Source: Candidatus Omnitrophota bacterium | Lineage (GTDB): Bacteria; Omnitrophota; Gorgyraeia; 2-01-FULL-45-10 | NCBI GenBank assembly: GCA_020057115.1 | Contig: JAGVGJ010000001.1 | Span: forward strand, 12,164 to 76,163 | DNA length: 64,000 nt | Reading direction: 5' to 3' | Shown: piece by piece, positions 1-64,000 of the stretch | How positions within the stretch are numbered: the first letter of the stretch is position 1 | Layout: each line of letters opens with the position of its first letter | Notes under the pieces: model-generated | The model's database searches: none | Seen by the model: only the letters and a program-made list of their open reading frames with translations | Told to the model about the DNA's origin: nothing | Program-made: the position numbers and the translations under genes

Positions 1-1
1 A

Positions 2-70
2 GAAAAATTCTTCGACCAGTTCATGCAGCGCTTCAAGAAAGAACTCGATGTCAGATATGAAAAACGATAG
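2..70 (+). CDS. 3' end of an upstream gene entering the window (last ~22 codons); product unknown
   Basis: Open frame from the window edge to TAG at 68-70, overlapping the next start by 23 nt. No recognisable motif. Confidence 0.2.
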   Translation, partial: EKFFDQFMQRFKKELDVRYEKR

Positions 71-1568
71 ATTTTACAAGCGGCTTTTCGAGATCATTCC
101 CGGGTTGTTAACATGGGCAACCCTGATAGGGCTCCCCGTCCTTGCCGTAATAAAGCCGCTATGGGTAGCCATATTCGTAATAGTATTCGACCTCTACTGG
201 GCTGTAAGGGTCGGGTATCTCACGACCCTTATGCTATTTGCCTATAGAAAGCTTGAGAGGGAAAAGAAGATAGACTGGTTCTCGCGGTGCAGGACCATAG
301 GCACAGTGGGCGGGCTCGACTGGACCAATACATACCACGCGATATTGTTTCCGGCCTATAAAGAAGGGCATGATGTGATAGTCCCGTCTATAGAGGCGCT
401 TATCCATGCCAATTATCCAAAGGACAAAATGATCGTTATGATCAGCGTGGAGGAGAGGGCGGGAGAGAAGCCATGGGATGATGCCTGCGCCTTGAGGGAT
501 AAATACAAGAAAGAGTTCTTTGAATTTTTAGTGACCCGCCACCCCGACGGGATCAAAGGCGAGGTAAAGGCAAAAGGCGCCAATGCCACGTGGGGCGCCA
601 AGATATTGAAAGATTTCGTGGACCTGAAAGGCATAGATCATGAGCGCGTTATAATATCCTGTTTTGACGCGGACACATGCGCCGAGAAAGAATATTTCGG
701 CTGCCTCGCCTACCACTATATAACGAATCCGAGACGCACGCACTCAAGCTACCAGCCCATACCAGTATATAATAATAATATCTGGCATGCCCGCTCCATA
801 GCCCGCGTGCTGGAGATCGGGTCGACGTTCATGCAGATGATAGAGACGATGCGCTTAGAGAAGTTCGTGACATTTTCAAGTCATTCGATGAGCTTTAAGA
901 CGCTTGTCGACGTAGGATACTGGCCCCTCGACATGATATCAGACGATTCTGTCATATACTGGAAGTGCTTCCTGTATTTTAACGGCGACTATTCTGTCAT
1001 ACCGATGTATGTCACGGTCTCGATGGATGTCGCAACCTCGCCCAAGATCCTGCCGACGATAGTAAAACAATATAAACAGAAACGGCGTTGGGCGTGGGGG
1101 GTGGAGAATTTCCCGTATGTCATGATGGGCTTCATGGAGAATGACAGGATACCGCTCTTAAAGAAGGTCCGCCGCGCATTCAATATCCTGGAGAGCCATT
1201 ATACATGGGCGGTGTGGGCTATCATAATAACATTTATCGCGCCATTACCTATAATATTCGGGGGCGGCATATTCCGCCAAACGGCCATAGGGTACAATCT
1301 TCCGAGCATCGCCGCTGCGCTCTTCAGGATAACTATAATCACGCTCTTCATCTGCATGATCATAAGCATCAAGCTCCTGCCGCCGAGGCCGAAGGATGTC
1401 AAGCCTTCGAAGCGGCTCGTCATGACCACGCAGTGGCTCCTGGCGCCGTTCGTGGCCGCGACGATAGGGTCGATACCGGCCATCGACGCCCAGACGCGTC
1501 TCATGCTGGGCAAGTACATGCACTTCCAGGTCACAGAAAAATCCCGCCACGTACCGGTCCCCAAGTAG
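48..1568 (+). CDS. Membrane-bound processive family-2 glycosyltransferase (cellulose/chitin-synthase-like)
   Basis: 506-aa ORF with N-terminal TM helices, a DxD-like CFDADT motif, the Q(Q/R)xRW-type motif QKRRWAWG and C-terminal TM helices. Confidence 0.65.
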   Translation: MSDMKNDRFYKRLFEIIPGLLTWATLIGLPVLAVIKPLWVAIFVIVFDLYWAVRVGYLTTLMLFAYRKLEREKKIDWFSRCRTIGTVGGLDWTNTYHAILFPAYKEGHDVIVPSIEALIHANYPKDKMIVMISVEERAGEKPWDDACALRDKYKKEFFEFLVTRHPDGIKGEVKAKGANATWGAKILKDFVDLKGIDHERVIISCFDADTCAEKEYFGCLAYHYITNPRRTHSSYQPIPVYNNNIWHARSIARVLEIGSTFMQMIETMRLEKFVTFSSHSMSFKTLVDVGYWPLDMISDDSVIYWKCFLYFNGDYSVIPMYVTVSMDVATSPKILPTIVKQYKQKRRWAWGVENFPYVMMGFMENDRIPLLKKVRRAFNILESHYTWAVWAIIITFIAPLPIIFGGGIFRQTAIGYNLPSIAAALFRITIITLFICMIISIKLLPPRPKDVKPSKRLVMTTQWLLAPFVAATIGSIPAIDAQTRLMLGKYMHFQVTEKSRHVPVPK

Positions 1569-1595
1569 AGATTTTTTCGGGCGTTAAGTTACGCC

Positions 1596-1733
1596 CCTCT
1601 CGGGATGGGAAAGGTGTCTTTACGCGAACGTTCCATTCCCAGAGGGAATGTCACTCGGAAGGGCGCGATTTTCGTTGAAAAATAGCGCCCTTCGACGTCG
1701 CTCCAAGACACCTTTCCCATCCCTCGGGGGCCC
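1596..1733. repeat. Palindromic repeat element, copy A (~135 bp, + orientation)
   Basis: Outer arms cgggatgggaaaggtgtc...gacacctttcccatcccg with an internal GC hairpin (gggcgc...gcgccc) and a cttcgacgtcgctcc core. Near-identical copies at 45655-45794 and, inverted, at 1957-2081 and 56391-56515. Confidence 0.8.
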
Positions 1734-1745
1734 CTTTGAAGGCCG

Positions 1746-1956
1746 AAAAATCTCCTCAGCAAAGAGGCTTTCGAGATGAGGGACGTTTCTAAATCTGATC
1801 TTGGGACGTTTGTAAATCTAATCCTGCACCTGTCCCCGATCATTTTAGGGGACAGGTGTGATCTTAAATTTAGGGACACGTGCAGGATGGAATTTAGAAA
1901 CGTCCCTGAATTGCCTGCCAGTTTCCTTCTCTAGATTTTCGGCTCATGAGCGCCCT
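1746..1956. repeat. Central long imperfect palindrome between inverted copies A and B
   Basis: Perfect 16-bp arms agggacgtttctaaat/atttagaaacgtccct and inner 11-bp arms cacctgtcccc/ggggacaggtg, with further nested imperfect arms. Together with copies A and B it forms a ~500-bp foldback. Confidence 0.7.
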
Positions 1957-2081
1957 CGAGGGGCGGGGTGTCCTGGAGCGACGTCGAAGATCGCTAACTT
2001 ACAACGAAGTTAGCGATCTTCCGAGCGAACTTTCCTGCGGAAAGAGAGCGTTCGCGGAAGGACACCCCGTCCCGAGAGGGC
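1957..2081. repeat. Palindromic repeat element, copy B (inverted relative to A)
   Basis: gagcgacgtcgaag...cgagcgaactttcc...gacaccccgtcccgagaggg is the reverse orientation of the copy-A motif blocks; the internal hairpin sequence differs. Confidence 0.75.
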
Positions 2082-2118
2082 TCAAGAGCTGCCGAAAATA
2101 TTTATCATTAATTTTTTC

Positions 2119-2147
2119 TTGAATTGCGCGGGATCATATGGTAAACT
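2119..2147 (+). promoter_or_regulatory. Sigma70-like promoter (TTGAAT-17-TAAACT) giving a leaderless or near-leaderless transcript for the 2154 ORF
   Basis: -35 TTGAAT at 2119-2124, 17-nt spacer, -10 TAAACT at 2142-2147. The ATG at 2154 lies 7 nt after the -10 and has no Shine-Dalgarno. Confidence 0.3.
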
Positions 2148-2153
2148 TTTGCC

Positions 2154-2348
2154 ATGAGCAAGTATATAGGAATAGCAATAGGCGTCGCTCTTACTGTCCT
2201 GGGGCTTGTAGCTTTGGTGGGATGGTGGAGCGATTTTATTTCTATAATCAAAGGCTCGATACCCGCAATAATAATATTCGCCGGCATCATCGCTCTGATC
2301 GCCGGGATAAGTCAGCTGCAGGACGAACTGGTAGATAAAAAGAAGTAA
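2154..2348 (+). CDS. Small (64 aa) two-TM-helix membrane protein, hypothetical
   Basis: ORF with two strongly hydrophobic segments and a charged C-terminal tail (DELVDKKK). Promoter-like signal immediately upstream. Confidence 0.4.
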   Translation: MSKYIGIAIGVALTVLGLVALVGWWSDFISIIKGSIPAIIIFAGIIALIAGISQLQDELVDKKK

Positions 2349-2429
2349 AATTCCCGCGTTCTATCCCGTCGGTAAGCACTACTAATTGTGTTTTTCTCCG
2401 CCCAGACCACTACCCATAGTATTTTTTTC

Positions 2430-2457
2430 TTGACATTCCCGAAAGATAGGGTATACT
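2430..2457 (+). promoter_or_regulatory. Sigma70-like promoter for nrdJ (TTGACA-16-TATACT)
   Basis: -35 TTGACA at 2430-2435 and -10 TATACT at 2452-2457. Confidence 0.45.
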
Positions 2458-2486
2458 AACCACGGTATTATTTAAATGACTAGATC

Positions 2487-2524
2487 CTTCGAAAATGCAG
2501 GCGCTTTAAAACGCTTTTCGAAAG
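2487..2524 (+). promoter_or_regulatory. Nested palindrome/hairpin in the nrdJ 5' leader
   Basis: Arms ccttcgaaaa ... ttttcgaaagg enclose the inner palindrome GCGCTTTAAAACGC. Located between the promoter and the nrdJ start. Confidence 0.35.
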
Positions 2525-2559
2525 GGCGATATAGATAACGATACAGTAAACCGGGGGCA

Positions 2560-4875
2560 GTGATGGATAAGTCAGGAAGCATCAATTCTCGTTTGTCCGA
2601 TAACGCGAAAAAGGTTTTGGATAAGAGGTATTTAAAGAAGGATGATAATGGCGCATGCCTTGAGACGCCGGAAGACATGTTCCGCCGCGTGGCCAGGAAC
2701 ATAGCCACGGCAGACTCGCATTACAAAAAGTCGAAAGAAGAGATCTTAAGGACCGAGGAAGAGTTCTTCGACATGATGACGAACCTCGAGTTCCTGCCGA
2801 ACTCGCCGACCCTCATGAACGCCGGCCGCGACCTGCAGCAGCTCTCGGCGTGTTTCGTCCTGTCGATAGACGACTCGATGGAGTCGATATTCGAAACGAT
2901 AAAAGACACAGCTATCATACATAAATCAGGCGGCGGCACAGGATTCAGCTTTTCCCGCTTAAGAGGCAAGAACATGCCGGTCCGATCGACGGGCGGCATA
3001 TCTAGCGGCCCGGTCTCATTCATGAAGGTATTCAATGCCGCGACCCAGGCGGTGAAACAGGGCGGCACTCGCCGCGGCGCCAACATGGGCATCTTGAGGG
3101 TGGACCATCCGGATATCGTTGAATTCATCACATGCAAAGAGAATGACAAGGAGATCACGAACTTCAATATCTCCGTAGCCCTGACCGAAGATTTCATGAG
3201 AAGGGCGAAGAATGACGAAGAGTATGACCTCATCGATCCGCGCTCCAAGAAATCCGTAGGAAAGCTTAAGGCGCGAGAGGTCTTCGACCTTATCGTCAAG
3301 ATGGCCTGGAAGAACGGCGAGCCGGGGATCATATTCATCGACAGGATGAACAGGGGCAACCCGACGCCAAAGCTCGGTGAGATAGAATCTACCAACCCGT
3401 GCGGCGAGCAGCCTCTGTTGCCTTACGAGAGCTGCAACCTCGGATCCGTTAATGTAGCTAAGATGATCTCCGACGGCAATATCGACTGGCGTAAGTTCGG
3501 CGTGACGATAAGGAAGGCCGTCCACTTCCTTGACAATGTCATAGACATGAACTCTTATCCTTTAAAGAGGATAGAGGATACCACTAAAGGCAACCGCAAG
3601 ATAGGCTTAGGCATAATGGGCTTTGCCGACATGCTTTATATGCTCGGCATACAGTATAATTCGGACGATGCGATAAAGCTCGGCGAGAAGATCATGAAGT
3701 TCACCCTGGACGAGGCGAGAGCCGTTTCCGAGGAGCTTGCCGAGGAGCGAGGCGCTTTCCCGAATTTCAAGAACAGCGTATTCGCCGTAGCCCGCGCGAA
3801 GCCCTTGAGGAACGCGACGCTCACCACGATCGCGCCCACGGGGACATTATCGATCATAGCCAACTGTTCGAGCGGCATAGAGCCGGTATTCGCCATCTCC
3901 TATATAAGGAATATAATGGACAACACCAAGCTCGTAGAGGTCCATCCGTATTTCCAGGAAGTGGCCGAGAAGAACGGCTTCTATTCGGTCGAGCTCATGA
4001 ACCTGATAGCCCAGAAGGGGACCATAAAGGGTTTTGACGAGATACCGGGCGATATCCAGAAGATGTTCGTGACAGCCCACGATATCGAGGCTGTATGGCA
4101 TGTCAGGATGCAGGCGGCATTCCAGAGGCATACAAATAACGCCGTATCCAAGACCGTGAATCTCCCGTCGCATGCCACTACCGATGACGTAAAAGAGGTA
4201 TACATGCAGGCGTATGAGAGCGACTGCAAGGGCGTCACCATCTACAGGGATAATTCAAGGGAAGAACAGGTATTGAACATACCGGCGCACCAGGGCGCAG
4301 GCGATAAGAAGGCCCAGGCCAGGCATAAGATAATACCAAGGCCTAGACCGACCGTAACAATAGGCACGACCGCCAAGGTGTCCACAGGCTGCGGTAACCT
4401 CTATATAACGATAAACCAGGATGAGCAGGGGCTCCCTTTCGAGGTCTTCATGCATATGGGGAAGGCCGGCGGCTGCGCGATGAGCCAGCTTGAGGCTATA
4501 GGCAGGCTCGTATCCCTGGCATTCAGGAGCGGTATAGAGACCAATGCCATAATAGAACAGCTGCGCGGCATAAGATGTCCCTCCCCGAGCTGGGAGAAGG
4601 GCGGCAGAATATTCTCATGCAGCGATGCTATAGCAAGGGCCATAGAGAAGAGTATCCACAAGAAGACCAAGCCGCTGGCCGAATTAACGGAAAATACGGC
4701 TTCCCAGGCGCCGGCTGCGCCTTCCGCGGATTCCGATAGCGCTACCCAGGCCTCAAGATCCACAGATATTGAAGTCGAAAGCATAGTGGGCGTGTGTCCT
4801 GATTGCGGCGGCGCCTTATGGCATATAGAAGGCTGTATGGTCTGCAAGTCTTGCGGCTATTCGAAGTGCGGATAA
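2560..4875 (+). CDS. nrdJ: Class II (adenosylcobalamin-dependent) ribonucleotide reductase
   Basis: 771 aa with a typical NrdJ N-terminus and a C-terminal CxxC...CxxC zinc ribbon (CPDCGG...CKSCG). Confidence 0.9.
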   Translation: MMDKSGSINSRLSDNAKKVLDKRYLKKDDNGACLETPEDMFRRVARNIATADSHYKKSKEEILRTEEEFFDMMTNLEFLPNSPTLMNAGRDLQQLSACFVLSIDDSMESIFETIKDTAIIHKSGGGTGFSFSRLRGKNMPVRSTGGISSGPVSFMKVFNAATQAVKQGGTRRGANMGILRVDHPDIVEFITCKENDKEITNFNISVALTEDFMRRAKNDEEYDLIDPRSKKSVGKLKAREVFDLIVKMAWKNGEPGIIFIDRMNRGNPTPKLGEIESTNPCGEQPLLPYESCNLGSVNVAKMISDGNIDWRKFGVTIRKAVHFLDNVIDMNSYPLKRIEDTTKGNRKIGLGIMGFADMLYMLGIQYNSDDAIKLGEKIMKFTLDEARAVSEELAEERGAFPNFKNSVFAVARAKPLRNATLTTIAPTGTLSIIANCSSGIEPVFAISYIRNIMDNTKLVEVHPYFQEVAEKNGFYSVELMNLIAQKGTIKGFDEIPGDIQKMFVTAHDIEAVWHVRMQAAFQRHTNNAVSKTVNLPSHATTDDVKEVYMQAYESDCKGVTIYRDNSREEQVLNIPAHQGAGDKKAQARHKIIPRPRPTVTIGTTAKVSTGCGNLYITINQDEQGLPFEVFMHMGKAGGCAMSQLEAIGRLVSLAFRSGIETNAIIEQLRGIRCPSPSWEKGGRIFSCSDAIARAIEKSIHKKTKPLAELTENTASQAPAAPSADSDSATQASRSTDIEVESIVGVCPDCGGALWHIEGCMVCKSCGYSKCG

Positions 4876-4933
4876 AGTATTGCCAAAATAGGATTTTGTG
4901 GTAGAATTATAACAATAACACAAAGGAGGTTTT

Positions 4934-5608
4934 ATGGATCGTTTGATGGTTATTGTTGCGGATCCGGTAAGAGCGATGCTGATCAAAGTATGGGGCTATG
5001 TCCCTACTGTTGTTGCCGCCATATTGATCCTTGTCGTGGGCTGGTTCATAGCCAAGCTCGTAGAGACGATCGTCGCAAGAGTCCTTAAGATGATCCGTCT
5101 TGACATGGCAAGCGAGAAGGCCGGGATTTCCAATATGCTGGCTCAGGGCGACATAAAGGCTACTTTGTCAGAGTTGATCGGCGCGATCATATATTGGGTG
5201 GTCATATTGATAGTTATAGCCACCGCTATGAACGCCATGAACCTGACTATAGCAGCGGATATCCTCACCAGGCTAGTCGCATACGTACCTAACATACTTG
5301 GGGCGATATTCGTAATAGTTCTCGGATCATTGCTTGCTACATTCATTGCCTCTATAGTGCGCACCACCGCAGGCAATGCCGGAATAGATAATGCGAAGAC
5401 CCTCTCCGAAGTGACGAAGATCGTCATAGTGGTATTTGCCATTATAATGGCGATAGAGCAGCTCGGGATAGGGGTAGCGATAATCAATCTTGCTGTCAGC
5501 ATAGTCCTGGCATCCATAGGGCTTGCGATAGCGATAGCATTCGGCCTCGGCTGCAAGGATCTTGCGGGCAAGGCGATAGCCGATATGTTGGGCAAGATGA
5601 AGAGATAA
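4934..5608 (+). CDS. Polytopic membrane protein with repeated 'conserved TM helix' segments (MscS-associated type)
   Basis: 224 aa with several hydrophobic helices in a repeating pattern. A hairpin plus T-run terminator follows. Confidence 0.5.
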   Translation: MDRLMVIVADPVRAMLIKVWGYVPTVVAAILILVVGWFIAKLVETIVARVLKMIRLDMASEKAGISNMLAQGDIKATLSELIGAIIYWVVILIVIATAMNAMNLTIAADILTRLVAYVPNILGAIFVIVLGSLLATFIASIVRTTAGNAGIDNAKTLSEVTKIVIVVFAIIMAIEQLGIGVAIINLAVSIVLASIGLAIAIAFGLGCKDLAGKAIADMLGKMKR

Positions 5609-5630
5609 TAGATTTTATAGTATTGATAAT

Positions 5631-5665
5631 AAGGGGCGCTTCACTCGAAGCGCCCCTTATATTTT
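5631..5665 (+). terminator. Rho-independent terminator
   Basis: aaggggcgcttcactcgaagcgcccctt hairpin followed by atatttt. Confidence 0.7.
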
Positions 5666-5706
5666 GAGGTTAGCGTAAGGTATGAAAAAATTTAGTTTTT
5701 ACCCCC

Positions 5707-5734
5707 TTGTTTTTGTTCCGCTATCAGGTATAGT
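5707..5734 (+). promoter_or_regulatory. Candidate promoter (TTGTTT-16-TATAGT) for the riboswitch-containing transcript
   Basis: -35 at 5707-5712 and -10 at 5729-5734. Confidence 0.3.
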
Positions 5735-5762
5735 TATATTGTCGGAAGAAAAGCTCTTTATA

Positions 5763-5852
5763 AACTGATCAAAGGTAAACCCGGTGAAAGCCGGCGTCAC
5801 AAAACTATAGGGTCTAAATCTCTGGAGACAGGGACAAGACAGCCAGTTGCCG
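5763..5852 (+). promoter_or_regulatory. Candidate c-di-GMP-I (GEMM) riboswitch aptamer
   Basis: GGTAAAC then a ccggt-GAAA-gccgg hairpin (GNRA tetraloop), then CGTCACAAAAC, then GGGTCTAAAT (tetraloop-receptor-like), then GACAGCCAGTTGCC. This lines up with the GEMM-I consensus as recalled from memory, not from a run search: GGCAAACC-P1(GAAA)-GACGCAAAGCC...GGGUCUAA...AGCCnGnnGCC. Confidence 0.55.
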
Positions 5853-5885
5853 TTTAAGCTTACGTCAAAGCCTGGATTGAATATC

Positions 5886-5925
5886 GATCCCGATCTGCGT
5901 TCAAGACGTAGGTCGGGATTTTTTA
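5886..5925 (+). terminator. Intrinsic terminator; likely expression platform of the riboswitch
   Basis: 11-bp stem cccgatctgcg/cgtaggtcggg (two G-U pairs), loop ttcaaga, followed by attttttat. Confidence 0.6.
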
Positions 5926-5993
5926 TTGAGCAGATAATTTATGGAGCCCGAAGGGCGACGTAAAGTATAGGCCGAAGGCCGTCTGCGAAATAA

Positions 5994-6049
5994 TCCCGAA
6001 ATATACCGCTTAAAGGCACATAGTATGCAATACAAGATATATTTCGGGA
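5994..6049 (+). promoter_or_regulatory. 12-bp inverted repeat (TCCCGAAATATA ... TATATTTCGGGA, 32-bp spacer) upstream of the micro-ORF; candidate operator or leader hairpin
   Basis: Arms at 5994-6005 and 6038-6049. Ends about 20 nt before the ATG at 6071. Confidence 0.4.
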
Positions 6050-6070
6050 TATCACCATAAGGAGGGTTGT

Positions 6071-6172
6071 ATGGAATATAAATATGAACCAACGCAGCCG
6101 GAAGACGAAGGACAGTGCGATGAGTATTGTCCGTGCTGCGGTTATACGCAGTGCATATGCGGCAACGGATAG
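6071..6172 (+). CDS. Unannotated 33-aa Cys-rich micro-ORF (MEYKYEPTQPEDEGQCDEYCPCCGYTQCICGNG)
   Basis: Strong SD AAGGAGGG ending 4 nt before the ATG. Acidic N-terminal half and a C-terminal half with 6 Cys (CxxxCxCCxxxxCxC). Absent from the ORF track because it is under 60 aa. Confidence 0.45.
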   Translation: MEYKYEPTQPEDEGQCDEYCPCCGYTQCICGNG

Positions 6173-6199
6173 CATCATAAAATTTTCTTCGCCTTAGTT

Positions 6200-6400
6200 C
6201 GGCGCCCCACCCAATGGTAGGTCTGTCGCTTGACGTTCGTTCGGATTAGCCATCCTCACTCACTCCGGAAAAATTTTGATGGCCGGTCAACCCTGACTAT
6301 AAGCAAAACTATAGACAGGTTTGCCCGGCCTTTCTATATCGGCATAAAGTATCAAAATTTTTCAACGGCCGCTCCAGACCCACCATTGGGTTGGGCGCCG
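6200..6400. repeat. 26-bp terminal-inverted-repeat-bounded ~200-bp element with an internal 22-bp hairpin (MITE-like or structured RNA)
   Basis: cggcgccccacccaatggtaggtctg at 6200-6225 against cagacccaccattgggttgggcgccg at 6375-6400 (2 mismatches). Internal arms ggccggtcaaccctgactatag / ctatagacaggtttgcccggcc. Confidence 0.5.
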
Positions 6401-6579
6401 GCCTATGTCCTTATGGCAAGAACAAACCCCGAACCCAATTTAGCACATTGAAAATGTTAGGCCTTTTGGAAGTAGAAAAATGGTTATATTTAACAATTTT
6501 TTGATAATAAAAGGACCGAGGATGTTTGAGGCCTCCTCCGGAGGCCGAGTTCCGCAAGCCGCCGTAGTATTCACCAGGC

Positions 6580-6614
6580 GGCAGCCCCCGAAGGGGGCTG
6601 GTCCCCATTTTTCT
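6580..6614 (+). terminator. GC-rich hairpin plus T-run (terminator-like; possible 3' end of a small RNA)
   Basis: agcccccgaagggggct hairpin followed by ggtccccatttttc. A second hairpin, ggcctcctccggaggcc, lies just upstream. Confidence 0.35.
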
Positions 6615-6793
6615 ACTGAACAAAAGGCCGACCCTAGAGTTTAATTAGAGGGGGAACATTTTCAGTGATAAATTGGGTTCAGGGTTTGGGATATCTCGTA
6701 TAGAGTGCGGGATATCCCTACGTTCGCGTAAGATACCCCGCCTTTTTGGAACACAGGTATCTCGAGAGGCCCGCCTTAAGATGCGTGAAATTT

Positions 6794-6825
6794 TGGTTTC
6801 GAGCCGCATGCTTTTGTGTTAGAAT
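6794..6825 (+). promoter_or_regulatory. Candidate extended -10 promoter (TGtTAGAAT) for purH
   Basis: TG at 6817-6818 and TAGAAT at 6820-6825. RBS GGAGG and GTG start at 6850. Confidence 0.3.
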
Positions 6826-6849
6826 AGATGCCTAAATTGGAGGTAATTT

Positions 6850-8433
6850 GTGAAGGTAAGGCGCGCGCTTATAAGCGTTTCGGATAAGGCCGGACTTGAA
6901 GAGCTGGTCAAGGCATTGAATAAATTCAATGTCGAGATACTTTCAACGGGCGGGACCGCAAAGGCCATAAGGGCGCTTGATATACCGGTTAAGGATGTTT
7001 CGGAATATACCGGGTTCCCGGAGATGCTTGACGGAAGAGTAAAGACGCTTCATCCCAAGATACACGGCGGCCTATTGGCCCTAAGAGACTCTAAAGAGCA
7101 TATGGATACCGCCAAGAAGCATGATATCGGCATGATCGACATGGTCGTCGTCAATCTGTATCCATTCGAGAAAACCGTGGCAAAGCCAGGAGTGAAGCTC
7201 GAAGAGGCGATAGAGAATATAGATATAGGCGGGCCGTCCATGCTTAGGAGCGCGGCGAAGAATCACCGGTCTGTCTGCGTTATATGCGACCCGGCGGATT
7301 ACGGCAGGGTGATCGAAGAGCTGGAGAGGTCCGGCGGCAGCATGTCGGAAGCTCTTTTGACAGAGCTTGGGATCAAGGTGTTCGGCAGGACCGCAGAATA
7401 TGACGCGGCGATATATAATTATCTCACGAAAAATACGAGCCAGGGGCCAGGGGCCAGGGGCCAGGGTCCAGAAGAATTTCCAGAAGTACTGAGCCTGAGT
7501 TTCAAGAAGCTACAGGACTTAAGATACGGCGAGAATCCGCACCAGAAGGCCGCGTTCTATAGAGATGCCTCCATAAATGAATCGAGCGTAGCCGATTCCG
7601 TCCAGCTCCACGGAAAAGAGCTATCATTCAATAATATAATAGACCTTAATGCCGCGCTTGAGATCGTAAAAGAGTTCGACGAGCCGGCGGCCGCGATAAT
7701 AAAACACACAAACCCCTGCGGCGCAGCGACAGCAAAGACTTTAAAAGAAGCGTATCTCAATGCGCTCGACTGCGACCGCTTGAGCGCTTTTGGGAGCATA
7801 GTAGGGTTCAATAGAACCGTCGACATGGAACTTGCAAAAACGATACTGGAGGAGGCTGATTTCGTCGAATGCATGATCGCCCCGTCCTATGATGTAAAAG
7901 CCATCGAAGCGCTGAAGGTCAAAAAAAACCTGCGGCTTATCGAGGTGAAGAACTTTGCCGCAAAACCGTCCGGAAGCAATAAAGACATGAAGAAAGTCAC
8001 AGGCGGTCTTCTGGTGCAGGACAAGGATGCGGCGAGGATAAAGGAGCCCGATCTCAAGATAGTTACAAAGATCGCTCCCACGAAGGAAGAGATGCGCTCG
8101 CTCCTTTTCGGGTGGACCGTGGCAAAACATGTCAAGTCCAACGCGATAGTATTTTCCCAAGGCACTAAGACCATAGGCGTCGGCGCAGGCCAGATGTCGA
8201 GGGTCGACTCGGTGATGATAGCGGCAAAGAAAGCGGGATCCAGGGCCAAGGGCGCGACGCTGGCAAGCGACGCCTTCTTTCCGAAAGAGGATGGAGTTGA
8301 AGAGGCCGCCAGATCCGGCGTAAAAGCTATCATACAGCCCGGCGGGTCGATACGCGATAAAGAGGTCATCGCCTCAGCCGACAAGCTTGGCCTTGCGATG
8401 GTATTTACCGGCACCAGGCACTTCAAGCATTGA
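6850..8433 (+). CDS. purH: Bifunctional AICAR transformylase / IMP cyclohydrolase
   Basis: 527 aa with MGS-like and AICARFT domains (ISVSDKAGL..., TGGTAKA...). GTG start. Carries an in-frame GC-repeat segment at 7441-7470 (QGPGARGQGP). Confidence 0.95.
   Translation: MKVRRALISVSDKAGLEELVKALNKFNVEILSTGGTAKAIRALDIPVKDVSEYTGFPEMLDGRVKTLHPKIHGGLLALRDSKEHMDTAKKHDIGMIDMVVVNLYPFEKTVAKPGVKLEEAIENIDIGGPSMLRSAAKNHRSVCVICDPADYGRVIEELERSGGSMSEALLTELGIKVFGRTAEYDAAIYNYLTKNTSQGPGARGQGPEEFPEVLSLSFKKLQDLRYGENPHQKAAFYRDASINESSVADSVQLHGKELSFNNIIDLNAALEIVKEFDEPAAAIIKHTNPCGAATAKTLKEAYLNALDCDRLSAFGSIVGFNRTVDMELAKTILEEADFVECMIAPSYDVKAIEALKVKKNLRLIEVKNFAAKPSGSNKDMKKVTGGLLVQDKDAARIKEPDLKIVTKIAPTKEEMRSLLFGWTVAKHVKSNAIVFSQGTKTIGVGAGQMSRVDSVMIAAKKAGSRAKGATLASDAFFPKEDGVEEAARSGVKAIIQPGGSIRDKEVIASADKLGLAMVFTGTRHFKH
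7441..7470. repeat. GC-rich oligo-repeat (GGGGCCAGG x3 + GGGTCCAG) in-frame inside purH
   Basis: caggggccaggggccaggggccagggtccag, encoding a Gly/Pro/Gln-rich inter-domain linker. Confidence 0.8.
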
Positions 8434-9743
8434 TGGACTATCCTCAAGTATTAGCATACCTAGAGTCATTCATCGACCACGAAAAGAATACCTCCTATAA
8501 CTACAATTCTTCTTTTAAGCTCGAAAGGATGATGCGTTTTGCGGCGCTCCTCGGCGATCCGCAGAAAGGCATAAAGAGCATCCATGTCGCAGGCACCAAA
8601 GGCAAGGGCTCGACGGCGGCATTCATCCATTCCATATTGGGAAAGGCCGGATATAGGACAGGCCTCTATACCTCGCCGCATCTATTATCTTTCCGCGAGC
8701 GGATAAGGATAGGAGACTCGCTGATAAGCGAGGATGACATGGCAAGGATGATCGAAGGGATGAGACCAACTATCGATCTTTTAAAAGGCGAACAGCGTCC
8801 AAGTTTCTTCGAGGTCTATACTGCGCTTGCGTATAAATATTTTAGAGAAAAGAATGTAGATTTTGCGGTATATGAGGTCGGCCTGGGAGGAAGGCTCGAT
8901 GCCACTAACATAATAGAGCCTTTGGTATCCGTCATAACGCCTGTAAGTTACGAGCATATGGATAAACTCGGCAGCACATTGTCGCAGATAGCGTCAGAAA
9001 AGGCGGGGATAGTGAAGCATGGGATCCCTTGCGTCTCGGCTCCTCAGGAAAAAGAAGCGCTCGGCACCATCGAAAAGATATGTCAAGAGCGCTCGTCTCC
9101 GCTGGCAGTCGTCGGGAGAGATATAAATTTTAAGGAGATCGGAGCCGACGACACCGGCGAGACATTCAACGTGACAGGTATTGGCGGAAGAAGATATGCC
9201 GGCCTTAAAACATCGCTCATAGGCTCGCATCAGGTGGTGAATGCGGCTACCGCCATCGGAGCCATTGAAATACTGGAGACCTCCGGCATAAAGATCGCTC
9301 AGGATGCAGTAAGAGACGGCGTGGCCGGCGCAAGATGGGACGGGAGGCTTCAGGTGGTGGAAAGAAAGCCGCTTGTAGTATTGGACGGCGCGCAGAACCG
9401 CGCGAGCGCGGCAGTCGTCAGGAATTCAGTAAAGAAGATATTCAAATTCAGGAAACTTGCGCTCATCCTCGGCATATCAAAAGACAAAGATATCCCCGGC
9501 ATACTTGAAGAGCTCTTGCCGATAGCCGACTCCGTAATACTGACGAAATCAAGCGTCAAAGAGAGGGCGGCCGAGCCCGCTTTTATCATGGGGCTTATGG
9601 GCCCGAGGAGCGCTGTCTCTACGTCATCCGTAGAAGAGGCTTTAAAGGTCGCCAGGTCTAATGTATCGCCCGAAGACATGATCCTGGTAGCCGGGTCATT
9701 GTTCGTCGTGGGGGATGCATTAAAATTATTGAGTAAAACATAA
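8430..9743 (+). CDS. folC: Folylpolyglutamate synthase / dihydrofolate synthase
   Basis: 437 aa with the Mur-ligase-type P-loop GTKGKGST. Overlaps the purH stop by 4 nt. Confidence 0.9.
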   Translation: MMDYPQVLAYLESFIDHEKNTSYNYNSSFKLERMMRFAALLGDPQKGIKSIHVAGTKGKGSTAAFIHSILGKAGYRTGLYTSPHLLSFRERIRIGDSLISEDDMARMIEGMRPTIDLLKGEQRPSFFEVYTALAYKYFREKNVDFAVYEVGLGGRLDATNIIEPLVSVITPVSYEHMDKLGSTLSQIASEKAGIVKHGIPCVSAPQEKEALGTIEKICQERSSPLAVVGRDINFKEIGADDTGETFNVTGIGGRRYAGLKTSLIGSHQVVNAATAIGAIEILETSGIKIAQDAVRDGVAGARWDGRLQVVERKPLVVLDGAQNRASAAVVRNSVKKIFKFRKLALILGISKDKDIPGILEELLPIADSVILTKSSVKERAAEPAFIMGLMGPRSAVSTSSVEEALKVARSNVSPEDMILVAGSLFVVGDALKLLSKT

Positions 9744-9744
9744 T

Positions 9745-11181
9745 ATGATCGATCGCAATAATACCGAAGATACTATAGCAGCGATATCGTCTCCTATCGG
9801 CGAGGGCGGGATAGGCATAGTCCGCCTGAGCGGTCCGGGAGCGCGCGATATCGCTGATAAGATATTCCTGTCTAAAATCGGCAAGAAACCGTCGACATTC
9901 AAATCACATACCATGCATTATGGCCATATCGTTTCCACCCCGGACCCCGGACCCCGGCCCCTGGAACCTGGAACCTGGACCCTGGACCCTAAGATCATCG
10001 ACGAAGTCCTCCTGACCGTTATGCGCGCCCCGAAGACATATACGAAAGAGGATATAGTCGAGATAAACTGCCATGGCGGCATCCAGGCGCTCGGAGATGT
10101 CCTGGACCTTTGTATCAAAAGGGGCGCGCGGGTAGCAGAGCCAGGCGAATTCACCAGGAGGGCATTCATTAACGGCAGGATAGACCTGGCGCAGGCGGAG
10201 GCAGTCATCGACACTATACGCGCAAAGACCGAAGGCTCCCTTTCGGTAGCCATGAGCCAGCTCGAAGGCGAGCTTTCAGGAAAAATAAACGCATTGCGGG
10301 ATAAGATCATAGGTATAGCCTCGCACGTCGAAGCATCGATAGATTTTCCGGAAGAAGAGCTGGATTTATTCACTGAAGAGACGCTCAAGAGAGTGGGCGA
10401 GGCATTGGTCGAGCTGAAGGGCCTTATAGACTCATCTCGTGAAGGCATGATATTCAGGGATGGCATCCTCGCAGTGATATGCGGCAAGCCCAATGCCGGC
10501 AAATCTAGCCTCATGAACCTCCTTCTTAAAAGGGACAGGGTGATAGTGACCCCGATACCGGGGACTACGCGCGATGCCGTGGAGGAGATGATAAATTTAA
10601 AAGGCATACCGATAAGGCTTGTCGATACCGCAGGGATAGCTGACACCAAAGATGTCATTGAAAAAGAAGGCATGAGGCGATCTAAAAACTATCTCGACAG
10701 GTCTGACGTCGCGCTTCTGGTGTTGGATGGCTCGACTGAGCTGGACAGGGAGGACCTGGATATAATAAAATTGGTAGAGAAAAAGAAAAAAGTTGTTATA
10801 ATAAACAAGACAGACCTGTCTCCCGCAATAAGTGCAAAAGATGTGAAGGCGTATTTTAAGGACGAGCATATAATCGAGATATCTGTCGAAAAGAGAAAGA
10901 ATATAGACGTCCTTGAAAAAGCGATCGTGGATCTGGTGTGGAGCGGCCGCGTCCATGATAAAGAGCATGCGATAGTCGCAAATACAAGGCATAAGGCGCT
11001 CATCGAAAAGGCCTATAATAATATGGGCGCCGTCAAAAAGGCGATGGATAAAGGCTCCTGGCCGGAACTTGTTTCGATAGACCTCAAAGAAGCGGTCTTT
11101 AACCTTGGTCTGGTGGTCGGGAAATCAGTGTCGGACGATATATTGAATAAGATATTCGAACAATTCTGCATAGGAAAGTAG
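9745..11181 (+). CDS. mnmE: tRNA modification GTPase MnmE/TrmE
   Basis: 478 aa with G-domain GKPNAGKSSL and C-terminal CIGK. In-frame GC-repeat segment at 9947-9990 (PDPGPRPLEPGTWTLDP). Confidence 0.9.
   Translation: MIDRNNTEDTIAAISSPIGEGGIGIVRLSGPGARDIADKIFLSKIGKKPSTFKSHTMHYGHIVSTPDPGPRPLEPGTWTLDPKIIDEVLLTVMRAPKTYTKEDIVEINCHGGIQALGDVLDLCIKRGARVAEPGEFTRRAFINGRIDLAQAEAVIDTIRAKTEGSLSVAMSQLEGELSGKINALRDKIIGIASHVEASIDFPEEELDLFTEETLKRVGEALVELKGLIDSSREGMIFRDGILAVICGKPNAGKSSLMNLLLKRDRVIVTPIPGTTRDAVEEMINLKGIPIRLVDTAGIADTKDVIEKEGMRRSKNYLDRSDVALLVLDGSTELDREDLDIIKLVEKKKKVVIINKTDLSPAISAKDVKAYFKDEHIIEISVEKRKNIDVLEKAIVDLVWSGRVHDKEHAIVANTRHKALIEKAYNNMGAVKKAMDKGSWPELVSIDLKEAVFNLGLVVGKSVSDDILNKIFEQFCIGK
9947..9990. 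repeat. GC-rich oligo-repeat (opposite orientation: CCGGACCCC / CCTGGACCC units) in-frame inside mnmE
   Basis: ccccggaccccggaccccggcccctggaacctggaacctggaccctggaccct. Confidence 0.8.
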
Positions 11182-11190
11182 AGGAGAGCC

Positions 11191-11748
11191 ATGGATAAGC
11201 CGAAGATAGAAAAGGCCGTAAGGGACATATTGATAGCCGTCGGCGAGGACCCGAAACGGCATGACATAAAGGATACGCCCAGGCGCGTTGCCGAGATGTA
11301 TGAGGAGATCCTCGGAGGCAAGAAGATAAATCCAGAGAAAGAGCTTGAGGTGGTATTCGAGAAAGACCATGACGAGATAATACTCTTAAAGAACATACCG
11401 CTCTATTCCGTATGCGAGCACCACCTGCTTCCATTCATCGGGAAGGCGCATGTCGCTTATATCCCCAAAGACAACAGGGTGACGGGCTTGAGCAAGCTCG
11501 CAAGAGTGGTAGACGCCTATTCAAGGCGCCTGCAGGTCCAGGAGCGCCTTACTACCGATATAGCGGAACTTATCATGAGAAAGCTTAAGCCGGCGGGGGT
11601 CCTCGTGGTGATCGAGGCAGAGCATCTGTGCATGTCTATGCGCGGGGTGAAGAAACCCGGGGTTGTCACGATAACGAGCGCTGTCCGCGGCGTCTTCAGG
11701 AAGAATGAGAAGACCCGGTCAGAGGCGCTCGCCCTGATAAGAGGGTAG
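11191..11748 (+). CDS. folE: GTP cyclohydrolase I
   Basis: 185 aa with the CEHHLLPF motif. Confidence 0.9.
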
Positions 11749-11815
11749 TCTTAAAGCTTCCGCTATTAGTATTGAATAATCTACAATATTATAATATAAT
11801 ACAAAACTACCCTAT

Positions 11816-12274
11816 ATGAACAAAAATGTCAATTATTTGATAGATTTACTCAATAACGGCATATTCTGGACATCCTTTGCTTCCTGGCTGATAGCGCAGT
11901 CGATAAAGGTCGTGCTGGGCTGTTTCAGGGAGAAACGTTTCAATTTCCGGTGGTTTGTCGGGACCGGAGGGATGCCCAGCGCGCATGCGGCAGGCGTTTC
12001 GGCGCTAGCCACTTCCGTAGGCGTGACATTCGGTCTTGATTCGGCTCTATTCGCCATAACGCTCATATTTGCTTCTATAGTCATGTTCGACGCCCAGGGT
12101 GTCAGGCTTAATGCCGGCAAGCAGGCGGAGATCCTGAACAAGATGCTCGATGACATATACTGGAAGAAGAAGCTCGATGAAGATAAGCTGAAAGAGTTCC
12201 TCGGGCATACGCCTATCGAAGTATGGGCCGGCACTGTCCTCGGCATAATGGTTTCGCTCCTTCTCTATAAATAA
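11816..12274 (+). CDS. Divergent PAP2-family membrane protein (YuiD/DUF212-like)
   Basis: 152 aa with PSAHAAG and GVRLNAGKQAEILN-type motifs. Sigma70-like promoter TTGAAT-17-TATAAT upstream at about 11772-11800. Confidence 0.6.
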   Translation: MNKNVNYLIDLLNNGIFWTSFASWLIAQSIKVVLGCFREKRFNFRWFVGTGGMPSAHAAGVSALATSVGVTFGLDSALFAITLIFASIVMFDAQGVRLNAGKQAEILNKMLDDIYWKKKLDEDKLKEFLGHTPIEVWAGTVLGIMVSLLLYK

Positions 12275-12286
12275 GGGACTTAAAGC

Positions 12287-13165
12287 TTGATCGGAAAGAG
12301 AATAGTAATATTGGTTATCGGCATTGCGGCCGCAGCGCTCATTGTCTTTGCAGCTTATCAGATCTTTGCGAGTCTTAAAGGCCTGCCAAAAGTGGCGATG
12401 GGAGATGACCAGAAGGCGGTGGCTAGCCTGCGGGAGATAGCTGAAAGAGATCCCGGCTCCCGCAAGGCAGAGAAGGCTCTGTGCAGGCTGGCGTCCATAT
12501 ATGAGAGACGCGGTAATCTGGTCGGTGCCAGGGACGTCTACCAGAAGCTGATCGACATATACCCGGATTCGAAGGATGTAGCGAAGGCCGAAGCCAGGCG
12601 CGCGGAGCTCAATATCAAGCTACTCTTTTCTCCGCTGCTTACGGATGACTCTATAGAATATAATATCCAGCGCGGAGATACGCTCAGCAAGATAGCTCGG
12701 CGTTTCGGAACGACGGTCGACCTGATAGTAAGGGCGAATGGCCTCACCAGCACCAATATCATGGCTGGCCACCCCCTGAAGGTCCAGAAGGCCAGGATGA
12801 GCATCCTGGTGGACAAGTCCCAGAACACGCTGACGCTGAAGACAGACAACAGGATCATAAAGACATACAGGGTGTCAACGGGGGCCAATAATTCAACTCC
12901 TGTCGGGACATTTAAGATCACCGATAAGCTGAAGGACCCGGTGTGGTATACCACCGGCGCCGTGGTCCCGCCGGGAAGCCCGAAGAACATACTCGGGACA
13001 AGGTGGCTCGGCATATCGAAAGAGAGCTACGGCATACACGGCACTACGGACCCCGGAGCTATAGGAAAGAGCGTCACTTCGGGTTGCGTCAGGATGACCA
13101 ATCCCGAAGCCGAGGAGCTCTATGTCATAGTGCCCGAGGGGATGGAAGTAGTCATAGTAGATTAG
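12287..13165 (+). CDS. LysM-domain L,D-transpeptidase (YkuD family) with an N-terminal TM anchor and a TPR-like segment
   Basis: LysM motif YNIQRGDTLSKIARRFG and catalytic HGT...SGCVRM. TTG start. Confidence 0.75.
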   Translation: MIGKRIVILVIGIAAAALIVFAAYQIFASLKGLPKVAMGDDQKAVASLREIAERDPGSRKAEKALCRLASIYERRGNLVGARDVYQKLIDIYPDSKDVAKAEARRAELNIKLLFSPLLTDDSIEYNIQRGDTLSKIARRFGTTVDLIVRANGLTSTNIMAGHPLKVQKARMSILVDKSQNTLTLKTDNRIIKTYRVSTGANNSTPVGTFKITDKLKDPVWYTTGAVVPPGSPKNILGTRWLGISKESYGIHGTTDPGAIGKSVTSGCVRMTNPEAEELYVIVPEGMEVVIVD

Positions 13166-13186
13166 CATATTTAACGGAGCATATCG

Positions 13187-14146
13187 ATGGCGAACATGAT
13201 AGGGTTGGATTTCGAAAAACCCATAGTTGAACTCGAGAGAAAGATAGAAGAGCTAAGAGGCCTCGGAGTCGACCAGGAGATAGATCTTTCCGGAGAGATA
13301 AAGAGGCTTGAGAATAAGCTCGAGAACATAAAAAAAGATGTCTACGATACCCTGACCCCGTGGCAGCGCGTTCAGATAGCGCGTCACCCGAAGAGGCCGT
13401 ACACCCTGGATTACATAGAGATGATGATGACGGACTTTATGGAGATACACGGCGACAGGCATTTCGGAGACGATAAGGCCATCATCTGCGGTCTGGCCAA
13501 GATAGGCAATGAGAAGGTGGTGGTCATAGGCCACCAGAAGGGCAGGGACACCAAAGAGAACCTGATAAGATCGTTCGGCAGCGCGCATCCGGAAGGATAC
13601 AGGAAGGCCATGCGCATCATGAGGATGGCCGAGAAGTATGAGCTGCCCGTGATAGTCTTCATCGATACGCCGGGGGCATATCCGGGCATAGGAGCCGAAG
13701 AACGCGGCCAGGCTGAGGCGATAGCGTATAACCTGCGCGAGATGTCCACGATAAAGACCCCGATAATATGTTTCGTCATAGGCGAGGGCGGTTCGGGGGG
13801 CGCTCTCGGCATAGGGATCGGCGACAAGATATATGTCCTCGATAACGCTTACTATTCCGTCATCTCTCCCGAAGGTTGCGCGGCCATCCTCTGGAAAGAG
13901 CGGTCGAGGTCTCCAGACGCCGCCAAGTCGCTTAAACTTACCGCCAAAGATCTTTTAGAGCTTAAATTGATAGACGGCATAATAAAAGAGCCGCTTGGCG
14001 GGGCGCACAGGAACCCGCAGGAGACAGCCGAGAACATAAAGGCCGCCATCAAAAAAGAACTTGCTTCTTTTAAGAGCGTAGGTAAAGACAAACTGATAGA
14101 GTCAAGATATGATAAATTTAGGTCGATCGGGGTTTTTAAAGAATAA
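13187..14146 (+). CDS. accA: Acetyl-CoA carboxylase carboxyltransferase alpha subunit
   Basis: 319 aa. [11 protein letters not shown]... N-terminus with IDTPGAYPG and GGALG motifs. Confidence 0.9.
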
Positions 14147-14558
14147 TAAAGACAGGGCTGGGGCGATAATCATAAAGATCCCAAGCGAGATAAAGTTATT
14201 GAGGAACGTATCGTCCGAGATACTGGAGAGCCTTGCGCCTTATAAGATGGAAGACGCGGCGCTTTTCGATATCAGGCTGTGTATCGAGGAGGCTGTCAGG
14301 AATGCCATCGTCCACGGCAATAATTGCGACAAGAACCGTGACGTGGAGGTCTCTTACGTGGTCGAGCACGATAAGCTCATAATAGAAGTTGCCGACCAGG
14401 GGAAAGGGTTCGACCATAAGCATCTGCCGGATCCCACGGTAGAGGATAATATTACCAGAAATAACGGGCGCGGAGTCTACCTGATAAAGCGCCTTATGGA
14501 TATAGTTGAATATAATGAAAGCGGGAACAGGCTAAAGATGGTAAAATATCTCAAGTGA
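14109..14558 (+). CDS. Anti-sigma factor / serine protein kinase of a partner-switching module (RsbW/SpoIIAB-like HATPase)
   Basis: N-box NAIVHG and G-box ADQGKGF. The only in-frame ATG overlaps accA by 38 nt, so the exact start is uncertain. Confidence 0.7.
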
Positions 14559-14578
14559 TAACCTAAAGGGAGACGACC

Positions 14579-14914
14579 ATGGCGGTAAAGACTGAGCAGA
14601 AGAACGGATTGGCTGTATGCCATGTCGAGGGCGAGATCGACATAAATACGGCCCCTGACATAAAGAAGGCTTTCGATAAGCTGATAGGGAAGAAGGAGCC
14701 GCGGGTGGTGATAAATCTCGCAAAGGTGACCTATGTCGATTCGTCCGGCCTCGCGACCCTTGTAGAGATCCTGAAGAACATGAGGTCTTACGGCGGCAAG
14801 ATGAAGCTTTCTAACATGTCCCCGAAGATAAAGAGCCTTTTCGAGATAACGAAACTCGAAAAGCTCTTTGACATAGCCGTAAGCGAAGAAGACGCCATTT
14901 CAAAATTCGTATAA
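14579..14914 (+). CDS. Anti-sigma factor antagonist (STAS domain, RsbV/SpoIIAA-like)
   Basis: 111 aa with VDSSGLATLV and the phosphorylatable Ser region. Confidence 0.75.
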   Translation: MAVKTEQKNGLAVCHVEGEIDINTAPDIKKAFDKLIGKKEPRVVINLAKVTYVDSSGLATLVEILKNMRSYGGKMKLSNMSPKIKSLFEITKLEKLFDIAVSEEDAISKFV

Positions 14915-14929
14915 GGAAATGACCATATA

Positions 14930-15724
14930 ATGGACTTTATCGAAAACATAGGAAGGACAGTACTTGACACCTTCAGGGCCACAAGGGATGTCATGGCGCT
15001 GTTATTCGAAACTCTATACTGGCTCGTCATGGGGCCCTTCAAGAAAAAATTCTCCAAGCGCGAAGGCATATTCACTCAGATGGCATATGCCGGCGTAGAT
15101 TCGGTCATCATCGCCTTCTTCGTCTCATTCTTCACCGGGGTCGTCATAGCCATGCAGTCCGCTTACCAGCTCCAGAGGTTTGGCGCAAACATCTACGTGG
15201 CGCCGATGGTCGCTATAAGCATCGCAAGGGAGCTCGGGCCCGTATTGACGTCGCTTGTCGTCGCAGGAAGGGTCGGGGCAGCTATCACCGCAGAGCTCGG
15301 GACCATGAAGGTCTCCGAGCAGATAGAGGCGCTCGATACGATGGCGCTTAATCCTATAAGGTTCCTCGTAGTGCCGCGTTTTCTGGCGCTCTTGATCATG
15401 CTTCCGTGTCTTGTCATGTTCTCGGACCTCATGGGAATAATGGGAGGATTTTTGGTAGGCGTTTTTAACCTTCGCCTTAATCCATACAGGTATATCACAT
15501 TCTCTTTCCAATTCATGGTCTGGAAGGATGTCTGGACAGGCCTCGTGAAGAGCGCGGTCTTCGCCATGATAATAACTATGGTCGGATGCTATATGGGGCT
15601 TAAGACTAAGGGCGGGGCGGAGGGCGTCGGCAAATCAACGACAGCGAGCGTCGTCACAAGTTTCATATTGATAATATTGTTTGATTCGATATTGACGTGC
15701 GTGTTCTATTTCTTCAATACATAA
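14930..15724 (+). CDS. mlaE: Mla (phospholipid ABC transporter) permease
   Basis: 264-aa multi-TM MlaE family. A 76%-similar paralog lies at 63068-63853. Confidence 0.85.
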   Translation: MDFIENIGRTVLDTFRATRDVMALLFETLYWLVMGPFKKKFSKREGIFTQMAYAGVDSVIIAFFVSFFTGVVIAMQSAYQLQRFGANIYVAPMVAISIARELGPVLTSLVVAGRVGAAITAELGTMKVSEQIEALDTMALNPIRFLVVPRFLALLIMLPCLVMFSDLMGIMGGFLVGVFNLRLNPYRYITFSFQFMVWKDVWTGLVKSAVFAMIITMVGCYMGLKTKGGAEGVGKSTTASVVTSFILIILFDSILTCVFYFFNT

Positions 15725-15729
15725 TAATA

Positions 15730-15759
15730 GGGTCCAGGGGCCAGGGTCAAGGGTCCAGG
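15730..15759. repeat. GC-rich oligo-repeat, intergenic between mlaE and mlaF
   Basis: gggtccaggggccagggtcaagggtccagg. Confidence 0.8.
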
Positions 15760-15769
15760 ATGGAGCGAG

Positions 15770-16567
15770 ATGGAGAAGGAAGTCGTAATAAAAGCGAGTA
15801 ATGTAAAGAAGAAGTTCGGGGACAGGGCTATCCTTAACGGCATATCGCTTGAGATATACAGAGGCGAGACATTCGTCATAATGGGCGGTTCGGGCTGCGG
15901 GAAGTCGACGTTCCTGCGCCATGTGATCGGCGCGCTTAAGCCTGATTCCGGGTCCATACACCTCTTAGGTAAAGATATAAGCAAGCTAAACGAAGACGAT
16001 CTCGATAAAGTGAAGAAGCGCATAGGCATGTGTTTTCAGTCCTCGGCCCTGTTCGACTCGATGACGGTAGGCGAGAACGTAGCCCTCGCCTTAAAAGAAC
16101 ATACAAAGCTCGACAAGTCCGTTATAGATATAGTGGTCAAGATGAAGCTTGAGATGGTGGGCTTGAGGGGTTTCGAGGACTTGATGCCGAGCCAGCTTTC
16201 CGGAGGCATGAGAAAGAGGGTGGGCCTGGCGCGCGCGATAGCCATGGACCCGGAGATAGTCTTCTATGACGAGCCTACGGCGGGGCTTGATCCGATAGTC
16301 GCCGGGGTCATCGACAAACTCATAATTGACCTTTCGAAGAAGCTTGCGATAACGAGCGTCGTCGTGACGCATGACATGAAGAGCGTGTTTTCGATAGCCG
16401 ACAGGGTCGCGATGCTTTACGAAGGCAAGGTCCTCGAGGTGGGGACGCCTGCCGAGATAAAGGCGTCGAAGAACGCCATGGTACAGCAGTTCGTGAACGG
16501 CTCGCCTGACGGGCCGATAAGGTTCTTCCAGCAGAAGGACGATTACATAGAGCAGTTGCTTAAATAG
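15770..16567 (+). CDS. mlaF: Mla ABC transporter ATP-binding protein
   Basis: Walker A GGSGCGKST, signature LSGGMRKR and Walker B. Confidence 0.85.
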   Translation: MEKEVVIKASNVKKKFGDRAILNGISLEIYRGETFVIMGGSGCGKSTFLRHVIGALKPDSGSIHLLGKDISKLNEDDLDKVKKRIGMCFQSSALFDSMTVGENVALALKEHTKLDKSVIDIVVKMKLEMVGLRGFEDLMPSQLSGGMRKRVGLARAIAMDPEIVFYDEPTAGLDPIVAGVIDKLIIDLSKKLAITSVVVTHDMKSVFSIADRVAMLYEGKVLEVGTPAEIKASKNAMVQQFVNGSPDGPIRFFQQKDDYIEQLLK

Positions 16568-16587
16568 AAAACCCAAGGAGAATATCT

Positions 16588-17205
16588 ATGAAGATTACCA
16601 ATGAGCTTAAGACCGGCGCGGTGGTAGTGGCTGCCGTACTGGTCGGGGTGCTGTTCTGGTTCAAGACCGCGAACTTCAGCGCAAAACCCTATCGTGTTAA
16701 GACGTATTTCAATTTTGCAGACGGGATAAAACTGAACACCATCGTGAAGCTTTCGGGCGTTGACGCCGGGAGGGTGGAGAACATAAAGTTTAACTATGAT
16801 CCTGAGACCCGAGTAGAGTTGACGCTTTTGGTGGAAAAGGAAGCAAGGATCCACGAAGATTCCATAGCATACATCGCTACTTCCGGCCTTGTGGGAGATA
16901 CATATGTTGGGCTCACCCCGGGCTCGGCCGATAAGCCGTTCGTAAAACCCGGATCATCGGTCGGAAGCGAAGACCCGATAGAGATGCGCAAACTTATGAA
17001 GAAGGCCGAGGCGATAGCCGATAATCTGGATAAGACGCTTATAGAGGTAAGGGAGCTTGCCGGCGGCCTCGGTGGGGTCGTCAAGGACAATAGGCCGCGC
17101 GTGGATAATATAGCCGTGAACCTCGAGCAGACGGCGATCAATTTTAAAGAGTTCAGCGACGATCTTAAGAAGCATCCCTGGAAACTGCTTTCAAAAGGCA
17201 AATAG
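16588..17205 (+). CDS. mlaD: MCE-domain substrate-binding protein
   Basis: 205 aa with an N-terminal TM and an MCE fold region. Confidence 0.75.
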   Translation: MKITNELKTGAVVVAAVLVGVLFWFKTANFSAKPYRVKTYFNFADGIKLNTIVKLSGVDAGRVENIKFNYDPETRVELTLLVEKEARIHEDSIAYIATSGLVGDTYVGLTPGSADKPFVKPGSSVGSEDPIEMRKLMKKAEAIADNLDKTLIEVRELAGGLGGVVKDNRPRVDNIAVNLEQTAINFKEFSDDLKKHPWKLLSKGK

Positions 17206-17216
17206 CCCTTTTAAAG

Positions 17217-19133
17217 ATGAGATCCGGAGCCATCAGAAGCATCCTGCCTTTCTTTATACTGCCCGCCATATTTTTCGGTGTGCTCGCCTTGTCATATCTA
17301 AGGACAGCGGACAATTACGAACTTGAGACCCTGGACCTGCGTTTCAAGTTAAGGCCCCAGCCCGCTACCACCGATAAGGTGGTATTCGTAGAAATAGGAG
17401 ATGATTCCATAGCTACGCTCGGCAGGTGGCCGTTCGACAGGAATTATCACGCCCTGGTGATAAAGGCCTTGTCATCGTTCGGCGCCCGCGCCATACTCTT
17501 CGACCTCTTCTTCAGCGAGACTAACGAACAGGACAAGGATGTGGAGGCGGCCATGAAAGAGGCCGGCAATGTGTATATGCCGGTCGTCTTTGAGCTGGAC
17601 GGGAAGAACAGAAAGAGCTCGCTATCCTCAGATAAATACGCCGCTATCACCATAGACAGTTACCGTTCGGCCGTTAAGGGCGAGGGGCAGATCAACATAA
17701 TACCGGACCATGACGGCAAGTTCAGGAGGGTCCCTCTCTACATACAGGATAAAGACGTAAAGGTGCCCTACATCTCATTTTTAATAGGATGCGAATATCT
17801 CGGCATACCCCAGAAGGATATAACTTTCTTCCCCGGTAAATATATCAAGGCGGGGGAGTCTCTTACCATACCTCTCGACGAGCATTCCGATATGGTGATA
17901 AATTATTCCGGCAGGTGGGGCGCCTGTTACAAGCACTATTCCTATGTAGACGTGATACAGTCCTACATGGCGCCGATGCTTGGCCAGGATCCCATACTTA
18001 AAGCGGAAGACTTCAAGGGCAAGATATGCATCGTGGGGCTCACCGCGTCCGGAACGGTGGACCTTCATCCGAACCCGTTCGAGACGCTCTATCCGGGAAT
18101 GGGCATACACGCGGAGATGATAAATTCGCTCATCACCGGAAAGTTCATTGCCCGGGCCTCGAGAGCGGGCAATCTCGGGATACTGGCCGCGCTTCTGGCG
18201 ATCGTCACTCTCATTACCTTGAAGATGAAGCCGGTGAAGGGGCTGATTGCGCTTTGCTCGATCGCCATCGCTTATATCGTCGCAGCGGTCCTCGCATTTG
18301 ACATCTCCGGCATCTGGGTAGATATATTTTATCCTGTCGCGACTATCGGCTCGACATTCCTGGGCATCATGCTCTATAGGTATGTGGTTGAATGGAAAAA
18401 GCGCCTCATGTTCGAGAACGAGCTGTCCATAGCCAAAAAGATACAGGAGAGTTTCCTGCCGAAAGGCGTTCCCGAGATCGAAGGCGTCGAAATAGCCAAA
18501 GGCATGTTCACCGCCCACCAGGTCGGCGGCGACCTTTACGATTTCCTCAATTTCACGGATTCCCGTCTTGGCATCATGATAGGCGATGTCTCAGGCAAGG
18601 GGATCCCGGCAAGCCTGTTCATGGCCATGGTCACCGGCGAGTTCAAGTTCTTTTCCGGACAGGACACCAGGCCGCAGGAGACACTCCTTAACCTGAACGA
18701 GAAACTTATAAAGGACTCCACGTCCAACCTCTTTGTGACTATGTATTACTTGGCCCTTGACATGGCCGGCCACACCATTGCTTACGCCAACGGCGGGCAC
18801 CTGCCGATGCTGCGCGTCTCGAATAATGGCACTGAATTCCTCGATGTCATGGAGGGCGCGCCGCTCGGCCTGATGGAGGGGCCGTATTCGGGCGGGCATG
18901 CGAGTTTCGCCAAAGGCGACGTATTTATCCTGTACACTGATGGAGTTACAGAAGCCATGAACCATCGCAGGGACCTCTATGGCAAAGAGAGATTATCCGC
19001 GGTTGTACTGCGGAGCAGGGATCTGTCGTCAAAAGAGATATTGAACGCTATCGCGCGGGATGTCAAAAAGTTCGAATCCGGCGCTGGCCAGCATGATGAC
19101 ATGACCATTATCGTGATAAAAATAAACCGTTAA
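17217..19133 (+). CDS. CHASE2 sensor / PP2C (SpoIIE/RsbU-type) serine phosphatase
   Basis: N-terminal periplasmic CHASE2-like region, then TM helices, then a PP2C core (GDVSGKGIPASLFMA ... DGVTEA). Confidence 0.75.
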   Translation: MRSGAIRSILPFFILPAIFFGVLALSYLRTADNYELETLDLRFKLRPQPATTDKVVFVEIGDDSIATLGRWPFDRNYHALVIKALSSFGARAILFDLFFSETNEQDKDVEAAMKEAGNVYMPVVFELDGKNRKSSLSSDKYAAITIDSYRSAVKGEGQINIIPDHDGKFRRVPLYIQDKDVKVPYISFLIGCEYLGIPQKDITFFPGKYIKAGESLTIPLDEHSDMVINYSGRWGACYKHYSYVDVIQSYMAPMLGQDPILKAEDFKGKICIVGLTASGTVDLHPNPFETLYPGMGIHAEMINSLITGKFIARASRAGNLGILAALLAIVTLITLKMKPVKGLIALCSIAIAYIVAAVLAFDISGIWVDIFYPVATIGSTFLGIMLYRYVVEWKKRLMFENELSIAKKIQESFLPKGVPEIEGVEIAKGMFTAHQVGGDLYDFLNFTDSRLGIMIGDVSGKGIPASLFMAMVTGEFKFFSGQDTRPQETLLNLNEKLIKDSTSNLFVTMYYLALDMAGHTIAYANGGHLPMLRVSNNGTEFLDVMEGAPLGLMEGPYSGGHASFAKGDVFILYTDGVTEAMNHRRDLYGKERLSAVVLRSRDLSSKEILNAIARDVKKFESGAGQHDDMTIIVIKINR

Positions 19134-19145
19134 AAGAAAGGTCTT

Positions 19146-20306
19146 ATGGGCGCAAAAAAGAGCACGAGAGACAATGCGGCTAGAGTTCTTTTACACGTGA
19201 GCAGGATAATGAGTTCATCTCCAGAACTTGATACGGTGAATGACGCCATACTGCGGGAGTCAAGAAAGGCGCTTGGGGCTGACCACGTGTCATTGTTCCT
19301 CCTCGACCAGGAGACAGGATACCTTGACCTTATCAAGGCCGAGGGGTTTACCGCAGACCAGATAGACAACCTGAAGCTTCTCGGCAGCTGGGAGGTCATA
19401 AACGAACAGCTTGTGGAGAAGAAAAAGATCGTCGTGGCCAATGATGTCCGGAAGAGCCAGTTATTCAAGGATAAGACGCTGCCATTCTCTTCCGAGAGGC
19501 TTCCGATCCACTCATTTCTTGCCGCGCCGCTGGTAAAGGACGGCGCGACTGTCGGGGCCCTGATAGTAAGCAATAAAAAGCGGTCGAACCACCATTTTAC
19601 GAAACATGACGCGGATTTCTTGAGCACCCTCTCAAATTACATCGCCATAGCGCTTATCAGCGCCAAGCTCTACATAAAGCTGAAAGAGCTCTTCATAACC
19701 ACCGTAAAGTCCCTCGTAAAGGCTGTCGACGCCAAGGACCAGTATACTAGTGGCCATTCGGAGAGGGTGATGAAATACGCCTACACGATCGGCAAGGAGA
19801 TGGGGCTCGGCCACGATACGATGGAGAACCTGAAATTATCGAGCCTCCTGCATGATATAGGCAAGCTCGGCATAAAAGAGAGCGTTCTCTCCAAGCCCGG
19901 AAAGCTCTCCGCCCGCGAGAGGCGCCAGGTGAGCCATCATCCTGCGATCGGAGTAAAGATAGTGGATTCCATAGCCGATTCCCACAAGATAATACGGGGC
20001 ATACTCGAGCATCACGAACACTTTGACGGGAAGGGTTACCCGAACGGGCTTAAGGCAGGCGAGATATCGCTGGAAGGGCGGATAATAGCCGTTGCCGATA
20101 CATTCGACGCCATGACCACAGCCAGGCCGTACAACAGGAAATATTCGCCCGAAGAAGCGCGCCTTATGGTGAAGAAGGGCTCGGGGACGCAGTTCGATCC
20201 CCATGTGGTGCGGGTTTTTATGAGGTCATATTCGAAACATCCGGAAGTCTGGCAGGCTCTGGCATGGGCGGGACACGGCCTGGCCGAGGGCGTTGACATT
20301 TGGTAG
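19146..20306 (+). CDS. GAF-domain HD-GYP phosphodiesterase (c-di-GMP)
   Basis: HDIGKLGI and HHEHFDGKGYPNGL motifs. Confidence 0.8.
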   Translation: MGAKKSTRDNAARVLLHVSRIMSSSPELDTVNDAILRESRKALGADHVSLFLLDQETGYLDLIKAEGFTADQIDNLKLLGSWEVINEQLVEKKKIVVANDVRKSQLFKDKTLPFSSERLPIHSFLAAPLVKDGATVGALIVSNKKRSNHHFTKHDADFLSTLSNYIAIALISAKLYIKLKELFITTVKSLVKAVDAKDQYTSGHSERVMKYAYTIGKEMGLGHDTMENLKLSSLLHDIGKLGIKESVLSKPGKLSARERRQVSHHPAIGVKIVDSIADSHKIIRGILEHHEHFDGKGYPNGLKAGEISLEGRIIAVADTFDAMTTARPYNRKYSPEEARLMVKKGSGTQFDPHVVRVFMRSYSKHPEVWQALAWAGHGLAEGVDIW

Positions 20307-20332
20307 GCTCGCTGTTATAATTATTCGTTTGC

Positions 20333-20406
20333 GGGGCTGTGGTGAAGAGGGATCACATCACAATGGCATTGTGAGGTCACGAGTTCGATTCTCGTCAGCT
20401 CCACCA
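20333..20406 (+). tRNA. tRNA-Ala (anticodon GGC)
   Basis: Hand-folded cloverleaf. Acceptor ggggctg/cagctcc with the G3-U70 wobble (AlaRS identity element), anticodon loop aTGGCat, T-arm acgag-ttcgatt-ctcgt, encoded CCA. Confidence 0.8.
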
Positions 20407-20465
20407 AACTCTGCCTTGACAGCTGCCTGTGGCGGCTAAAGGCATTTTTTTTCGGAAGAAAATTC

Positions 20466-20552
20466 GCTGGAGTGGCGGAACTGGCATACGCGCCGGTCTC
20501 AAAAACCGGTAGTCGCAAGGCTGTGTGGGTTCAAGTCCCACCTCCAGCACCA
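20466..20552 (+). tRNA. tRNA-Leu (anticodon CAA), type II with a long variable arm
   Basis: Acceptor gctggag/ctccagc, anticodon stem ccggt/accgg with loop cTCAAaa, long variable arm, T-arm gtggg-ttcaagt-cccac, encoded CCA. Confidence 0.85.
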
Positions 20553-20557
20553 AAAAT

Positions 20558-21403
20558 ATGCGCATTGGTGTTCACGTATCGATAGCTGGCCATATTTACG
20601 AATCGCTCGACAGGGCTAAGGCGCTCGGCTGCGATACTATGCAGATCTTCAGCCGCAACCCGCGCGGCTGGCAGGCAGCGGAACTTGCGGCCAGCGACAT
20701 AGAAGAGTTCAGGAAGCTTAAAGCAATCTATCGCATAAGCCCGGTCGTCGTGCACATACCGTACCTTATAAATCTTGCGTCTCCCGACGATGATCTTTAC
20801 AGGAAGTCGATAGGCGCTTATATAGACGACATAAAAAGGGCCGATTCGCTCGGAGCCGAATATTTCGTGACGCACCTGGGAAGCCACGTAGGTTCAGGTG
20901 AGGATAATGGCATCAAGCGTTTTTCGGCAGCGCTCAACAAGATAATAAAAACGGCCAGGCCCAAGACCACGATACTTCTTGAGAATACGGCCGGTTCGGG
21001 CGATTCCATAGGATCGAAGTTCGGGCATATAAAAAGGATAATAGGCTCGCTCGATGACGCGTCAAAAGTGGCCGTATGCCTTGATACGGCCCACACATTC
21101 GAGGCGGGTTATGATATTAAGAGCGAGAAGGGTTTTAAGAAGACTTTTAAGGAGTTCGACGATATGCTGGGGCTCGGCCTTATCAAAGTAGTACATTTCA
21201 ATGATTCTCTTTCTCCGATCGGGTCGCATTCAGACAGGCACGAGCATCTGGGCAAGGGGAAGATAGGATTAACGGCCCTCGCGAGGGTGATAAACCACCC
21301 GAAGCTCGAAAATGCCGCTTTCATCATGGAGACCCCGAAGGATACGGATAAAGACGATATAATGAACTTAAAGACAGCAAGAAAGATGTGTAAGACAAGA
21401 TGA
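20558..21403 (+). CDS. nfo: Endonuclease IV (AP endonuclease)
   Basis: TIM-barrel xylose-isomerase-like protein with the HxxYLINLAS motif. Start chosen as ATG 20558 (MRIGVH...) because the upstream in-frame ATG lies inside tRNA-Leu. Confidence 0.85.
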   Translation: MRIGVHVSIAGHIYESLDRAKALGCDTMQIFSRNPRGWQAAELAASDIEEFRKLKAIYRISPVVVHIPYLINLASPDDDLYRKSIGAYIDDIKRADSLGAEYFVTHLGSHVGSGEDNGIKRFSAALNKIIKTARPKTTILLENTAGSGDSIGSKFGHIKRIIGSLDDASKVAVCLDTAHTFEAGYDIKSEKGFKKTFKEFDDMLGLGLIKVVHFNDSLSPIGSHSDRHEHLGKGKIGLTALARVINHPKLENAAFIMETPKDTDKDDIMNLKTARKMCKTR

Positions 21404-23907
21404 TAGAAGATACGAGACAATATCCATTTAATGAGATAGAGTCCAAGTGGCAGGAGTACTGGCGCCAGATGAGGCTCTTTAATGTAGATACCAAAGAATA
21501 CAAGAACAAATACTACTGCCTCATGATGTTCCCGTATCCGTCGGCAGCGCTGCATGTGGGCCACGGCAGGAACTATATAATAGGCGATGCCGTCGCGCGC
21601 TATAAGATGATGCGGGGATATGATGTCCTGACCCCCATGGGATTTGACGCATTCGGCCTTCCCGCAGAGAATGCCGCTATTAAGAGCGGCGTCCATCCCG
21701 AGACATCCACGCTTAATAATATAAGCACCATGAGGCGGCAGTTCAGCCAGTGGGGCGTAGAATACGACTGGGACAGGGAGGTGGTATCATGCCTTCCGGA
21801 TTATTATAAATGGACCCAGTGGATATTCCTTAAGCTTTACGGGAAGGGCCTTGCCTACAAGAAGAAAGCGTTCGTTAACTGGTGCCCTTCATGCAAGACT
21901 GTGCTTGCCAACGAGCAGGTCGTTGACAATGCCTGCGAAAGATGCTCGACAGAAGTCACCCAGAAGGACCTTGAGCAGTGGTTTTTCAAGATAACCCATT
22001 ATGCCGACAGGCTCTTAAAGGATATCGGCAAGCTTACGGAATGGCCCGAGCGCGTCAAGACAATGCAGTGCAACTGGATAGGGAAGAGCGAAGGCGTGGA
22101 GATAGATTTTAAGATAGACGGCTCAAGCGATACGCTAAAGTGTTTCACCACAAGGATAGACACGATATTCGGCGCCACCTTTATAGCCCTCGCCCCGGAG
22201 CATCCTCTTGTAGAAAAGTTCGTCAAGGGATCGAAGGAAGAAAAGGCCGTAGCCGAGCTTGTGCGGAAGATGCGGGATGAATCGAAGATCGAGCGCTCTG
22301 ACGCGAATGTCGAGAAAGAAGGCGCATTTACGGGTAAATATGTGATCAACCCTGTAAACGGCAAGAAGGTCCCGATATGGGTCGCCAATTATATACTCAT
22401 GGAATACGGCACGGGTGCCATTATGGCAGTCCCTGCCCATGACCAGAGGGATTTTGAATTCGCTAAGAAATACAAACTGCCGATCGAGGTAGTTATCGAC
22501 GACCCGAAGAGCCCTCTTAAGGTCGAGGCCATGAAAGAGGCCTATATGGGCGAGGGCATCATGGCTAATTCCGCACAGTTCAATGGCCTTGATTCAAGCG
22601 TTTCCATAACGAAGATAGCCGAGTTTTTTGAAGAAAAGGGTTATGGAAAGAGGACTACTCAATATAAGTTGAGGGATTGGCTCATCTCCCGCCAGAGATA
22701 CTGGGGAGCGCCCATACCGATAATATATTGCAATAAGTGCGGGGTCGTGCCTGTCCCGGAAAAGGACCTGCCGGTGCTATTGCCTAAGAATGTGGAGTTC
22801 AGGCCTACCGGCGAGTCTCCGCTCAAATTCTCTGAGAGTTTTGTCAATACAAAGTGCCCGAAATGCGGCGGCCAGGCGACGAGAGAGACCGACACCATGG
22901 ACACGTTCGTCGATTCAAGCTGGTATTACTTGCGTTATATAACGCCTAAACTGGATCAAAAGCCGTTTGATGCAGAACTGGTAAATAAGTGGCTGCCGGT
23001 CGATCAGTACATCGGCGGCGTTGAGCATGCGATACTGCATCTATTGTATTCCAGGTTCATAACGAAATTCTTAAAAGATATCGGATGCGTGGGGTTTGAC
23101 GAGCCGTTTAAGAACCTGTTCACCCAGGGCATGATAACAAAGAATGGCATCAAGATGTCCAAGTCGAAGGGTAACACCGTATCCCCGGATGATCTGATAG
23201 CCAGTTACGGGGCCGATACAGTGAGGTTATATACGCTTTTTATCGGTCCACCGGAGAAAGATGCCGAATGGTCGGATCGGGGAGTGGAAGGAGCGTATCG
23301 GTTCCTCGGGAGGGTGTGGAGGCTGGTAGAGAAGGGTCCAGGGTCCAGGGTCTCCCGCCCGGCAGACATAGAGGGGCGGGACAGGCAGGGTCCAGGAAAA
23401 GATAAAGAAGATGCCACTTTGAGACGCAAGATCCACTCCACCATCAAAAAAGTCACCGAGGATCTGGACGGAGGATTCCATTTCAATACCGCCATAAGCG
23501 CCGTAATGGAACTCGTCAATGAAACATATGACCGCTTAGCTCAGTCTACGGATGGTTCGTCTGGGGGTGGTGCGGTAGCCGAGGCCATCGAGACTGTTGT
23601 TATGCTCCTCTCGCCATTCGTCCCGCATATCGCCGAAGAGATGTGGCAGAAGCTCGGGAAAAAGAACAGCATATTCAGGGCGAGCTGGCCGCCTTATGAC
23701 GAGAAGGCGCTCGCAGCCGACGTATTTACGATGGTCATACAGGTGAACGGAAGGATGCGGTCCAAGATCGATGTGCCGGCCGGCATGAAAGACGACAAGA
23801 TAAAAGAGATAGCGCTATCCGACCCGAAGGTCCAGCCGTTCATCAAGGACAAGACCGTAAGACAGGTAGTGGTGGTCCCGAAGAAGTTAGTCAACATAGT
23901 AGCTTAA
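21400..23907 (+). CDS. leuS: Leucyl-tRNA synthetase
   Basis: 835 aa with HVGH (HIGH) and KMSKS motifs. In-frame GC-repeat segments at 23333-23355 and 23388-23396. Confidence 0.95.
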   Translation: MIEDTRQYPFNEIESKWQEYWRQMRLFNVDTKEYKNKYYCLMMFPYPSAALHVGHGRNYIIGDAVARYKMMRGYDVLTPMGFDAFGLPAENAAIKSGVHPETSTLNNISTMRRQFSQWGVEYDWDREVVSCLPDYYKWTQWIFLKLYGKGLAYKKKAFVNWCPSCKTVLANEQVVDNACERCSTEVTQKDLEQWFFKITHYADRLLKDIGKLTEWPERVKTMQCNWIGKSEGVEIDFKIDGSSDTLKCFTTRIDTIFGATFIALAPEHPLVEKFVKGSKEEKAVAELVRKMRDESKIERSDANVEKEGAFTGKYVINPVNGKKVPIWVANYILMEYGTGAIMAVPAHDQRDFEFAKKYKLPIEVVIDDPKSPLKVEAMKEAYMGEGIMANSAQFNGLDSSVSITKIAEFFEEKGYGKRTTQYKLRDWLISRQRYWGAPIPIIYCNKCGVVPVPEKDLPVLLPKNVEFRPTGESPLKFSESFVNTKCPKCGGQATRETDTMDTFVDSSWYYLRYITPKLDQKPFDAELVNKWLPVDQYIGGVEHAILHLLYSRFITKFLKDIGCVGFDEPFKNLFTQGMITKNGIKMSKSKGNTVSPDDLIASYGADTVRLYTLFIGPPEKDAEWSDRGVEGAYRFLGRVWRLVEKGPGSRVSRPADIEGRDRQGPGKDKEDATLRRKIHSTIKKVTEDLDGGFHFNTAISAVMELVNETYDRLAQSTDGSSGGGAVAEAIETVVMLLSPFVPHIAEEMWQKLGKKNSIFRASWPPYDEKALAADVFTMVIQVNGRMRSKIDVPAGMKDDKIKEIALSDPKVQPFIKDKTVRQVVVVPKKLVNIVA
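23333..23396. repeat. GC-rich oligo-repeat segments in-frame inside leuS
   Basis: gggtccagggtccagggtctcc ... cagggtccagg, encoding EKGPGSRVSRPADIEGRDRQGPGK. Confidence 0.75.
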
Positions 23908-23929
23908 TACCCCCGCCAAAAAAATAAGA

Positions 23930-24289
23930 ATGTTCGATCTCGAAAGACAAGAACGGATCATCGTCATTTTTCTGGTCCTGGCGCTCGTCCTGGGCCTGGG
24001 CCTGTCAGCCTATAGATATTCCCGGTCAAAGGTCACGGTACAGATAGGCCGCTTCAATGCCGCAGATCATTCCCGGGGAAACGCTCTCGTCCGGAGGCAG
24101 ATAAATGTAAATGAGGCATCCTCCGAAGAGCTCGAGAGTCTTGCCGGCATCGGCAAGGCCCTCGCAGGACGCATAGTCGAATACCGCGCCAGGAACGGCT
24201 ATTTTATCTCCAAAGAAGAGGTGAAAAAGGTCAATGGCATAGGCCCGGCACTCTTCGACAGGATCAAGGACGATATAACCACAGAATGA
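23930..24289 (+). CDS. comEA: ComEA-like helix-hairpin-helix DNA-binding protein
   Basis: N-terminal TM and tandem HhH motifs (LESLAGIGKALAGRIVEYR...VNGIGPALFDRI). Confidence 0.8.
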   Translation: MFDLERQERIIVIFLVLALVLGLGLSAYRYSRSKVTVQIGRFNAADHSRGNALVRRQINVNEASSEELESLAGIGKALAGRIVEYRARNGYFISKEEVKKVNGIGPALFDRIKDDITTE

Positions 24290-26706
24290 AAGCCCCGCTC
24301 GCATATCTTGCCGTTCTTATGATCCTCGGGATATCCCTGGCAGGGGTATTCGATATTCCGCTAGCGCATATATTCATTCTCTCCGCGGCATTGTCCGTGG
24401 CCGCATTCATATCCCTGAAAAATAGACATATATCCCACGCCTGTCTTTACCTTGCGATCTTCTTTTTAGGGGTCCTGTCGTTTCGCGCGTCAGACATACT
24501 GCCTGCCGATCACATCTCCAGGATCGTATCCGCTAAAGGCGAAAAGATATTTTTGAAGGGCATAGTGGCGGACGATCCTTCTACCGTAAAGACATTCTAC
24601 GGCGGCTATAAGACGATTTTTACATTGCGCTCTTCTTCATGCAAGACAAAGGACGCGTGGCAGGATGTTAAAGGCCTCGTAAAGGTCGATATCAATTCAA
24701 AGACCTTAGGTTGCGACATCGCATCCGGGGATGAACTTCTGGTTTACGGTTTCGCGTCAAGGCCCCGGGGATTAAAGAATCCGGGCCTCTTCGACTATTC
24801 AAAATATCTAGAGCTTAACAGGATATACCTGGAGCTAAAGGCAAAAGGCTTCTCTTCGGCCAGGGTCATAGGACGCTCCGGACCCGGCCCGGTCAGGGTC
24901 TCGGCCTATAGATTAAGGCATAAGATCTTGAACTTTTTGGGAGAGCATTTCGACGAACCGTATTCCGGCTTCTTAAAAGCGATACTTATAGGCGATAGGA
25001 CATGCCTCGACAGGTCGCTTGATGAAGATTTCATGAAGACCGGGACCATCCACATATTATCCGTAAGCGGCACGCATGTGGCGCTTATCGCATGCGTGAT
25101 CATATTCATCTTCAGATTACTGCGGATACCAAAAAAGACGGGCATGTTCCTCGCGGCGCTCTTGCTGGCATTCTATTCTTTCTCTGCCGGGCTGAACGTG
25201 CCGATAGTAAGGTCTGTTATCATGTTCGCCATATTCGCTTTGGGTTATATACTCGACAGGGAGAGCGACATATTGAACAGCCTGGCCGCGGCATGCTTTA
25301 TAATACTCCTGTGGAACCCGAAAGAGCTTTTCGACCCGAGCTTCCAACTGTCATTCGGTTCCATAGCGGCCATAGTCATCATATCGCCGGCGATAGACCG
25401 CCTGTTCGGTCTAGAGGCAAAGGGGAGGCTCTCCGGATCCGATAAAGCGAGATTTTATTTCATGAAGAGCGTCTCCGTTTCTATGGCCGCCTGGATCGGA
25501 GTGGCGCCGGTAGTATCTTTCTATTTTAATATGACCTCTCCGGTCTCCGTGATAGCGAACCTCGTTGTGATACCGGCGATATCTTTAGTGATGGTAATGT
25601 CCCTTATCTTTTTGTCGGTCGGCCCATTCTCGAGCTTTTTCGCAGCCGCTTCGGCACTCTGCATACAGTCTGCCTCGGCCTCGCTCTTTTGGATAAACCA
25701 TCTTCTGTCCGAAGTGCCGCTGGCTTACTTCCGGACGCCGGCGCCGTCCGCCCCATTTTTATTGAGTTTTTATCTTTTGCTCGCGCTTTTTATAATGCCG
25801 AAACCGATAATATTCCGGCGCATGAAGATCGAATCAAAGCACATATTGATATTAACGCTGCTCATTGCGAACATATTCATATGGCAGGGCTACTTCGCGT
25901 CTTTCGGCAAGATCCTTAAGATGGATATCCTAGACGTGGGAAGCGCAGATGCCATACTGGTTCGATTTCCCGGGAAAGGCGTGATGCTCGTTGACGCCGG
26001 CACCGGAGGCAAAGACAGGTTCGACGCCGCCCGCGCCGTAGTGGCGCCGTTCCTCTGGAACAGGGGCCTGAGGAGGATAGACGCGGTGGTGGTCACGCAT
26101 CCTCACGCCGACCACCTCGGAGGCGTTCCGTATATTTTAAATAACTTCGAGGTCGGCTGTGTGATCGATAATGGCGCAGGTTTTGACGGAAGAGAGGCTC
26201 TCGAGCGGGATTATCTCGGGATAATAAAAAAGAAAAATATCCCGCGCATACGGGCGAGGGAAGGCGATACGATCGAGGGATTTTCCGGAGTGAAGATATT
26301 CGTATTGAACCCTCCGGGTTCGGAAGACGGATCCGATCCGAACAGGTCTTCGATAGTCATGAAGATAGTTTACGGAAGATCGAGCGCGCTTTTATGCGGC
26401 GATCTCTCGGGAGAGGCGATAGAGAAGATCCTGTCGTACGGAAAGTTTTTAAAGTCGGACATCTTTAAGGTGCCGCATCATGGCGGTTCTTTCGGAGGCG
26501 AGGAGAGGGTTGCGGCGCTCTTCAATGCCGTCGCTGCCGGAGCTTGCATGGTAAGCTCAGGAGAGGGCAATAGGCCAGATCGCGCAGTAAATAACATGTT
26601 AAAAGCGTCAAACTTTATTTCCTATGAAACAAAGAAAGACGGCGCTATAAATGTATTTCTCGACGGGAAAAGTTTCAGTGTAAAAGTGTATAGGAAGAAA
26701 AACTAG
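24286..26706 (+). CDS. comEC: DNA internalisation competence protein ComEC/Rec2 with a C-terminal metallo-beta-lactamase domain
   Basis: 806 aa with a polytopic competence domain and VVTHPHADHLGG. Overlaps the comEA stop. Confidence 0.85.
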   Translation: MKAPLAYLAVLMILGISLAGVFDIPLAHIFILSAALSVAAFISLKNRHISHACLYLAIFFLGVLSFRASDILPADHISRIVSAKGEKIFLKGIVADDPSTVKTFYGGYKTIFTLRSSSCKTKDAWQDVKGLVKVDINSKTLGCDIASGDELLVYGFASRPRGLKNPGLFDYSKYLELNRIYLELKAKGFSSARVIGRSGPGPVRVSAYRLRHKILNFLGEHFDEPYSGFLKAILIGDRTCLDRSLDEDFMKTGTIHILSVSGTHVALIACVIIFIFRLLRIPKKTGMFLAALLLAFYSFSAGLNVPIVRSVIMFAIFALGYILDRESDILNSLAAACFIILLWNPKELFDPSFQLSFGSIAAIVIISPAIDRLFGLEAKGRLSGSDKARFYFMKSVSVSMAAWIGVAPVVSFYFNMTSPVSVIANLVVIPAISLVMVMSLIFLSVGPFSSFFAAASALCIQSASASLFWINHLLSEVPLAYFRTPAPSAPFLLSFYLLLALFIMPKPIIFRRMKIESKHILILTLLIANIFIWQGYFASFGKILKMDILDVGSADAILVRFPGKGVMLVDAGTGGKDRFDAARAVVAPFLWNRGLRRIDAVVVTHPHADHLGGVPYILNNFEVGCVIDNGAGFDGREALERDYLGIIKKKNIPRIRAREGDTIEGFSGVKIFVLNPPGSEDGSDPNRSSIVMKIVYGRSSALLCGDLSGEAIEKILSYGKFLKSDIFKVPHHGGSFGGEERVAALFNAVAAGACMVSSGEGNRPDRAVNNMLKASNFISYETKKDGAINVFLDGKSFSVKVYRKKN

Positions 26707-26723
26707 CTTTTTTCTTTCTTACC

Positions 26724-26752
26724 TTGACAAATATATCGATTCATGATATAGT
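26724..26752 (+). promoter_or_regulatory. Sigma70-like promoter (TTGACA-17-TATAGT) for the PilZ gene
   Basis: -35 at 26724-26729 and -10 at 26747-26752. Confidence 0.45.
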
Positions 26753-26836
26753 TTACACAGAAAATCAAAGTAACAGAGAGTTTAAGAACTCATAGATATA
26801 TTCAATTTTTACAAGGCCACTACAAAGGAGGGCCAA

Positions 26837-27208
26837 TTGGACGCAAAATCTGGTAATCGCGTGGATGAGAGAAGAAGGTATCCAAGAGCGGAAACCAATC
26901 TGCCCATCAGCTACAAAAACTTAAGAAGCGTAGGCGAGGCCCCGGTCAGCTCTTCGACCCGGGACATCAGTGAGGGCGGAGCCCGCTTCAAAACGAACGA
27001 ATTTATATCGCTTGCCTGTCGTCTCGTGTTGGAGATATCGATACCCACGTCTCCGAAACCCGTAAAGGCGATATCCAAGGTTGCGTGGATCAAGAAGCTT
27101 CCGACCGGTGATAATTACGAGATAGGGAACCATTTCCTGGAGATCACCAAGGAAGACAAGTCACGCATCATGGATTACATGAATAATGCGGTCAAGGAAA
27201 TCCTCTAA
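26837..27208 (+). CDS. PilZ-domain c-di-GMP-binding protein
   Basis: RRYPRAE (RxxxR) and DISEGGARF (DxSxGG) motifs. TTG start with SD AAGGAGGG. Confidence 0.65.
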   Translation: MDAKSGNRVDERRRYPRAETNLPISYKNLRSVGEAPVSSSTRDISEGGARFKTNEFISLACRLVLEISIPTSPKPVKAISKVAWIKKLPTGDNYEIGNHFLEITKEDKSRIMDYMNNAVKEIL

Positions 27209-27284
27209 AGGCGCCTTCCGCGAGGCAACACCAGGACCTTCCAGAACATCTTAATAATTAATTATCTATTATAGCCTATTCTTT

Positions 27285-27313
27285 TTGACCAATTATCCGT
27301 TACATGGTATAAT
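27285..27313 (+). promoter_or_regulatory. Near-consensus sigma70 promoter (TTGACC-17-TATAAT) for bamD
   Basis: -35 at 27285-27290 and -10 at 27308-27313. Confidence 0.5.
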
Positions 27314-27337
27314 CCATTTATCAATTTTAGGAGTGTC

Positions 27338-28345
27338 ATGAAGAGACGTATATCCCTTATCATCCTGTCTAACCTCATCGCGGTAAGCCTGGCCTTAAGC
27401 ACGGCGAACGCCTATTGGCTATGGACCCCGGAGACCAAAAAGTTCATCAACCCCAAATACGCGGTAAAGGACAGTCCCAAAGAACAATATGAATGGGCCA
27501 TGAGCTTTTACAATGCCGGCGACTATACCCGCGCCGCCGCCGAATTCGAAAAGCTGGTCAAGAATTACGAGTATTCCGAATACGCCGCCAAGTCCCAATA
27601 TTACACAGGCCTCTGCTTTGAGAACCAGGGCAAGTACTTTACCGCATACCAGAACTACCAGAAGGCCATAGAGAACTTCCCGCACAGCGACAATATCGAC
27701 GAGATAATAGCGAGAGAATACAATATAGGCAATCTCTTCATGGCGAAGGTGAGCCCGAGGCTGATGGGCAACGACATACTTCCGCCGCTCGACAGGGCCA
27801 TAGAGATATATAAGAAGGTCGTCGATAACGCGCCCTTCGGAAGGCTCGCTCCCGAGGCGCAATTCCGCCAGGGCGAGGCGCTCAAGAAGTCCGAGAGGTA
27901 TGACGAGGCTATCGAAGTTTTCCAGAAGGTCGTCGATGACTATAAGGACTCGCAATATTACGAAAAGGCGAGGTACGAGATGGCTTACTGCGCCTATAAA
28001 TCATCGCTTAAACCCGCCTATGATGCCGCCCCCACGGATAAGGCCGTAAAAGCTTTCAGGGAATTCACGGACGCCAACCAGGATAAGGAGCTCTCGAAGA
28101 TAGCCGACATCACGATACTCCGCCTTAAGGATAAGGGCGCCGAGAAGTCTTTCGAGACAGCGAAGTTCTACGAAGGCGTAAAGCAGTATGGCTCAGCCCT
28201 TATATATTATAAGGATATCGTGAAGAGGTTCCCCGACAGCTCCTTCACGCCCGAGGCGAAGATAAAGATAAAGATATTGTCCGGCAGGCTTGCGCGGACT
28301 GCTTCAAAGAATAGCGGTGACAAAAAGTGGTTCAATATATTTTAA
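27338..28345 (+). CDS. bamD: Outer-membrane assembly lipoprotein BamD/YfiO-like (TPR)
   Basis: Signal peptide and TPR-like repeats rich in Y/A/K/E. Typical BamD size and context upstream of lptE. Confidence 0.65.
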   Translation: MKRRISLIILSNLIAVSLALSTANAYWLWTPETKKFINPKYAVKDSPKEQYEWAMSFYNAGDYTRAAAEFEKLVKNYEYSEYAAKSQYYTGLCFENQGKYFTAYQNYQKAIENFPHSDNIDEIIAREYNIGNLFMAKVSPRLMGNDILPPLDRAIEIYKKVVDNAPFGRLAPEAQFRQGEALKKSERYDEAIEVFQKVVDDYKDSQYYEKARYEMAYCAYKSSLKPAYDAAPTDKAVKAFREFTDANQDKELSKIADITILRLKDKGAEKSFETAKFYEGVKQYGSALIYYKDIVKRFPDSSFTPEAKIKIKILSGRLARTASKNSGDKKWFNIF

Positions 28346-28361
28346 ACCGGAGTCAAATACG

Positions 28362-28901
28362 ATGCTTAAAAGGTACTGTTCGTTAATAGCAGTTTTCATG
28401 TTATTCGTAGCGGGCTGCGGGTATACCACGCACTCGCTTTTGCCTTCAAACTATAAGACCATCTACGTCGACAGTTTCGGCAACAAGATAAAAGTCACGG
28501 CGGAACAGTCAAATATAAGGATGTACCGCGGATACAGGCCCGGCCTCGAAGGCGACATAACAAAGGCCACCATAGACAGGTTCCTCTTCGACGGTAACTT
28601 AAGGATAGCCCCCGAAAATACCGCAAATCTTATCCTCAAAGGAGAGCTCATAGACTTCAGGAAAGAGCCGCTGAGATACGACGCGAACGACAACATAGAG
28701 GAATACAGGCTGGTGCTCACCGTGAACATGGAACTCATAGACCCTGCTACGGATAAGGTCGTCTGGAAAGAAAACAGCTTTTCTGGAGAGACCACCTACA
28801 CGACGGGCGGCAGCCTTGCCAAAGATGAGTCCACCGCTGTCGTTGACGGGGTCAATGACCTGGCAAGACGCATAGTAGAGAGAACTATCGAAGCATGGTA
28901 A
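28362..28901 (+). CDS. lptE: LPS-assembly lipoprotein LptE-like
   Basis: Lipoprotein signal LFVAGCGY. Conserved leuS...lptE-holA neighbourhood. Start set at ATG 28362 rather than the upstream in-frame ATG. Confidence 0.6.
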   Translation: MLKRYCSLIAVFMLFVAGCGYTTHSLLPSNYKTIYVDSFGNKIKVTAEQSNIRMYRGYRPGLEGDITKATIDRFLFDGNLRIAPENTANLILKGELIDFRKEPLRYDANDNIEEYRLVLTVNMELIDPATDKVVWKENSFSGETTYTTGGSLAKDESTAVVDGVNDLARRIVERTIEAW

Positions 28902-29854
28902 ATCCGGACGCCTCGGTATTTTTGTTCATCGGAAGCGAAGCGTATCTCAAAGAAAACGCGTTGAACAAGTTAAGGGCGTCTCTTTCCGCAGCCCCTTCTC
29001 TCGACCTGGACTACAAGATATTCCACGGAAGCCAATCTACCGCAAGAGAGATATTGGACCACGCCGCCACATTCCCTTTATTCTCCTCAAAGAAACTGAT
29101 CGTCATAAAAGAGTTCGACAGTCTTCCGAAAGAAGACCGCTCGCGCATTGCGGAATACCTGAAAGCCCCGGCCAGATCGACATATGTCGTAATAGACGCC
29201 GAGGAGGATGATGACGTAAAAGAGGTAAGCGCCTCTGTGCGCAATTCAAAGATAATGAGGTTCTCGAGTCCCGGCGAAGGGGAGCTGTCGAACTGGATAA
29301 CGAAATACCTCGCTGCGAAAGGCAAGTCGGTAGAGACTGGCGCGGTAGATATGCTCAAGGATCTTAAGGGGCCTGACCTTACGGCCCTTACGCAGGAGCT
29401 GGAGAAACTGATAAGTTTTGTCGGCCAAAGGACCTCGGTCAATGCTTCCGATGTCGAGACGCTTGTCGGCAAGAGCGCCGTAGAGTCGGCTTTTGAGCTT
29501 GGGTGGGCCATAGGGGATAAGGATGTCGCTAAGGCCATGAAGGTAGTCTCGGGTCTCATGCTTGAGGGAAATAGGCCGCATGAGACTATCGGGCTTATCT
29601 CATGGCACTTGAACCGCATACTGAAAGCGAAATTGCTCCAGAAGAGAGGCGAATCCGCGTCATCCATATCGGGGATATTGAAGATAGCCAGAAGACATCA
29701 GGACCATTTTTTCAGGCAGGCAGGTTCGTTCAGTCTTGAACGGATACAGAAGAAGATGGACGTGCTGCTCGAGGCGGACCTGGACATAAAGAGGACGAGG
29801 TTTGACCCCGTCCTCGTGCTTGAGCTTGCCATCGTGAGATTATGCCTTGGATGA
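28895..29854 (+). CDS. holA: DNA polymerase III delta subunit
   Basis: 319-aa delta-subunit family protein. Overlaps the lptE stop. Confidence 0.8.
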   Translation: MVNPDASVFLFIGSEAYLKENALNKLRASLSAAPSLDLDYKIFHGSQSTAREILDHAATFPLFSSKKLIVIKEFDSLPKEDRSRIAEYLKAPARSTYVVIDAEEDDDVKEVSASVRNSKIMRFSSPGEGELSNWITKYLAAKGKSVETGAVDMLKDLKGPDLTALTQELEKLISFVGQRTSVNASDVETLVGKSAVESAFELGWAIGDKDVAKAMKVVSGLMLEGNRPHETIGLISWHLNRILKAKLLQKRGESASSISGILKIARRHQDHFFRQAGSFSLERIQKKMDVLLEADLDIKRTRFDPVLVLELAIVRLCLG

Positions 29855-30109
29855 AAGGCCGAGCCTTTTTGTCAGGCGGGAGACCTTTCTTGAGGCGGCG
29901 TTCTTGTGAAGCATGCCCTTTGAAGCGGCCTTATCTAATGTAGCGACAAGCATGCTTAGATATTTCTTTGCGTCATCTATTTTCTTGTCGATAAGGAGCT
30001 TTTCGAACTTCTTTATAGAAGTCTTGAGATCCGACTTTAAGGATATGTTCCTTAAGTGTCTTTTTTTGGATTTTCGTAACTCTTTGTAAGCAGACCGTTT
30101 ATGTGGCAA
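29840..30109 (-). CDS. rpsT: 30S ribosomal protein S20
   Basis: 89-aa basic protein MPHKRSAYKELRKSKKRHLRN... Confidence 0.9.
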   Translation of the reverse strand: MPHKRSAYKELRKSKKRHLRNISLKSDLKTSIKKFEKLLIDKKIDDAKKYLSMLVATLDKAASKGMLHKNAASRKVSRLTKRLGLSSKA

Positions 30110-30206
30110 TTGTAAACCCTCCGTTTTGCTGTTGTTTCAAGATATAGCTTAAGTTTATGAAGGCATGATTATAGCACCTCGAGAGCCGGGAGGTCAATAC
30201 TTTTAT

Positions 30207-31739
30207 ATGAGTAAAAAGGGACTTATAAAGTCTACAGGCGTAATATCGTTGGCCACGGCTTTAAGCAGGGTGCTGGGGTTCGTCCGGGATATAGTCATAG
30301 CCAATTATTTCGGCACGGCTATATATGCCCAGGCCTTTGTGGTGGCCTTCAGGATCCCGAACCTCATGAGGGATCTTGTAGGGGAGGGCGCGGCTAACGC
30401 GGCATTTGTGCCGGTCCTTACCGAAGAGCTTACAAAGAAGGGTAAGGGCGACTTCTTTAAGCTCGCGCAGGTGATATTAAATCTCCTCTTCTGGACGCTT
30501 CTTGTCATGACAGCCATAGGCATGTTTGCCTCTCCTTTGATAGTGAGGCTGATGGCTCCCGGCTTCCTGGCGGATCAAGCGAAGTTCGATGTGACTGTCC
30601 AGCTTACGAGGATGCTCTTCCCGTTCCTGGTTCTTGTGGGGCTATGGGCCTATGCTATGGGGGTCCTGAATACGCTCGGCCATTTCGCGGCCCCGGCCTT
30701 CGGCTCATGCCTGCTCAATATATCAATGATACTGTGCGCGATGTGGTTCGGCGAGAATGTCTTCGGACTTTCCGCAGGCGTCCTGGCCGGAGGGACGCTC
30801 CAGCTATTCATGCAATTCCCGCCGCTTTACGCGCACGGATGGAAGATGCGCTTAACCGGCGACTTTTCTCATCCTAAGGCCAGGAAGGTGGGGGCTCTTC
30901 TGTTGCCGCGCGCCCTCGGCGCGTGCGTATACCAGATAAACGTATTCATATCCACGATACTTGCTTCATTATCGTCCATAGTGGGTGATGGCGCAGTCGC
31001 GGCTCTCTATTATGCCAATAGGATATGGCAGCTTCCTCTGGCGATATTCGGCATCGCGCTCGCCCAGGCTATATTGCCGGCCATGTCAAGGCATGTGGCT
31101 TTGAATGACCACGGCAAGCTGAAGGACATGCTCTCATTCTCGCTCAATATCTTATTTTTTATATTAATACCATCAACGGTCGGGCTTATAATGCTGGGCG
31201 AGCCGATCACTAAAGTGCTGCTCCAGAGAGGGCTATTTACTGCCTATTCGACGCAGATAACCGCATCGGCCCTTGTCTTCTACTCGCTCGGGCTCGTGGC
31301 CTGCGGAGGCATAAAGATCCTCGTCAGCGCCTTCTATTCGATGCATGATACCATGACGCCGCTTAAATGCGCAGGGTGGTCGCTTGCGGCGAACATATTA
31401 TTCAACATAGCATTGATGTATCCGCTAAAAGTAGGCGGTCTTGCGCTGGCAACCTCAGCATCTGCCGTGGTCAATTTCGTCATGCTCTACATCATGCTCA
31501 GGAAGAAGATCGGGGATTTCGGGTCGAAGGGCATAGCCGACTCATTTTTAAGGGTCATGGTATCGTCGCTTGTAATGGCCGCAGCGCTGAAGATGCTCGC
31601 GCTGCGTTTTTCCGTTACAACAGCAGTCAATCTCGGTCTGGCCATAATAACAGGCCTGGCGGTATTTCTTCTCTCATCCTACCTGTTAAACGTAAAAGAG
31701 ATGAAGGACTTCCTCGGATGGGCATTAAAGAGAAGGTAA
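30207..31739 (+). CDS. murJ: Lipid II flippase MurJ/MviN
   Basis: About 510 aa with 14 TM helices and a typical MurJ N-terminus (GVISLATALSRVLGFVRD). Start set at ATG 30207 (MSKKGL...) rather than 30165. Confidence 0.85.
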   Translation: MSKKGLIKSTGVISLATALSRVLGFVRDIVIANYFGTAIYAQAFVVAFRIPNLMRDLVGEGAANAAFVPVLTEELTKKGKGDFFKLAQVILNLLFWTLLVMTAIGMFASPLIVRLMAPGFLADQAKFDVTVQLTRMLFPFLVLVGLWAYAMGVLNTLGHFAAPAFGSCLLNISMILCAMWFGENVFGLSAGVLAGGTLQLFMQFPPLYAHGWKMRLTGDFSHPKARKVGALLLPRALGACVYQINVFISTILASLSSIVGDGAVAALYYANRIWQLPLAIFGIALAQAILPAMSRHVALNDHGKLKDMLSFSLNILFFILIPSTVGLIMLGEPITKVLLQRGLFTAYSTQITASALVFYSLGLVACGGIKILVSAFYSMHDTMTPLKCAGWSLAANILFNIALMYPLKVGGLALATSASAVVNFVMLYIMLRKKIGDFGSKGIADSFLRVMVSSLVMAAALKMLALRFSVTTAVNLGLAIITGLAVFLLSSYLLNVKEMKDFLGWALKRR

Positions 31740-33130
31740 AAAAGCTTCCTGGATCGCCGGGCGTATATCTCATGAAAGATAACCACGGCGCAGTCCTGTA
31801 TGTCGGCAAGGCCGTGAACCTTAAGAAAAGGGTCGCAAGCTATTTCCGGCATAATGCCAGCCACGCCCAGCGCATAGCTTCTATGGTATCCCAGGTCGAA
31901 GATATCGACTGCATGCCGACCAACACCGAAGCCGAGGCGCTCATATATGAGAATAGCCTTATAAAGCAGTTCTCGCCAAAATACAATGTCGCCTTGAAGG
32001 ATGGCAAGAGCTATCCTTTGCTAAAACTCACGGCCAGTGAAAAATTCCCGCGCCTTCTGATCACAAGAGAGAAGAAAGACGACGACGCAGATTACTTCGG
32101 GCCGTATTCTAACGCGAAGCTCCTCAGGAGCGCGGTCACTATAATGAAGCGCATATTCCAGCTAAGGACATGCGCCAAGATGCCTAAGTCGGTCTGTTTA
32201 AATTACCATATAAAGCAATGTCTCGGACCATGTGAGGGCAAGATAGACGAGAAAAGATACAAAGATATTATAACTGAATTAAAGATGTTCCTGCGCGGCA
32301 GGAAGAAGGAACTTTTGGATCTACTCTCAGAGAAGATGGTATCAGCCTCGAAGCGTGAGGATTATGAGGAGGCCTTAAGGCTCAGGGACAGGATCGAGGC
32401 GCTAGGTTCTATACGATCAGATAAGGTCATATATGGCCCGATGAGCGAGCTCTCCGAGCTTAAAGAGATGCTGGGCCTAAAAAGCGACATAGATCTCATA
32501 GAGGCATTCGATATATCTAATATAATGGGCGAAGAGGCGGTCGGCTCCATGATATCTTTCCATAAAGGTAAACCCAATAAAAGCGGTTACCGGAAATTCA
32601 GGATACGATCGGTTGAAGGTATAGATGATTACAGCATGATGCGCGAAGTGGTCAGAAGGCGCTATCAGATGGCCCTTAAAGAAGGTTCGGCCATGCCGGA
32701 CCTTATATTGATAGACGGTGGGAAGGGCCATCTTTCCGTAACCCTTGAAGAGTTAAAGAAGCTTGGGTTGTCCGGAATACCGGCCATAGGGATAGCCAAG
32801 GAGTTCGAGCATATATATTTAAAGGACAGGAAAGACCCGGTGGTCCTCCCCGAAGGGTCTAAGGCCCTCCATCTTTTAGAACGCATAAGGGATGAAGCTC
32901 ACAGGTTCGCGATAACTTACCATAAGAAGCTGATGTCAAAAAGGGTGGGCCTGTCTGAGCTTAATGGTATTCCGGGCGTGGGGCCGAAACGGAGAAAGGC
33001 GCTAATGCTCAAGTTCGGGTCGGTCGAAGGCATAAAGAGCGCTACTTTAGAAGAACTGATAAAACTGGACGGAATGGATGCGAGATCGGCAAAGAATATT
33101 ATCGAGCATTTTAAAGGACAAAAGCTTTAG
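31718..33130 (+). CDS. uvrC: Excinuclease ABC subunit C
   Basis: GIY-YIG N-terminus (GVYLMKDNHGAVLYVGKA), UVR and endonuclease domains, C-terminal HhH. Start at ATG 31718; the track ORF extends upstream into murJ in the same frame. Confidence 0.85.
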   Translation: MGIKEKVKKLPGSPGVYLMKDNHGAVLYVGKAVNLKKRVASYFRHNASHAQRIASMVSQVEDIDCMPTNTEAEALIYENSLIKQFSPKYNVALKDGKSYPLLKLTASEKFPRLLITREKKDDDADYFGPYSNAKLLRSAVTIMKRIFQLRTCAKMPKSVCLNYHIKQCLGPCEGKIDEKRYKDIITELKMFLRGRKKELLDLLSEKMVSASKREDYEEALRLRDRIEALGSIRSDKVIYGPMSELSELKEMLGLKSDIDLIEAFDISNIMGEEAVGSMISFHKGKPNKSGYRKFRIRSVEGIDDYSMMREVVRRRYQMALKEGSAMPDLILIDGGKGHLSVTLEELKKLGLSGIPAIGIAKEFEHIYLKDRKDPVVLPEGSKALHLLERIRDEAHRFAITYHKKLMSKRVGLSELNGIPGVGPKRRKALMLKFGSVEGIKSATLEELIKLDGMDARSAKNIIEHFKGQKL

Positions 33131-33389
33131 CGGTTTCGAGAAGGCTGTTTATAGAGCTGTCTTCGGGATACCGAAAGGCCAGACCCGCTCATATGCCTGG
33201 GTAGCAAAGACGATCGGCTGCCCGCGCGCATCCAGGGCCGTTGGGAATGCATTAAATAGAAACCCGTATCCGGGTCCGATACCATGCCATCGCGTCATAA
33301 GGTCTGACGGATCCATGGGAGGATATGCGGAAGGTTGCCGCAAAAAGCGGAGGTTGCTTAAAGACGAGGGTGCTGGTATAATCGGTTAG
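33078..33389 (+). CDS. Methylated-DNA-protein-cysteine methyltransferase family protein (MGMT DNA-binding domain, PCHRV active site)
   Basis: PCHRV motif and helix-turn-helix region. Start uncertain because it overlaps the uvrC 3' end by 52 nt. Confidence 0.65.
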   Translation: MRDRQRILSSILKDKSFSGFEKAVYRAVFGIPKGQTRSYAWVAKTIGCPRASRAVGNALNRNPYPGPIPCHRVIRSDGSMGGYAEGCRKKRRLLKDEGAGIIG

Positions 33390-33417
33390 ACTATTATTAG
33401 GAATAAGGGCATACTCT

Positions 33418-34540
33418 ATGATACAAGAGCTGAATAATGACATAAAACTGAGCGAAGAGAAGCTGAAAGAGCTCAGAGGTTATCTTTGACGTCGATAACA
33501 AGCTAAAGAGGATAACTGTCCTTGAGGAAGAGATCTCCAGGCCAGATTTTTGGAGCAATGAAACACGTTCCAAAGAGGTCATCAGAGAGCTCAAATACTT
33601 AAAAGCCATAGCAGAGCCGTTCTCAAAGCTCACAAGTGATCTTAAAGATATAAAAGAGATAGTCTCCATAGCCGAATCCGGCGACGCGGAATCACTGAAA
33701 CACTTCAAAGAAGAGCTTTCCAGGATAAAACTCAAGATAGATGATATAGAGTTCAGAAGCCTTCTGGGAGAGGAAGCGGATAGTTGTAATGCAATAATGA
33801 GTATCAATGCCGGAGCCGGGGGCACCGAATCATGCGATTGGGCGGGTATGTTGCTGAGGATGTATACCAAGTGGGCCGAGGCAAGAGGATGCGAGATCGA
33901 AAGGATAGACCAGCTCGCAGGTGAAGAGGCGGGCATAAAGAATGTCACGGTGCTCATAAAAGGCGATTATGCTTACGGGTACCTCAAGAGCGAGTCAGGC
34001 GTCCATCGTCTTGTCAGGATCTCGCCTTTCGATTCAAATAAGAGGCGCCACACTTCATTTGCTTCCGTTGATGTCATACCCGAAGTGTCCGACGATATCC
34101 AGATAGACGTAAAGGAACAGGATCTAAAGATAGACACTTATCGCGCCGGAGGCAAGGGCGGCCAGCATGTCAATAAGACCGACTCCGCTGTCAGGATAAC
34201 GCATATTCCTTCAGGCATAGTCGTCCAGTGCCAGAACGAAAGATCGCAGGGCAAGAACAAGGCGATGGCGTTTAAGCTGTTGAGGGCGAAACTTTATGAG
34301 AAAGAGCGTCTTGCCAAAGAGAAGCTGGTGGCTAGCGCTTACGATTCAAAGAAGGAGATCGCCTGGGGCAGCCAGATAAGGTCTTATGTGCTCCATCCGT
34401 ATTCCATGGTAAAGGACCACAGGACAGGCTGTGAGACAGGGAATGCCGAGGCGGTCCTTGAAGGGAAGATAGACGCGTTCATCGAGGCATATTTAAAAAG
34501 GGGCAAGGGTCCGGGGTCTGGGGTCCAGGAGAAGGGGTAG
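33418..34540 (+). CDS. prfB: Peptide chain release factor 2 with a programmed +1 ribosomal frameshift: join(33418..33486, 33488..34540)
   Basis: Frame 0 encodes [23 protein letters not shown] and ends at the canonical AGAGG-UAU-CUU-UGA-C frameshift site (SD-like plus CUU UGA C). The +1 frame continues DVDNKLK... through the SPF and GGQ motifs. The GC-repeat at 34501-34530 encodes the C-terminal [12 protein letters not shown]. Confidence 0.85.
34501..34530. repeat. GC-rich oligo-repeat at the 3' end of prfB (in-frame)
   Basis: gggcaagggtccggggtctggggtccagga. Confidence 0.75.
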
Positions 34541-34541
34541 A

Positions 34542-37289
34542 ATGTTAAATTTCATAATGAAGAAGATAATAGGGACGCAGAACGAGAGGGCCTTGAGGCC
34601 TTTAAGGCCTGTCGTCGATAAGATAAATTCTTTTGAGCCGGCGATATCGAAGCTGTCTGACTCCGGACTTCGCGCCAAGACAGACGAGTTCAGAACTAAG
34701 ATAGCCGCGCGGCATAAGGAGATGGCCGACGAGCTAAAGGAGATGGAGGCGGCGTATCTGGCCTCTACAGCGCCCACCGAAAAGGAGAGGCTGAAGCGAA
34801 AACTCCGGGATATGAAGAACCGGATATTCGATGACGTCCTGCCGGAAGCTTTTGCGGTCGTAAGGGAGGTCTCGAAGCGCGTCAATAAGATGAGGCACTT
34901 CGACGTCCAGCTCATGGGCGGAATGGTCCTCCACCAGGGCAAGATATCCGAGATGGCTACGGGCGAGGGAAAGACTCTTGTGGCCACGCTTCCGGTGTAT
35001 CTTAATGCCCTGACCGGCGAAGGTGTCCATGTAGTCACGGTTAACGATTACCTGGCCAAGAGAGATCGCAATTGGATGGGGCCGATATATGAATTCTTGG
35101 GGCTTACGGTCGGCGTGATACAGCATGATATTGGACAAGAGGCCCGCAAGCAGGCATATGGCGCGGATATAACTTACGGGACGAATAACGAATTCGGGTT
35201 CGACTATCTTCGGGACAACATGGTGGTCCGCAAAGAGGATATGGTCCAAAGGGGATTGAATTATGCGATCGTTGACGAGGTCGATTCGATACTTGTCGAT
35301 GAGGCGAGGACGCCGCTTATCATATCAGGCCCTGCGGAAGAATCTACGGATAAGTATTACATCATAAACAAGATAGTCCCGCGCCTTAAAGGTAAGATAA
35401 CAACCGACAAGGAAGAGATCGAAGCGAAGTATAAGGGGTTGGACCTTGAAAAAGGCATAGATTATGTGGTGAACGAAAAGAACCATACGGTGAACCTGAC
35501 CGAAGAGGGCGTCACCAAATGCCAGGACATGATAGGGGTGAAGAACCTTTATGATGACATACAATCCGAATGGGAGCACCACATAAGGCAGGCCTTAAGG
35601 GCGCATGTCCTATACAAGAAAGACGTAGATTACGTTGTTAAGGACGGCGAGGTTATGATAGTCGATGAATTCACCGGCCGTCTTATGCCGGGAAGGCGGT
35701 GGTCCGACGGTCTTCATCAGGCTGTGGAGGCGAAGGAGGGAGTTAAGATAGAGCGGGAGAACCAGACCCTCGCCACTATAACATTCCAGAACTACTTCAG
35801 GATGTACCGCAAGCTCGCAGGCATGACCGGAACCGCCGAAACCGAAGCTGTCGAGTTCGAGAAGATATACGGGCTCGATGTCGTAGTGATGCCTACAAAC
35901 CAGCCTATGAAGAGGTCAAATTTCCCGGATATCATATATAAGACGGAAAGGGAGAAGTTCAATGCCGTAGTCTCCGAAATAGCGGAACTCCATAAGGTCG
36001 GAAGGCCGGCCCTTGTCGGAACTATCTCGATCGAAAAATCGGAGATGCTCTCCAGCTTATTAAAACGCAGCGGTATTCCTCACCATGTCTTGAACGCAAA
36101 ATATCATGAAATGGAAGCCGAGATCATAGCCAATGCCGGGCAGAAACATACCATAACTATCGCCACTAACATGGCGGGTCGCGGCACTGACATAGTCCTG
36201 GGCGAGGGTATAGCCGCGCTCGGGGGGCTTCATGTCCTCGGGACGGAGCGGCACGAATCTCGCCGCATCGATAATCAGCTGCGCGGCCGTTCGGGCCGCC
36301 AGGGTGATCCTGGCTCGAGCAGATTCTACCTATCCCTCGAAGACGATCTCATGAGGATATTCGGCTCCGACAAGATCAAGAATGTCATGGAAAGGCTCGG
36401 CATGGAGGAAGGCCAGGATATCCAGCATCCCTTCATAACCAGGGCCATAGGCACAGCCCAGAAGCGCGTTGAGCAGCATAACTTTGATATAAGAAAACAT
36501 ATCCTCGAGTATGACAATGTCATGAACCGCCAGAGGGAGGTCATATACGACGAAAGGCGCAAGATACTCTTCGGAGAGGACCTGAAAGGTTATATACATG
36601 ATGTCATGGAAGAGGTCATTGAAGGCGCGCTCGACACCTATCTGAATGAAAAACTGCGGTTCGATGAGTGGGATTTTGAGGGCTTAAGACAGTATCTTGA
36701 GCTGGGATTTGGCATCAAGGCTAAAGACCTCAACCTCGAAGAGACGCCCAGGCCCGGTATAATGGATGCGATATTGGAGAGGATGAAGGCCACATATGAA
36801 TTGAAGGAAAAGTCTCTCGGAGGACCGATGATGAGGCATCTTGAGAGGATGATACTCCTCCAGGTGGTGGATTCAAGATGGAAAGACCATCTTTATGCCA
36901 TGGACAGCCTTAGAGAGGGCATAGGATTGAGGGCATACGGCCAGCGCGACCCATTGATAGAATATCAGCATGAAGGATACGGCATGTTCATGGATATGAT
37001 AGACAGGATCAAAGAAGAGACTCTCGAATATCTCTTTCGGGTCCAGACCGTTCAAGAAGAGGCAAAGTCCGCAGTATTCGATTTTTCCAAACAGAACCTG
37101 GTCCACGAAGAGAAGAGCCAGTTCCAGGATGTGCCCTCCGAAGAAGGCGGCCAGGCGGCAATGTCTTATGCCGGGCAATTGCCGGAACAAAAGGCAGAGA
37201 CTTATAAGAGGGAAGAGCCCAAGGTGGGCCGTAATGACCCCTGTCCGTGCGGCAGCGGCAAGAAATATAAGAAGTGTTGCGGCGAATGA
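34542..37289 (+). CDS. secA: Preprotein translocase ATPase SecA
   Basis: 915 aa with DEAD-like motor domains and a C-terminal zinc-binding [14 protein letters not shown]. Confidence 0.95.
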
Positions 37290-38869
37290 ACAAAAAAGAA
37301 GATGTCTCAAATTTAATATTTCGCATGGCCCTTGCGTCGGTATCGGCGCTCCTCCTGGTCCTCGCATTTCCAGGCTTCAACCTCTCGTTCCTGGCCTGGA
37401 TAGGCATGGTGCCGCTATTCTTCGCCCTTGAAGGCAAGAAGGCGGGGGAGGCTTTTCTTATAGCATACACGGCCGGCATAGTATTCTTTCTCGGGACGGT
37501 CTGGTGGCTTATCCACGTCACGCTCCCCGGCATGATAGTCCTGGTCCTGTATCTCGGGCTATTCTTCGGAGGATTCGGGGCCATAGCTTCGCTCGGCCTC
37601 TCGCCCTCAAAAAATATCTCCAACCGCGCGCTCGATTATATGGCGCTATTCCTCATACCGGCCGCCTGGGTTACCTGTGAGTGGATGCGATCGACCCTAT
37701 TCAGCGGCTTCGGATGGGTGGCCTTAGGCTATTCGCAGAGCTCAAGCCTTCCGGTCATCCAGATAGCCGACATAACCGGCGTTTACGGAGTAAGTTTTAT
37801 AATAGTGATGGTAAACATAGCGATATTCATAACCCTAAAGAGCCAGCAGGAGAGGGGCGCCACTATAGATATCTCCATGGCGCTCGCGATAATCATCGTA
37901 TTTATCTCGCTCGGCTACGGTTATTTTAGGATGAACAATATATTTACGGGTGAGAAGATAAAGGTAAGCGTTATACAGGGGAACATACCCCAGGACAAGA
38001 AATGGGATTCCGCCTTCAGATCATTCATCATGGACAAATACGAGGACCTGACGAAGAAGGCCGTCAAGCGGAAGGTCGATCTCGTGGTCTGGCCGGAGAC
38101 ATCTGTGCCGGGCTTTGTCGAATCCGAGCCGGACCTGTTCGAAAGAATACAAAAGCTTGCTATTGATGGCAATACCCCGCTTCTTGTCGGCACTTTGAGA
38201 GAGGACAGGAATGTGAGAGAAAGGTATTATAATAGCGCAAGCCTTTTCCTGGGGAACGGGAATATTGAGGCGACATACGATAAGATACATCTCGTGCCTT
38301 TCGGAGAATATATACCGCTTAAAAAAGTATTTTCATTCGTAGAAAAGATCGCTCCCGCTCCTATCGGGGACGTGACTAATGGTAAGGATCATACGGTATT
38401 CTCCTTTATCGTAAAGAGAGTGTCGAAAGACGAGGATGTCACGTTAAAGCTCACAAAGAAGATCAAGTTCTCCTGCCTGGTATGCTTCGAGGATATGTTC
38501 CCGGAGATAGCAAGAGAGTTCGTCAAGAGGGGCGCCGGTTTTCTTGTCAATATAACTAATGACGCCTGGTATAAGAAGACCTCCGCCGCGTGGCAGCATG
38601 CGCAAGGCTCCATCTTCAGGGCTGTAGAGAACAGGGTCGCGGTCGTTCGCGCGACCAATACAGGCATATCCTGTTTTATAGACCAGAAGGGCAGGGTCAC
38701 GAGCGTCATCCAGGACAATAAAGAGAGCCTCTTCGTCGACGGCTATGGGCAGGACGATGTATTGATAACAAATATCCGAACATTTTACAATCTCTACGGC
38801 GATGTATTTGCATACATATGCATATTTGCGACGATATTATTACTATATGCAGCCATATTGTTAAAATAG
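37274..38869 (+). CDS. lnt: Apolipoprotein N-acyltransferase
   Basis: N-terminal polytopic domain plus a C-terminal CN-hydrolase domain with catalytic E...K...C (CLVCFED). Confidence 0.85.
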
Positions 38870-38890
38870 AAAAAAGGTTAATTTTAGCTA

Positions 38891-38918
38891 TTGCAACTTG
38901 TTTAATAAGTGATATACT
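38891..38918 (+). promoter_or_regulatory. Sigma70-like promoter (TTGCAA-16-TATACT) upstream of the hypothetical gene at 38996
   Basis: -35 at 38891-38896 and -10 at 38913-38918. Confidence 0.4.
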
Positions 38919-38995
38919 AATAATGAAGAAGGAATTTTTTTTGGGGATAAAGTAAATAGTTTTAAAAAGTTATTAGAAATCCGAAGAGGAAGAAA

Positions 38996-39358
38996 ATGAA
39001 ACTCAAAACGATCTTCACATTAATAGGAGTGATGGCTCTGACCATTACGATGGCCAGTCCTGCTTCCTTCTGCAACGGCGCGGGGGCGTCTAACAGCGCC
39101 AACTACGTGTCCGATCTGCAGAACAAGCAGGAGTCCGTCACTTCTATTAAAGAAGATACGGTAAATATACAGAAGGAGCTTTTAAGGAAGATCGATGAGA
39201 CAGGGGTGGTATGTTCCCCGGGAGGGCAGTTTTCCAAACTGGAAGTTTCCGGCAAGGAGCTTATCGAGCTTGTCCCGCCTAGCGCAAGGATATATCTGGA
39301 AGCTTGCAGGATGTCAGGCACTCTGACGCCGCAGGCGGACACCAAGAAAAAGAAGTAA
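38996..39358 (+). CDS. Hypothetical secreted protein (signal peptide), 120 aa
   Basis: N-terminal hydrophobic signal and a Lys-rich C-terminus. No recognisable domain. Confidence 0.4.
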   Translation: MKLKTIFTLIGVMALTITMASPASFCNGAGASNSANYVSDLQNKQESVTSIKEDTVNIQKELLRKIDETGVVCSPGGQFSKLEVSGKELIELVPPSARIYLEACRMSGTLTPQADTKKKK

Positions 39359-39365
39359 TCCCGCC

Positions 39366-39863
39366 CTATTTTTTCTTCAGCATCTTATTATTCTCTGATA
39401 TCGCTTTTACTGCTATGAGGCTCAAGTTGTTTATATTGGCCTTGGTGAGCTCTATGACATTTATTGTGGCAGGGTCCTTCATCTCCGAGCGCGCTTCGTC
39501 GAGATAGATGGAATCTTTTTCGCAATATTTTTTGATGAACTGAAGCCAGCCGTTGAAGACATCCACCATATCTTTATTTATCCTGCCCTCGGACGATACG
39601 GCGATCTTGATCATCTTAAAATATGCCTCGATAGTGGTGAGGGCATAGGTGTTTATCTCGTAGACGCGCTCAAGCGTCCTCATCTCGTTGTTCTTCGTAT
39701 TCTTGATCATGTCAGGCATTTTGGCGCCGAGCTCTGCCATCGACGTGCGCAGGCCGTCAAGTTCTTTTATATGGTCCTGGCCAAAAGAGAGGGATGCTCC
39801 AAAGGTTATAAGGAGCAGGGATGAGATTATAAAAGTTTTTATAAATCTATCGATCGTATTCAC
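39366..39863 (-). CDS. Hypothetical secreted/periplasmic protein, 165 aa
   Basis: Signal-peptide-like N-terminus. No recognisable motif. Confidence 0.45.
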   Translation of the reverse strand: MNTIDRFIKTFIISSLLLITFGASLSFGQDHIKELDGLRTSMAELGAKMPDMIKNTKNNEMRTLERVYEINTYALTTIEAYFKMIKIAVSSEGRINKDMVDVFNGWLQFIKKYCEKDSIYLDEARSEMKDPATINVIELTKANINNLSLIAVKAISENNKMLKKK

Positions 39864-39927
39864 GATTTATAGTCCAAGTATAGCATAAGAACGCATTTTT
39901 TCAACATTAAGATTAAATATTAATAGA

Positions 39928-40398
39928 ATGCGCGCGCCCCGCAAGTTGAATATGTTAATATTATATGCTATACTTCATAATATAATTATGAGACAAAAAC
40001 TCGCTATTTTGCTTATATCGGTCGCATTATTTTCAAGCCTGAAATTCACAAAACAAGAGCTCTCCTTAAAACTCCCGCCACCCGGCGGAGATGAAATATC
40101 CAGCTACGAAAAACGCTTTTCCAGGCTTAAAGATATCATTCCTCCCGGAGCTGTTGCAGGTTATGTCGCGGATATGCCCAACAAGGATGTGGTATCAGAC
40201 GCCAGAGCGCTTGCGCGGTATTTTGTTGCGCAGTATGCTTTGGCGCCGGTTATTGTCGAAAATACCATAGACCGATCTATAGTTATCGGTGATTTTTACG
40301 GTGACCCGTCTGTTTTAAATAAAGACGCCATTTCTGAGCTTATGCCGCTAATGGACTTTGGAGACGGGGTCTTTCTCTTTGCTAGAAAGGAAAGATGA
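39928..40398 (+). CDS. Hypothetical exported/membrane-anchored protein, first gene of a 3-gene overlapping operon
   Basis: Hydrophobic N-terminal segment. Stop overlaps the next start (ATGA). Confidence 0.4.
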   Translation: MRAPRKLNMLILYAILHNIIMRQKLAILLISVALFSSLKFTKQELSLKLPPPGGDEISSYEKRFSRLKDIIPPGAVAGYVADMPNKDVVSDARALARYFVAQYALAPVIVENTIDRSIVIGDFYGDPSVLNKDAISELMPLMDFGDGVFLFARKER

Positions 40399-41792
40399 TA
40401 CTTCCTTTATTGAATTCGCTGCTTGACCCTATCATGGCAGGCCTTATTTTGGCGGCTCTTTTGTGGCCGAAACAGAAAGTCTCCGGTCCCGATTGTCTTA
40501 TAATAGCTTTTCTTGCAGCCGGATGCGGCTTAGGCATTATATCACTTATCTATTTTATCTGGCTTGCGGCCGCATGGCCCTTCAGCCTGTTCATATTATC
40601 GGAGATAGCTATCCTTGCGGCGCTCGGTTGGCTTATCTATCACGCCTATAAAAATAAAAAACTGCCGCAATACGTTGGTTTTGACACGGATATATTGCCG
40701 AAGACAAAGATAGATATGTTTGCCGCAGCAGCCCTTATTGTAATGATATGCGCATCAGTCGTATTCTATGTCCATTATTCGTTCAGGATGCCGCATGGCG
40801 AATGGGATGCCTGGGCCATATGGAACATGCGCGCCAGATTCCTGTTCAGGGAAGGATCGATATTTAAAAGCACTTTTTCGCCGGCTCTTTTTTGGTCGCA
40901 TCCGGACTATCCTCTTCTTCTGCCAGCTTCTATAGTTAGATTTTGGAATTACATAGGCAAGGAAACGCAGCTTGTCCCGGCCGTCATGAGCGCGGTATTC
41001 ACATTTTCAACCGCGGGACTAGTCTTCTCTTCGCTGTTCAAATTGCGCGGCATGCGCGAGGCGCTACTTGGAGCGATAGTCCTTTTAGGGACGCAGGTAT
41101 TCATGATGACAGGTGCTTCGCAATATGCCGATGTTCCGCTGTCATATTTCATCCTTGCGACATTGGTCCTATTCTGCCTTCACGACAGGTTGGAGATTCC
41201 GGCCCGCGGATTTTTAATCCTTTCCGGTGTAATGGCAGGCCTGGCGGGTTGGACAAAGAACGAAGGGTTATTATTCTTAATGCTTGTGGTTTTTGTCCGC
41301 TTCGTGACGGTCGCGATATTCAATGGCCGGAAAAAAGCCCTCGTTGAGCTTTTAATATTTTCTTCCGGCGCGCTGCCTGTTCTGGCTGTTATCATATATT
41401 TTAAGCTGCGTTTTGCGCCTCCCAATGATCTGTTTTCGCAGGGACCGGCCGCGATAATGGTGAAACTGACGGATCTATCGATCTATTATCCTATTCTTAA
41501 AGTAGTATGGGGTAGGCTTCTGGGGTTTGGGGCTCCTATTCTTGGGGTGATACCCCTCTTAGCGGCATACCTTTCTCTGGCGGGTGTTAGGGTCGAAAAG
41601 AAAGATCTTCCTATGGTAGCTGTCTGGCTTGGCGTATCAGGCATGATGTTGTTATTATATATCGGCGTGTATGCGATCAGTCCTTATAATGCAGCATGGT
41701 TAATAAGCACATCCATAGACCGCCTGATATCGCAACTCTGGCCGAGCACAGTATTCATGGTCTTTCTTATAATTCGGAATGACGCTTCATGA
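40395..41792 (+). CDS. Polytopic membrane protein, possible GT-C-fold glycosyltransferase
   Basis: 465 aa with about 11 predicted TM helices and periplasmic loops with aromatic-rich motifs. Translationally coupled to its neighbours. Confidence 0.5.
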   Translation: MILPLLNSLLDPIMAGLILAALLWPKQKVSGPDCLIIAFLAAGCGLGIISLIYFIWLAAAWPFSLFILSEIAILAALGWLIYHAYKNKKLPQYVGFDTDILPKTKIDMFAAAALIVMICASVVFYVHYSFRMPHGEWDAWAIWNMRARFLFREGSIFKSTFSPALFWSHPDYPLLLPASIVRFWNYIGKETQLVPAVMSAVFTFSTAGLVFSSLFKLRGMREALLGAIVLLGTQVFMMTGASQYADVPLSYFILATLVLFCLHDRLEIPARGFLILSGVMAGLAGWTKNEGLLFLMLVVFVRFVTVAIFNGRKKALVELLIFSSGALPVLAVIIYFKLRFAPPNDLFSQGPAAIMVKLTDLSIYYPILKVVWGRLLGFGAPILGVIPLLAAYLSLAGVRVEKKDLPMVAVWLGVSGMMLLLYIGVYAISPYNAAWLISTSIDRLISQLWPSTVFMVFLIIRNDAS

Positions 41793-43315
41793 CCGAATCT
41801 CACAAGATCCAGGTATCCATCTTTATAATTATCATAGCCCTGTCAGGTTTTGTCGTTTATCTAAATTCGCTTCCCGGTCCATTTCTGTGGGATGACATAA
41901 ATCTTATAAGCAATAATCCATATATAGGTAATCTGGCAAGCGCGCCCAAGATATTATTTGGCGATATCGGTTCCGGCTCCCGCCAGAATTACGGATTTTA
42001 CAGGCCGCTACAGATATTCAGCTATCTCGTAGACTATCATATCTGGGGCTCCGAGGTGATGGGATACCATTTAACGGGGGTCCTGTTGCATATACTGGTC
42101 GCGCTTTCGGTGTTCTGGCTGGCGCTCGTATTATTTAAGGACGAGATACTCTCTTTCTTCGCGGGTCTGTTATACGCGGTCCATCCCATACACACCGAGG
42201 CCGTGGCATATATATCCGGCAGGACTGATCCGCTCTCGGCGCTATTTTTGCTCGTTGCAGCTGTCTTTTATATAAGAGCCATAGAAACCCCCAGGATACT
42301 GTTTTATGCGCTGACATTGTTCAGCTTTTTTTTAGCGCTCCTTTCAAGAGAATACAGCCTGATATTTCCTGTTCTTATGCTCGTCTATCATTACGCTTTC
42401 AGGAAGAGGGTAGATGCCAAATTTTTTGTTTCTGTGATCATAGTGTCGTTGCTCTACCTGGTATTGAGAGGGTCTGTCATGACATTCGGCCTCTCGCAGT
42501 TGGCCAAGAACCCATCGCCGATAGAAAGGGTCCCGGGATTCTTTGCGGCGATCGCCGAGTATTGCAGGCTTATCGTGTTGCCGCTTGATATCCACATGGC
42601 ATATGGGCAGAAGACATTCTATTTTACCGATATTCAGGCGCTGATAGGCCTTGCGATATTTGCGGGGATGCTGGTATTTATGCTCAAGTCTAAAGATAAA
42701 CTTGTGAAATTTTCCATCGCGTGGTTTTTGGTGGCGCTTGTTCCAGTTTCGAACATACTGCCGCAGTTGAATGCGGTCATGGCCGCGCACTGGCTCTATC
42801 TCCCGTCGATAGGGATATTCATCCTTGCGGGGAAGGGTCTGTCCGTCTTATATAATAACTCCAATACAAAAAAAATCAGCTTGATGCTGTTGGCATTTCT
42901 CCTGATATTTTATTCCATCCTTACGATAGAACAGAACAACTATTGGAATGACCCGAAGGCTTTCTTCGAAAGGACGATTAAATACGCGCCGGAAAGTTAC
43001 AGCTGGAAGTTATATTATCATCTTGCCAATGAGCGCTTGAAAGTCGGAAAGACCAAAGAAGCGATAGCCTTATACAAGAAATCATTATCCCTGAACGGTC
43101 AGTTTGCCGATACCTATAACAAGCTGGGTGAGGCTTATGCCGAGACAGGGGACGTGGATAGGGCTATATTTGTCTATAAAAAAGCTTTATGGATCGATCC
43201 GTCATTCACAGCGGCATACAAAAATCTTGCTGTGATATATCGCAAGCTTGGGCGCGCCGACCTCGCCGTGAAATATGATGACCTTGCCGGAAACCTCACG
43301 CAATACGCGGAATAA
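41789..43315 (+). CDS. TMTC/PMT-like membrane protein with C-terminal TPR repeats (GT-C-type, DUF1736-like)
   Basis: WDD motif in the first loop (PFLWDDINLI), multiple TM helices, and C-terminal TPR units (AIALYKKSLSLNGQFADTYNKLGEAYAETGD...). Confidence 0.6.
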   Translation: MTESHKIQVSIFIIIIALSGFVVYLNSLPGPFLWDDINLISNNPYIGNLASAPKILFGDIGSGSRQNYGFYRPLQIFSYLVDYHIWGSEVMGYHLTGVLLHILVALSVFWLALVLFKDEILSFFAGLLYAVHPIHTEAVAYISGRTDPLSALFLLVAAVFYIRAIETPRILFYALTLFSFFLALLSREYSLIFPVLMLVYHYAFRKRVDAKFFVSVIIVSLLYLVLRGSVMTFGLSQLAKNPSPIERVPGFFAAIAEYCRLIVLPLDIHMAYGQKTFYFTDIQALIGLAIFAGMLVFMLKSKDKLVKFSIAWFLVALVPVSNILPQLNAVMAAHWLYLPSIGIFILAGKGLSVLYNNSNTKKISLMLLAFLLIFYSILTIEQNNYWNDPKAFFERTIKYAPESYSWKLYYHLANERLKVGKTKEAIALYKKSLSLNGQFADTYNKLGEAYAETGDVDRAIFVYKKALWIDPSFTAAYKNLAVIYRKLGRADLAVKYDDLAGNLTQYAE

Positions 43316-43332
43316 AGTAGCCTATGGTATTA

Positions 43333-44865
43333 TCACCCCCATAGATTCCTGTCCAGGCTCCTGTACGAAATCGCCTCCGAGACATGGTGTGCTTCGATGA
43401 TGTCTTTACCGTCAAGGTCTGCGATCGTGCGGGAGACTTTAAGTATCTTGTCATAGGCCCTTGCGGATATACCAAGCTCCAGTATCGCAAGTTTTAAGAG
43501 CTCTTCACCTTCCTTGTCCATTATGCAATACTTTTCAAGCTCTTTAGACTCAAGCCTTGAATTAAAATGCGCGGCGGCATCTTTATAACGATCTCTCTGG
43601 AGCTCGCGCGCCTTGTCGACGCGCTTTCTTATCTCGGAGGACGGCTCGCCGCACCTCTTTGAGGTCAGATGGTCCAAGTTTAGCCGCGGCACCTCGAGAT
43701 GTATGTCTATCCGGTCTAGTAGCGGCCCGGATATCTTCGATAGGTATCTCTGTATCTGCACAGGCGTGCAGTGGCATTCGCGTTTTGGGTCGGTAAAATA
43801 TCCGCAAGGACAGGGGTTCATGGCAGAAACGAGCATGAACTTGGAAGGGTATGTCTCGCTGCCTGATACCCGCGTCACCGTCATCGCGCCTTCCTCAAGA
43901 GGCTGCCTTAATACTTCAAGGACATTTCTTTTAAATTCCGGAAGCTCGTCGAGAAAAAGGACGCCGTTATGGGCAAGAGATATCTCACCCGGCGTAGGGT
44001 AAGTGCCGCCGCCCACAAGGGCCGCGTCGGAGATCGTGTGGTGCGGAGAGCGGAAGGGCCTAGTCCCTATAAGCCCTTTACCCTGGATGAGGTTCCCGGC
44101 AATAGAATGTATCTTGGATGTTTCCAGGGCCTCTTCAAATGTCATCTCCGATAATATGGTAGGAAGCCTCTTTGCCATCATGCTTTTACCGGAACCCGGA
44201 GGGCCTATCAACAGGACGTTGTGGCCTCCGGCGGCTGCGACCTCAAGGCCGCGCTTCACATGCTCCTGGCCCTTGACATCATTAAAATCGATCTTATGTT
44301 TGGAATTTCGCTTAAAGACCTGCTCGGCGCTTGATTCGACAGGCTTGATATCCGTTACCTTATTAAGGAAGTCCACGACCTCTTTTAATGTGGCTGCAGG
44401 ATATGCCTCTACATCCTTTACCAAGGCGGCTTCTTTCGAATTATCTTTGGGGATCACGAACTTTGTCTTGTTCAGTTTCTTCAGGCCTATAGCCATGGGG
44501 AGGACGCCCCTTACGGGTTTTAACCGTCCGTCGAGCGATAGTTCGCCCACAAAAACGAAATCCTGGAGGTCCGTACGGTCAAGGAGCCCTTCCTGGGAAA
44601 GGACCGATAATGCAATGGGGAGGTCAAATGAAGCGCCTTCCTTCTTTATGCTCGCAGGCGCGAGGTTGATGGTCAGTTTCTTGGCGGGGAATGACAGGCC
44701 GGAATTCTTCATGGCGGCTTTTATCCTTTCGCGGGATTCTTTTATAGCTGTGTCAGGGAGCCCCACTATATTAAATGCAGGTAGTCCCGCTCCAATGTCA
44801 GCCTCGACCATGACTTCGTGGGTATCAAGGCCTATTACGCAACATGAATAGATGCAAGAGATCAT
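43333..44865 (-). CDS. comM: Mg-chelatase-like AAA+ ATPase YifB/ComM
   Basis: 510 aa with Walker A GPPGSGKS and a ChlI-type C-terminal region. Confidence 0.9.
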   Translation of the reverse strand: MISCIYSCCVIGLDTHEVMVEADIGAGLPAFNIVGLPDTAIKESRERIKAAMKNSGLSFPAKKLTINLAPASIKKEGASFDLPIALSVLSQEGLLDRTDLQDFVFVGELSLDGRLKPVRGVLPMAIGLKKLNKTKFVIPKDNSKEAALVKDVEAYPAATLKEVVDFLNKVTDIKPVESSAEQVFKRNSKHKIDFNDVKGQEHVKRGLEVAAAGGHNVLLIGPPGSGKSMMAKRLPTILSEMTFEEALETSKIHSIAGNLIQGKGLIGTRPFRSPHHTISDAALVGGGTYPTPGEISLAHNGVLFLDELPEFKRNVLEVLRQPLEEGAMTVTRVSGSETYPSKFMLVSAMNPCPCGYFTDPKRECHCTPVQIQRYLSKISGPLLDRIDIHLEVPRLNLDHLTSKRCGEPSSEIRKRVDKARELQRDRYKDAAAHFNSRLESKELEKYCIMDKEGEELLKLAILELGISARAYDKILKVSRTIADLDGKDIIEAHHVSEAISYRSLDRNLWG

Positions 44866-44880
44866 CTTTTTGTTCCTTTC

Positions 44881-45261
44881 TTATCTGTAATCATCTTCTG
44901 TAACTGCGTTCTCGAAAAGCTCTATATTTTCAGGTGCATAGTTCTCGCCCAGCTTTACTGACACCACATCAATGCGCCAAAACGAGTCTACGCGGCCGCG
45001 CCTTTTTAGATAACAGAGGGCATTCTTGATGATATGGCGCTTCTTCTTCCATGTCATGTTAAGGTAGGGAGGGCCGAGAGAAGAAGTGGCTCTGGTCTTT
45101 ACTTCGACGAATACGGTGTAAGGACCCTTTCTGGCGATGATGTCCAGCTCGCCAAAATAGGTCCTGTAATTCGTTTCAAGTATCCTGTAGCCCTTGGACT
45201 TTAGGAAGCCGCAAGCGATCTTCTCACCCGAGGCGCCAAGCAACTTGTTCTCCCGGCCCAT
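44881..45261 (-). CDS. yraN: YraN-family (UPF0102) endonuclease-like protein
   Basis: GELDIIA...FVEVKTR motif. Confidence 0.8.
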   Translation of the reverse strand: MGRENKLLGASGEKIACGFLKSKGYRILETNYRTYFGELDIIARKGPYTVFVEVKTRATSSLGPPYLNMTWKKKRHIIKNALCYLKRRGRVDSFWRIDVVSVKLGENYAPENIELFENAVTEDDYR

Positions 45262-45266
45262 GCTAA

Positions 45267-45530
45267 CTACCCTCCATACGCCTCTAAAACGAGCTTCGCT
45301 ATCTCATCCTTTATCTCCCGTTTCAGAGGGTTGACCGTGTTATACCACTTACCATCCTTGCTGCTCTCGCTAGGCATGCTGACGAAGAGCCCGTCCTTGC
45401 CTTCGACCACTCGGAAGCCTTTTATCTCAAGGCTATCGAGTATGGTCACGTCGCAGAAGGCCTTGGTCGCGCCCGAGCCGTCCAGCTTGTGCATCCTTGA
45501 TACAGCCAATCCTAGTTCATTCTCTGCCAT
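45267..45530 (-). CDS. spoVG: SpoVG-family regulator
   Basis: DGLFVSMPS...PLKREIKDEIAKLVLEAY aligns to the SpoVG family. Start set at ATG 45530 with SD AGGAGG upstream. Confidence 0.75.
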   Translation of the reverse strand: MAENELGLAVSRMHKLDGSGATKAFCDVTILDSLEIKGFRVVEGKDGLFVSMPSESSKDGKWYNTVNPLKREIKDEIAKLVLEAYGG

Positions 45531-45586
45531 TTTTATGTCACCTCCTTTCAAATCCTTTAATTTGGGGATTTTGCACCCCTACTATA

Positions 45587-45616
45587 TAAGACGCTCAAAA
45601 TGCCCAAATTGTTGCA
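45587..45616 (-). promoter_or_regulatory. ECF-sigma-type promoter (TGCAAC-N17-CGTCTTA), copy 1, upstream of spoVG-yraN-comM
   Basis: Minus-strand -35 TGCAAC (plus 45611-45616) and -10 CGTCTTA (plus 45587-45593). Part of a 43-bp repeat also found at 47193-47240. Confidence 0.5.
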
Positions 45617-45654
45617 AATTATTTTAAAATATTTTTCGGATGTGCGCTTCTTCC

Positions 45655-45794
45655 CCCTCTCGGGATGGGTAAGGTGTCTTTCCGCGAACGCTCCATTCTC
45701 GGAGGGAATGTCGCTCGGAAGGCCGCAATTTTCGGTGAAAAATCGCGGCCTTCGACGTCGCTCCAAGACACCTTACCCATCCCTCGGGGGCCCC
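45655..45794. repeat. Palindromic repeat element, copy C (same orientation as A)
   Basis: cgggatgggtaaggtgtc...cttcgacgtcgctccaagacaccttacccatccctcg, about 90% identical to copy A. Confidence 0.8.
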
Positions 45795-45871
45795 GCATCG
45801 AGGACCGAAAAAGTAGGAGGGTGGAACTGGAGGGGGAGATTTACTTCTTGAATTATTTCACGGACCGTACT

Positions 45872-46711
45872 ATGATATTTCGTGATATGGGGATATTTGA
45901 GAAAGCGCAGATAGATTTTCTCACCGGGTTCTTCTTAAGGGAATCCTTCGGCCAGTTCCTCGAAAAGGCTATGCGCGAGGCCACGGCCACAAGCGGCGTA
46001 GTTACGCTTGCGCTAGTTGACCTTGACCACTTCAAAAATTTCAACGATAAATTCGGCCATGACTTCGGCGACGAGATCCTGAAGTATTCCGCCAGCACCA
46101 TCAGGCTCACTATGGACGAGAACCAGACCTATTTCTTCCGTTACGGAGGCGATGAATTTATCGTGGTCTTTGCAGGCAAGACGCAGAAAGAGGCCCTCCA
46201 GCTGTTAAAATACTGCAGGCATAACCTCCTCCACAGGCCTTTCCTCTTAAAGAATAAATTCCAGAAGATCACCATGAGTATCGGCGTCGCAAGCTTCCCG
46301 CATGACGCCCAGACCGTGGAGGACCTGATCGCGAAGGCTGATAATGCCATGTACTATTCCAAACGCCACGGACGCAACCGCATAACAATGTGGAGCTCTA
46401 TAAGCCATCTCAAGGCGCGAAATTATTTTATCCTGTTCGGCACCCTGGCCATCATGGTGCTTTCCACTTTCGTAGCGGCATATGTGCCGCCGATCAAAGA
46501 AAGCATAATGGCCTTTATCGGTAACATCAAAGAGCTCCGAAAGGTCTCTTTTGACAAGATCGTGCTTAAGAGCGGCGCTGTGTTTGAAGGCAGGATAGTG
46601 AACGAGGATGCCACTACTATATTTTTGCAATTGAACCTAAAAGAGGGGGAAGGGTCGCTCAAGCTTGACAAGTCTAAGGTGTCAAAGATAATACGCGCCA
46701 AATCTCGTTAG
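45872..46711 (+). CDS. GGDEF-domain diguanylate cyclase with a C-terminal TM helix and ~90-aa tail
   Basis: RYGGDEF motif. Start set at ATG 45872 because the track ORF extends upstream into the palindromic repeat. Promoter TTGAAT-17-TATGAT immediately upstream, so possibly leaderless. Confidence 0.7.
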   Translation: MIFRDMGIFEKAQIDFLTGFFLRESFGQFLEKAMREATATSGVVTLALVDLDHFKNFNDKFGHDFGDEILKYSASTIRLTMDENQTYFFRYGGDEFIVVFAGKTQKEALQLLKYCRHNLLHRPFLLKNKFQKITMSIGVASFPHDAQTVEDLIAKADNAMYYSKRHGRNRITMWSSISHLKARNYFILFGTLAIMVLSTFVAAYVPPIKESIMAFIGNIKELRKVSFDKIVLKSGAVFEGRIVNEDATTIFLQLNLKEGEGSLKLDKSKVSKIIRAKSR

Positions 46712-46739
46712 GGTCAAGGGGCCAGGGTCCGGGGTCCAG
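46711..46739. repeat. GC-rich oligo-repeat immediately after the GGDEF gene stop
   Basis: gggtcaaggggccagggtccggggtccag. Confidence 0.8.
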
Positions 46740-46746
46740 TCGGATA

Positions 46747-47187
46747 TTAAAATCCTATCTTATTACGGCTATTAAATCTCTCAAGCACTTTCGATGCTTC
46801 TTTTTCGCCGCCTTGCTTCCACGCCTCGTTTATCATCACTAGCATCTTGGTCGTTTTTGAATCTACCACCCACTTTGCCCCCAAAATAAGAGTAGCAACG
46901 AGCAGCTGCAGGAAGTATCTCGGGGTAAGGAATGAGAGCGTGAATGATATAATAGCCAGCACCAGATATATGTTTATGCGTTTCATGAAATTACCCTTTC
47001 TGTTTTTAAGTTTCGTATCTTTTAGGAATTCTTCTACGGAATCGAATGCGCACACGGCTTTCTCCAGGCAGCTAGGACAGCTTGCCAGGTGCCCGGCCAG
47101 CTCTTCTCTTTTTTTGCCGCGCAAGGCTCCGCTAAGATAATCCGCCACCTCTATGTCGCTCGGGTGCTTTATTCCGGTATAGGTCAT
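46747..47187 (-). CDS. Zinc-finger (ZAS-like) single-TM anti-sigma factor
   Basis: HxxxCxxC motif (HLASCPSCLEKAVCAF) and a central TM helix. Strong SD AGGGGGA. ATG overlaps the sigma gene stop (ATGA). Confidence 0.6.
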   Translation of the reverse strand: MTYTGIKHPSDIEVADYLSGALRGKKREELAGHLASCPSCLEKAVCAFDSVEEFLKDTKLKNRKGNFMKRINIYLVLAIISFTLSFLTPRYFLQLLVATLILGAKWVVDSKTTKMLVMINEAWKQGGEKEASKVLERFNSRNKIGF

Positions 47188-47849
47188 TTTTGTCCCCCTA
47201 CTATATAAGACGCTAAAAACGGGCAAATTGTTGCAAAAAAAGTTAAAAAACATTTTAAAGCGGCGCGCAGCCTCTCTTTTCCCCGTCGGACGTGGCTTGA
47301 AACAGTGTTCTTAGGCATGCGGGTCATCTTCGCTATCTCGTGGTATTTCTTGCCGTGCAGCAGGTGCAGTTTGATCACCAATTTTTCCACGCTTGGCAAG
47401 TCCTCTATGGACTGGTCTATCTTTTTTGACAGCTCCTGCCTGGAGAGTTCGTCTGCGGGCACAGAGCCGCCGGCAAAAAGGCTAGAGATCAAGTCGACCT
47501 CATCCCCCGTATCCGTATGCGGCAGTATCTCATATCGAACCCCGCGCCTGGCCTTCCTCAAATGCGACACAGCCGCATTCTGCGCGAGCATCGAGATCCA
47601 GCAGGGGAGGCTTGAGATATTGTCGAGAGAAGCCATCTTATCGCTGCGCCACATCGAAGAGAGCGCATCCTGCAGGATATCATCGACGTCATGCGATGTG
47701 GTCTCAAAGCCGCACCGCCTCAGGCGTTTTTCGATCGATATCCGCATGAGGCGGGAATACTTTTTCGTGAAGGCTTCCCAAGCCGCGATATCCCGCGCGG
47801 CACAGCCTTCGATAATGGCCTTATCGTCTTCAAAACGTTCGGTAGGCAT
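47184..47849 (-). CDS. ECF-type RNA polymerase sigma-70 factor
   Basis: Region 2 and region 4 signatures (...LQDALSSMW..., ...LHGKKYHEIAKMTRMPKNTVSSHVRRGKERL). Start taken at the internal ATG (MPTERFED). Confidence 0.8.
   Translation of the reverse strand: MPTERFEDDKAIIEGCAARDIAAWEAFTKKYSRLMRISIEKRLRRCGFETTSHDVDDILQDALSSMWRSDKMASLDNISSLPCWISMLAQNAAVSHLRKARRGVRYEILPHTDTGDEVDLISSLFAGGSVPADELSRQELSKKIDQSIEDLPSVEKLVIKLHLLHGKKYHEIAKMTRMPKNTVSSHVRRGKERLRAALKCFLTFFATICPFLASYIVGGQK
47206..47235 (-). promoter_or_regulatory. ECF-sigma-type promoter (TGCAAC-N17-CGTCTTA), copy 2, inside the 3' end of the sigma gene just upstream of the anti-sigma gene
   Basis: Minus-strand -35 from plus 47230-47235 and -10 from plus 47206-47212. 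39/43 identical to copy 1. Confidence 0.45.
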
Positions 47850-48021
47850 TCCATAGAAGATATCATCTATATGTAAAAATGTCAATTATATTTTATTTTT
47901 AATCAAACAATGGAACCGGCTATTTTTATCCGGGATGTTGCCTATTTAGATTATTATGATATAATTATAACGCTAATCATAAGGACAGTCCATGAACCTT
48001 TTCCACAGATAAAATTTTTGT

Positions 48022-48057
48022 AACAACTCTTCCGGGAACGAAGAGTTGTTTTTTTCC
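48022..48057 (+). terminator. 11-bp perfect hairpin plus T7 run in the leader of the large signalling gene (terminator/attenuator-like)
   Basis: aacaactcttc-cgggaac-gaagagttgtt followed by ttttttt, ending 14 nt before the 48071 start. Confidence 0.4.
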
Positions 48058-48070
48058 CCAAGAGGAGCCG

Positions 48071-51000
48071 ATGGCAGGACCCTACAGCAGGCTATTCGAA
48101 TTCACCAGAGACGGCATATACAGCTACACGTTTGCCGACGGGAAGATACTATCCGCGAACCACGGTTTTATCAGGATCCTTGACCTCGACTGCAAGCCAC
48201 CCGAAGTCGAAGGAAGGCTCCTTAAAGACGTGATGACCTATGTCGAAAAGGAGGGTACGGTCCGGAGGCTCCTGGAAGAGAAAGGAGAACTTCATAACTA
48301 TGAATACCACTTTAAGACGCTGAAGGGCGAGGACAGGTGGGTCATCTACGATTCATTCCTTTCCGTGGATCCGGTGACCGGCGAGAGAGTGGTAGAGACG
48401 ATAGTAAAAGATATAACCGACCGTAAGAAGAAGGAAGATGAGGCCAGGCGGTACCGCGCCCATCTCGAGGAGCTTGTAAAGGAGCGCATAGAAGAGTTGA
48501 AAGCCCTCAATGAACAGTTGAGGCGCGAAGTCGCGGAGCGCAAGGAGGCGGAGGAGAGGCTTGCCAAGATAAACAGCTGCTTCCTGAAATTCGGTTCCGA
48601 CTCGCTTGAGAATATAAAGCTGTTGACAGCCCTCTTGGGCGAAACTATGGGCGCGACATGCGCCCTTTATAACCGGCTGGAAGAGGGCATGCTATGCTCT
48701 ATAGGGCAATGGAACACCCCTTCCGATTATAACGCTATCGATAAACCCGAAGGGCATTTATGCTATGACGTTATAAGGCACGGTACCGACATACCTTTCA
48801 TAGTAAATAATCTTCCGGGAACGCCTTATGCGGCTACAGATTCCAATGTAGCCAGATATAACCTGCGCACTTATGTCGGCGTGGCTGTAAAGTCCGGCGG
48901 CAGGTACATAGGCTCGCTTTGCGCTGTTTATCAGAAAGACGTCATCCTTACGGAAGACGATAAGAAGCTGATAGGGTTGATCGCCACAGCCGTGGGCATA
49001 GAGGAAGAGAGATTGAGGATGGAGGGCGACATACTTGAGTCGAAAGAGTATCTCTCCAAGATCATAAATTCTATCGGCGATCCCGTGTTCGTAAAAGACA
49101 GGCAGCATCGCCTGATACTGGTAAATGACGCCGAATGCCGTCTTGCAGGCCATTTGAGAGAAGATGTTACAGGAAAGACGGATTATGACTTCTTCCCGAA
49201 AGAGCAGGTCGACATATTCTGGAAGAAGGATGAGATGGTGTTCGAGACCGGCGAAGAGAATATAAACGAGGAGACGATCACCGATGCCCAAGGCGTGACT
49301 CACACTATCATCACGAAGAAGACGCGCTATATCGACCCGGAGGGTAATAAATTCATAGTCGGCATCATAAGGGATATAACAGACCGCAAGGCGACCGAAG
49401 AACAACTCCAACAGAACTACGATATCCAGAAAGCCGTAAACTCTCTCCTCAACCTTTCGCTAAGAGACATGCCTTTAGAGGAATTCCTTAAAAATACGCT
49501 CGACCTCATAATGTCCATCCCCAGGCTTTCGCTTGAATCGCGCGGCGGCATATTTCTGACGGAAGATCATTCTGATACCCTGAGGCTAAAGGTGCATAAC
49601 GGCCTTACCGAGCAGATACAGAAGGCATGCGGGAGCGTCCCATTCGGCAAATGTCTCTGCGGCAAGGCGGCGCTGACAAAAAAGACGCAGTTTGCCGCAT
49701 CTATCGACGAGCGTCATGAGACAACTTATGAAGGCATCATCCCTCACGGCCATTACTGCGTTCCGGTGCTATGGGCAGACAAGGTCCTCGGAGTAATAAA
49801 CTTTTACTTGAAAGAGGGGCATCCCTATAAAAAGAGTGAAGAAGATTTTCTGGTTGCCGTAGCTAACACCCTGGCCGGCGTCATAGAGCGCAAGCGCGTG
49901 GAGGAAGAACTAAAGAAGAGCGAGGCGAGTCTCGCGGAAGCCCAGAGGATAGCGCGCCTGGGGAACTGGGAGTGGGATATAAAGGCCAATAGCATAAAAT
50001 GGTCGGCCGAGGTATACCGCATATTCGGGAGAGCGCCGTCTGATTTTAACGGCACGCTCGAAGCATTCCTGGAATATATTCATCCCGCCGACAGAGGATT
50101 CGTTAAAGAAGCGTTGGATGACGCGCTGCACAAGCAAGAGAACTACTCCATAGACCACAGCATCCTGCTGCCGAACGCAGTGGAGAGGATAGTCCACGAG
50201 CAGGGAGAGATCACCTATGACGGGAACGGCGAGCCCGTGCGCATGGTAGGGACTGTCAATGACATAACCGAACGAAAGATCATGGAGGGTGAGCTCAGGA
50301 AGCATCGTGACCACCTTGAGGACTTGGTCAAGCAGCGCGCCGCCCAGATCATCGAGGTCAATGAGAGCCTCCAGCGCGAAGTCGCCGAGCGTAAGCGCGT
50401 CGAAGAGGCGTTGAGGGAGTCGGGGGAGAATTACAAGACCCTGTTCGAGCATTCTCCTATAGCGCTCTTCCAGGAAGATTGCTCCGGCATGAAGAAGTAT
50501 ATAGACAGTCTTAAGGCGACCAGCGGCGCTGACCTGAAGAAATATTTTGAAGACCATCCCGAAGTCTTAAAGGAGTGCATAGAAGCGATAAAGATAGCAG
50601 ATGCCAATAAGCAGGCCTTAATGCTTTTCGACGCGAGGGATAAAGAAGAGCTTTACAGGGCGGTCAAAAATATACTCATCGCCGATGCTTATAGCGATTT
50701 TGCGGAGGCGATCGTAGCTTCTAGCGAAGGAAAGTATGCTCTCGAACACGAGACCAGCATACATACGCTTACCGGAGCCAAGAAATATTGCACTGTCAAG
50801 ATATCGACCGTTGCGGGAAGCGAGACGACATGGGCGAAAGTATTGATATCTATGGTCGATATAACGGAGCGCAAGCTTGTAGAGGAAGCGCTCGAGATAT
50901 CGGAGGCAAACTACCGCGCCATATTCGATACGGCCAATGACGCCATATTCGTCTTTGATATTAAGACAGGGGTTATAATCGACGCCAACAGGAAGGGCTG

Positions 51001-52867
51001 CGAGATGTACTGCTATTCCAGGGACGAGATACGCTCTCTGGGCATAGACATGCTAAGTTCAGGCGAGCATATCTATACGAAAGACGGCGCGGACAGCTGG
51101 ATACAGAGAGCCTCTAACGGAGAGCCGCAGATAGTAGAGTGGCTTTCGAAAGATAAGGCCGGCCGCCTATTCTGGGTCGAGATAAACCTGCGCAGGGCCA
51201 TAGTCGGCTCCAAATACTGCCTTCTTGCGGTAGTGCGCGACATAACTGAGCGCAAAGAGTCCGAAGAGAAGCTGAGAGAGAGCGATCTCAGATTCAGGAA
51301 AGCCGTATTCGATGCGACCTTCCCGATAATGATCCATTCGGAAGACGGCGACGTCATGCTTCTCAATAAGGCCTGGACGGAATTATCCGGTTATACCCAG
51401 GAAGACATACCGACCACCTCTGTTTGGGCGGAGAAAGCCTATGGCAGTAAAAAGGCCATCGTAAAAGCCGATATCGACAAGTTGTACAAGCTGGATGAGA
51501 GGGTCAAGGAGGGCGAGTATGTCATAACCGCCAAGACCGGCGAAAAGAGGGTATGGGATTTCAGCGCCGCCCCTCTCGGGGCCCTTCCTAACGGCAAGCG
51601 TATCGTCATGTCTATGGCGATGGATATCACCGAGCGTAAGGGCGCGGAGAATCAGATCAAGGAGCTTAACAGGGAGCTCCTTAAGACGAATAACATGCTT
51701 AAGCAGCTGGCACTCAAGGATTCCCATACCGGGCTTTACGGCCACAGGTATCTGGCGGAGGCGATCCTCAAGGAATTTTCCAGGGCCAAGAGAGAGGCCA
51801 CGCCACTCTCAGTCATAATGCTCGATATCGATTATTTTAAATCGATAAACGATGTCTACGGCCATCAGTTCGGCGATATTGTTTTAAAGCAGTTCGCTGC
51901 GCACCTGAAAAAGGCGGTGCGGATATACGACATAGTCATACGTTACGGCGGAGAGGAGTTCATAATAATATCTCCGGGTTCGGACAGGGCGGGCGCCCTG
52001 GTGCTCGCCAGGAGGATATTGAATACTGTGAGCCTGGCCCGTTTTGGCGACAAAGAGCATAGCGTGAAAATGAAGATGAGCGCGGGCGCGGTCTCTTACC
52101 CGGAGGACCGGGCCGTGAAGGCCATGGACCTCGTTAATTTCGTCGACAAGATACTGAATAAGGCCAAGGAAGAAGGCGGCAACAGGGTATGCTCGTCTGT
52201 CGACATGAAGAGGCCCAAGGCATCCGTTACCATGGAAGAGGAAGAGGATATAACGGACGTAAAGCTCCTCAAAGAAAAGATAGAGAAGCTTACCAAGCGC
52301 GGCAACCAGAGCCTTATCGAGGCCATATTCGCCTTCGCGAAGACCATAGAAGTTAAGGATAATTATACGGGAGAGCATGTCGAAAAGGCCGTCCATTACG
52401 CGACCGAGATAGCCAAGGAGCTCAATCTTTCAAAGAACGAGATAGAGCTGATAAAGAAGGCCGCGGCGCTTCATGATCTCGGCAAGGTGGGGATAAGCGA
52501 TAAGATACTGCGCAAGAAGTCAAAGCTTACCGAAAAAGAGTTTGAAGAGATAAAGAGGCATTCGCAGATAGGTGTCGATATATTGAGGCCCGTCCACTTC
52601 ATGCATGACATAATACCCCTGATCCTCCACCATCATGAAAGATGGGACGGTAAAGGATATCCCGACAAGCTTAGAGGCGACGAGATACCGATCGGCGCGC
52701 GCATAATCTCCGTGTCAGACGCCTATGACGCTCTTACGTCGAACAGGCCTTACCGTAAAGCATACCGCAAGAACAAAGCCATCGAGATCATAAAGAGGGC
52801 TTCCGGGACGATGTATGACCCCAGGATCATAAATGCCTTCTTCAAAGTCCTGAAAGATGGAAAATAG
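48071..52867 (+). CDS. Large multi-domain c-di-GMP signalling protein: multiple PAS domains, GAF, coiled coils, GGDEF, HD-GYP
   Basis: 1598 aa with repeated PAS signatures, RYGGEEF (GGDEF) and HDLGKVGI...HHHERWDGKGYPD (HD-GYP). Confidence 0.85.
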   Translation: MAGPYSRLFEFTRDGIYSYTFADGKILSANHGFIRILDLDCKPPEVEGRLLKDVMTYVEKEGTVRRLLEEKGELHNYEYHFKTLKGEDRWVIYDSFLSVDPVTGERVVETIVKDITDRKKKEDEARRYRAHLEELVKERIEELKALNEQLRREVAERKEAEERLAKINSCFLKFGSDSLENIKLLTALLGETMGATCALYNRLEEGMLCSIGQWNTPSDYNAIDKPEGHLCYDVIRHGTDIPFIVNNLPGTPYAATDSNVARYNLRTYVGVAVKSGGRYIGSLCAVYQKDVILTEDDKKLIGLIATAVGIEEERLRMEGDILESKEYLSKIINSIGDPVFVKDRQHRLILVNDAECRLAGHLREDVTGKTDYDFFPKEQVDIFWKKDEMVFETGEENINEETITDAQGVTHTIITKKTRYIDPEGNKFIVGIIRDITDRKATEEQLQQNYDIQKAVNSLLNLSLRDMPLEEFLKNTLDLIMSIPRLSLESRGGIFLTEDHSDTLRLKVHNGLTEQIQKACGSVPFGKCLCGKAALTKKTQFAASIDERHETTYEGIIPHGHYCVPVLWADKVLGVINFYLKEGHPYKKSEEDFLVAVANTLAGVIERKRVEEELKKSEASLAEAQRIARLGNWEWDIKANSIKWSAEVYRIFGRAPSDFNGTLEAFLEYIHPADRGFVKEALDDALHKQENYSIDHSILLPNAVERIVHEQGEITYDGNGEPVRMVGTVNDITERKIMEGELRKHRDHLEDLVKQRAAQIIEVNESLQREVAERKRVEEALRESGENYKTLFEHSPIALFQEDCSGMKKYIDSLKATSGADLKKYFEDHPEVLKECIEAIKIADANKQALMLFDARDKEELYRAVKNILIADAYSDFAEAIVASSEGKYALEHETSIHTLTGAKKYCTVKISTVAGSETTWAKVLISMVDITERKLVEEALEISEANYRAIFDTANDAIFVFDIKTGVIIDANRKGCEMYCYSRDEIRSLGIDMLSSGEHIYTKDGADSWIQRASNGEPQIVEWLSKDKAGRLFWVEINLRRAIVGSKYCLLAVVRDITERKESEEKLRESDLRFRKAVFDATFPIMIHSEDGDVMLLNKAWTELSGYTQEDIPTTSVWAEKAYGSKKAIVKADIDKLYKLDERVKEGEYVITAKTGEKRVWDFSAAPLGALPNGKRIVMSMAMDITERKGAENQIKELNRELLKTNNMLKQLALKDSHTGLYGHRYLAEAILKEFSRAKREATPLSVIMLDIDYFKSINDVYGHQFGDIVLKQFAAHLKKAVRIYDIVIRYGGEEFIIISPGSDRAGALVLARRILNTVSLARFGDKEHSVKMKMSAGAVSYPEDRAVKAMDLVNFVDKILNKAKEEGGNRVCSSVDMKRPKASVTMEEEEDITDVKLLKEKIEKLTKRGNQSLIEAIFAFAKTIEVKDNYTGEHVEKAVHYATEIAKELNLSKNEIELIKKAAALHDLGKVGISDKILRKKSKLTEKEFEEIKRHSQIGVDILRPVHFMHDIIPLILHHHERWDGKGYPDKLRGDEIPIGARIISVSDAYDALTSNRPYRKAYRKNKAIEIIKRASGTMYDPRIINAFFKVLKDGK

Positions 52868-52905
52868 CGGCCTTCGACGTCGCTCCAGGGTGCTCTACCC
52901 CGCAT
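52866..52905. repeat. Truncated copy of the palindromic repeat element
   Basis: gcggccttcgacgtcgctccagg matches the internal right half of copies A/C. Confidence 0.5.
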
Positions 52906-52931
52906 GGATCTAAGCGCTTCCGTCTTTCGTA

Positions 52932-52960
52932 TTGACACCCTATCTTGCCCAATATATAAT
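52932..52960 (+). promoter_or_regulatory. Consensus sigma70 promoter (TTGACA-17-TATAAT) for lysS
   Basis: -35 at 52932-52937 and -10 at 52955-52960. Confidence 0.55.
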
Positions 52961-52984
52961 CGATTAAAAATATGAAGGGTAGAT

Positions 52985-54445
52985 ATGCTCGAAAATATTC
53001 AAGATAATGATCTGATAAAGCAAAGATTCGCTAAATTAGATAATATAAAGAAGGCCGGCGTGCACCCTTATGGGCAGAGGTTCGATACGACCTCGAACAT
53101 CGGGGCCCTTAAAGAGAATTTCGCGGAAGGCGCGAAGGCCGTTGTCGCAGGACGCGTAATGGCATGCCGGGAGCATGGTAAGTCCAGGTTCTACGATATA
53201 AAAGACGTCTCAGGGAAGATCCAGGCTTATGTGCAGAAGGATACTGTGGGCGAGGAGATATTCAATTTCCTGAACAATCTCGATATAGGCGATTTTATAG
53301 GCGTTGAGGGCGAGACTTTTAAGACAAGGACCGGCGAGCCGACGCTTAAAGTGACAAAGGTCGATATCCTCTCAAAGTCTTTGAGGCCGCTTCCCGAAAA
53401 GTGGCACGGGCTTACAAATGTCGAGACCAGATACCGTCAGCGCTATGTAGACCTTACCATGAATGATGATGTTAAGAAGGTCTTCGTCCTGCGGTCCAGG
53501 ATCGTATCAGAGATACGCAAGTTCCTAGACGCCAAAGGGTTTATCGAGGTCGAAACGCCGATGATGCAGTCTCTGGCCGGAGGAGCGGCGGGCAAGCCGT
53601 TCAGGACGCATCACGAGGCGCTCGGGGTCGACCTTTACTTGAGGATCGCCCCGGAGCTGTTTTTGAAGCGCCTGCTCGTAGGCGGCATGGACAGGGTATA
53701 TGAAGTCAACAGGAGCTTCCGCAATGAAGGCATCTCCACACGCCACAATCCCGAATTCACGATGCTTGAGCTCTACCAGGCCTATTCTGACTGTGAAGGC
53801 ATGATCGAGATCACCGAAGAGATGGTGACGATGCTTGTGAAAAATATCCACGGCACATTACAGATAGAATATAACGGCAAAGCAATAGATTTTTCCAAGT
53901 GGGAGAGGATATCGTTCGCCGAGCTTATGAAAGAGCAGTTCGGGATAGTTCCGGAAGATCCTGCGGCGAGCTGGGTGTCGAAGCTTAAAGCCAAGGGAAT
54001 CGCTATCGAAGGTACCGAGCCTTCGAAGACCCAGATCATAAATATCGTAGGAGAACTGATCGAACCTAAGGCGGGGAACCATCCGGTCTTCGTGGTCGAT
54101 ATGTTCAAGGAGATGTGCCCGCTTGCGAAGACCAAGAAGGATAACCCGCTCCTTACAGACCGCTTTGAGCTGTACATGGGAGGCATGGAGATCGCCAATG
54201 CCTACTCAGAGTTAAATGACCCGATCGAACAGAGGGCGAGGTTCGAGGACGAGCTCGAAGGCGCCAAGGACAAAGCCCGCAACATCGACGAGGATTTTGT
54301 CCGCGCGCTCGAGTATGGCATGCCGCCCGCGGGTGGGCTCGGCATCGGAATAGACAGGCTGGTCATGATACTTACGAATTCGCCATCCATAAGGGATGTC
54401 ATACTTTTCCCGCAGCTAAAGCCGGAAGCCCGGACAGAAGAGTGA
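52985..54445 (+). CDS. lysS: Lysyl-tRNA synthetase, class II
   Basis: 486 aa with an N-terminal OB fold and class II motifs 1-3. Confidence 0.95.
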   Translation: MLENIQDNDLIKQRFAKLDNIKKAGVHPYGQRFDTTSNIGALKENFAEGAKAVVAGRVMACREHGKSRFYDIKDVSGKIQAYVQKDTVGEEIFNFLNNLDIGDFIGVEGETFKTRTGEPTLKVTKVDILSKSLRPLPEKWHGLTNVETRYRQRYVDLTMNDDVKKVFVLRSRIVSEIRKFLDAKGFIEVETPMMQSLAGGAAGKPFRTHHEALGVDLYLRIAPELFLKRLLVGGMDRVYEVNRSFRNEGISTRHNPEFTMLELYQAYSDCEGMIEITEEMVTMLVKNIHGTLQIEYNGKAIDFSKWERISFAELMKEQFGIVPEDPAASWVSKLKAKGIAIEGTEPSKTQIINIVGELIEPKAGNHPVFVVDMFKEMCPLAKTKKDNPLLTDRFELYMGGMEIANAYSELNDPIEQRARFEDELEGAKDKARNIDEDFVRALEYGMPPAGGLGIGIDRLVMILTNSPSIRDVILFPQLKPEARTEE

Positions 54446-54446
54446 G

Positions 54447-55628
54447 ATGAACTGGCAACTGTTCGTTAGCTTCAGATATCTTACCTCAAAACGCAAAGAG
54501 AAGTTCATATCCATAATAAGCTTCATATCGATAATCGGCGTCGCCATAGGCGTCGGGGCCCTTATCATAGTCCTCGGCGTCATGAGCGGGTTCGACAGTG
54601 AGCTTAAAGAGAAGCTGATAGGCACGACTTCGCACATATCGGTCGAGTCCGAATACGGCATGGCTCCTACCGCAGAATTCCTTTCGAAGATAACCGGGAC
54701 AAAACACGTTACGGCGGCCTCCTTCTTTGTCAACGGGCAGGGGCTTATCCGGCGCAATGAGGATGCGGTCGGCGTTATATTGAAAGGCATAGTCCCGCAA
54801 GACGAAGTCAAGGTGACAAAGCTTGGCGAGTATCTGAAGCGGGGCACTCTTGATATCGGCAAGGACGGTATGGTCGTCGGAAGCGAGCTGGCTTCAAGGT
54901 TCGGCCTGAAGCTTGGCGATAAGGTCAACGTGATAACATCCGCTGAGTCGAAAGGCAAAGAGTTCCGCGTCGTCGGCGTATTCACGTCCGGCATGTATGA
55001 ATATGACGCCAACATGGCTTATATAGACATAGGCCGCGCAGAAGAGCTGTTTAACGTACCCGGCCTCGTGAGCGGGGCTACGGTGAAGATAGACGATGCC
55101 ATGAATGCCCCAGAGGTGAAGGCCTCGCTGATACAACAGATGCGCGGGCTTGCCATGGTAAGGACATGGATGGATATGAACAAGAACCTCCTGTCGGCGC
55201 TGCAGCTTGAGAAGACCGTGATGTTCATAATACTGACGCTCATAGTCATGGTCGCGTGTTTCAATATCGTAAGTACCCTCATCATGACTGTTCTCGAAAA
55301 GACGAAGGATATAGGCATCCTTAAGGCGATCGGCTCGACGAGCGGCAATGTCATGGCCATATTCGCCATGCAGGGAGCCATGATAGGGTTTTTGGGGACA
55401 GCTCTCGGGGCCGCAATAGGAGTCGCGCTCGCATGGCTGCTCAAGACATATAAATTCATAAGCCTGCCGAGCGACATATATTATATAGACAAACTTCCGG
55501 TTAAGCTGGAGCTTCAGGATATAGCGCTCGTAGTCATTTCGAGTTTTCTGATAAGCCTGGTAGCTACTGTCTACCCGTCTTACAAAGCGTCCAAGCTCGA
55601 CCCTGTAGAGGCCTTAAGATATGAGTAA
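54447..55628 (+). CDS. lolC: Lipoprotein-releasing system permease (FtsX/MacB-type)
   Basis: 393 aa with 4 TM helices and a large periplasmic loop. Confidence 0.8.
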   Translation: MNWQLFVSFRYLTSKRKEKFISIISFISIIGVAIGVGALIIVLGVMSGFDSELKEKLIGTTSHISVESEYGMAPTAEFLSKITGTKHVTAASFFVNGQGLIRRNEDAVGVILKGIVPQDEVKVTKLGEYLKRGTLDIGKDGMVVGSELASRFGLKLGDKVNVITSAESKGKEFRVVGVFTSGMYEYDANMAYIDIGRAEELFNVPGLVSGATVKIDDAMNAPEVKASLIQQMRGLAMVRTWMDMNKNLLSALQLEKTVMFIILTLIVMVACFNIVSTLIMTVLEKTKDIGILKAIGSTSGNVMAIFAMQGAMIGFLGTALGAAIGVALAWLLKTYKFISLPSDIYYIDKLPVKLELQDIALVVISSFLISLVATVYPSYKASKLDPVEALRYE

Positions 55629-56292
55629 CGCATTAGTCGCTGCAAGAGGATTATCCAAGACCTATACGAACGGCGCTAAACAGGTCAGGGCCGTGAATGG
55701 GATCGATCTCGAGATAGGAAAGGGCGAGGCGCTTGCCATAGTGGGCCCGTCGGGCGCGGGGAAGTCCACGCTCATGCATCTATTGGGCGGGCTTGATATG
55801 CCGACGCACGGGAAGGTCTTATTCGATAATGTCGATATCTACTCGCTCTCTGACAAGAACCGCGCGAAGGTGCGCAATTCGCGCGTGGGTTTCGTCTTCC
55901 AGTTCTACCATCTTCTGCCGGAGTTCACGGCTCTTGAGAATGTGATGCTTCCCGGGATGATACAAGGAGACGCTTCCATGCTTAAGGAACGGTCCGCCGG
56001 GCTTTTAAAAGCGGTCGGCCTTGAGAATCGTATGGCCCACAGGCCGGGAGAGCTTTCCGGAGGGGAGTCCCAAAGGGTGGCCATAGCAAGGGCGCTCATA
56101 AACGAACCTGCTATAATCCTTTGCGATGAACCTACGGGAAATCTTGATTCCAAGACCAGCCAGGCCATTTATGAGCTATTGATAGAATTGAAGGATAAGA
56201 AAGGCATGACCATAGTAGTTGTGACGCACGACGAAAAGCTTGCGGCAAAGATGGATCGCCAGATACATATGAGAGATGGCAAGCTGGTGTAG
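55621..56292 (+). CDS. lolD: Lipoprotein-releasing system ATP-binding protein
   Basis: Walker A GPSGAGKST, LSGGESQR, Walker B. Confidence 0.9.
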   Translation: MSNALVAARGLSKTYTNGAKQVRAVNGIDLEIGKGEALAIVGPSGAGKSTLMHLLGGLDMPTHGKVLFDNVDIYSLSDKNRAKVRNSRVGFVFQFYHLLPEFTALENVMLPGMIQGDASMLKERSAGLLKAVGLENRMAHRPGELSGGESQRVAIARALINEPAIILCDEPTGNLDSKTSQAIYELLIELKDKKGMTIVVVTHDEKLAAKMDRQIHMRDGKLV

Positions 56293-56324
56293 GGGGTAGG
56301 GGGAAAACAGGATTTACGGAGTAC

Positions 56325-56351
56325 GGCCGGAGCGATCCGGCCTTCTTTTTT
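56325..56351 (+). terminator. Rho-independent terminator after lolD
   Basis: ggccgga-gcga-tccggcc hairpin followed by ttcttttttcc. Confidence 0.65.
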
Positions 56352-56390
56352 CCAGCTTCCCCTTTAAATTTTTCGGCCTATGGATGCCAT

Positions 56391-56515
56391 TGAGGGGTAA
56401 GGTGTCCTGGAGCGACGTCGAAGGGCGCAATCTTTCAGAGAAGATTGCGCCCTTCCGAGCGAACTTTCCTCTGGAAAGAGAGCGTTCGCGCAAGGACACC
56501 TTACCCCTCAAGGGC
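56391..56515. repeat. Palindromic repeat element, copy D (same orientation as B)
   Basis: gaggggtaaggtgtcctggagcgacgtcgaag...ccgagcgaactttcc...caaggacaccttacccctc. Confidence 0.8.
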
Positions 56516-56595
56516 TTCAAGGAGCTTCCGAAAAATTATCCCTCATTCCTATTTGACATAATATGCTTTATTATATATACTTATAATACTTAATT

Positions 56596-57501
56596 ATGAC
56601 AAGTGCGGCATCAGTCAAGAAGGAGAAGACGGCTTTGAAGATATATTTTAACGGGGAGCTTATAGATAAAGAGAAGGCCTGTGTCTCGGTATTCGATCAT
56701 GGCCTCCTATACGGGGATGGGGTATTCGAGGGGATACGCACATACGGCAGCCTTGTCTTCAGGCTCAAAGAACATATCGACAGGCTCTATAAGTCAGCCG
56801 ATGCCATAGAGCTTAAGATACCGATGACCAAGCTCGAGATGATGGATGCCGTCATAATGACGCTTAAAGCCAACTCCTTAAAAGACGCGTACATAAGGCT
56901 TGTCATCACAAGAGGCCCGGGCGATCTGGGGCTTGATCCTAGAAAGTGCAAGAAGCCGACCATATTCATCATAACCGACAAGATAACGCTTTATCCGAAA
57001 GAGTTCTATCAGAAGGGCCTTGAGATAATAACAGCCACTACGCGCCGGAACCTTCCGCAGGCGCTCGATCCCAGGATAAAATCGCTCAATTATCTGAATA
57101 ATATACTCGGTAAGATCGATGCCATAAAAGCCGGGACCGTGGAAGCCATAATGCTCTCCTACGACGGCCACGTGGCGGAATGTACGGGAGACAATATCTT
57201 CATCGTTAAAAAGGGGGAGCTCATCACCCCTCCCGTAGAGGTCGGCGCGCTTGAGGGCATCACAAGGGACGCTGTTATAGACCTTGCCAAGGATCTTGAC
57301 ATGCCTTTCTATGCGAAGATGCTCAAGATGGACGATGTCTACGAGTCTGAAGAGGTGTTCCTCACCGGGACGGCGGCAGAGATAGTGCCTGTCATCAAGA
57401 TAGACGATAGAGTTATCGGGGACGGCAAGCCCGGGAAGTCCACGCTTAAGCTGACAACGGCATTCAGGGAATTGACGAAGACCGACGGAGTGAGGTATTA
57501 G
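56596..57501 (+). CDS. ilvE: Class IV aminotransferase (branched-chain amino acid / D-amino acid aminotransferase)
   Basis: 301-aa fold-type IV PLP enzyme with motifs EGIRTY and catalytic K in RNLPQALDPRIKSLNYL. Confidence 0.8.
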   Translation: MTSAASVKKEKTALKIYFNGELIDKEKACVSVFDHGLLYGDGVFEGIRTYGSLVFRLKEHIDRLYKSADAIELKIPMTKLEMMDAVIMTLKANSLKDAYIRLVITRGPGDLGLDPRKCKKPTIFIITDKITLYPKEFYQKGLEIITATTRRNLPQALDPRIKSLNYLNNILGKIDAIKAGTVEAIMLSYDGHVAECTGDNIFIVKKGELITPPVEVGALEGITRDAVIDLAKDLDMPFYAKMLKMDDVYESEEVFLTGTAAEIVPVIKIDDRVIGDGKPGKSTLKLTTAFRELTKTDGVRY

Positions 57502-57502
57502 C

Positions 57503-58036
57503 ATGCTATGCGACATATGCGGTAAAAAAGAAGCTACGGTGCATCTCACGGAGATAATAAACGAACAGATGTCAAAGCTCCATCTTTGCGAGGAGTGCGC
57601 TAAGGATAAAGGCGCCGAGATGGAAGAGCATTTCGGGCTCAACGATCTTTTGGCGGGATTGGCAGGGCTGGGGGCCTCGATCACCTCCGGCCCCGGCGTT
57701 CAGTCGACAAAAGCGGTCGAGTCGATAAAGTGTCCCGGATGCTCCTTCACGTACCAGAATTTTACTAAGATAGGAAGGTTCGGTTGCGGCGAATGTTATG
57801 ATGCGTTCAAGAAACATATCGGGCCGCTCTTAAAGAGGATACACGGCTCTGACAAGCATCTCGGAAAGGTCCCTCTTACGGCCGGAAAGACGCCCAAGGA
57901 TACGAAGAACATGCAGGAGCTGAGAGCGAAGCTTGATAAGGCGATCCAGTCCGAAGAGTTCGAAGAGGCGGCCAGGTTAAGGGATAAGATAAAAGAGCTT
58001 GATCTGAAGACCGGCTCCGATAAAGGTCAAAAATGA
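57503..58036 (+). CDS. mcsA: McsA-like protein (zinc fingers plus UVR domain)
   Basis: CxxC...CxxC pairs (CDICGK...CEECA; CPGCSF...CGECYDAF) and a UVR motif (EEFEEAARLRDKIKEL). Confidence 0.75.
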   Translation: MLCDICGKKEATVHLTEIINEQMSKLHLCEECAKDKGAEMEEHFGLNDLLAGLAGLGASITSGPGVQSTKAVESIKCPGCSFTYQNFTKIGRFGCGECYDAFKKHIGPLLKRIHGSDKHLGKVPLTAGKTPKDTKNMQELRAKLDKAIQSEEFEEAARLRDKIKELDLKTGSDKGQK

Positions 58037-59079
58037 TCATAGACGATTTTCTTTACCAGTCGAGCGAATGGCTTAAGGGCACAGGCCCGAGCTCTGAAAT
58101 AGTCATGTCTTCCAGGACGCGGCTGGCGCGCAATATCGACAAATATCCGTTCGCCCACTGGGCCAAAGATAAACAGCTTGTCGAGATAATTGATGCCGTG
58201 AAAGATGCGGCCGATTCGATAGACATGCTGAAGGACTCGCTCTTCCTGAAGCTCAAGGACGTAAGCGAGGTGGACAGGGTATTTCTTGTAGAGCGCCATC
58301 TTATGAGCCCCGAACATGCCAAGGACGTAGAGTTTAAGGCGCTTATCATAGACCCTAAAGAGATCGTCAGCATAATGATCAACGAAGAAGATCACTTGAG
58401 GATACAGGTGCTTAAATCCGGCCTCGACCTTATGGATGCCTGGAAGATCATAGATAAGCTCGATACGGAATTCTCGAAGAGGCTGCCGTTCGCATTCTCG
58501 TCCAAATGGGGTTATCTTACGGCATGCCCTACAAATACCGGCACAGGATTGAGGGGCTCTGTCATGTTCCATCTGCCGGCGCTGGTATTCTCCGGGCAGA
58601 TAAACAAGATCCTGCAGGCTACGGCGAAGCTCGGACTCAATGTAAGGGGATTGTACGGAGAAGGGACGGAGGCCTCCGGCAACCTTTTTCAGGTATCGAA
58701 TCAGGTCGCCCTCGGTAGGACCGAGGAAGACATGATAGACAATATCCAGCGGATAACGAACCAGATAGTGACGCGGGAAGAGACGATGAGAAAAGGCATC
58801 CTGGCGAAGAGCAAGGAGGCCCTGTCCGACAGGGTGTGGCGCGCTTACGGGACATTGAAGAGCGCTCACATAATAACCTCGAGCGAGACGATAGGCCTTC
58901 TTTCGGCAATACGCCTAGGGATCGAGCTCGGCATCGTGAAGGATATCGATGCGGAGACGGTGAACGAACTTATCATATTGACGCAGCCGGCGCACCTTCA
59001 GAAGCTCGAAGGCAAGGCGCTGAATTCCGAAGAGCGGGACGTGAAGCGGGCGAATCTTATTCGAGAAAAATTGAAATAG
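58033..59079 (+). CDS. mcsB: Protein arginine kinase McsB (ATP:guanido phosphotransferase)
   Basis: [11 protein letters not shown] active-site motif of the phosphagen-kinase-like domain. Confidence 0.85.
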
Positions 59080-59147
59080 GGTCAAGAGTCCAGGGTCAAG
59101 GGTCCAGAAAATTTTACTGGACCCAGGCCCCTGGCCCCTGGACCCTG
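59079..59147. repeat. GC-rich oligo-repeat in inverted pair (hairpin) between mcsB and clpC
   Basis: gggtcaagagtccagggtcaagggtccag ... ctggacccaggcccctggcccctggaccctg. Confidence 0.8.
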
Positions 59148-59170
59148 CCAATAGACGGAGGGTGTTACAC

Positions 59171-61600
59171 ATGCCAATGTTCAACAGATTTACGGAGCGC
59201 GCAAGAAAGGTGATACTGCTGGCCAAGGAAGAGGCCAAGAGGTTTAACCACGACTACATAGGAACGGAGCATATACTCCTCGGGCTTGTGAGGGAGGGCG
59301 AGGGCGTCGCGGCGGCGGTGCTGGCAAATTTCGGTTTAAGTCCGGATAAGATAAGGGTCGAGGTCGAAAAGCTCGTTCAGCCGGGCCCGGCCACGGTGAT
59401 ATCGGGGGATCTGCCTTTCACCCCTAAGGCCAAGAAGGTTATAGAGCTTGCGATGGACGAGGCCAGGGCGCTCGGGCATAATTATGTCGGTACCGAGCAT
59501 CTCCTCCTGGGCCTGATCCGCGAAGGCGAAGGCGTCGCTTCGCAGGTCCTTATGAATATGGGCCTTGAGCTTGACAAGGTAAGGGAGGAGGTCATGAACC
59601 TTCTCGGGTCCGAGATCCCGGGTTATGAGATGGGGCAGAAGATAGCTCCTACCAAAACGCCTGCGCTCGATGCCTTCGGAAGGGATCTCACGAAACTTGC
59701 CAAGGACAATAAGCTCGATCCGGTCATAGGAAGGAAGAACGAGATAGAGCGCGTCATACAGATACTTTCGCGCCGCACCAAGAACAACCCGGTCCTCCTC
59801 GGCGAGGCCGGCGTAGGAAAGACCGCTATCGTCGAAGGGCTCGCCCAGAAGATAGTCGCAAACGACGTCCCGGAAATATTGAGGGATAAGAGGCTTATAA
59901 TACTGGACCTCGCGCTTATGGTCGCCGGTACAAAGTACAGGGGGCAATTCGAGGAGCGCATAAAGGCGGTAATGGACGAGATAAAACGCTCCGAGGACGT
60001 CATCGTATTTATCGACGAGCTGCATACGCTGGTCGGCGCCGGCGGGGCGGAGGGGGCCATAGACGCGTCGAATATATTAAAGCCGGCCCTTTCCAGAGGC
60101 GAAATACAGTGTATCGGGGCGACGACGCTCGATGAGTACAGGAAACACATAGAGAAAGACGCAGCGCTTGAGAGGCGCTTCCAGACCATAATGGTAGAGC
60201 CGCCGAGCGTCGAGGAGACCATTGAGATATTGAAGGGCCTGAGGGACAGGTACGAGGCCCACCACAAAGTCAAATTCACCGACGAAGCCGTGGAAGCCGC
60301 CGCGAAGTTTTCCGACAGGTACATAAGCGGAAGATACCTCCCGGACAAGGCGATAGACCTTATAGATGAATCAGGCGCGCGCGCCAGGCTGTCGGTCATG
60401 ACAGCCCCTCCCGACGTGAAGCATATCGAGGCGAAGATGGAGATCGTGCGCAAAGAGAAGGAGTCCGCCGTAAAGAACCAGGACTTTGAGAAGGCGGCAA
60501 AGATAAGGGATGAGGAGCGCAAGCTTAAAGATGAGCTCTCAAAGATAAAGAAGGAATGGAAAGAGTCCCGCGGCAAATTCGAGCCAAAGGTGACGGATGA
60601 TGACATCGCCTATATAGTTTCAAAGTGGACCGGCATACCCATAATCAAGCTTGAGGAGAAGGAGCAGGCAAAATTCCTCAAGATGGAGGATGGGCTCCAC
60701 AAGCGCGTTATAGGACAGGATGAGGCGATAAGCGCGATAGCCCATGCCGTCAGGCGCTCGAGGGCCGGAATAAAAGACCCGCGGCGGCCGATAGGCTCGT
60801 TCATATTTTTAGGCCCCACAGGAGTCGGAAAGACGCTCGTAGCAAGGGCGCTGGCGGAGTTCATGTTCGGCGACGAGGATGCCATAATACAGATCGACAT
60901 GTCCGAATATATGGAGAAGTTCAATGTCTCAAGGCTCGTTGGCGCGCCCCCCGGATATGTTGGCTACGAAGAGGGCGGGCAGCTCACTGAAAAGGTGAGG
61001 CGCCGTCCGTATTCGGTCGTCCTGTTGGACGAGATAGAGAAGGCCCATCCGGACGTCTTTAACCTGCTATTGCAGATGCTCGAGGATGGCCGGCTTACCG
61101 ATTCTTTTGGAAGAAAGGTCGATTTCAAGAACACGATCATCATAATGACCTCGAATATAGGCGCCGAGATGCTGAAGAAACAGGGCTCGATAGGATTCAA
61201 GTCGCAGGCCGAAGAGACGACTTATCAGGCCATGAAGGAGAGGCTTCTTGACGAGGTCAAGAAGGTGTTCAAGCCCGAGTTCCTGAACAGGGTCGATGAC
61301 ATCATCGTCTTCAGGTCGCTCACGAAAGAGGACCTGGATCACATAGTCGAGCTTGAGATAAAGGGCGTAGAGTCCCGCCTTAAGGAGCAGGATATAACCA
61401 TCACCCTCACCAAGGAAGCCAAAGACTTCCTCGTTGAGAGGGGGTTTGACAAGACGTTCGGCGCGCGGCCGCTCAAGAGGACGATACAGAGGTTTCTCGA
61501 AGACCCTCTGGCCGAAGATATCATAAGGGGCAGTTTCAAGAAGGGCACCAAGATACACGTGATAGCAAAACCGGACCGGCTGGAATTCCAGACGACCTAA
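59171..61600 (+). CDS. clpC: ATP-dependent Clp protease ATP-binding subunit ClpC
   Basis: Two Clp-N repeats, two AAA+ modules ([16 protein letters not shown]) and a UVR linker. Start at ATG 59171 with SD GGAGGG. Confidence 0.95.
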
Positions 61601-61609
61601 CGGAGGCCG

Positions 61610-63064
61610 ATGAGGCACATAAGAGCCAGAAGGCGCTTTAAGGCCATACTCATAGCGCTCCTCGTATTCAGCTTTATACTTTTCTTCGAATCGAGAGTGG
61701 AGTCTTTCGCGCCGCAGATAAGGAATATCGTAGAATACAAGGTCGGCGAGGCGCTTGGAAAGAACATGAAGCTCTCGATAGGCGACCTGGACGGAGGGAT
61801 ATTCCGCCCATTCATATTGAATGACGTGAAGATAGCCGGCAAGGAAGACTCGGCGGTATTCTCTTCATTCGAGATAAAGAGCATAAGGTCGAATTACAGG
61901 ATATGGGACGTTCTCCTGAAAGGAAAAGAGTATAAGCCGATCTTAAACATGTTGCGGGAAGAGCCCTGCATATACGTCGACTTCGTAACGAAAAATAAGG
62001 AATTGTCCGGCTACGTAAAGCTCGAAGGAGACATGGAAAGCGCGGATATCCAGGGCTACCTCATACTTTTTGAGAAGCGAAGGATAGACATAAACGGGAA
62101 GCTTAAGGCAAAGTCTTTCTACGTCGAGCTAAGGCCCAGGTCCGGTTCTCTGAAGATAGAGGGTAAGAGGGATTCGGACGGCAGTTTCCTGACGAATATA
62201 AAGGCCGATCATCTCAGATTTTCGGGTATCGACATAGTCTGCGAGGCCAGCCTCAAGAACAGGGTATTTAAGCCGGCAGGCGATAAGCTCGGCGGTTATG
62301 TGGAAGGCCAGATAGAGACCAAAAGCCTCGTATTGAACTACTCATTATTTCCGGACGTCAAGGCTTCGTACAGGGTCTATAACGGCCTTCTGGATATAGC
62401 GAACCTGGATGTCGGAAAGGACCTTAAGGTCAAAGGCCGCGCCAGCCTGCGCGATCCCTATAACCTGAATTTTACGTGCATGACGGATAATGCAAGCCTC
62501 GGGGCCGTGCTCTCATGTTTCGGCATACATTGCAAAGACGCGGTCTCCGGCACGCTGAATGCCAAGATCGAACTTAAAGGCCCGGCGAAGAACCTTAAGA
62601 CATCGGCCCGCATCTCGGTGAGGCAGGGGACTCTCGGCCCGCTCGATTTCGAGAGCCTAGAGGCTGTCCTTAAAGGCGATGGCCCGATCATGAGGATAGA
62701 GGAGTCGAGGATATCCAGGTCGAGCGGGCACTTCTCCATTGCCGGCGAGATAGATTTGAGGAAGATCGGCAAATCCACCGTCTTCCAGCAGCTTAGCATC
62801 GTATCCGAAGACAACGCGATAGCGTGGGATGGATGGAATTCGGTCAATATCCAGGGTGTTCAGGAGATCACTATGACGAAGCGGGTGAACCAGGATATAA
62901 ACGTGGGTTTTAAGAAGTTCATGCCGGACAAGCAGATCGATGAGAGCATGAGGAACAAGGAAGAGATGGAGCTCGAATATAAGCTCCAGCCCAACGATAG
63001 CCTGAAACTGATGATAGGAGACGACAAGAACTTCTTCGGGCTGGAGCATAAGGATAAATTCTAA
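61610..63064 (+). CDS. Hypothetical membrane-anchored periplasmic protein (484 aa) upstream of the second Mla locus
   Basis: N-terminal Arg-rich segment plus a TM anchor; the remainder is beta-rich. No recognisable catalytic motif. Confidence 0.5.
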   Translation: MRHIRARRRFKAILIALLVFSFILFFESRVESFAPQIRNIVEYKVGEALGKNMKLSIGDLDGGIFRPFILNDVKIAGKEDSAVFSSFEIKSIRSNYRIWDVLLKGKEYKPILNMLREEPCIYVDFVTKNKELSGYVKLEGDMESADIQGYLILFEKRRIDINGKLKAKSFYVELRPRSGSLKIEGKRDSDGSFLTNIKADHLRFSGIDIVCEASLKNRVFKPAGDKLGGYVEGQIETKSLVLNYSLFPDVKASYRVYNGLLDIANLDVGKDLKVKGRASLRDPYNLNFTCMTDNASLGAVLSCFGIHCKDAVSGTLNAKIELKGPAKNLKTSARISVRQGTLGPLDFESLEAVLKGDGPIMRIEESRISRSSGHFSIAGEIDLRKIGKSTVFQQLSIVSEDNAIAWDGWNSVNIQGVQEITMTKRVNQDINVGFKKFMPDKQIDESMRNKEEMELEYKLQPNDSLKLMIGDDKNFFGLEHKDKF

Positions 63065-63067
63065 GAG

Positions 63068-63853
63068 ATGAAAGATTTCATTGTGATGCTGGGCAGGCGG
63101 TTCATGAATTTCGTCAAATACGCCGGAGGCGTGTCGATACTTTTGGGCGAAACGCTATTCTGGATACCGATGCCCCCTTTAAGGCGCAAGCAGGTGGTCG
63201 AGCAGATGTCGAAGATAGGCGTCGACAGCCTGCCGATAGTGGCGATGATAAGCCTATTTACGGGCATGGTCCTGGCGCTTCAGAGCGCGTACCAGATGCA
63301 GCGCTTCGCCGCGGAGATGTACATAGCGGCCCTGGTGGCGGTATCGATGTCAAGGGAGCTTGGGCCAGTCCTGACAGCGCTCATCGTAGCCGGCCGTGTC
63401 GGCGCATCCATTACCGCTGAACTCGGGACGATGAAGGTCACCGAGCAGATAGACGCGCTTGAGACCCTGGCGACCAACCCGATAAAGTATCTTGTGGTGC
63501 CGCGTTTCCTGGCTCTCATAGTGATGCTCCCGATCCTTACGCTCTTCGCAGACGTCATAGGGGGCCTGGGCGGCTACATCATCGGAACGATGAAACTCAA
63601 CATCTCCCACGGCATGTACATGAAGAACACGTGGGAGCCGTTAAAATACAAGGACATATATACAGGCCTCATAAAGAGTTTCTTCTTCGGCATCATAATA
63701 TGCATAACGGCCTGTTATGAAGGGATGAAGACAGAAGGCGGCGCTGAAGGAGTGGGGCGTTCGACGACCGCAAGCGTAGTCGTGAGCTTTATCCTGATAA
63801 TAGCGTCGGACTGCTTCTTTACGGCGTTATTCTATTTTGTGGGGAAACAATAG
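63068..63853 (+). CDS. MlaE-family ABC permease (paralog of 14930-15724)
   Basis: 261 aa with high identity to the first mlaE across conserved TM blocks. Confidence 0.85.
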   Translation: MKDFIVMLGRRFMNFVKYAGGVSILLGETLFWIPMPPLRRKQVVEQMSKIGVDSLPIVAMISLFTGMVLALQSAYQMQRFAAEMYIAALVAVSMSRELGPVLTALIVAGRVGASITAELGTMKVTEQIDALETLATNPIKYLVVPRFLALIVMLPILTLFADVIGGLGGYIIGTMKLNISHGMYMKNTWEPLKYKDIYTGLIKSFFFGIIICITACYEGMKTEGGAEGVGRSTTASVVVSFILIIASDCFFTALFYFVGKQ

Positions 63854-64000
63854 ATGATAGAGATAATAGACCTCTGTAAATCTTTCGACGGCCACAAGGT
63901 GCTCGACAACCTTAATCTGAGGATCAATACCGGCGACACGACCGTCATAATCGGCCGTTCCGGGTGCGGCAAGAGCGTACTTTTAAAACATATCATAGGG
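63854..64000 (+). CDS. MlaF-family ABC ATPase, 5' fragment (runs off the window)
   Basis: MIEIIDLCKSF...GRSGCGKS Walker A. Confidence 0.7.
   Translation, partial: MIEIIDLCKSFDGHKVLDNLNLRINTGDTTVIIGRSGCGKSVLLKHIIG

Follow-up and report, generated by a model that had tools for sequence, protein, structure and literature searches.

Organization of the GT2/MamI-like intergenic region

The window analyzed here is a 64-kb stretch of DNA from a Candidatus Omnitrophota bacterium. Near its start, a gene encoding a family-2 glycosyltransferase (GT2; 48-1568, plus strand; Pfam PF13632, 35.7 bits versus a cut-off of 27) is followed by a gene encoding a 64-aa protein with two TM segments (2154-2348, plus strand). 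Orthologues of GT2 in Omnitrophota MAGs share 72-83% identity. The small protein, referred to here as MamI-like, matches the NCBIfam model MamI below the cut-off (E = 1.4e-9), and PF26391 is recorded for its orthologues. The gene order GT2 - MamI-like - nrdJ - msc is kept in related Omnitrophota, and a regulatory region of nrdJ with NrdR-box-like sites and a promoter is located downstream, at 2377-2457.

The spacer between both genes is filled with palindromic DNA. Element A (1571-1750, minus strand; core 1593-1732), bounded by TTTTTTCGG and CCGAAAAA, begins 2 nt past the GT2 stop codon TAG (1566-1568). Its sense strand, reading GGTGTC-TGGAGCGACGTCGAAG, is the minus strand, on which it scores 130 bits with covariance model R1. 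The tail of A and a gap of about 10 nt follow (1751-1778); the tail motif GGAAnCTGG shows a weak likeness to the tails of the elements B, C and D (44-53% identity). A central palindrome of the GGGAC type occupies 1779-1907 and is separated from element B by a further gap of about 10 nt and the 5' tail of B, CCAGTTTCCTTCTCTAGA (1918-1935; together 1908-1935, plus strand), which was delimited by alignment as a direct repeat with D. Element B itself (1936-2101; core 1950-2083) has its sense on the plus strand and scores 147.5 bits with R1. The ancestral T-run (2112-2117) and the promoter of the small gene complete the region (2111-2147, plus strand), with a -35 TTGAAT at 2119-2124 and an extended -10 TGgTAAACT at 2139-2147; ATTTTTTCTTGAAT is the sequence that the GT2 stop would directly adjoin without the inserts.

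The extent of 1596-2081 given to this foldback in the earlier note was too narrow, as TTTTTCGG and CCGAAAA(A) mark the two ends of the elements (1571-1750 and 1936-2101). The small hairpin gggcgttaagttacgccc (1579-1596), previously assigned to the GT2 stop, is part of the variable spacer of A and not a separate terminator; an intrinsic-terminator-like site was not found in 1569-2110 on either strand. The palindromes (A 180 bp, B 166 bp, centre 129 bp) are overlapped by spurious ORFs of 43-96 aa only.

Predicted fold of the foldback

Two inverted copies around a palindromic centre, as described earlier, are present: A and B pair over 109 nt with 75% complementarity (1613-1721 with 1958-2066), and each of them is palindromic alone, with outer arms of 30-33 nt lying 70 nt apart. 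Secondary structure prediction for 1565-2110 yielded -288.8 kcal/mol as RNA versus -180 +/- 7 for shuffles (z = -15.3) and -155.7 versus -79 as DNA (z = -13.6), while A, centre and B folded singly reached z = -7.5 to -10 each on either strand. The whole region can thus fold back on itself, but this gains only 13 kcal/mol (4%) over three separate hairpins (-288.8 unrestricted versus -275.9 with the pair span limited to 200 nt). The symmetry is centred at about 1843 instead of about 1848, and it is broken between centre and tails, where two stretches of 10 nt (1769-1778 and 1908-1917) are complementary at only 2 of 10 positions. The foldback is not one structure; three short palindromic repeats stand side by side. 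The opposite orientation of A and B enables the region to pair end to end, and this pairing would be a by-product of the arrangement.

Family 1, a dispersed palindromic repeat

A and B belong to a dispersed family of repeats of about 170-190 nt (family 1), which is represented in the window by four full copies and one half copy. Element C (45633-45815, minus strand; R1 128.8 bits) is a solitary copy of subfamily 1, to which A also belongs, and lies in a divergent promoter region. Element D (56370-56535; with its tail 56352-56535, plus strand; R1 146.8 bits) is a solitary copy of subfamily 2, the subfamily of B, with an intrinsic terminator (56325-56351) on one side and the ilvE promoter (56553-56581) on the other. 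The direct repeat of B and D (1918-2082 and 56352-56516) reaches beyond TTTTCGG into the tail. Element E (52856-52907, minus strand; nhmmer E = 5.6e-7) has decayed to half a copy, keeps the invariant 16-mer and overlaps with the stop codon of a 1598-aa PAS/GGDEF/HD gene. This 16-mer, CTTCGACGTCGCTCCA, was found exactly in A, B, C, D and E (5 matches in the window versus 0.57 expected), and one further family-1 copy carrying it is present on an unrelated JGI metagenome contig (L002). Copies occur in both orientations relative to their neighbouring genes. A paired 4-nt indel (GGAT / ATCC) sets the two subfamilies apart; since such paired indels break any reading frame, family 1 is non-coding.

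In the core, A and B are 71% identical, the lowest value of any pair in the family, whereas A shares 91% with C, and B shares 87% with the copy in L002 and 80% with D. As they also fall into different subfamilies, A and B arrived independently and not by local inverted duplication. The mirror symmetry of 1571-2101 about position 1843 or so would suit a palindrome formed locally, in which template switching duplicated an element with its flank in inverted form and decay followed. That origin is already contradicted by A being closer to C, 44 kb away, than to B, by B being closer to L002, by the paired 4-nt indel separating the subfamilies and by the non-complementary segments 1769-1778 and 1908-1917, and we regard it as extremely unlikely.

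The same identities bear on the proposal that A-centre-B is a composite mobile unit, in which the inverted family-1 copies would move the enclosed segment like a pair of IS elements. A segment of 185 bp is indeed flanked by inverted copies, MITE pairs are known to mobilise DNA between them (PMC10969869), and the 8-bp sequence ATTTTTTC stands at both outer borders (1571-1578 and 2111-2118). The latter is ambiguous, since TTTTTCGG itself is the terminus of C and D, and the left ATTTTTTC belongs to A's own terminus. The centre holds no cargo gene, C and D are solitary, and neither the 64-kb window, nor related loci totalling 400 kb, nor the pattern scans yielded a second instance of the triple. 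With flanking copies of different subfamilies, a composite element moving as one unit, as the earlier note had considered, is very improbable.

The elements A, B, C and D end in TTTTTCGG...CCGAAAAA in addition to the outer arms of 30-33 nt; the pair of ends is also written TTTTTCGG...CCCTCTCGGG. On either strand, a T-run opens them and an A-run closes them. By eye, no consistent direct repeat that could be a target-site duplication was seen at A/B, C, D or L002, and promoter and terminator scans detected neither an internal promoter nor an element-made terminator in or around the family-1 copies. No transposase, RAYT or other candidate enzyme was found among the genes scanned in the window (NCBIfam, Pfam).

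Eight family-1 members are known in all. Two distant ones, in L008 and L013, were detected by model R1 at 36 and 33 bits. An exact 23-mer of the family had no match in 185,579 GTDB representative genomes and, in JGI metagenomes, one true match in addition to two chance matches inside genes; 24.7 kb of the 80-82% relative gave no family-1 match. At the gathering threshold of Rfam 15, the window yielded only a c-di-GMP-I riboswitch and two tRNAs, and at E <= 10 the interval 1500-2600 gave nothing beyond chance-level miRNA models (E >= 0.2). The whole foldback had no blastn match in PLSDB plasmids or GenBank phages, and a search of the literature for palindromic repeats of Omnitrophota returned nothing relevant. 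Further palindromic families, likewise clustered, are present in this genome at 6195-6405 and 6423-6688.

Comparison of the locus in related genomes

To the question whether the foldback is an insertion, related loci of the same gene order (designated by L numbers) gave a positive answer. The spacer between GT2 and the small gene measures 585 nt here versus 44-66 nt in these relatives (L004 44, L019 50, L022 50, L085 54, L010 63 and L005 66 nt), and relatives without the foldback do away with the idea of a conserved non-repetitive leader. Other relatives carry DNA at the same position: L008 has 498 nt comprising a distant family-1 member and a family-2 element, L009 retains a 54-nt remnant (TTTTCGATT..CCCTCGAGGGG..AATCGAAAA), and L084, the closest relative (GT2 83% identical), contains a family-3-like element. 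The elements of L008 and L009 match A in position and orientation, which would fit an ancient shared insertion as well as repeated targeting; the closer relatives L085 and L084 either lack such an element or carry one of another family. Because different palindromic elements occupy the same position in other relatives, the spacer between the GT2 and MamI-like genes is an insertion hot spot. The D site between the ABC-ATPase gene and ilvE is likewise empty in relatives: the spacer of about 300 nt here measures 61 nt in L108, which has the same promoter, and 80 nt in an 86%-identical relative. The empty-site genomes are 72-86% identical at the protein level (14-28% diverged) and are not strains of one species; insertion is inferred from spacer length and promoter homology and not from an exact empty/filled pair.

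The promoter of the small gene has been retained in these loci. In L004, L005, L010, L019, L022 and L085, TTTTTCTTG is followed after 17 nt by TGnTAnnnT directly past the GT2 stop, and in L008 and L009 the same pattern is located past the inserts. The promoter TTGAAT-17-TAAACT proposed for 2119-2147 therefore holds with respect to its extended -10, which is kept in relatives, but it matches the consensus at only 8 of 12 positions, below the cut-off of the consensus scan. The observation of a -10 close to the ATG without an SD stands as well: the -10 ends 6 nt upstream of the ATG, and six relatives keep 8-10 nt (L004, L008, L009, L019, L022 and the neighbour gene of L017), while 17-31 nt and an SD are found in L085, L010 and L005. 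In tblastn alignments, residue 1 of the MamI-like protein coincides with the start Met in 15 Omnitrophota loci. The start is accordingly predicted to be near-leaderless, and the inserts seem to have left the ancestral promoter and this start intact. On phylogenetic grounds, the comparison supports a near-leaderless expression of this conserved small membrane protein, MamI-like and encoded beside nrdJ. As the relatives lack the foldback and the promoter lies 3' of it, neither a conserved leader nor the large cis-regulatory structure suggested earlier is supported.

Conserved structure of family 1

All full copies have a common fold consisting of a long stem, a 3x3 internal loop and a three-way junction. 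In the consensus fold, 96% of cells are paired, and among five sequences compensatory double changes occur in 14 of 56 (or 14 of 51) pairs, a level that was reached by 0 of 500 shuffles and contrasts with 0-2 in slid controls. In the distant members of L008 and L013 every helix differs, while the junction motifs CUGGAGCGAC, AGCGA and GAGCG..GCGGAAG are kept. The sense strand is more stable than the antisense strand by 2-10 kcal/mol in 7 of 7 members. The asymmetry of G.U versus C.A pairs is weak (16 versus 9), with counts too few to tell RNA from DNA.

Co-varying helices around a conserved junction across distant genomes would equally be expected of a functional RNA, either a multi-copy ncRNA or a cis-acting insulator, processing site or terminator; the foldback could then shield the promoter of the MamI-like and nrdJ genes from GT2 read-through. 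The junction is invariant and the helices co-vary over genomes whose NrdJ identity falls to 68%, the sense strand is the more stable one in every case, and the symmetric GGA/GNA internal loop could give tandem G.A pairs on the sense strand only. GT2 also has no terminator of its own in relatives, so that read-through RNA would contain the foldback. The placement of the copies argues otherwise: they face both ways with respect to the adjacent genes, D has a terminator on one side and a promoter on the other, and no copy is preceded by a promoter-like site or followed by a terminator. Together with orthologous sites without the element, the decayed half copy E, the failure to match Rfam and the weak G.U versus C.A asymmetry, this makes an RNA function improbable.

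The central GGGAC-type palindrome

The centre was confirmed as a long imperfect palindrome with perfect outer arms of 16 bp (1779-1794 and 1892-1907) and perfect inner arms of 11 bp (1827-1837 and 1848-1858) around a 10-nt loop. Folded singly, it reaches z = -8 to -10. It contains the 23-nt unit GGGACGTTTnTAAATCTnATCnT twice in tandem (1780-1825) and once inverted (1884-1906), and six GGGAC motifs over both strands, spaced by 23, 46 and 24 nt on the plus strand. Motifs at intervals of about 23 nt on both strands, in part as a tandem repeat, could be taken for an iteron- or operator-like array bound by a protein that regulates the MamI-like and nrdJ genes. However, the segment is missing in all relatives with the same operon, the nrdJ regulatory region lies downstream (2377-2457), and similar palindromes occur at unrelated loci (L013 and L017). 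On these comparative grounds a binding array is unlikely, and we give it hardly any weight.

The window holds no second copy of this palindrome. What recurs is its terminal motif alone, in palindromes of L013, L017 and L002; these GGGAC-type palindromes have about 11 nt of terminal motif in common and no wider BLAST similarity. A 17-mer of the central unit gave 19 single matches in IMG/VR, which were judged roughly chance level for a 16-base pattern. In both L013 and L002, a palindrome ending in AGGGAC-GTTTC abuts the same side of a family-1 member, while L017 has a GGGAC-type palindrome alone, with a stop codon on one side and the T-run/-35 on the other. Of the arrangement whose recurrence the earlier note had asked about, the triple was not found again in the sequences searched, but the pair of GGGAC-type palindrome and family-1 element recurs in L013 and L002. 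Random accumulation alone does not account for such a palindrome standing next to family-1 elements in three genomes.

This pairing would follow if family 1 inserted with polarity at hairpins, in the single-strand manner of REPINs or IS200/IS605, landing just 3' of a hairpin with its tail nearest to it. The centre would have come first, as in L017, and the same hairpin on both strands would have captured one family-1 copy each, which would yield the head-to-head symmetry of A-centre-B. In line with this, the 5' (tail) side of the sense strand lies within 0-10 nt of a GGGAC-type palindrome in B, A, L013 and L002, the tail of D is 9 nt from the hairpin of an intrinsic terminator, L017 holds a lone palindrome at this kind of site, and structure rather than sequence is conserved in family 1, as in REPINs (PMC3116915). 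On the other hand, C and E have no hairpin on their tail side, hairpins are common in these spacers, the known members number only eight, the GGGAC-type palindromes are alike only in their terminal motif, and the gene scan of the window revealed no Y1/HUH transposase. Polar insertion is therefore a minority reading of low probability.

With similarly low probability, family 1 might be a structure-specific replicator and not a classical MITE defined by its TIRs, its folded single strand being copied by a dedicated Omnitrophota enzyme. The replicating form would comprise the long stem, the GGA/GNA internal loop and the three-way junction with GAGCG on each of the three strands. Insertion of fixed polarity just 3' of existing hairpins would then account for one copy per strand at the centre and for the GGGAC-type companions in three genomes.

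Origin and significance of the foldback

On balance, the foldback is probably an accidental cluster of three non-autonomous MITE/REPIN-like palindromic repeats at one permissive spot. That the region is built from mobile-element-like palindromic repeats, as had been surmised, is borne out by the dispersed family and by the empty sites in relatives. In this accidental cluster, two family-1 copies (A on the minus and B on the plus strand) and, between them, a GGGAC-type palindrome of a different kind would have accumulated in the handful of bases that separate the GT2 stop from the T-run/-35 of the downstream promoter. Family 1 would have been copied into new intergenic sites in the manner of MITEs or REPINs by an enzyme encoded elsewhere, presumably without any function for the host. 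Since the helices co-vary and the junction bases are fixed, such an enzyme probably recognises the folded form (hairpin or three-way junction). The elements are probably ordinary selfish DNA, but the repeat family has not been described before.

A striking foldback of 540 bp is thereby explained as a pile-up of selfish repeats, and it should not be annotated as a riboswitch-like leader, recombination site or composite transposon. Several palindromic repeat families are now documented for the phylum Omnitrophota, which is represented almost exclusively by metagenome bins; there they repeatedly settle in a small set of permissive positions, past a stop codon and ahead of the following promoter. 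Short-read assemblies break at such repeats (the contig of the closest relative ends within one), which are also possible strain markers. If the moving enzyme is found, family 1, with its invariant junction and co-varying helices, would be a good system for studying structure-specific DNA mobilisation.

Comparison with known repeat systems

Integron attC sites were considered and rejected: GTTAAGT is present only in the spacer of A, with no RYYYAAC partner and no counterpart in B, C and D, and the copies lie in both orientations between housekeeping genes. With composite transposons and MITE pairs the locus shares a foreign segment bracketed by two inverted repeat copies; in contrast to both, these copies are only 71% alike, the enclosed DNA is a non-coding palindrome and the block was not found elsewhere. 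The enterobacterial ERIC/IRU and YPAL repeats resemble family 1 as imperfect palindromes of about 127-170 bp that are intergenic, occur in either orientation, vary in size through internal indels and may affect mRNA when co-transcribed. They have no sequence relation to it and belong to another phylum, and ERIC copies are usually found within transcription units, unlike D, which is flanked by a terminator and a promoter.

REPINs are REP doublets that form hairpins and are mobilised by RAYT transposases; invariant 16-mers, compensatory changes and decayed singlets have been described for them (PMC3116915). Like REPINs, family 1 is a symmetric doublet whose conserved arms (GGTGTCyT-nnn-GCGA..) face each other in inverted orientation across a variable middle; its 16-mer does not vary, its hairpin often shows compensatory changes, and half copies arise by decay. 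In both, elements form clusters and persist, while diverging, across related genomes. It differs in size and shape, with about 140-190 nt and a branched three-way interior versus a simple hairpin of about 70-110 nt. Its arms are not hairpins and not short REP palindromes with a 5' GTAG-type tetranucleotide, and no RAYT gene was present among the window genes scanned.

Bacterial MITEs such as Correia/CREE of Neisseria and QMITE2 of Coxiella (PMC10969869) are likewise non-coding elements of 130-190 bp with long inverted termini and a very stable stem-loop; they share with family 1 diverged intergenic copies in both orientations near promoters or gene ends, decayed partial copies and empty sites in related genomes. 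In contrast to MITEs, family 1 showed no target-site duplication that could be defined against relatives too diverged for exact empty sites, no parent IS with matching ends was found, its conservation peaks at the internal three-way junction and the 16-mer instead of the extreme termini, and its spacers just inside the TTTTTCGG termini are variable. Being small and non-coding, with terminal inverted repeats, dispersed copies and presence or absence at orthologous sites, family 1 is nevertheless a new family of an already known, MITE/REPIN-like kind.

Inserted DNA in a conserved gene neighbourhood

In the window, which derives from an uncultured Candidatus Omnitrophota bacterium, the foldback is preceded by the gene of a family-2 glycosyltransferase (GT2, 48-1568, Pfam PF13632) and followed by a small gene encoding a 64-aa two-TM protein (2154-2348), which matched NCBIfam MamI below threshold (E = 1.4e-9) and whose orthologues are annotated with Pfam PF26391 MamI. 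NrdJ (class II ribonucleotide reductase, 2560-4875) shares at most 77% identity with proteins of GTDB representative genomes, every top match coming from an Omnitrophota MAG. A MamI-like gene of 63-64 aa with two TMs lies directly 5' of nrdJ in the window and in 16 related loci (31-57% identity); the fixation of MamI relatives beside a ribonucleotide reductase in apparently non-magnetotactic Omnitrophota genomes is unexplained. Two palindromes that resemble the NrdR-box consensus (cACTACTAATTGTGt and CCACTACCCATAGTAT, ~2377-2424; putative NrdR boxes) are located just 5' of the nrdJ promoter (TTGACA-16-TATACT, 2430-2457) and are kept in an 80% relative (L085, ~11797-11850).

The foldback consists of element A (1571-1750, minus strand), a central palindrome (1779-1907) and element B (1936-2101, plus strand), A and B being members of one repeat family (family 1). 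The gene order GT2, MamI-like, nrdJ, msc is kept in many Omnitrophota loci, and comparison with related loci showed the foldback to be an insertion: the spacer from the GT2 stop to the small gene measures 585 nt in the window vs 44-66 nt in six relatives (44 nt in L004, 50 nt in both L019 and L022, 54 nt in L085 with an 80% identical GT2, 63 nt in L010 and 66 nt in L005). Short spacers carry TTTTTCTTG (T-run and -35) directly 3' of the stop, then an extended -10, TGnTAnnnT, and the same promoter was found in the window at 2111-2147 (TTTTTTCTTGAAT, 14 nt, TGGTAAACT). At the same site, locus L008 harbors 498 nt that contain a distant family-1 member, matching A in position and orientation, and after it a palindrome of another family (family 2), while L009 retains a 54-nt remnant with termini only (TTTTCGATT..CCCTCGAGGGG..AATCGAAAA). 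In the closest relative, L084 (83% GT2), an element resembling a third family (family 3) follows the stop, and the contig ends inside it, 120 nt past the stop. Judged from these sequence comparisons, the GT2/MamI-like spacer is an insertion hot spot holding inserted DNA.

Folding of the foldback and origin of its arms

Repeat search corroborated the foldback, with A pairing with B over 109 nt at 75% complementarity. A and B are also individually palindromic (30-33-nt arms, 70 nt apart), and between them lies a nested palindrome whose arms measure 25 and 34 nt. The symmetry centre, which the earlier note had set near 1848, lies at about 1843, and the repeats, formerly limited to 1596-2081, are wider, extending from TTTTTCGG to CCGAAAA(A) (1571-1750 and 1936-2101); the supposedly separate hairpin at the GT2 stop is the variable spacer of A. 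Secondary-structure prediction of 1565-2110 (546 nt) as RNA gave -288.8 kcal/mol, compared to -180 ± 7 for shuffled sequences (z = -15), and folding as DNA gave -155.7 (z = -13.6). Folded singly, A, centre and B each scored z between -7.5 and -10, whichever strand was used. With base-pair span capped at 200 nt, three separate hairpins totalling -275.9 kcal/mol were obtained, so that the end-to-end foldback is only marginally better than local folding.

Core identity between A and B is 71%, the lowest among all pairs, compared to 91% for A and C, 80% for B and D (C and D being further window copies) and 87% for B and L002, a JGI metagenome contig. Moreover, the 10-nt stretches that separate the central palindrome from the weakly conserved tail of each element are non-complementary. 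Together these observations rule out a recent local inverted duplication, argue against a composite built from sister copies, and indicate that A and B arrived independently.

Copies and distribution of family 1

Whole-window repeat search revealed element C (45633-45815, 91% identity to A), element D (56352-56535) and a half copy, E (52856-52907). The exact 16-mer CTTCGACGTCGCTCCA occurs in all five window copies (chance expectation 0.57). A 23-nt degenerate pattern built around it had no match among 185,579 GTDB species representatives; JGI metagenomes yielded a single genuine match, L002, where the copy sits 5' of a ComF-like gene of a different Omnitrophota organism. Family 1 had no match in Rfam, and comparison with plasmid and phage sequences yielded no similarity to the foldback. 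A second locus follows the pattern of the GT2 site: the ~300-nt spacer between the ABC ATPase gene and ilvE that holds D measures 61 nt in an 82% relative (L108), with the same TTGAC-17-TATACT promoter directly 3' of the stop, and 80 nt in an 86% relative; no family-1 copy was found in the 24.7 kb available of the 80-82% relative.

Several features were observed beside these copies. E covers, at 52856-52867, the last 3-4 codons and the stop of a PAS/GAF/GGDEF/HD-GYP gene (48071-52867) and therefore supplies the present C-terminus of the 1598-aa protein. A 68-nt repeat (45569-45636 and 47188-47255, 81% identity) contains an ECF-sigma-type promoter in minus orientation, GCAAC-N17-CGTCT; one copy is situated at an ECF sigma/zf-HC2 anti-sigma pair (46747-47885, minus), the other 5' of a small minus-strand gene (45267-45551), adjoining C. 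For ilvE, the listed start (ATG 56596; region 56596-56640) gives 301 aa, an excess of ~12 residues over nearly all of the homologues listed, most of which have 288-292 aa (96% query coverage); a TTG ~39 nt downstream, preceded by AAGGAG, is the likelier start.

The central palindrome and other palindromic repeats

The central palindrome is single-copy in the window. Three palindromes elsewhere terminate in the same motif, (A/T)AGGGAC(n)GTTTC: L013 10344-10506, L017 3753-3865 (a solitary one, with a stop codon on one side and a T-run/-35 on the other) and a short one at about 101-153 of L002. Such GGGAC-type palindromes adjoin the tail (5', sense) side of a family-1 element in L013, in L002 and twice in the window; D's tail instead adjoins an intrinsic terminator hairpin, and C and E have no neighbour of either kind. 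This recurrent pairing exceeds what random scatter would predict and, with eight family members, is a lead only; it suggests polar insertion beside hairpins or some co-mobilisation. Short GGGAC...GTCCC hairpins with A- and T-run flanks (L011 2926-2983, L017 3753-3865) resemble bidirectional terminators, and because of this common stem motif the GGGAC-type palindromes may be terminator-derived or terminator-mimicking repeats.

The 1.2-kb spacer between msc and purH holds two further palindromic repeat families next to each other. The repeat at 6195-6405 has 31-nt arms and relatives in L008, L007 and, twice, L085; the one at 6423-6688, with 24-nt arms, is related to what L084 carries behind its GT2 stop. 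Unrelated palindromic repeats thus habitually cluster in the few permissive spacers of this lineage.

Downstream of a c-di-GMP-I riboswitch (5764-5854, 64.6 bits) come a hairpin and T-run (~5886-5925) and then a 33-aa cysteine-rich ORF with a strong SD (6071-6172, MEYKYEPTQPEDEGQCDEYCPCCGYTQCICGNG), which seems to be riboswitch-regulated. Arrays of 7-nt units (GCCAGGG / AGGGTCC and complement) occur on both strands at 7439-7471, 9937-9990, 15729-15759, 23333-23352, 34493-34529, 46697-46733 and 59078-59147; some are intergenic, others lie in ORFs and encode Gly/Pro-rich linkers, e.g. SQGPGARGQGP in PurH. A 7-nt period is unusual in coding DNA.

Start of the two-TM gene

The -10 TAAACT ends 6 nt 5' of the ATG, an SD is absent, and tblastn aligned residue 1 to the orthologues' start Met. 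Orthologues in L004, L008, L009, L019 and L022 place the ATG 8-10 nt behind the -10; those in L085, L010 and L005 have 17-31 nt and a GGAGG-type SD. The same near-leaderless arrangement was found at window gene starts 30165, 45887 and 47849 (minus) and in L002 and L017. A leaderless start is a reasonable inference, and one that does not depend on the foldback.

Family 1 as a DNA element or an RNA

Reading the strand with GGTGTCCTGGAGCGACGTCGAAG as sense, a family-1 element comprises a weakly conserved tail (~20 nt, CCAGyTTCC...), the terminus TTTTTCGG, a variable spacer, an outer helix of ~19 bp, a 3x3 symmetric internal loop (GGA facing GNA), a 4-bp helix, a three-way junction with hairpins of 15-16 bp and 6-7 bp, and the return strand, followed by a spacer and CCGAAAAA. 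GAGCG is present on all three junction strands. Across five sequences 96% of cells were paired and 14 pairs had changed on both sides, which none of 500 shuffles reached; sliding partners by 1-3 columns left 0-2. Subfamily 1 (A, C) is set apart from subfamily 2 (B, D, L002) by a paired insertion of 4 nt, the two arms carrying GGAT and ATCC, respectively. R1, a covariance model built on the five cores, detected distant members in two other Omnitrophota genomes (L008 122-251, 36 bits; L013 10189-10343, 33 bits). All their helices differ in sequence and the junction keeps CUGGAGCGAC, AGCGA and GAGCG..GCGGAAG; fold and junction are therefore the conserved features.

The conserved junction and co-varying helices speak for a role at the RNA level, as do the purine-rich internal loop, for which G.A pairing would be possible on the sense strand alone, and the greater stability of that strand (by 2-10 kcal/mol in 7/7 members). 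The tally of G.U vs C.A (16 vs 9) is too small to decide between DNA and RNA. However, copies occur in either orientation relative to neighbouring genes, D lies between a terminator and a promoter, promoter and terminator scans found none associated with family-1 copies, and there are a decayed half copy and empty orthologous sites, all of which count against an RNA-level role and for selfish DNA. We read the foldback as three non-autonomous palindromic repeats that piled up at an insertion hot spot; it can fold end to end because its two family-1 members lie in opposite orientation.

Family 1 is an undescribed repeat family of a familiar kind. We favour a DNA-level selfish element, MITE/REPIN-like, since MITEs are typically stable stem-loops within AT-rich intergenic DNA (PMC10969869) and the signature seen here is also known at the DNA level from REPINs, which have invariant 16-mers and frequent compensatory changes and occur in clusters and as decayed singlets (PMC3116915).

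Follow-up and report, generated by a model that had tools for sequence, protein, structure and literature searches.

A family of short palindromic repeats was found dispersed along the 64-kb stretch of Omnitrophota DNA analysed here (hereafter, the window), where it is represented by four full copies and a truncated relic. These repeats probably constitute a new family of short interspersed palindromes, non-coding and restricted to one lineage, similar to MITEs and REPINs and mobilised in trans. The family looks previously undescribed, as literature searches returned nothing relevant on the core sequence or on interspersed repeats in Omnitrophota. The first-pass annotation of this DNA had described a MITE/REP-like palindromic family, a classification that is now supported by copies outside the window and by a fold backed by covariation. 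The repeat is a fairly ordinary kind of feature; as a further entry among the palindromic repeats of bacteria, it is solid but not surprising.

Searching the 64 kb with a covariance model (filters off) and with nhmmer recovered four full copies and one fragment, and nothing else, all five at the positions given in the first-pass annotation. Copy A (1574-1749, plus strand, 117.8 bits with the covariance model), whose best-conserved segment spans 1594-1734, starts 6 nt past a glycosyltransferase ORF, whose stop codon is at 1566-1568. It is followed, after 186 bp, by copy B (1936-2098, minus strand, 118.6 bits), which is inverted with respect to A and lacks 4 bp of the outer stem. Copy C (45633-45811, plus strand, 115.3 bits) is located in the divergent spacer between spoVG, on the minus strand, and a GGDEF gene, and copy D (56370-56534, minus strand, 121.8 bits) has an intrinsic-terminator-like site (56325-56342), which follows an ABC-ATPase gene, on one side and the promoter of an aminotransferase gene (56553-56581), 19 nt away, on the other. 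A and C belong to subtype 1, and B and D to subtype 2. Copy E (52856-52907, plus strand, nhmmer E = 2.6e-8) is a truncated relic, a 3' fragment in which inner hairpin 2 is represented by its 3' half alone, together with the invariant core and what is left of a degraded outer arm. A consensus promoter (52932-52960, 12 of 12 matches) begins approximately 25 nt beyond this fragment, which overlaps the last codons and the stop codon (52865-52867) of an upstream 1598-aa PAS/GAF/GGDEF/HD ORF; hence, contrary to the earlier statement that all copies are intergenic, E is not strictly so. Another palindrome, unrelated to the repeat, sits between A and B (1777-1909).

The 16-mer CTTCGACGTCGCTCCA is exact in all five copies; with up to three mismatches allowed, 0.57 matches to it are expected by chance, and none of 100 shuffled sequences reached five. 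Copies A and C are 91% identical over 141 nt, in good agreement with the approximately 90% first estimated, and B and D are 76% identical over 165 nt. The reverse complementarity of A and C to B and D (75-83% across 109-118 nt) bears out the earlier observation that B and D carry the same blocks in the opposite orientation. The length of about 135 bp initially proposed has to be revised, since the full unit measures 163-179 bp and includes an outer inverted repeat, TTTTCGG...CCGAAAA, that flanks all four full copies. In the window, this pair of sequences (within 260 nt of each other) occurs only around the four full copies; the idea that it is a target palindrome predating insertion was rejected, as no empty pair exists in the window. 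The G+C content of the element core is 54-58%, so it is not AT-rich.

The full copies fold into a very stable long hairpin bearing two inner hairpins, with energies of -77 to -86 kcal/mol and z-scores of -7.4 to -12.3 against shuffled sequences, on both strands (-82 kcal/mol and z of -9.2 for copy A, whose extended fold reaches -98.8 kcal/mol, and z of about -8 for copy B). The unit is organised in layers, comprising the TTTTCGG/CCGAAAA termini, subterminal spacers that vary, an outer stem that is long and almost perfectly paired (19-25 bp of perfect pairing) and an asymmetric two-hairpin centre. The inner hairpins are joined by invariant unpaired motifs (GCGAACG, CTCGGAAG and GACGTCGCTCCA), and the invariant core includes the 8-bp palindrome CGACGTCG. 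GCGA may pair with either of two TCGC tetramers in the 100-nt core alignment (positions 86-89 and 39-42); both registers fit and neither varies. When A, B, C and D were compared with an intact copy from an independent metagenome contig (L005), a set of five sequences only in two subtypes, 11 of the 38 base pairs were found to have changed on both sides, with 98.4% of cells paired. None of 500 shuffles did as well, and sliding the registers left 0-1 doubly changed pairs. Covariation is present in three helices, whereas the unpaired junction motifs are fixed. The proposal of the first-pass annotation that compensatory variation preserves pairing was therefore well founded, and the covariation is real, but its reading as selection on structure does not by itself argue for a function in RNA. 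Indeed, compensatory change alone is no argument for RNA function because it has also been reported for REPINs, which are mobile DNA and in which some motifs are highly conserved while the remainder is kept mainly as a hairpin through common compensatory changes (PMC3116915).

Confinement of the copies to the window had been named as an outcome that would speak against a mobile or structured family, and it did not occur, as copies were detected in L005 and in three further contigs (L014, L015 and L016). A metagenome scan with the pattern GCGNNCTTCGACGTCGCTCCARG yielded one true copy, intact, in the spacer upstream of comF in L005; this copy carries compensatory changes of its own, and its right terminus is not recognisable. 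Contig L014 begins inside the same copy, and degenerate copies occupy the comF site in L015 and L016, so that the element is present upstream of comF in three lineages. Both L014 and L016 start within the element, as assemblies do at repeats. The same pattern produced four matches in the genome collection, all of them chance matches in high-GC sequence without the surrounding element; the pattern is strict, and a looser one might have found diverged copies. No copy appeared in three scans of viral sequences, and BLAST against plasmids and phages gave no match. The recovery of only one intact copy outside the window is weak evidence, because the collections scanned did not return the window's own contig.

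Comparison with the nearest relatives retrieved suggests insertion at orthologous sites that are empty elsewhere. The spacer between the ABC-ATPase and aminotransferase genes, which holds copy D, measures 303 bp in the window and 61 bp in three relatives (L007, L008 and L009), and the spacer upstream of comF, which holds the intact copy in L005, is 63 bp long in three others (L011-L013). The covariance model (filters off) detected no copy in any of the syntenic loci of relatives. The relatives with empty sites are distant (80-85% identity in LysRS, or 78% in ComF), and their spacers are too diverged for a clean insertion boundary to be defined.

As to the class of element, MITEs are defined as units shorter than 500 bp without coding capacity, whose flanking direct repeats fade with age (PMC10969869). 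The repeat is 163-179 bp long, and the ORFs across it are inconsistent in frame and have no homologues. Its TTTTCGG/CCGAAAA ends fall within the size of MITE terminal inverted repeats (about 4-30 bp), and the inverted repetition extends over almost the entire unit. Likewise, the copies are dispersed and show presence or absence at orthologous sites, in relatives with 78-85% protein identity. Nevertheless, strict membership in the MITEs is not established, because neither a target-site duplication nor a parent IS was found. The first-pass annotation had recommended a search for target-site duplications, and no consistent direct repeat of at least 3 bp was present at the boundaries of A, B, C and D. 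Their absence weakens MITE membership without ruling it out, and is not decisive because the copies have diverged by 9-25% and such repeats fade with age. No transposase, integrase or RAYT domain, including Y1-transposase, was found among the approximately 50 ORFs of the window, nor was a parent IS with matching termini, of the autonomous type that provides MITEs with their transposase. The repeat shares with REPINs a hairpin kept by compensatory changes (the 11 doubly changed pairs and 98.4% pairing described above), but it does not consist of two inverted copies of one REP: although its outer arms are inverted repeats, the two hairpins at its centre are unrelated and the invariant core is asymmetric. 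REPs proper are palindromes of 20-40 bp tagged at one end by a conserved GTAG (or CGTC), and their copies flank a cognate RAYT gene.

Several known systems resemble the Omnitrophota repeat in part. Correia elements of Neisseria and ERIC sequences of enterobacteria are also non-coding units of 100-200 bp with terminal inverted repeats, which are intergenic, occur in both orientations, often adjoin promoters or the 3' ends of genes, and coexist as truncated and variant subtypes; their transcripts, like those of the present repeat, would form long and stable hairpins, a suitable substrate for RNase III. Correia elements duplicate TA. In contrast, the Omnitrophota repeat was found with no target-site duplication and no related IS, and is not AT-rich. 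Its centre is asymmetric, with unpaired motifs that do not vary, and compensatory evolution is clear over the full length of the stem. The small size, non-coding nature, intergenic and dispersed distribution, and proximity to promoters or gene 3' ends are recognised features of Correia/ERIC-type MITEs (PMC10969869). The RAYT-mobilised REPINs are likewise lineage-specific extragenic hairpin units of about 100 nt or more, with a presumed single-stranded-DNA mechanism and conserved motifs within a hairpin maintained by compensatory changes (PMC3116915). The Omnitrophota unit differs from them in being longer, with its 19-25 bp outer stem, and in lacking a doublet of one REP: its inner hairpins are unrelated in sequence, and neither is accompanied by a GTAG tag. 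A resemblance, and resemblance only, exists to the CGTC-tagged REPs, which have no known dedicated transposase (Di Nocera et al. 2013, PMC3733652), in that ...GACGTC directly precedes inner hairpin 2 in the minus orientation, like the CGTC tag. However, whereas CGTC REPs have stems of 8-9 bp, loops of 4-5 nt, A-T pairs at stem positions one and two, and a CCA tail (PMC3733652), inner hairpin 2 has a 15 bp stem that starts with G-C and a 6 nt loop, and is embedded in a much larger palindrome. Conservation of structure over sequence, with short invariant motifs flanking hairpins, is also characteristic of integron attC sites and of IS200/IS605 ends. Both of these are recombination substrates as folded single-stranded DNA. 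Unlike attC sites, the repeat was seen with no integron integrase, cassette array, uniform orientation or GTTRRRY-like core sites, and it is palindromic throughout, whereas IS200/IS605 elements carry two distinct subterminal hairpins.

The copies are best explained as non-autonomous DNA units that are spreading or did so in the past, mobility being inferred. An enzyme encoded elsewhere in the genome would mobilise them in trans, recognising the shape of the hairpin together with the fixed motifs of the junction; like HUH/RAYT-type transposases, it would probably act on folded single-stranded DNA. Such recognition would account for compensatory change in the stems around a junction that does not vary. 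The truncated copy E and the degenerate copies in L015 and L016 fit this reading as decayed members of the family. Read-through by RNA polymerase may generate a strong double-stranded RNA hairpin from the 19-25 bp stem, and this hairpin could affect neighbouring transcripts as a by-product. Two observations also accommodate other views, since the presence of the element upstream of comF in three lineages could reflect retention under selection rather than mobility, and a strongly conserved unpaired core accompanied by covarying helices is also a signature of functional structured RNA.

A structured RNA that serves the host, transcribed by read-through of the upstream gene or from its own promoter, is a tenable if unlikely alternative. 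Such an RNA could be a site of RNase III processing, stabilise 3' ends, insulate adjacent units from each other's transcription, or bind a protein as a small RNA with a three-way junction. The very stable folds, the three covarying helices with invariant junction nucleotides, the persistence upstream of comF in three lineages, and the locations of A, 6 nt past a stop codon, and of E, overlapping one, all fit this reading. So does the fact that, in four of the five extended copies, the strand reading GGAGCGACGTCGAAG, in the minus orientation, has a fold more stable than that of its complement by 4-10 kcal/mol. Nevertheless, these energies favour the minus orientation only slightly and the strand assignment is not decisive; G-U pairs in the folds show no consistent strand bias either (plus/minus counts of 4/3, 2/5, 2/2, 1/3 and 1/5). 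The genomic setting points in another direction. The copies occupy gaps running from a stop codon or terminator to the next promoter, in both orientations, with three on the plus strand and two on the minus strand, while nearly all genes of the region are on the plus strand. The asymmetric core would consequently be presented as its complement in some copies, and this mixed orientation is more in keeping with insertion at the level of DNA than with a strand-specific RNA. The scans detected neither promoter-like sites directed into a copy nor terminator-like sites where the element ends, and copy D, placed between a terminator-like site and the next promoter, is probably poorly transcribed. Moreover, orthologous sites in relatives do without the element, and truncated and degenerate copies are tolerated. 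The 4227 covariance models of Rfam 15 gave no match at the gathering score, and at E < 10 only chance matches to microRNA hairpins, far below threshold, appeared over 1500-2600. Ribozymes, riboswitches, 6S RNA, group II introns and omega or bridge RNAs were dropped as candidates on account of the lack of a model match, the lack of an adjacent protein gene and the mixed orientation.

A more speculative and rather doubtful proposal is that the invariant, asymmetric junction formed by GCGAACG, CTCGGAAG and GACGTCGCTCCA, which three covarying helices frame, is not simply what remains of a transposon but constitutes a new structured motif with a dedicated partner, either as a multi-copy Omnitrophota non-coding RNA or as the single-stranded DNA substrate of an undescribed recombinase. 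In the latter case, the repeat could be the folded substrate of an enzyme that targets the terminator-to-promoter gaps of genes. If a dedicated partner exists, the recurrence upstream of comF would reflect site-specific targeting or selection.

It is improbable that the repeat acts as a DNA-level host site, that is, a promoter-upstream binding or cruciform site for a nucleoid-associated protein, gyrase or a regulator recognising CGACGTCG. A role of this type has been proposed for some REP/BIME elements. The -35 hexamers of promoter-like sites are found 15-37 bp downstream of the copies, with C, E and the L005 copy, in addition to D, just upstream of such sites; the occurrence of the copies in either orientation and the 8-bp palindrome within the invariant core are what a DNA site would show. 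However, the genes downstream (the ribonucleotide reductase region, a GGDEF gene, lysS, an aminotransferase gene and comF) are functionally unrelated, the same promoters are retained in relatives that lack the element, no protein emerged as a candidate for binding, and compensatory stem changes are unexpected for a sequence-specific site in double-stranded DNA.

A repeat family of this kind has practical consequences. Omnitrophota are uncultivated, are known mostly through fragmented metagenome assemblies, and have genomes thought to be streamlined. Mobility of the elements would imply that a mobilising enzyme is, or recently was, active in this phylum. The repeat breaks assemblies, as illustrated by the two contigs that start inside it, and could be used as a lineage marker. 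It also provides a small, clean case in which stems compensate around a junction that does not change, an indication of a specific protein or RNA partner.

A trivial origin, whether recent segmental duplication, assembly artefact or a small protein-coding family (the GKVSWSDVEGR ORFs), is effectively refuted: the copies differ by 9-25%, which argues against recent local duplication, and are scattered along 55 kb, in both orientations and between unrelated flanks, and an independent metagenome contig holds a copy with its own compensatory changes. ORFs of 59-96 aa do cross the copies, but the frame is broken in B, and a search of 5.8 billion proteins with an alignment of the repeat reading frame returned no homologue. 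These ORFs consequently look spurious, being the translation of the repeat, as the first-pass annotation had concluded. The peptide that it had described as shared by three of them, GKVSWSDVEGRYF, is exact only in ORF 1589-1879; the same stretch reads GKVSWSDVEGRNL in ORF 56384-56593 and APWSDVEGRYF in the frame of ORF 52750-52938. Besides such spurious ORF calls, the repeat creates false N-terminal extensions. An example is the listed ORF 45665-46711, which begins inside copy C and whose N-terminal extension is probably spurious, its GGDEF orthologue in L006 being 278 aa long.

Re-reading of the regions and an unbiased repeat search of the window agreed on the five-copy repeat family proposed in the first-pass annotation. 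Full elements, whose limits were set by TTTTCGG/CCGAAAA termini, lie at 1574-1749 (copy A, plus strand), 1936-2098 (B, minus), 45633-45811 (C, plus) and 56370-56534 (D, minus), and a fragment, E, at 52856-52907 (plus; nhmmer E = 2.6e-8). In the repeat search, A (1594-1734) and C (45654-45794) showed 91% identity over 141 nt, in line with the earlier estimate of about 90%, and B and D 76% over 165 nt. The latter do carry the same blocks inverted, being 75-83% reverse-complementary to A and C over 109-118 nt, and each copy itself contains inverted arms of 30-33 nt. The 16-mer CTTCGACGTCGCTCCA was found exactly at all five sites (chance expectation 0.57 matches, three mismatches allowed). When the window was searched with a covariance model of the 100-nt core, filters off, copies A-D scored 115-122 bits and the next unrelated match 18.7 bits; nhmmer added only E, and these results thus set the census of the window at four full copies and one fragment.

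The length of about 135 bp originally assigned to the element falls short of the true unit. Alignment of the copies with their flanks revealed TTTTCGG to the left and CCGAAAA to the right of every full copy, about 15-20 nt beyond the long stem. Since such pairs (within 260 nt) occur in the whole window only around the four full elements, these termini are part of the element; the same distribution rules out TTTTCGG/CCGAAAA as a pre-existing target. From the outside inwards, the termini are followed by variable spacers, a nearly perfect outer stem of 19-25 bp and an asymmetric centre. Subtype 1 (A, C) has 4 bp more of this stem than subtype 2 (B, D and L005, an intact copy from outside the window). 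The centre starts with TT-N-C-GCGAACG and hairpin 1 (6-7 bp), after which TC-R-CTCGGAAG opens hairpin 2 (15 bp, 6-nt loop), closed by CTTC-GACGTCGCTCCA. Cores of 135-141 nt had fold energies of -77 to -86 kcal/mol (z -7.4 to -12.3) and extended units of -90 to -107 kcal/mol, both strands being in each case far more stable than shuffles.

Compensatory variation, correctly recognised before in the inner hairpin, is also present in the outer stem and hairpin 1. In a gap-free alignment of 112 columns comprising A, B, C, D and L005, standard pairs occupied 98.4% of 190 cells, and 11 of the 38 pairs had changed on both sides (four in the outer stem, two in hairpin 1 and five in hairpin 2), values matched by none of 500 shuffles. 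When the 3' partners were shifted by 1-3 columns, both-side-changed pairs fell to 0-1 and pairing to 37-53%. The unpaired junction motifs showed no variation across the five sequences; the junction helix of four bases is likewise invariant, and two alternative drawings of it fit the data equally. A conserved unpaired core with covarying helices is the exact signature of a structured RNA, and a host-functional RNA of this kind is the main rival to a mobile-element origin.

Several features of the genomic context argue against such an RNA. The copies point in both directions (A, C and E plus; B and D minus), with nearly all genes of the region on the plus strand. Copy D sits behind a terminator-like hairpin (56325-56342), and promoter scans of the window detected no promoter-like site directed into an element. 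Promoters or promoter-like sites follow three of the copies: one of perfect consensus (52932-52960) about 25 nt downstream of E, one scoring 11/12 (56553-56581) that begins 19 nt after D, and a promoter-like site scoring 9/12 37 nt past C. No terminator-like site was found at an element end in the window scans. All copies occupy gaps between genes, as described previously, with the qualification that E overlaps the stop codon of a 1598-aa signalling protein; copy A begins 6 nt past a stop codon. Between A and B lies a unique, unrelated palindrome of ~130 nt (X, 1777-1909; fold z = -5.6), with GGGACGTTTSTAAATCT three times and an inner hairpin of 12-13 bp, so that the spacer 1570-2100 holds three palindromes in a row and forms overall a roughly 530-bp inverted repeat.

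Comparison with relatives also suggests that the element is dispensable, again disfavouring a host-functional RNA. Three relatives (L006-L010) share 80-85% LysRS identity and the gene order around lysS with the window, and the covariance model, filters off, found no repeat element in them, their divergence being too great for clean insertion junctions to be defined. The spacer between the ABC-ATPase and aminotransferase genes is 303 bp in the window, holding the terminator and copy D, and 61 bp in L007, L008 and L009, where the stop codon runs straight into the conserved promoter. In L011-L013 the spacer upstream of comF measures 63 bp and keeps the same promoter; in L005 the element is present there. 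In L006, the nearest relative that could be retrieved, the gap upstream of lysS that corresponds to the site of E contains (about 9795-9990) a different ~190-bp palindrome, with TTAGGGG/TAGGG-repeat arms around an AT-rich hairpin. One gap has thus been colonised by unrelated palindromes in different lineages, and such gaps seem to gather palindromic DNA repeatedly.

Copies also exist outside the window. When one genome per GTDB species was scanned with a strict pattern, the only hits were four chance matches, all within high-GC sequence; the scan of JGI metagenomes gave one true copy, L005 (Ga0315297_10459484; 123.6 bits), whose outer stem and hairpin 2 show compensatory changes of their own. 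This copy precedes the promoter of a comF-family gene; homologues of that gene are again Omnitrophota, as are many of the closest homologues of the window's lysyl-tRNA synthetase (52985-54445; labelled Candidatus Omnitrophota or Omnitrophica). The synthetase is matched at 100% identity by a protein on an 86-kb NCBI/JGI contig. At the contig end (L005 1-50), ~110 nt past the copy, are three or four DnaA-box-like TCCACAGC repeats. Another contig (L014, from an ENA sample) begins inside the same element, and two more comF loci (70-74% ComF identity) carry degenerate but recognisable versions, one without hairpin 2 and core (L015) and one in which the contig begins inside the element (L016; nhmmer E = 0.014). 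These copies place the family in several related Omnitrophota lineages. It is rare in accessible collections, whose coverage of this lineage is judged poor because the window's own contig did not turn up in them either.

Altogether, the repeats fit small non-autonomous interspersed elements of the MITE/REPIN kind: they are small, without coding capacity, and have terminal and whole-length inverted repeats; they are dispersed in both orientations, limited to dispensable gaps and present or absent between relatives; and two subtypes coexist with truncated or degenerate copies, with assemblies breaking at the element. The closest analogues in size, gap location and hairpin transcripts are the Correia and ERIC MITEs, and in compensatory hairpins the REPINs, whose hairpin is kept by compensatory change and which are believed to be mobilised by RAYT transposases in the form of folded single-stranded DNA (PMC3116915). 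By analogy, an enzyme encoded elsewhere would recognise the stems by their shape and the invariant junction motifs by their sequence; Pfam scans of ~50 window ORFs detected no transposase, integrase or Y1 domain. The likeness to CGTC-tagged REPs, CGTC here adjoining hairpin 2, is loose only (PMC3733652). Since no target-site duplication was seen at any copy, as strict MITE membership demands, and the REP doublet of REPINs is lacking, the family is placed in the broad class and in neither named family. No match to the element was found in Rfam 15, which also weighs against a structured RNA, or among PLSDB plasmids and INPHARED phages, and full-text literature searches turned up nothing on the core sequence or on repeats in Omnitrophota. 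The repeat family is new; its kind is well known. There is nevertheless a small chance that the element is a truly new structured RNA or recombination substrate, given the clean covariation that surrounds its invariant asymmetric junction. A DNA-binding site is a weaker reading, as are an artefact or a protein-coding origin. The peptide frame across the repeat is interrupted in B and no homologue of it was found, so that the peptide ORFs are read, as suggested earlier, as translations of the repeat.

The scanned window ORFs are otherwise ordinary chromosomal genes (among them ribonucleotide reductase, purH, mnmE, leuS, secA, uvrC, clpC and lysS), with numerous c-di-GMP signalling proteins. A c-di-GMP-I riboswitch (5764-5854, 64.6 bits) is followed by ~1 kb without a long ORF (region 5764-6850), where just one ORF, Cys-rich and 33 codons long (6072-6173; MEYKYEPTQPEDEGQCDEYCPCCGYTQCICGNG), is a plausible gene; it has a good ribosome-binding site, and several long hairpins lie past it (e.g., 6270-6342). 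Another class of repeat in the window comprises about four G-rich heptamers in tandem (GGGNCCA-like), fitting the canonical G-quadruplex motif (G3N4)x4. At least seven occurrences (7442-7470, 9942-9998, 15729-15757, 23333-23354, 34499-34527, 46710-46738 and 59072-59147) lie in spacers and also within coding regions (purH, mnmE, leuS, prfB 3' end), the last being a palindrome made of two arrays between mcsB-like and clpC-like genes. The prfB (RF2) gene carries, at 33484, the classical CTT TGA C site for programmed +1 frameshifting; the N-terminal part of RF2 and ORF 33797-34540 are read in different frames. A 68-nt direct repeat (45569-45636 and 47188-47255; 81% identity), containing a minus-strand promoter-like TTGCAA...TATATA, lies upstream of spoVG and of an ORF adjoining an ECF-type sigma factor gene, and may be a shared regulatory region. 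Finally, a 300-nt direct repeat of 70% identity (15131-15430 and 63257-63556) falls within the MlaE permease gene (14930-15724) and within ORF 63068-63853, at the position of the MlaE gene in syntenic L008 and L009; the pair probably represents paralogous MlaE genes and is hence ordinary.

Follow-up and report, generated by a model that had tools for sequence, protein, structure and literature searches.

A c-di-GMP-I riboswitch cassette with a conserved Cys4 mini-ORF as its putative target in Omnitrophota

The locus considered here raises the question of whether an intergenic RNA from an Omnitrophota genome belongs to a known riboswitch class, and if so which gene it serves. An earlier note, made from the letters alone, had proposed a GEMM-I aptamer with a downstream terminator in the 64-kb stretch of DNA that was analysed (the window), and covariance-model search agrees with it on the aptamer. 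The c-di-GMP-I family RF01051 matches 5764-5854 (+) over its full length (model positions 1-87 of 87), scoring 64.6 bits where the gathering cutoff is 35, with an E-value of 2.3e-10. When both strands of the window were run with cmscan against all 4227 Rfam families, the only other gathering-level matches were two tRNAs; the c-di-GMP-II family RF01786 did not reach gathering score anywhere in the window, and within 5550-7000 it had no match even at E ≤10. All the sequence elements listed in the earlier note were found where it had placed them, among them GGTAAAC at 5774-5780, ccggt-GAAA-gccgg at 5781-5794, CGTCACAAAAC at 5795-5805, GGGTCTAAAT at 5810-5819 and GACAGCCAGTTGCC at 5838-5851. In Rfam naming the aptamer comprises a P1 hairpin at 5775-5800 (+), with its GAAA tetraloop at 5786-5789, and a P2 hairpin at 5803-5848 (+), and 20 of the 21 scorable model pairs are canonical, while one more pair falls on a gap.

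The two-hairpin architecture and the GAAA tetraloop are shared with Vc2 of Vibrio cholerae, the type example of RF01051, and so are the positions that contact the ligand. In the Vc2 structure A47 is the intercalating ligand contact, and alignment to the RF01051 model places its equivalent at A5801, just after GUCAC. The same alignment makes G5774 the equivalent of G20 and puts the equivalent of C92 within UUGCC at 5847-5851, the UGCC segment being intact; in Vc2, G20 binds G-alpha and C92 pairs with G-beta (PMC6140456). The RNA departs from the consensus in that GUCAC stands for GACGC and that 5780 and 5795, at the foot of P1b, form a C-C mismatch. In the 'type 1' form of the class a GNRA tetraloop in P1 docks into a receptor in P2; for the tetraloop-receptor contact suggested by the earlier note, the window has a receptor-like segment (CUAAA...CAAGAC against the consensus CUAAg...cuAuGac), and in the second example described below P2 is truncated and the receptor segment is missing entirely. 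We can conclude that the aptamer is, as judged by family membership, a genuine c-di-GMP-I (GEMM-I) riboswitch, and that the nucleotides aligned to its ligand contacts, with a G at the Vc2-G20 position, mark it as the c-di-GMP and not the cGAMP type.

The aptamer lies in a cis-regulatory position, with promoter, aptamer, terminator, Shine-Dalgarno sequence and ORF following each other on one strand in two genomes. The second example is found on a contig (L086) from an Omnitrophota genome with a purH 79% identical to that of the window, and its parts, linker hairpin included, come in the same order and end in a 34-aa homologue of the window's small ORF. Its aptamer matches RF01051 with 59.7 bits and likewise has the GAAA tetraloop in P1, and in P2 two pairs have changed in a compensatory manner between the two leaders (U-A to C-G), although covariation drawn from two sequences is thin. 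Since the gene upstream of the cassette ends with a terminator of its own (5629-5660), a separate promoter is needed. A promoter-like element, TTGTTT-16-TATAGT, is indeed found at 5707-5734 (+), with TTGTTT at 5707-5712 and, after 16 nt, TATAGT at 5729-5734, and transcription would be expected to start near 5741-5744. This element did not pass a generic sigma-70 scan, its -35 hexamer matching TTGACA at only three of six positions, but the two hexamers, 16 nt apart, recur in L086 (4439-4466, TTGTTT-16-TATATT) and in a further contig, L095 (1997-2024, TTGATT-16-TATATT), while the spacer sequence between them has diverged. The leader motif AGCTCTTTAT at 5752-5761 (+) is identical or nearly so in all three, and its CUUU may pair with AAAG at 5771-5774 just 5' of the aptamer core. 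L095 was considered as a third aptamer and rejected, as the contig holds only about the first 25 nt of the putative aptamer and gives no score even at E ≤10; complete examples are therefore two, the window and L086, with L095 sharing promoter and leader.

Between aptamer and terminator lies a linker hairpin at 5852-5877 (+), GUUUA.GCUU-ACGUCA-AAGC.UGGAU, which is nearly invariant between the window and L086. Across the 3' strand of the aptamer and this linker, 33 bases in a row are identical (5839-5871), the mean column identity of the whole alignment being 75%, and consensus folding predicts the hairpin, which in L086 has 10 uninterrupted pairs. The terminator hairpin and T-run that the earlier note placed 3' of the aptamer are present at 5886-5924 (+), as an intrinsic terminator with a 16-bp stem, a 3-nt loop and a T6 run, and a pattern scan recovered it independently (7 G-C pairs among 16, followed by TTTTAT). 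The hairpin is worth -24.8 kcal/mol here, while its L086 counterpart is worth -17.0 kcal/mol; one pair has changed on both sides in a compensatory way (G-C to A-U), and another on one side only (G-U to A-U). From the terminator to the Shine-Dalgarno sequence the window has a structured insert of about 134 nt (5925-6058, +) with hairpins at 5945-5957, 5969-5981 and 5993-6050, the last with a 13-bp perfect stem; its folding z-score is -5.0 to -5.4, and its 3' arm at 6033-6050 resembles the 3' arm of the terminator at 5902-5919. The insert is lineage-specific and absent from L086, where the Shine-Dalgarno sequence directly follows the T-run of the terminator and a second, short and palindromic terminator comes after the mini-ORF.

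What the cassette leads into had been overlooked in the earlier note, whose 1.2-kb intergenic region is not bare and holds a conserved, unannotated ORF of 33 aa, MEYKYEPTQPEDEGQCDEYCPCCGYTQCICGNG, at 6071-6172 (+). It is preceded by a strong Shine-Dalgarno sequence, AAGGAGGG, at 6059-6066 (+), 4 nt 5' of the ATG, and this is kept in L086 as AAAGGAGGG, so that both genomes have an optimal one; an AAGGAGG-type sequence is also found before the upstream gene at 4934. The N-terminal half of the deduced peptide is acidic, and a Cys4 motif, CPxCG-x4-CxCG, lies at the C-terminus, the last residues being CPxCGYxQCxCGNG. An exhaustive phmmer search of 1.84 billion representative proteins found one homologue, the 34-aa protein P0122 (E 1.2e-6, 73% identity over the matched stretch), and it is this protein that sits behind the same type of riboswitch in L086. 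Comparing the two ORFs codon by codon, stop included, 16 codons are identical, 6 differ synonymously and 12 non-synonymously, and 9 of the 12 non-synonymous changes fall within the first 16 codons; the Cys4 C-terminus is invariant. The differences, with their synonymous third-position changes, follow a coding pattern.

P0122 is a singleton in protein clusters. Exact look-up among some 15 billion proteins did not return the window peptide itself, nor did exact look-ups find the window's MS-channel protein or its purH, and extending the query by 7 in-frame upstream codons gave no candidate sharing three 5-residue words. The CPxCG-x4-CxCG motif occurs nowhere else in 1.05 Mb of six-frame translation, metagenome contigs scanned with a peptide pattern yielded no match that could be confirmed, and viral contigs gave none by either DNA pattern or peptide pattern. 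Two kinds of candidate were discarded, namely three matches to the linker pattern TTGCCGNNNNAGCTTACGTCAAAG, which are chance cases inside coding sequence and none of which comes with an aptamer, and a 472-aa protein (P0121, E 8.5e-8), in which a repeated PEDKVQC aligns to the acidic query residues 2-16 in a spurious repeat match. Pfam gives no match to the mini-protein at E ≤0.01, and NCBIfam none of any meaning at E ≤10; its AlphaFold2 model, built from a two-sequence alignment, is of too low a confidence to support a fold search (pLDDT 55, pTM 0.18). The Cys4 knuckle probably binds a metal. Four cysteines are available for one metal ion in the manner of rubredoxin-type knuckles such as those of the rubrerythrin C-terminal domain, and EYCPxCGY locally matches both knuckles of rubrerythrin, with E 0.0045 and over 7-8 residues only. 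The mini-protein differs from the rubredoxin type in that the whole protein has 33 aa, and in that the second knuckle, CxCG, comes 4 residues after the first and is CxC and not CxxC. The resemblance is one of motif and not of family membership. The small CPxCG zinc-finger micro-proteins of Haloarchaea may offer a further comparison.

It is less straightforward to see how the aptamer would act on the terminator. The earlier note had called the arrangement a classic OFF-switch, and as far as topology goes this is apt. In the Cd1 OFF-switch of the Clostridioides difficile flgB leader, aptamer, spacer and separate terminator follow each other and the folds can coexist (PMC9262584), and here too the terminator is separate from the aptamer, does not overlap it and comes after a spacer. 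The antiterminator of Cd1 is made by pairing of the P1 3' strand to the 5' arm of the terminator, however, and no equivalent was found here. The antiterminator pairing between the 3' side of the aptamer and the 5' arm of the terminator, which the earlier note had put forward as a check, did not appear, and a duplex search of all upstream RNA against the terminator 5' arm gave no convincing antiterminator of any other kind. The best complement of that arm is the apical P2 segment at 5822-5835, which is worth -11.8 kcal/mol against -25.5 kcal/mol for the duplex of the terminator arms and does not exist in L086. Neither co-transcriptional snapshots nor folds constrained to keep the aptamer or to block the terminator gave a competitive alternative, the terminator fold being 16-19 kcal/mol more stable than terminator-free folds whether or not the aptamer is enforced. 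As the terminator wins in either state of the aptamer, switching would have to rest on kinetics or tertiary structure beyond these folding models, and the folds favour neither an ON- nor an OFF-switch.

One alternative pairing is conserved, between the linker and the top of the terminator 3' arm (-13.3 kcal/mol), although forcing it gave folds at least 10 kcal/mol worse in both genomes. This is a further difference from Cd1. The spacer here is an invariant hairpin, and its loop together with its 5' strand is complementary to the 3' arm of the terminator, a logic that differs from that of Cd1 and might be that of an ON-switch. The other obvious comparison is pilM, one of the GEMM-Ib cGAMP riboswitches and an ON-switch in which the terminator overlaps the aptamer (PMC9262584), an overlap not seen here. 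A linker conserved far beyond the needs of a spacer suggests a platform logic unlike that of either Cd1 or pilM, the two GEMM platforms that have been studied in detail.

We consider the most likely reading, with a probability of roughly 0.8, to be that 5707-6172 (+) is a self-contained cassette in which a c-di-GMP-I aptamer controls the 33-aa mini-protein by attenuation. The cassette would bring its own promoter, a G20-type aptamer, the near-invariant linker hairpin, an intrinsic terminator, a Shine-Dalgarno sequence and the Cys4 mini-protein. The nascent leader would bind c-di-GMP, and binding would decide how many transcripts end at 5886-5924 and how many read on into the mini-ORF, so that cellular c-di-GMP would control the amount of mini-protein. 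The domain calls of the earlier note, HD-GYP, PilZ, GGDEF and PAS-GGDEF-HD-GYP, proved correct on domain check and are in keeping with such a role. GAF and HD_5 (HD-GYP type) domains are found at 19146-20306, PilZ at 26837-27208, GGDEF within 45665-46711 and PAS/GAF-GGDEF-HD_5 at 48071-52867, and the genome accordingly encodes domains for c-di-GMP synthesis, breakdown and binding; a 5' leader in a genome with such proteins is a setting in common with the known RF01051 riboswitches.

The regulated product could instead be a non-coding RNA, either the structured stretch 5925-6720 or an sRNA released by the terminator, with the 33-codon ORF left untranslated. Folding z-scores of -5 (5926-6180) and -13 to -15 (6175-6720) would be compatible with this, and it is generally known that short terminated riboswitch transcripts can act as sRNAs, the B12-riboswitch-controlled EutX/Rli55 being a precedent. 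The idea is nonetheless improbable, since all the structured downstream RNA is absent from L086, while the optimal Shine-Dalgarno sequence in both genomes, the synonymous third-position changes and the invariant Cys4 C-terminus speak for translation, and since the giant hairpins at 6195-6718 fold as well on one strand as on the other and are similar to palindromic tracts in other intergenic regions of this genome. A somewhat different objection would be that the small ORF is incidental and that the riboswitch regulates purH-folC-mnmE, which we take to serve purine and folate metabolism and tRNA modification, by read-through. The window cassette does point in the direction of purH, 678 nt 5' of its start, and there is no canonical terminator immediately after the stop of the mini-ORF. 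Between mini-ORF and purH, however, come some 520 nt of extreme hairpins and a terminator-like site at 6593-6606, and purH has a promoter of its own, an extended -10 element TGT TAGAAT at 6817-6825 (+) ahead of its start at 6850, which recurs as TGnTAnAAT before purH in three riboswitch-less relatives (L081, L084 and L091). As a leader of purH the aptamer was rejected, given that RF01051 is found in none of ten further purH loci, mostly from Omnitrophota MAGs (L001-L009 and L021), nor in five syntenic loci (L081-L085); the syntenic relative L091 has no aptamer either. Furthermore, the L086 cassette occupies the same gap between MS-channel gene and purH but is divergent from purH and points away from it, an orientation inferred from two contigs that end in the same palindrome. 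Because of this inversion the mini-ORF and not purH is the conserved target, and together with the promoter that the window's purH has in common with its riboswitch-less relatives it leaves the mini-ORF as the only gene consistently downstream. Regulation of purH is thus very unlikely.

As for the ligand, the aptamer might sense 3'3'-cGAMP, as GEMM-Ib does, or another dinucleotide in place of c-di-GMP. GEMM-I and GEMM-Ib have a common fold and were at first annotated as one (PMC9262584), they belong to the same Rfam clan, and two overlapping, lower-scoring matches to families of that clan are seen here. RF01051 itself is however the best-scoring member of the clan, and the specificity position is a G in the window (5774) as in L086, whereas cGAMP riboswitches carry an A at the position of Vc2 G20 (A14 in Gs1761 of Geobacter) and wild-type Vc2 with its G20 discriminates against cGAMP (PMC6140456). 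With GGDEF, HD-GYP-type and PilZ domains encoded nearby in addition, a ligand other than c-di-GMP seems highly improbable.

Returning to the reading in which c-di-GMP controls the mini-protein, the riboswitch belongs to a well known class and is an ordinary member of it, and as GEMM-I is among the best-characterised riboswitch classes the RNA alone adds little. It is the target gene that is previously undescribed, since RF01051 riboswitches usually serve motility, pilus, adhesin and signalling genes and not a 33-aa mini-protein. This conserved mini-protein was missed by gene callers and only one homologue was found, and control by the riboswitch would provide a first functional handle by placing it in the c-di-GMP regulon. 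The host also differs from those of other RF01051 systems, and riboswitch-level sensing of c-di-GMP would thereby extend to Omnitrophota, a phylum without cultivated members and known in its physiology mostly by inference; in the literature searched we found no paper naming a c-di-GMP-I riboswitch together with Omnitrophica. A more far-reaching proposal, which we regard as speculative and rather doubtful, is that the locus represents a new output arm of c-di-GMP signalling, in which a metal-binding micro-protein of about 33 aa with a regulatory or sequestering role is gated by the riboswitch. The invariant linker would in that case be a new GEMM-I platform, acting as a decoy strand that competes for the 3' arm of the terminator, and the cassette would be invertible or mobile, as is implied by its occurrence in the same slot in either orientation and by its presence or absence among close relatives.

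Downstream of the cassette, and not part of it, lie three long palindromic hairpins at 6195-6718, A at 6195-6405 (31-nt arms and nested repeats), B at 6423-6688 (24-nt arms and nested repeats) and C at 6688-6718. Folding of the + strand gives a z-score of -13.3, and that of the - strand one of -14.8. They match no known RNA, Rfam giving nothing at E ≤10 besides the spurious miRNA-like matches that long hairpins attract, and they were likewise dismissed as a part of the riboswitch, as they do not occur downstream of the L086 mini-ORF and show no strand preference in folding. The window holds no second copy of them, but comparably hyper-structured tracts are found in its other intergenic regions and in gaps of relatives, and we therefore treat the hairpins as lineage-typical members of a genome-wide class of palindromic intergenic elements.

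The motifs from which the earlier note proposed a c-di-GMP-I (GEMM-I) riboswitch were all found in place when the sequence 4800-6700 was read, and the corresponding Rfam model, RF01051, matches 5764-5854 (+) over model positions 1-87 of 87 with 64.6 bits against a gathering score of 35 (E 2.3e-10). The only other gathering-level matches in a cmscan of the whole window, on both strands and with 4227 Rfam families, are two tRNA genes (RF00005; 20333-20403 and 20466-20549, both +, with 57.6 and 58.4 bits, the second having a long variable arm), a more permissive scan of 5550-7000 gave no further credible match, and the c-di-GMP-II class, which had also been considered, has no match in this RNA. 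When the RF01051 model alignment is transferred to window coordinates, P1 occupies 5775-5800 (+) and contains CCGGU-GAAA-GCCGG, with its GAAA tetraloop at 5786-5789 (+) and a single C-C mismatch (5780/5795), and P2 occupies 5803-5848 (+) with an apical helix at 5819-5822/5831-5834 (+). A5801, just after GUCAC, corresponds to the intercalating A47 and UUGCC at 5847-5851 to the region holding C92, and of the proposed tetraloop receptor it can be said that a motif in P2 resembles the consensus, the likeness being one of resemblance only. In the same alignment G5774 falls on the position of G20 in Vc2, the Vibrio cholerae type example, which reads the first guanine of c-di-GMP and is replaced by A in cGAMP-sensing GEMM-Ib RNAs (PMC6140456), and since the A that defines GEMM-Ib is absent here, the aptamer is, judged by this base, of the c-di-GMP type. 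As the testable defining features of RF01051 were found, the receptor no more than resembling its consensus, the identification was right, and we can conclude that the RNA is a further representative of a known riboswitch class, for which Omnitrophota is a new host phylum on the result of a literature search that found no paper pairing a c-di-GMP-I riboswitch with Omnitrophica. The promoter-like TTGTTT-16-TATAGT at 5707-5734 (+), read in the sequence, is missed by a generic promoter scan owing to its weak -35 hexamer, and its hexamers and spacing are kept in two related loci (L086 and L095, see below). An independent pattern scan also recovered the terminator at 5886-5920, as a 16-bp hairpin that has a loop of 3 nt and a T-run behind it.

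The gap holding this leader, flanked by a small membrane protein gene (4934-5608; Pfam MS_channel_1st_1) and purH (6850-8433), had been described as a 1.2-kb intergenic region, but it is not empty, since a 33-codon ORF was overlooked at 6071-6172 (+), with the product MEYKYEPTQPEDEGQCDEYCPCCGYTQCICGNG and a Shine-Dalgarno sequence AAGGAGGG at 6059-6066 (+), four bases before the ATG. When 1.84 billion representative proteins were searched exhaustively with phmmer, one true homologue emerged, P0122 of 34 aa (MDYIDDRIDQPEDDNQSDEYCPVCGYSQCTCGNG; E 1.2e-6, 73% identity across the matched stretch), and the pattern common to the two, QPED..Q.DEYCPxCGYxQCxCGNG, includes four invariant cysteines. The gene for P0122 lies on L086, a 4.8-kb contig of SRA run SRR21359604, with a promoter TTGTTT-16-TATATT directly upstream on its strand, and likewise upstream on that strand are a leader motif of the AGCTCTTTAT type as in the window, an RF01051 aptamer of 59.7 bits, a linker identical to that of the window, a terminator and a Shine-Dalgarno sequence AAAGGAGGG. 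When the leaders are compared, two pairs in P2 and one in the terminator are changed on both sides with pairing kept, and between the two ORFs, stop included, 16 codons are identical, 6 synonymous and 12 non-synonymous, 9 of the 12 falling in the first 16 codons. Furthermore, CPxCG-x3-6-CxCG does not occur elsewhere in a six-frame translation of 1.05 Mb of sequence. In view of the homologue, its cassette, the codon pattern and the unique motif, the mini-ORF is, on these sequence comparisons, to be regarded as a real, conserved gene and as the conserved target of the riboswitch. The N-terminal half of its product is acidic and the C-terminal motif is CPxCG-x4-CxCG, with no Pfam family match at E up to 0.01 and no meaningful NCBIfam match; in a PDB profile search EYCPxCGY matched, locally only, the two knuckles of rubredoxin type in rubrerythrin (E 0.0045), and the AlphaFold model has a pLDDT of 55. 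It is a reasonable inference that the protein may hold a Cys4 metal site, and the target is new as well, being an unannotated Cys4 mini-protein found so far in two genomes only.

Whether purH could be the target instead may be judged from related loci. The window itself belongs to an Omnitrophota bacterium: the best purH matches in species-representative genomes have 57-63% identity and are mostly from Omnitrophota MAGs, and every named homologue of the membrane protein comes from Omnitrophota. No aptamer was found in the syntenic loci L081 and L084 (RNR, membrane protein, gap, purH, folC, mnmE), in L083, where the gap precedes a different gene, or at ten further purH loci, and in L091-L094, the closest relatives by membrane-protein identity (81%), the gap is just 274 nt. 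Furthermore, the extended -10 of purH, TGnTAnAAT, is common to the window and its riboswitch-less relatives, and the L086 cassette adjoins purH but is directed away from it. A second contig of the same run, L090, carries RNR and the membrane protein, and the ends of L086 (4775-4818) and L090 (3520-3568) are identical over 30 bases, the final 18 of which form the perfect palindrome CGGAGGTTTAAACCTCCG; the proteins of both are equally diverged from those of the window (79-83% identity). The simplest reading is that both contigs come from a single genome, the membrane-protein gene and the mini-ORF running towards each other into a common palindromic terminator; the shared end would probably be this terminator, working in both directions, and the assembly would have been interrupted there. 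From two contigs, not one, we infer that the cassette is therefore inverted relative to the window. A partial third locus, L095 (1997-2090), has a promoter TTGATT-16-TATATT and a AGCTCTTTA leader in the window's orientation after the membrane-protein gene, followed by a possible aptamer (AGGAAACCATTGG...) that gives no RF01051 score, the contig stopping about 25 nt into it. Several segments of the L081 gap (6675-7288) recur in the opposite orientation in that of L084 (6663-7151), such as gap positions 79-112 of the former and 411-378 of the latter. This suggests from the sequences that the segment rich in palindromes that separates the membrane-protein gene from purH has become inverted, as the riboswitch cassette would be between the window and L086. 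The patchy occurrence of the cassette among close relatives, in either orientation in one intergenic slot, is notable, few loci being behind both observations. It should also be mentioned that in relatives the ribonucleotide reductase gene is preceded by small genes of 63-67 aa matching MamI (PF26391) (L081 3154-3345, L083 377-580, L084 3188-3379, L090 89-280), the counterpart region of the window (about 1570-2560) being filled by repeated hairpin elements.

The architecture points to transcriptional attenuation, and the cassette would make termination upstream of the mini-ORF depend on c-di-GMP, as either an ON- or an OFF-switch. Its three modules, namely the aptamer, a linker hairpin of 26 nt (5852-5877) and the terminator (5886-5924), do not overlap, which matches the OFF topology of the Clostridioides difficile Cd1 switch, where aptamer and terminator can coexist, and differs from the ON topology of Geobacter pilM, where they are mutually exclusive (Landgraf et al., PMC9262584). 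The OFF-switch label of the earlier note thus has the topology on its side, but it is unproven, since the antiterminator that a Cd1-like switch needs was not found in the window leader: the best complement to the 5' arm of the terminator, an apical P2 segment that is missing from L086, pairs with -11.8 kcal/mol versus -25.5 for the terminator arms, and terminator-blocked folds are 16-19 kcal/mol less stable whether the aptamer is enforced or not. A striking feature of the leader is that the linker is, by sequence comparison, unusually conserved, which is likewise new, with 33 consecutive bases (5839-5871) identical between the window and L086 against a mean column identity of 75% and with promoter spacer and P2 clearly diverged. 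Since its AGCUUACGUCA segment is complementary to the top of the terminator 3' arm (-13.3 and -13.4 kcal/mol in the two genomes) and its UGGAU has two alternative partners, GUUUA in the lower linker-hairpin stem or AUCC at the base of the terminator 5' arm, the linker would allow a decoy-type antiterminator giving an ON response. When imposed, however, this fold is at least 10 kcal/mol less favourable in either sequence, and covariation is uninformative here since its segments are invariant between the two genomes. We therefore regard the two signs as roughly evenly split, with perhaps a slight edge to OFF because of the topology.

Between terminator and Shine-Dalgarno sequence the window has a structured insert of 134 nt (5925-6058, z about -5) that is absent from L086. 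It has a 13-bp hairpin whose 3' arm (6033-6050) resembles the terminator 3' arm (5902-5919) in the manner of a diverged copy. Three long palindromic hairpins with nested arms (6195-6405, 6423-6688 and 6688-6718) lie between the mini-ORF and the purH promoter. Over 6195-6718 the folding z-score is -13.3 for the + strand and -14.8 for the - strand, where coding controls range from -1.4 to +0.4. The hairpins are missing from L086, are not repeated elsewhere in the window and give no Rfam match. They may be a MITE-like element, an insulator, a terminator or an RNA. Hyper-structured intergenic tracts also occur in the window at 1570-2200 (z -14.9), 45560-45880 and 56280-56600 (z -10.8 over 56290-56600) and, with unrelated sequences and z-scores of -6.5 to -9.7, in the gaps of relatives (L081 6740-7215, L084 6715-7075, L083 4205-4420). 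Such tracts, with z-scores from -6.5 to -14.9, are found generally in this Omnitrophota lineage, and the hairpins look like lineage-typical palindromic intergenic DNA and not like a component of the riboswitch unit.

The window also contains at least 4-5 copies, with 75-91% identity and in both orientations, of a hairpin element that is about 140 nt long and has two 33-nt inverted arms 70 nt apart (1594-1734, 45654-45794, 56352-56516, 1958-2066 inverted and 52858-52904 partial). It may be a MITE/REP-like element or a structured RNA present several times, and its 45654-45794 copy overlaps the stretch added to the 5' end of the GGDEF ORF by mechanical extension. GGGNCCA heptad repeats of 3-4 units, capable of forming G-quadruplexes, are found at six sites, namely 7443-7466 (+, in purH), 9938-9961 (-, in mnmE), 15730-15753, 34500-34523, 46711-46734 (+) and 59122-59145 (-), two of them being in frame in conserved genes, where they code for Gly/Pro-rich insertions, and several lying at gene ends. 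With a further non-heptad motif at 59282-59304, the window has 7 G-quadruplex motifs versus about 1.5 expected from shuffles.
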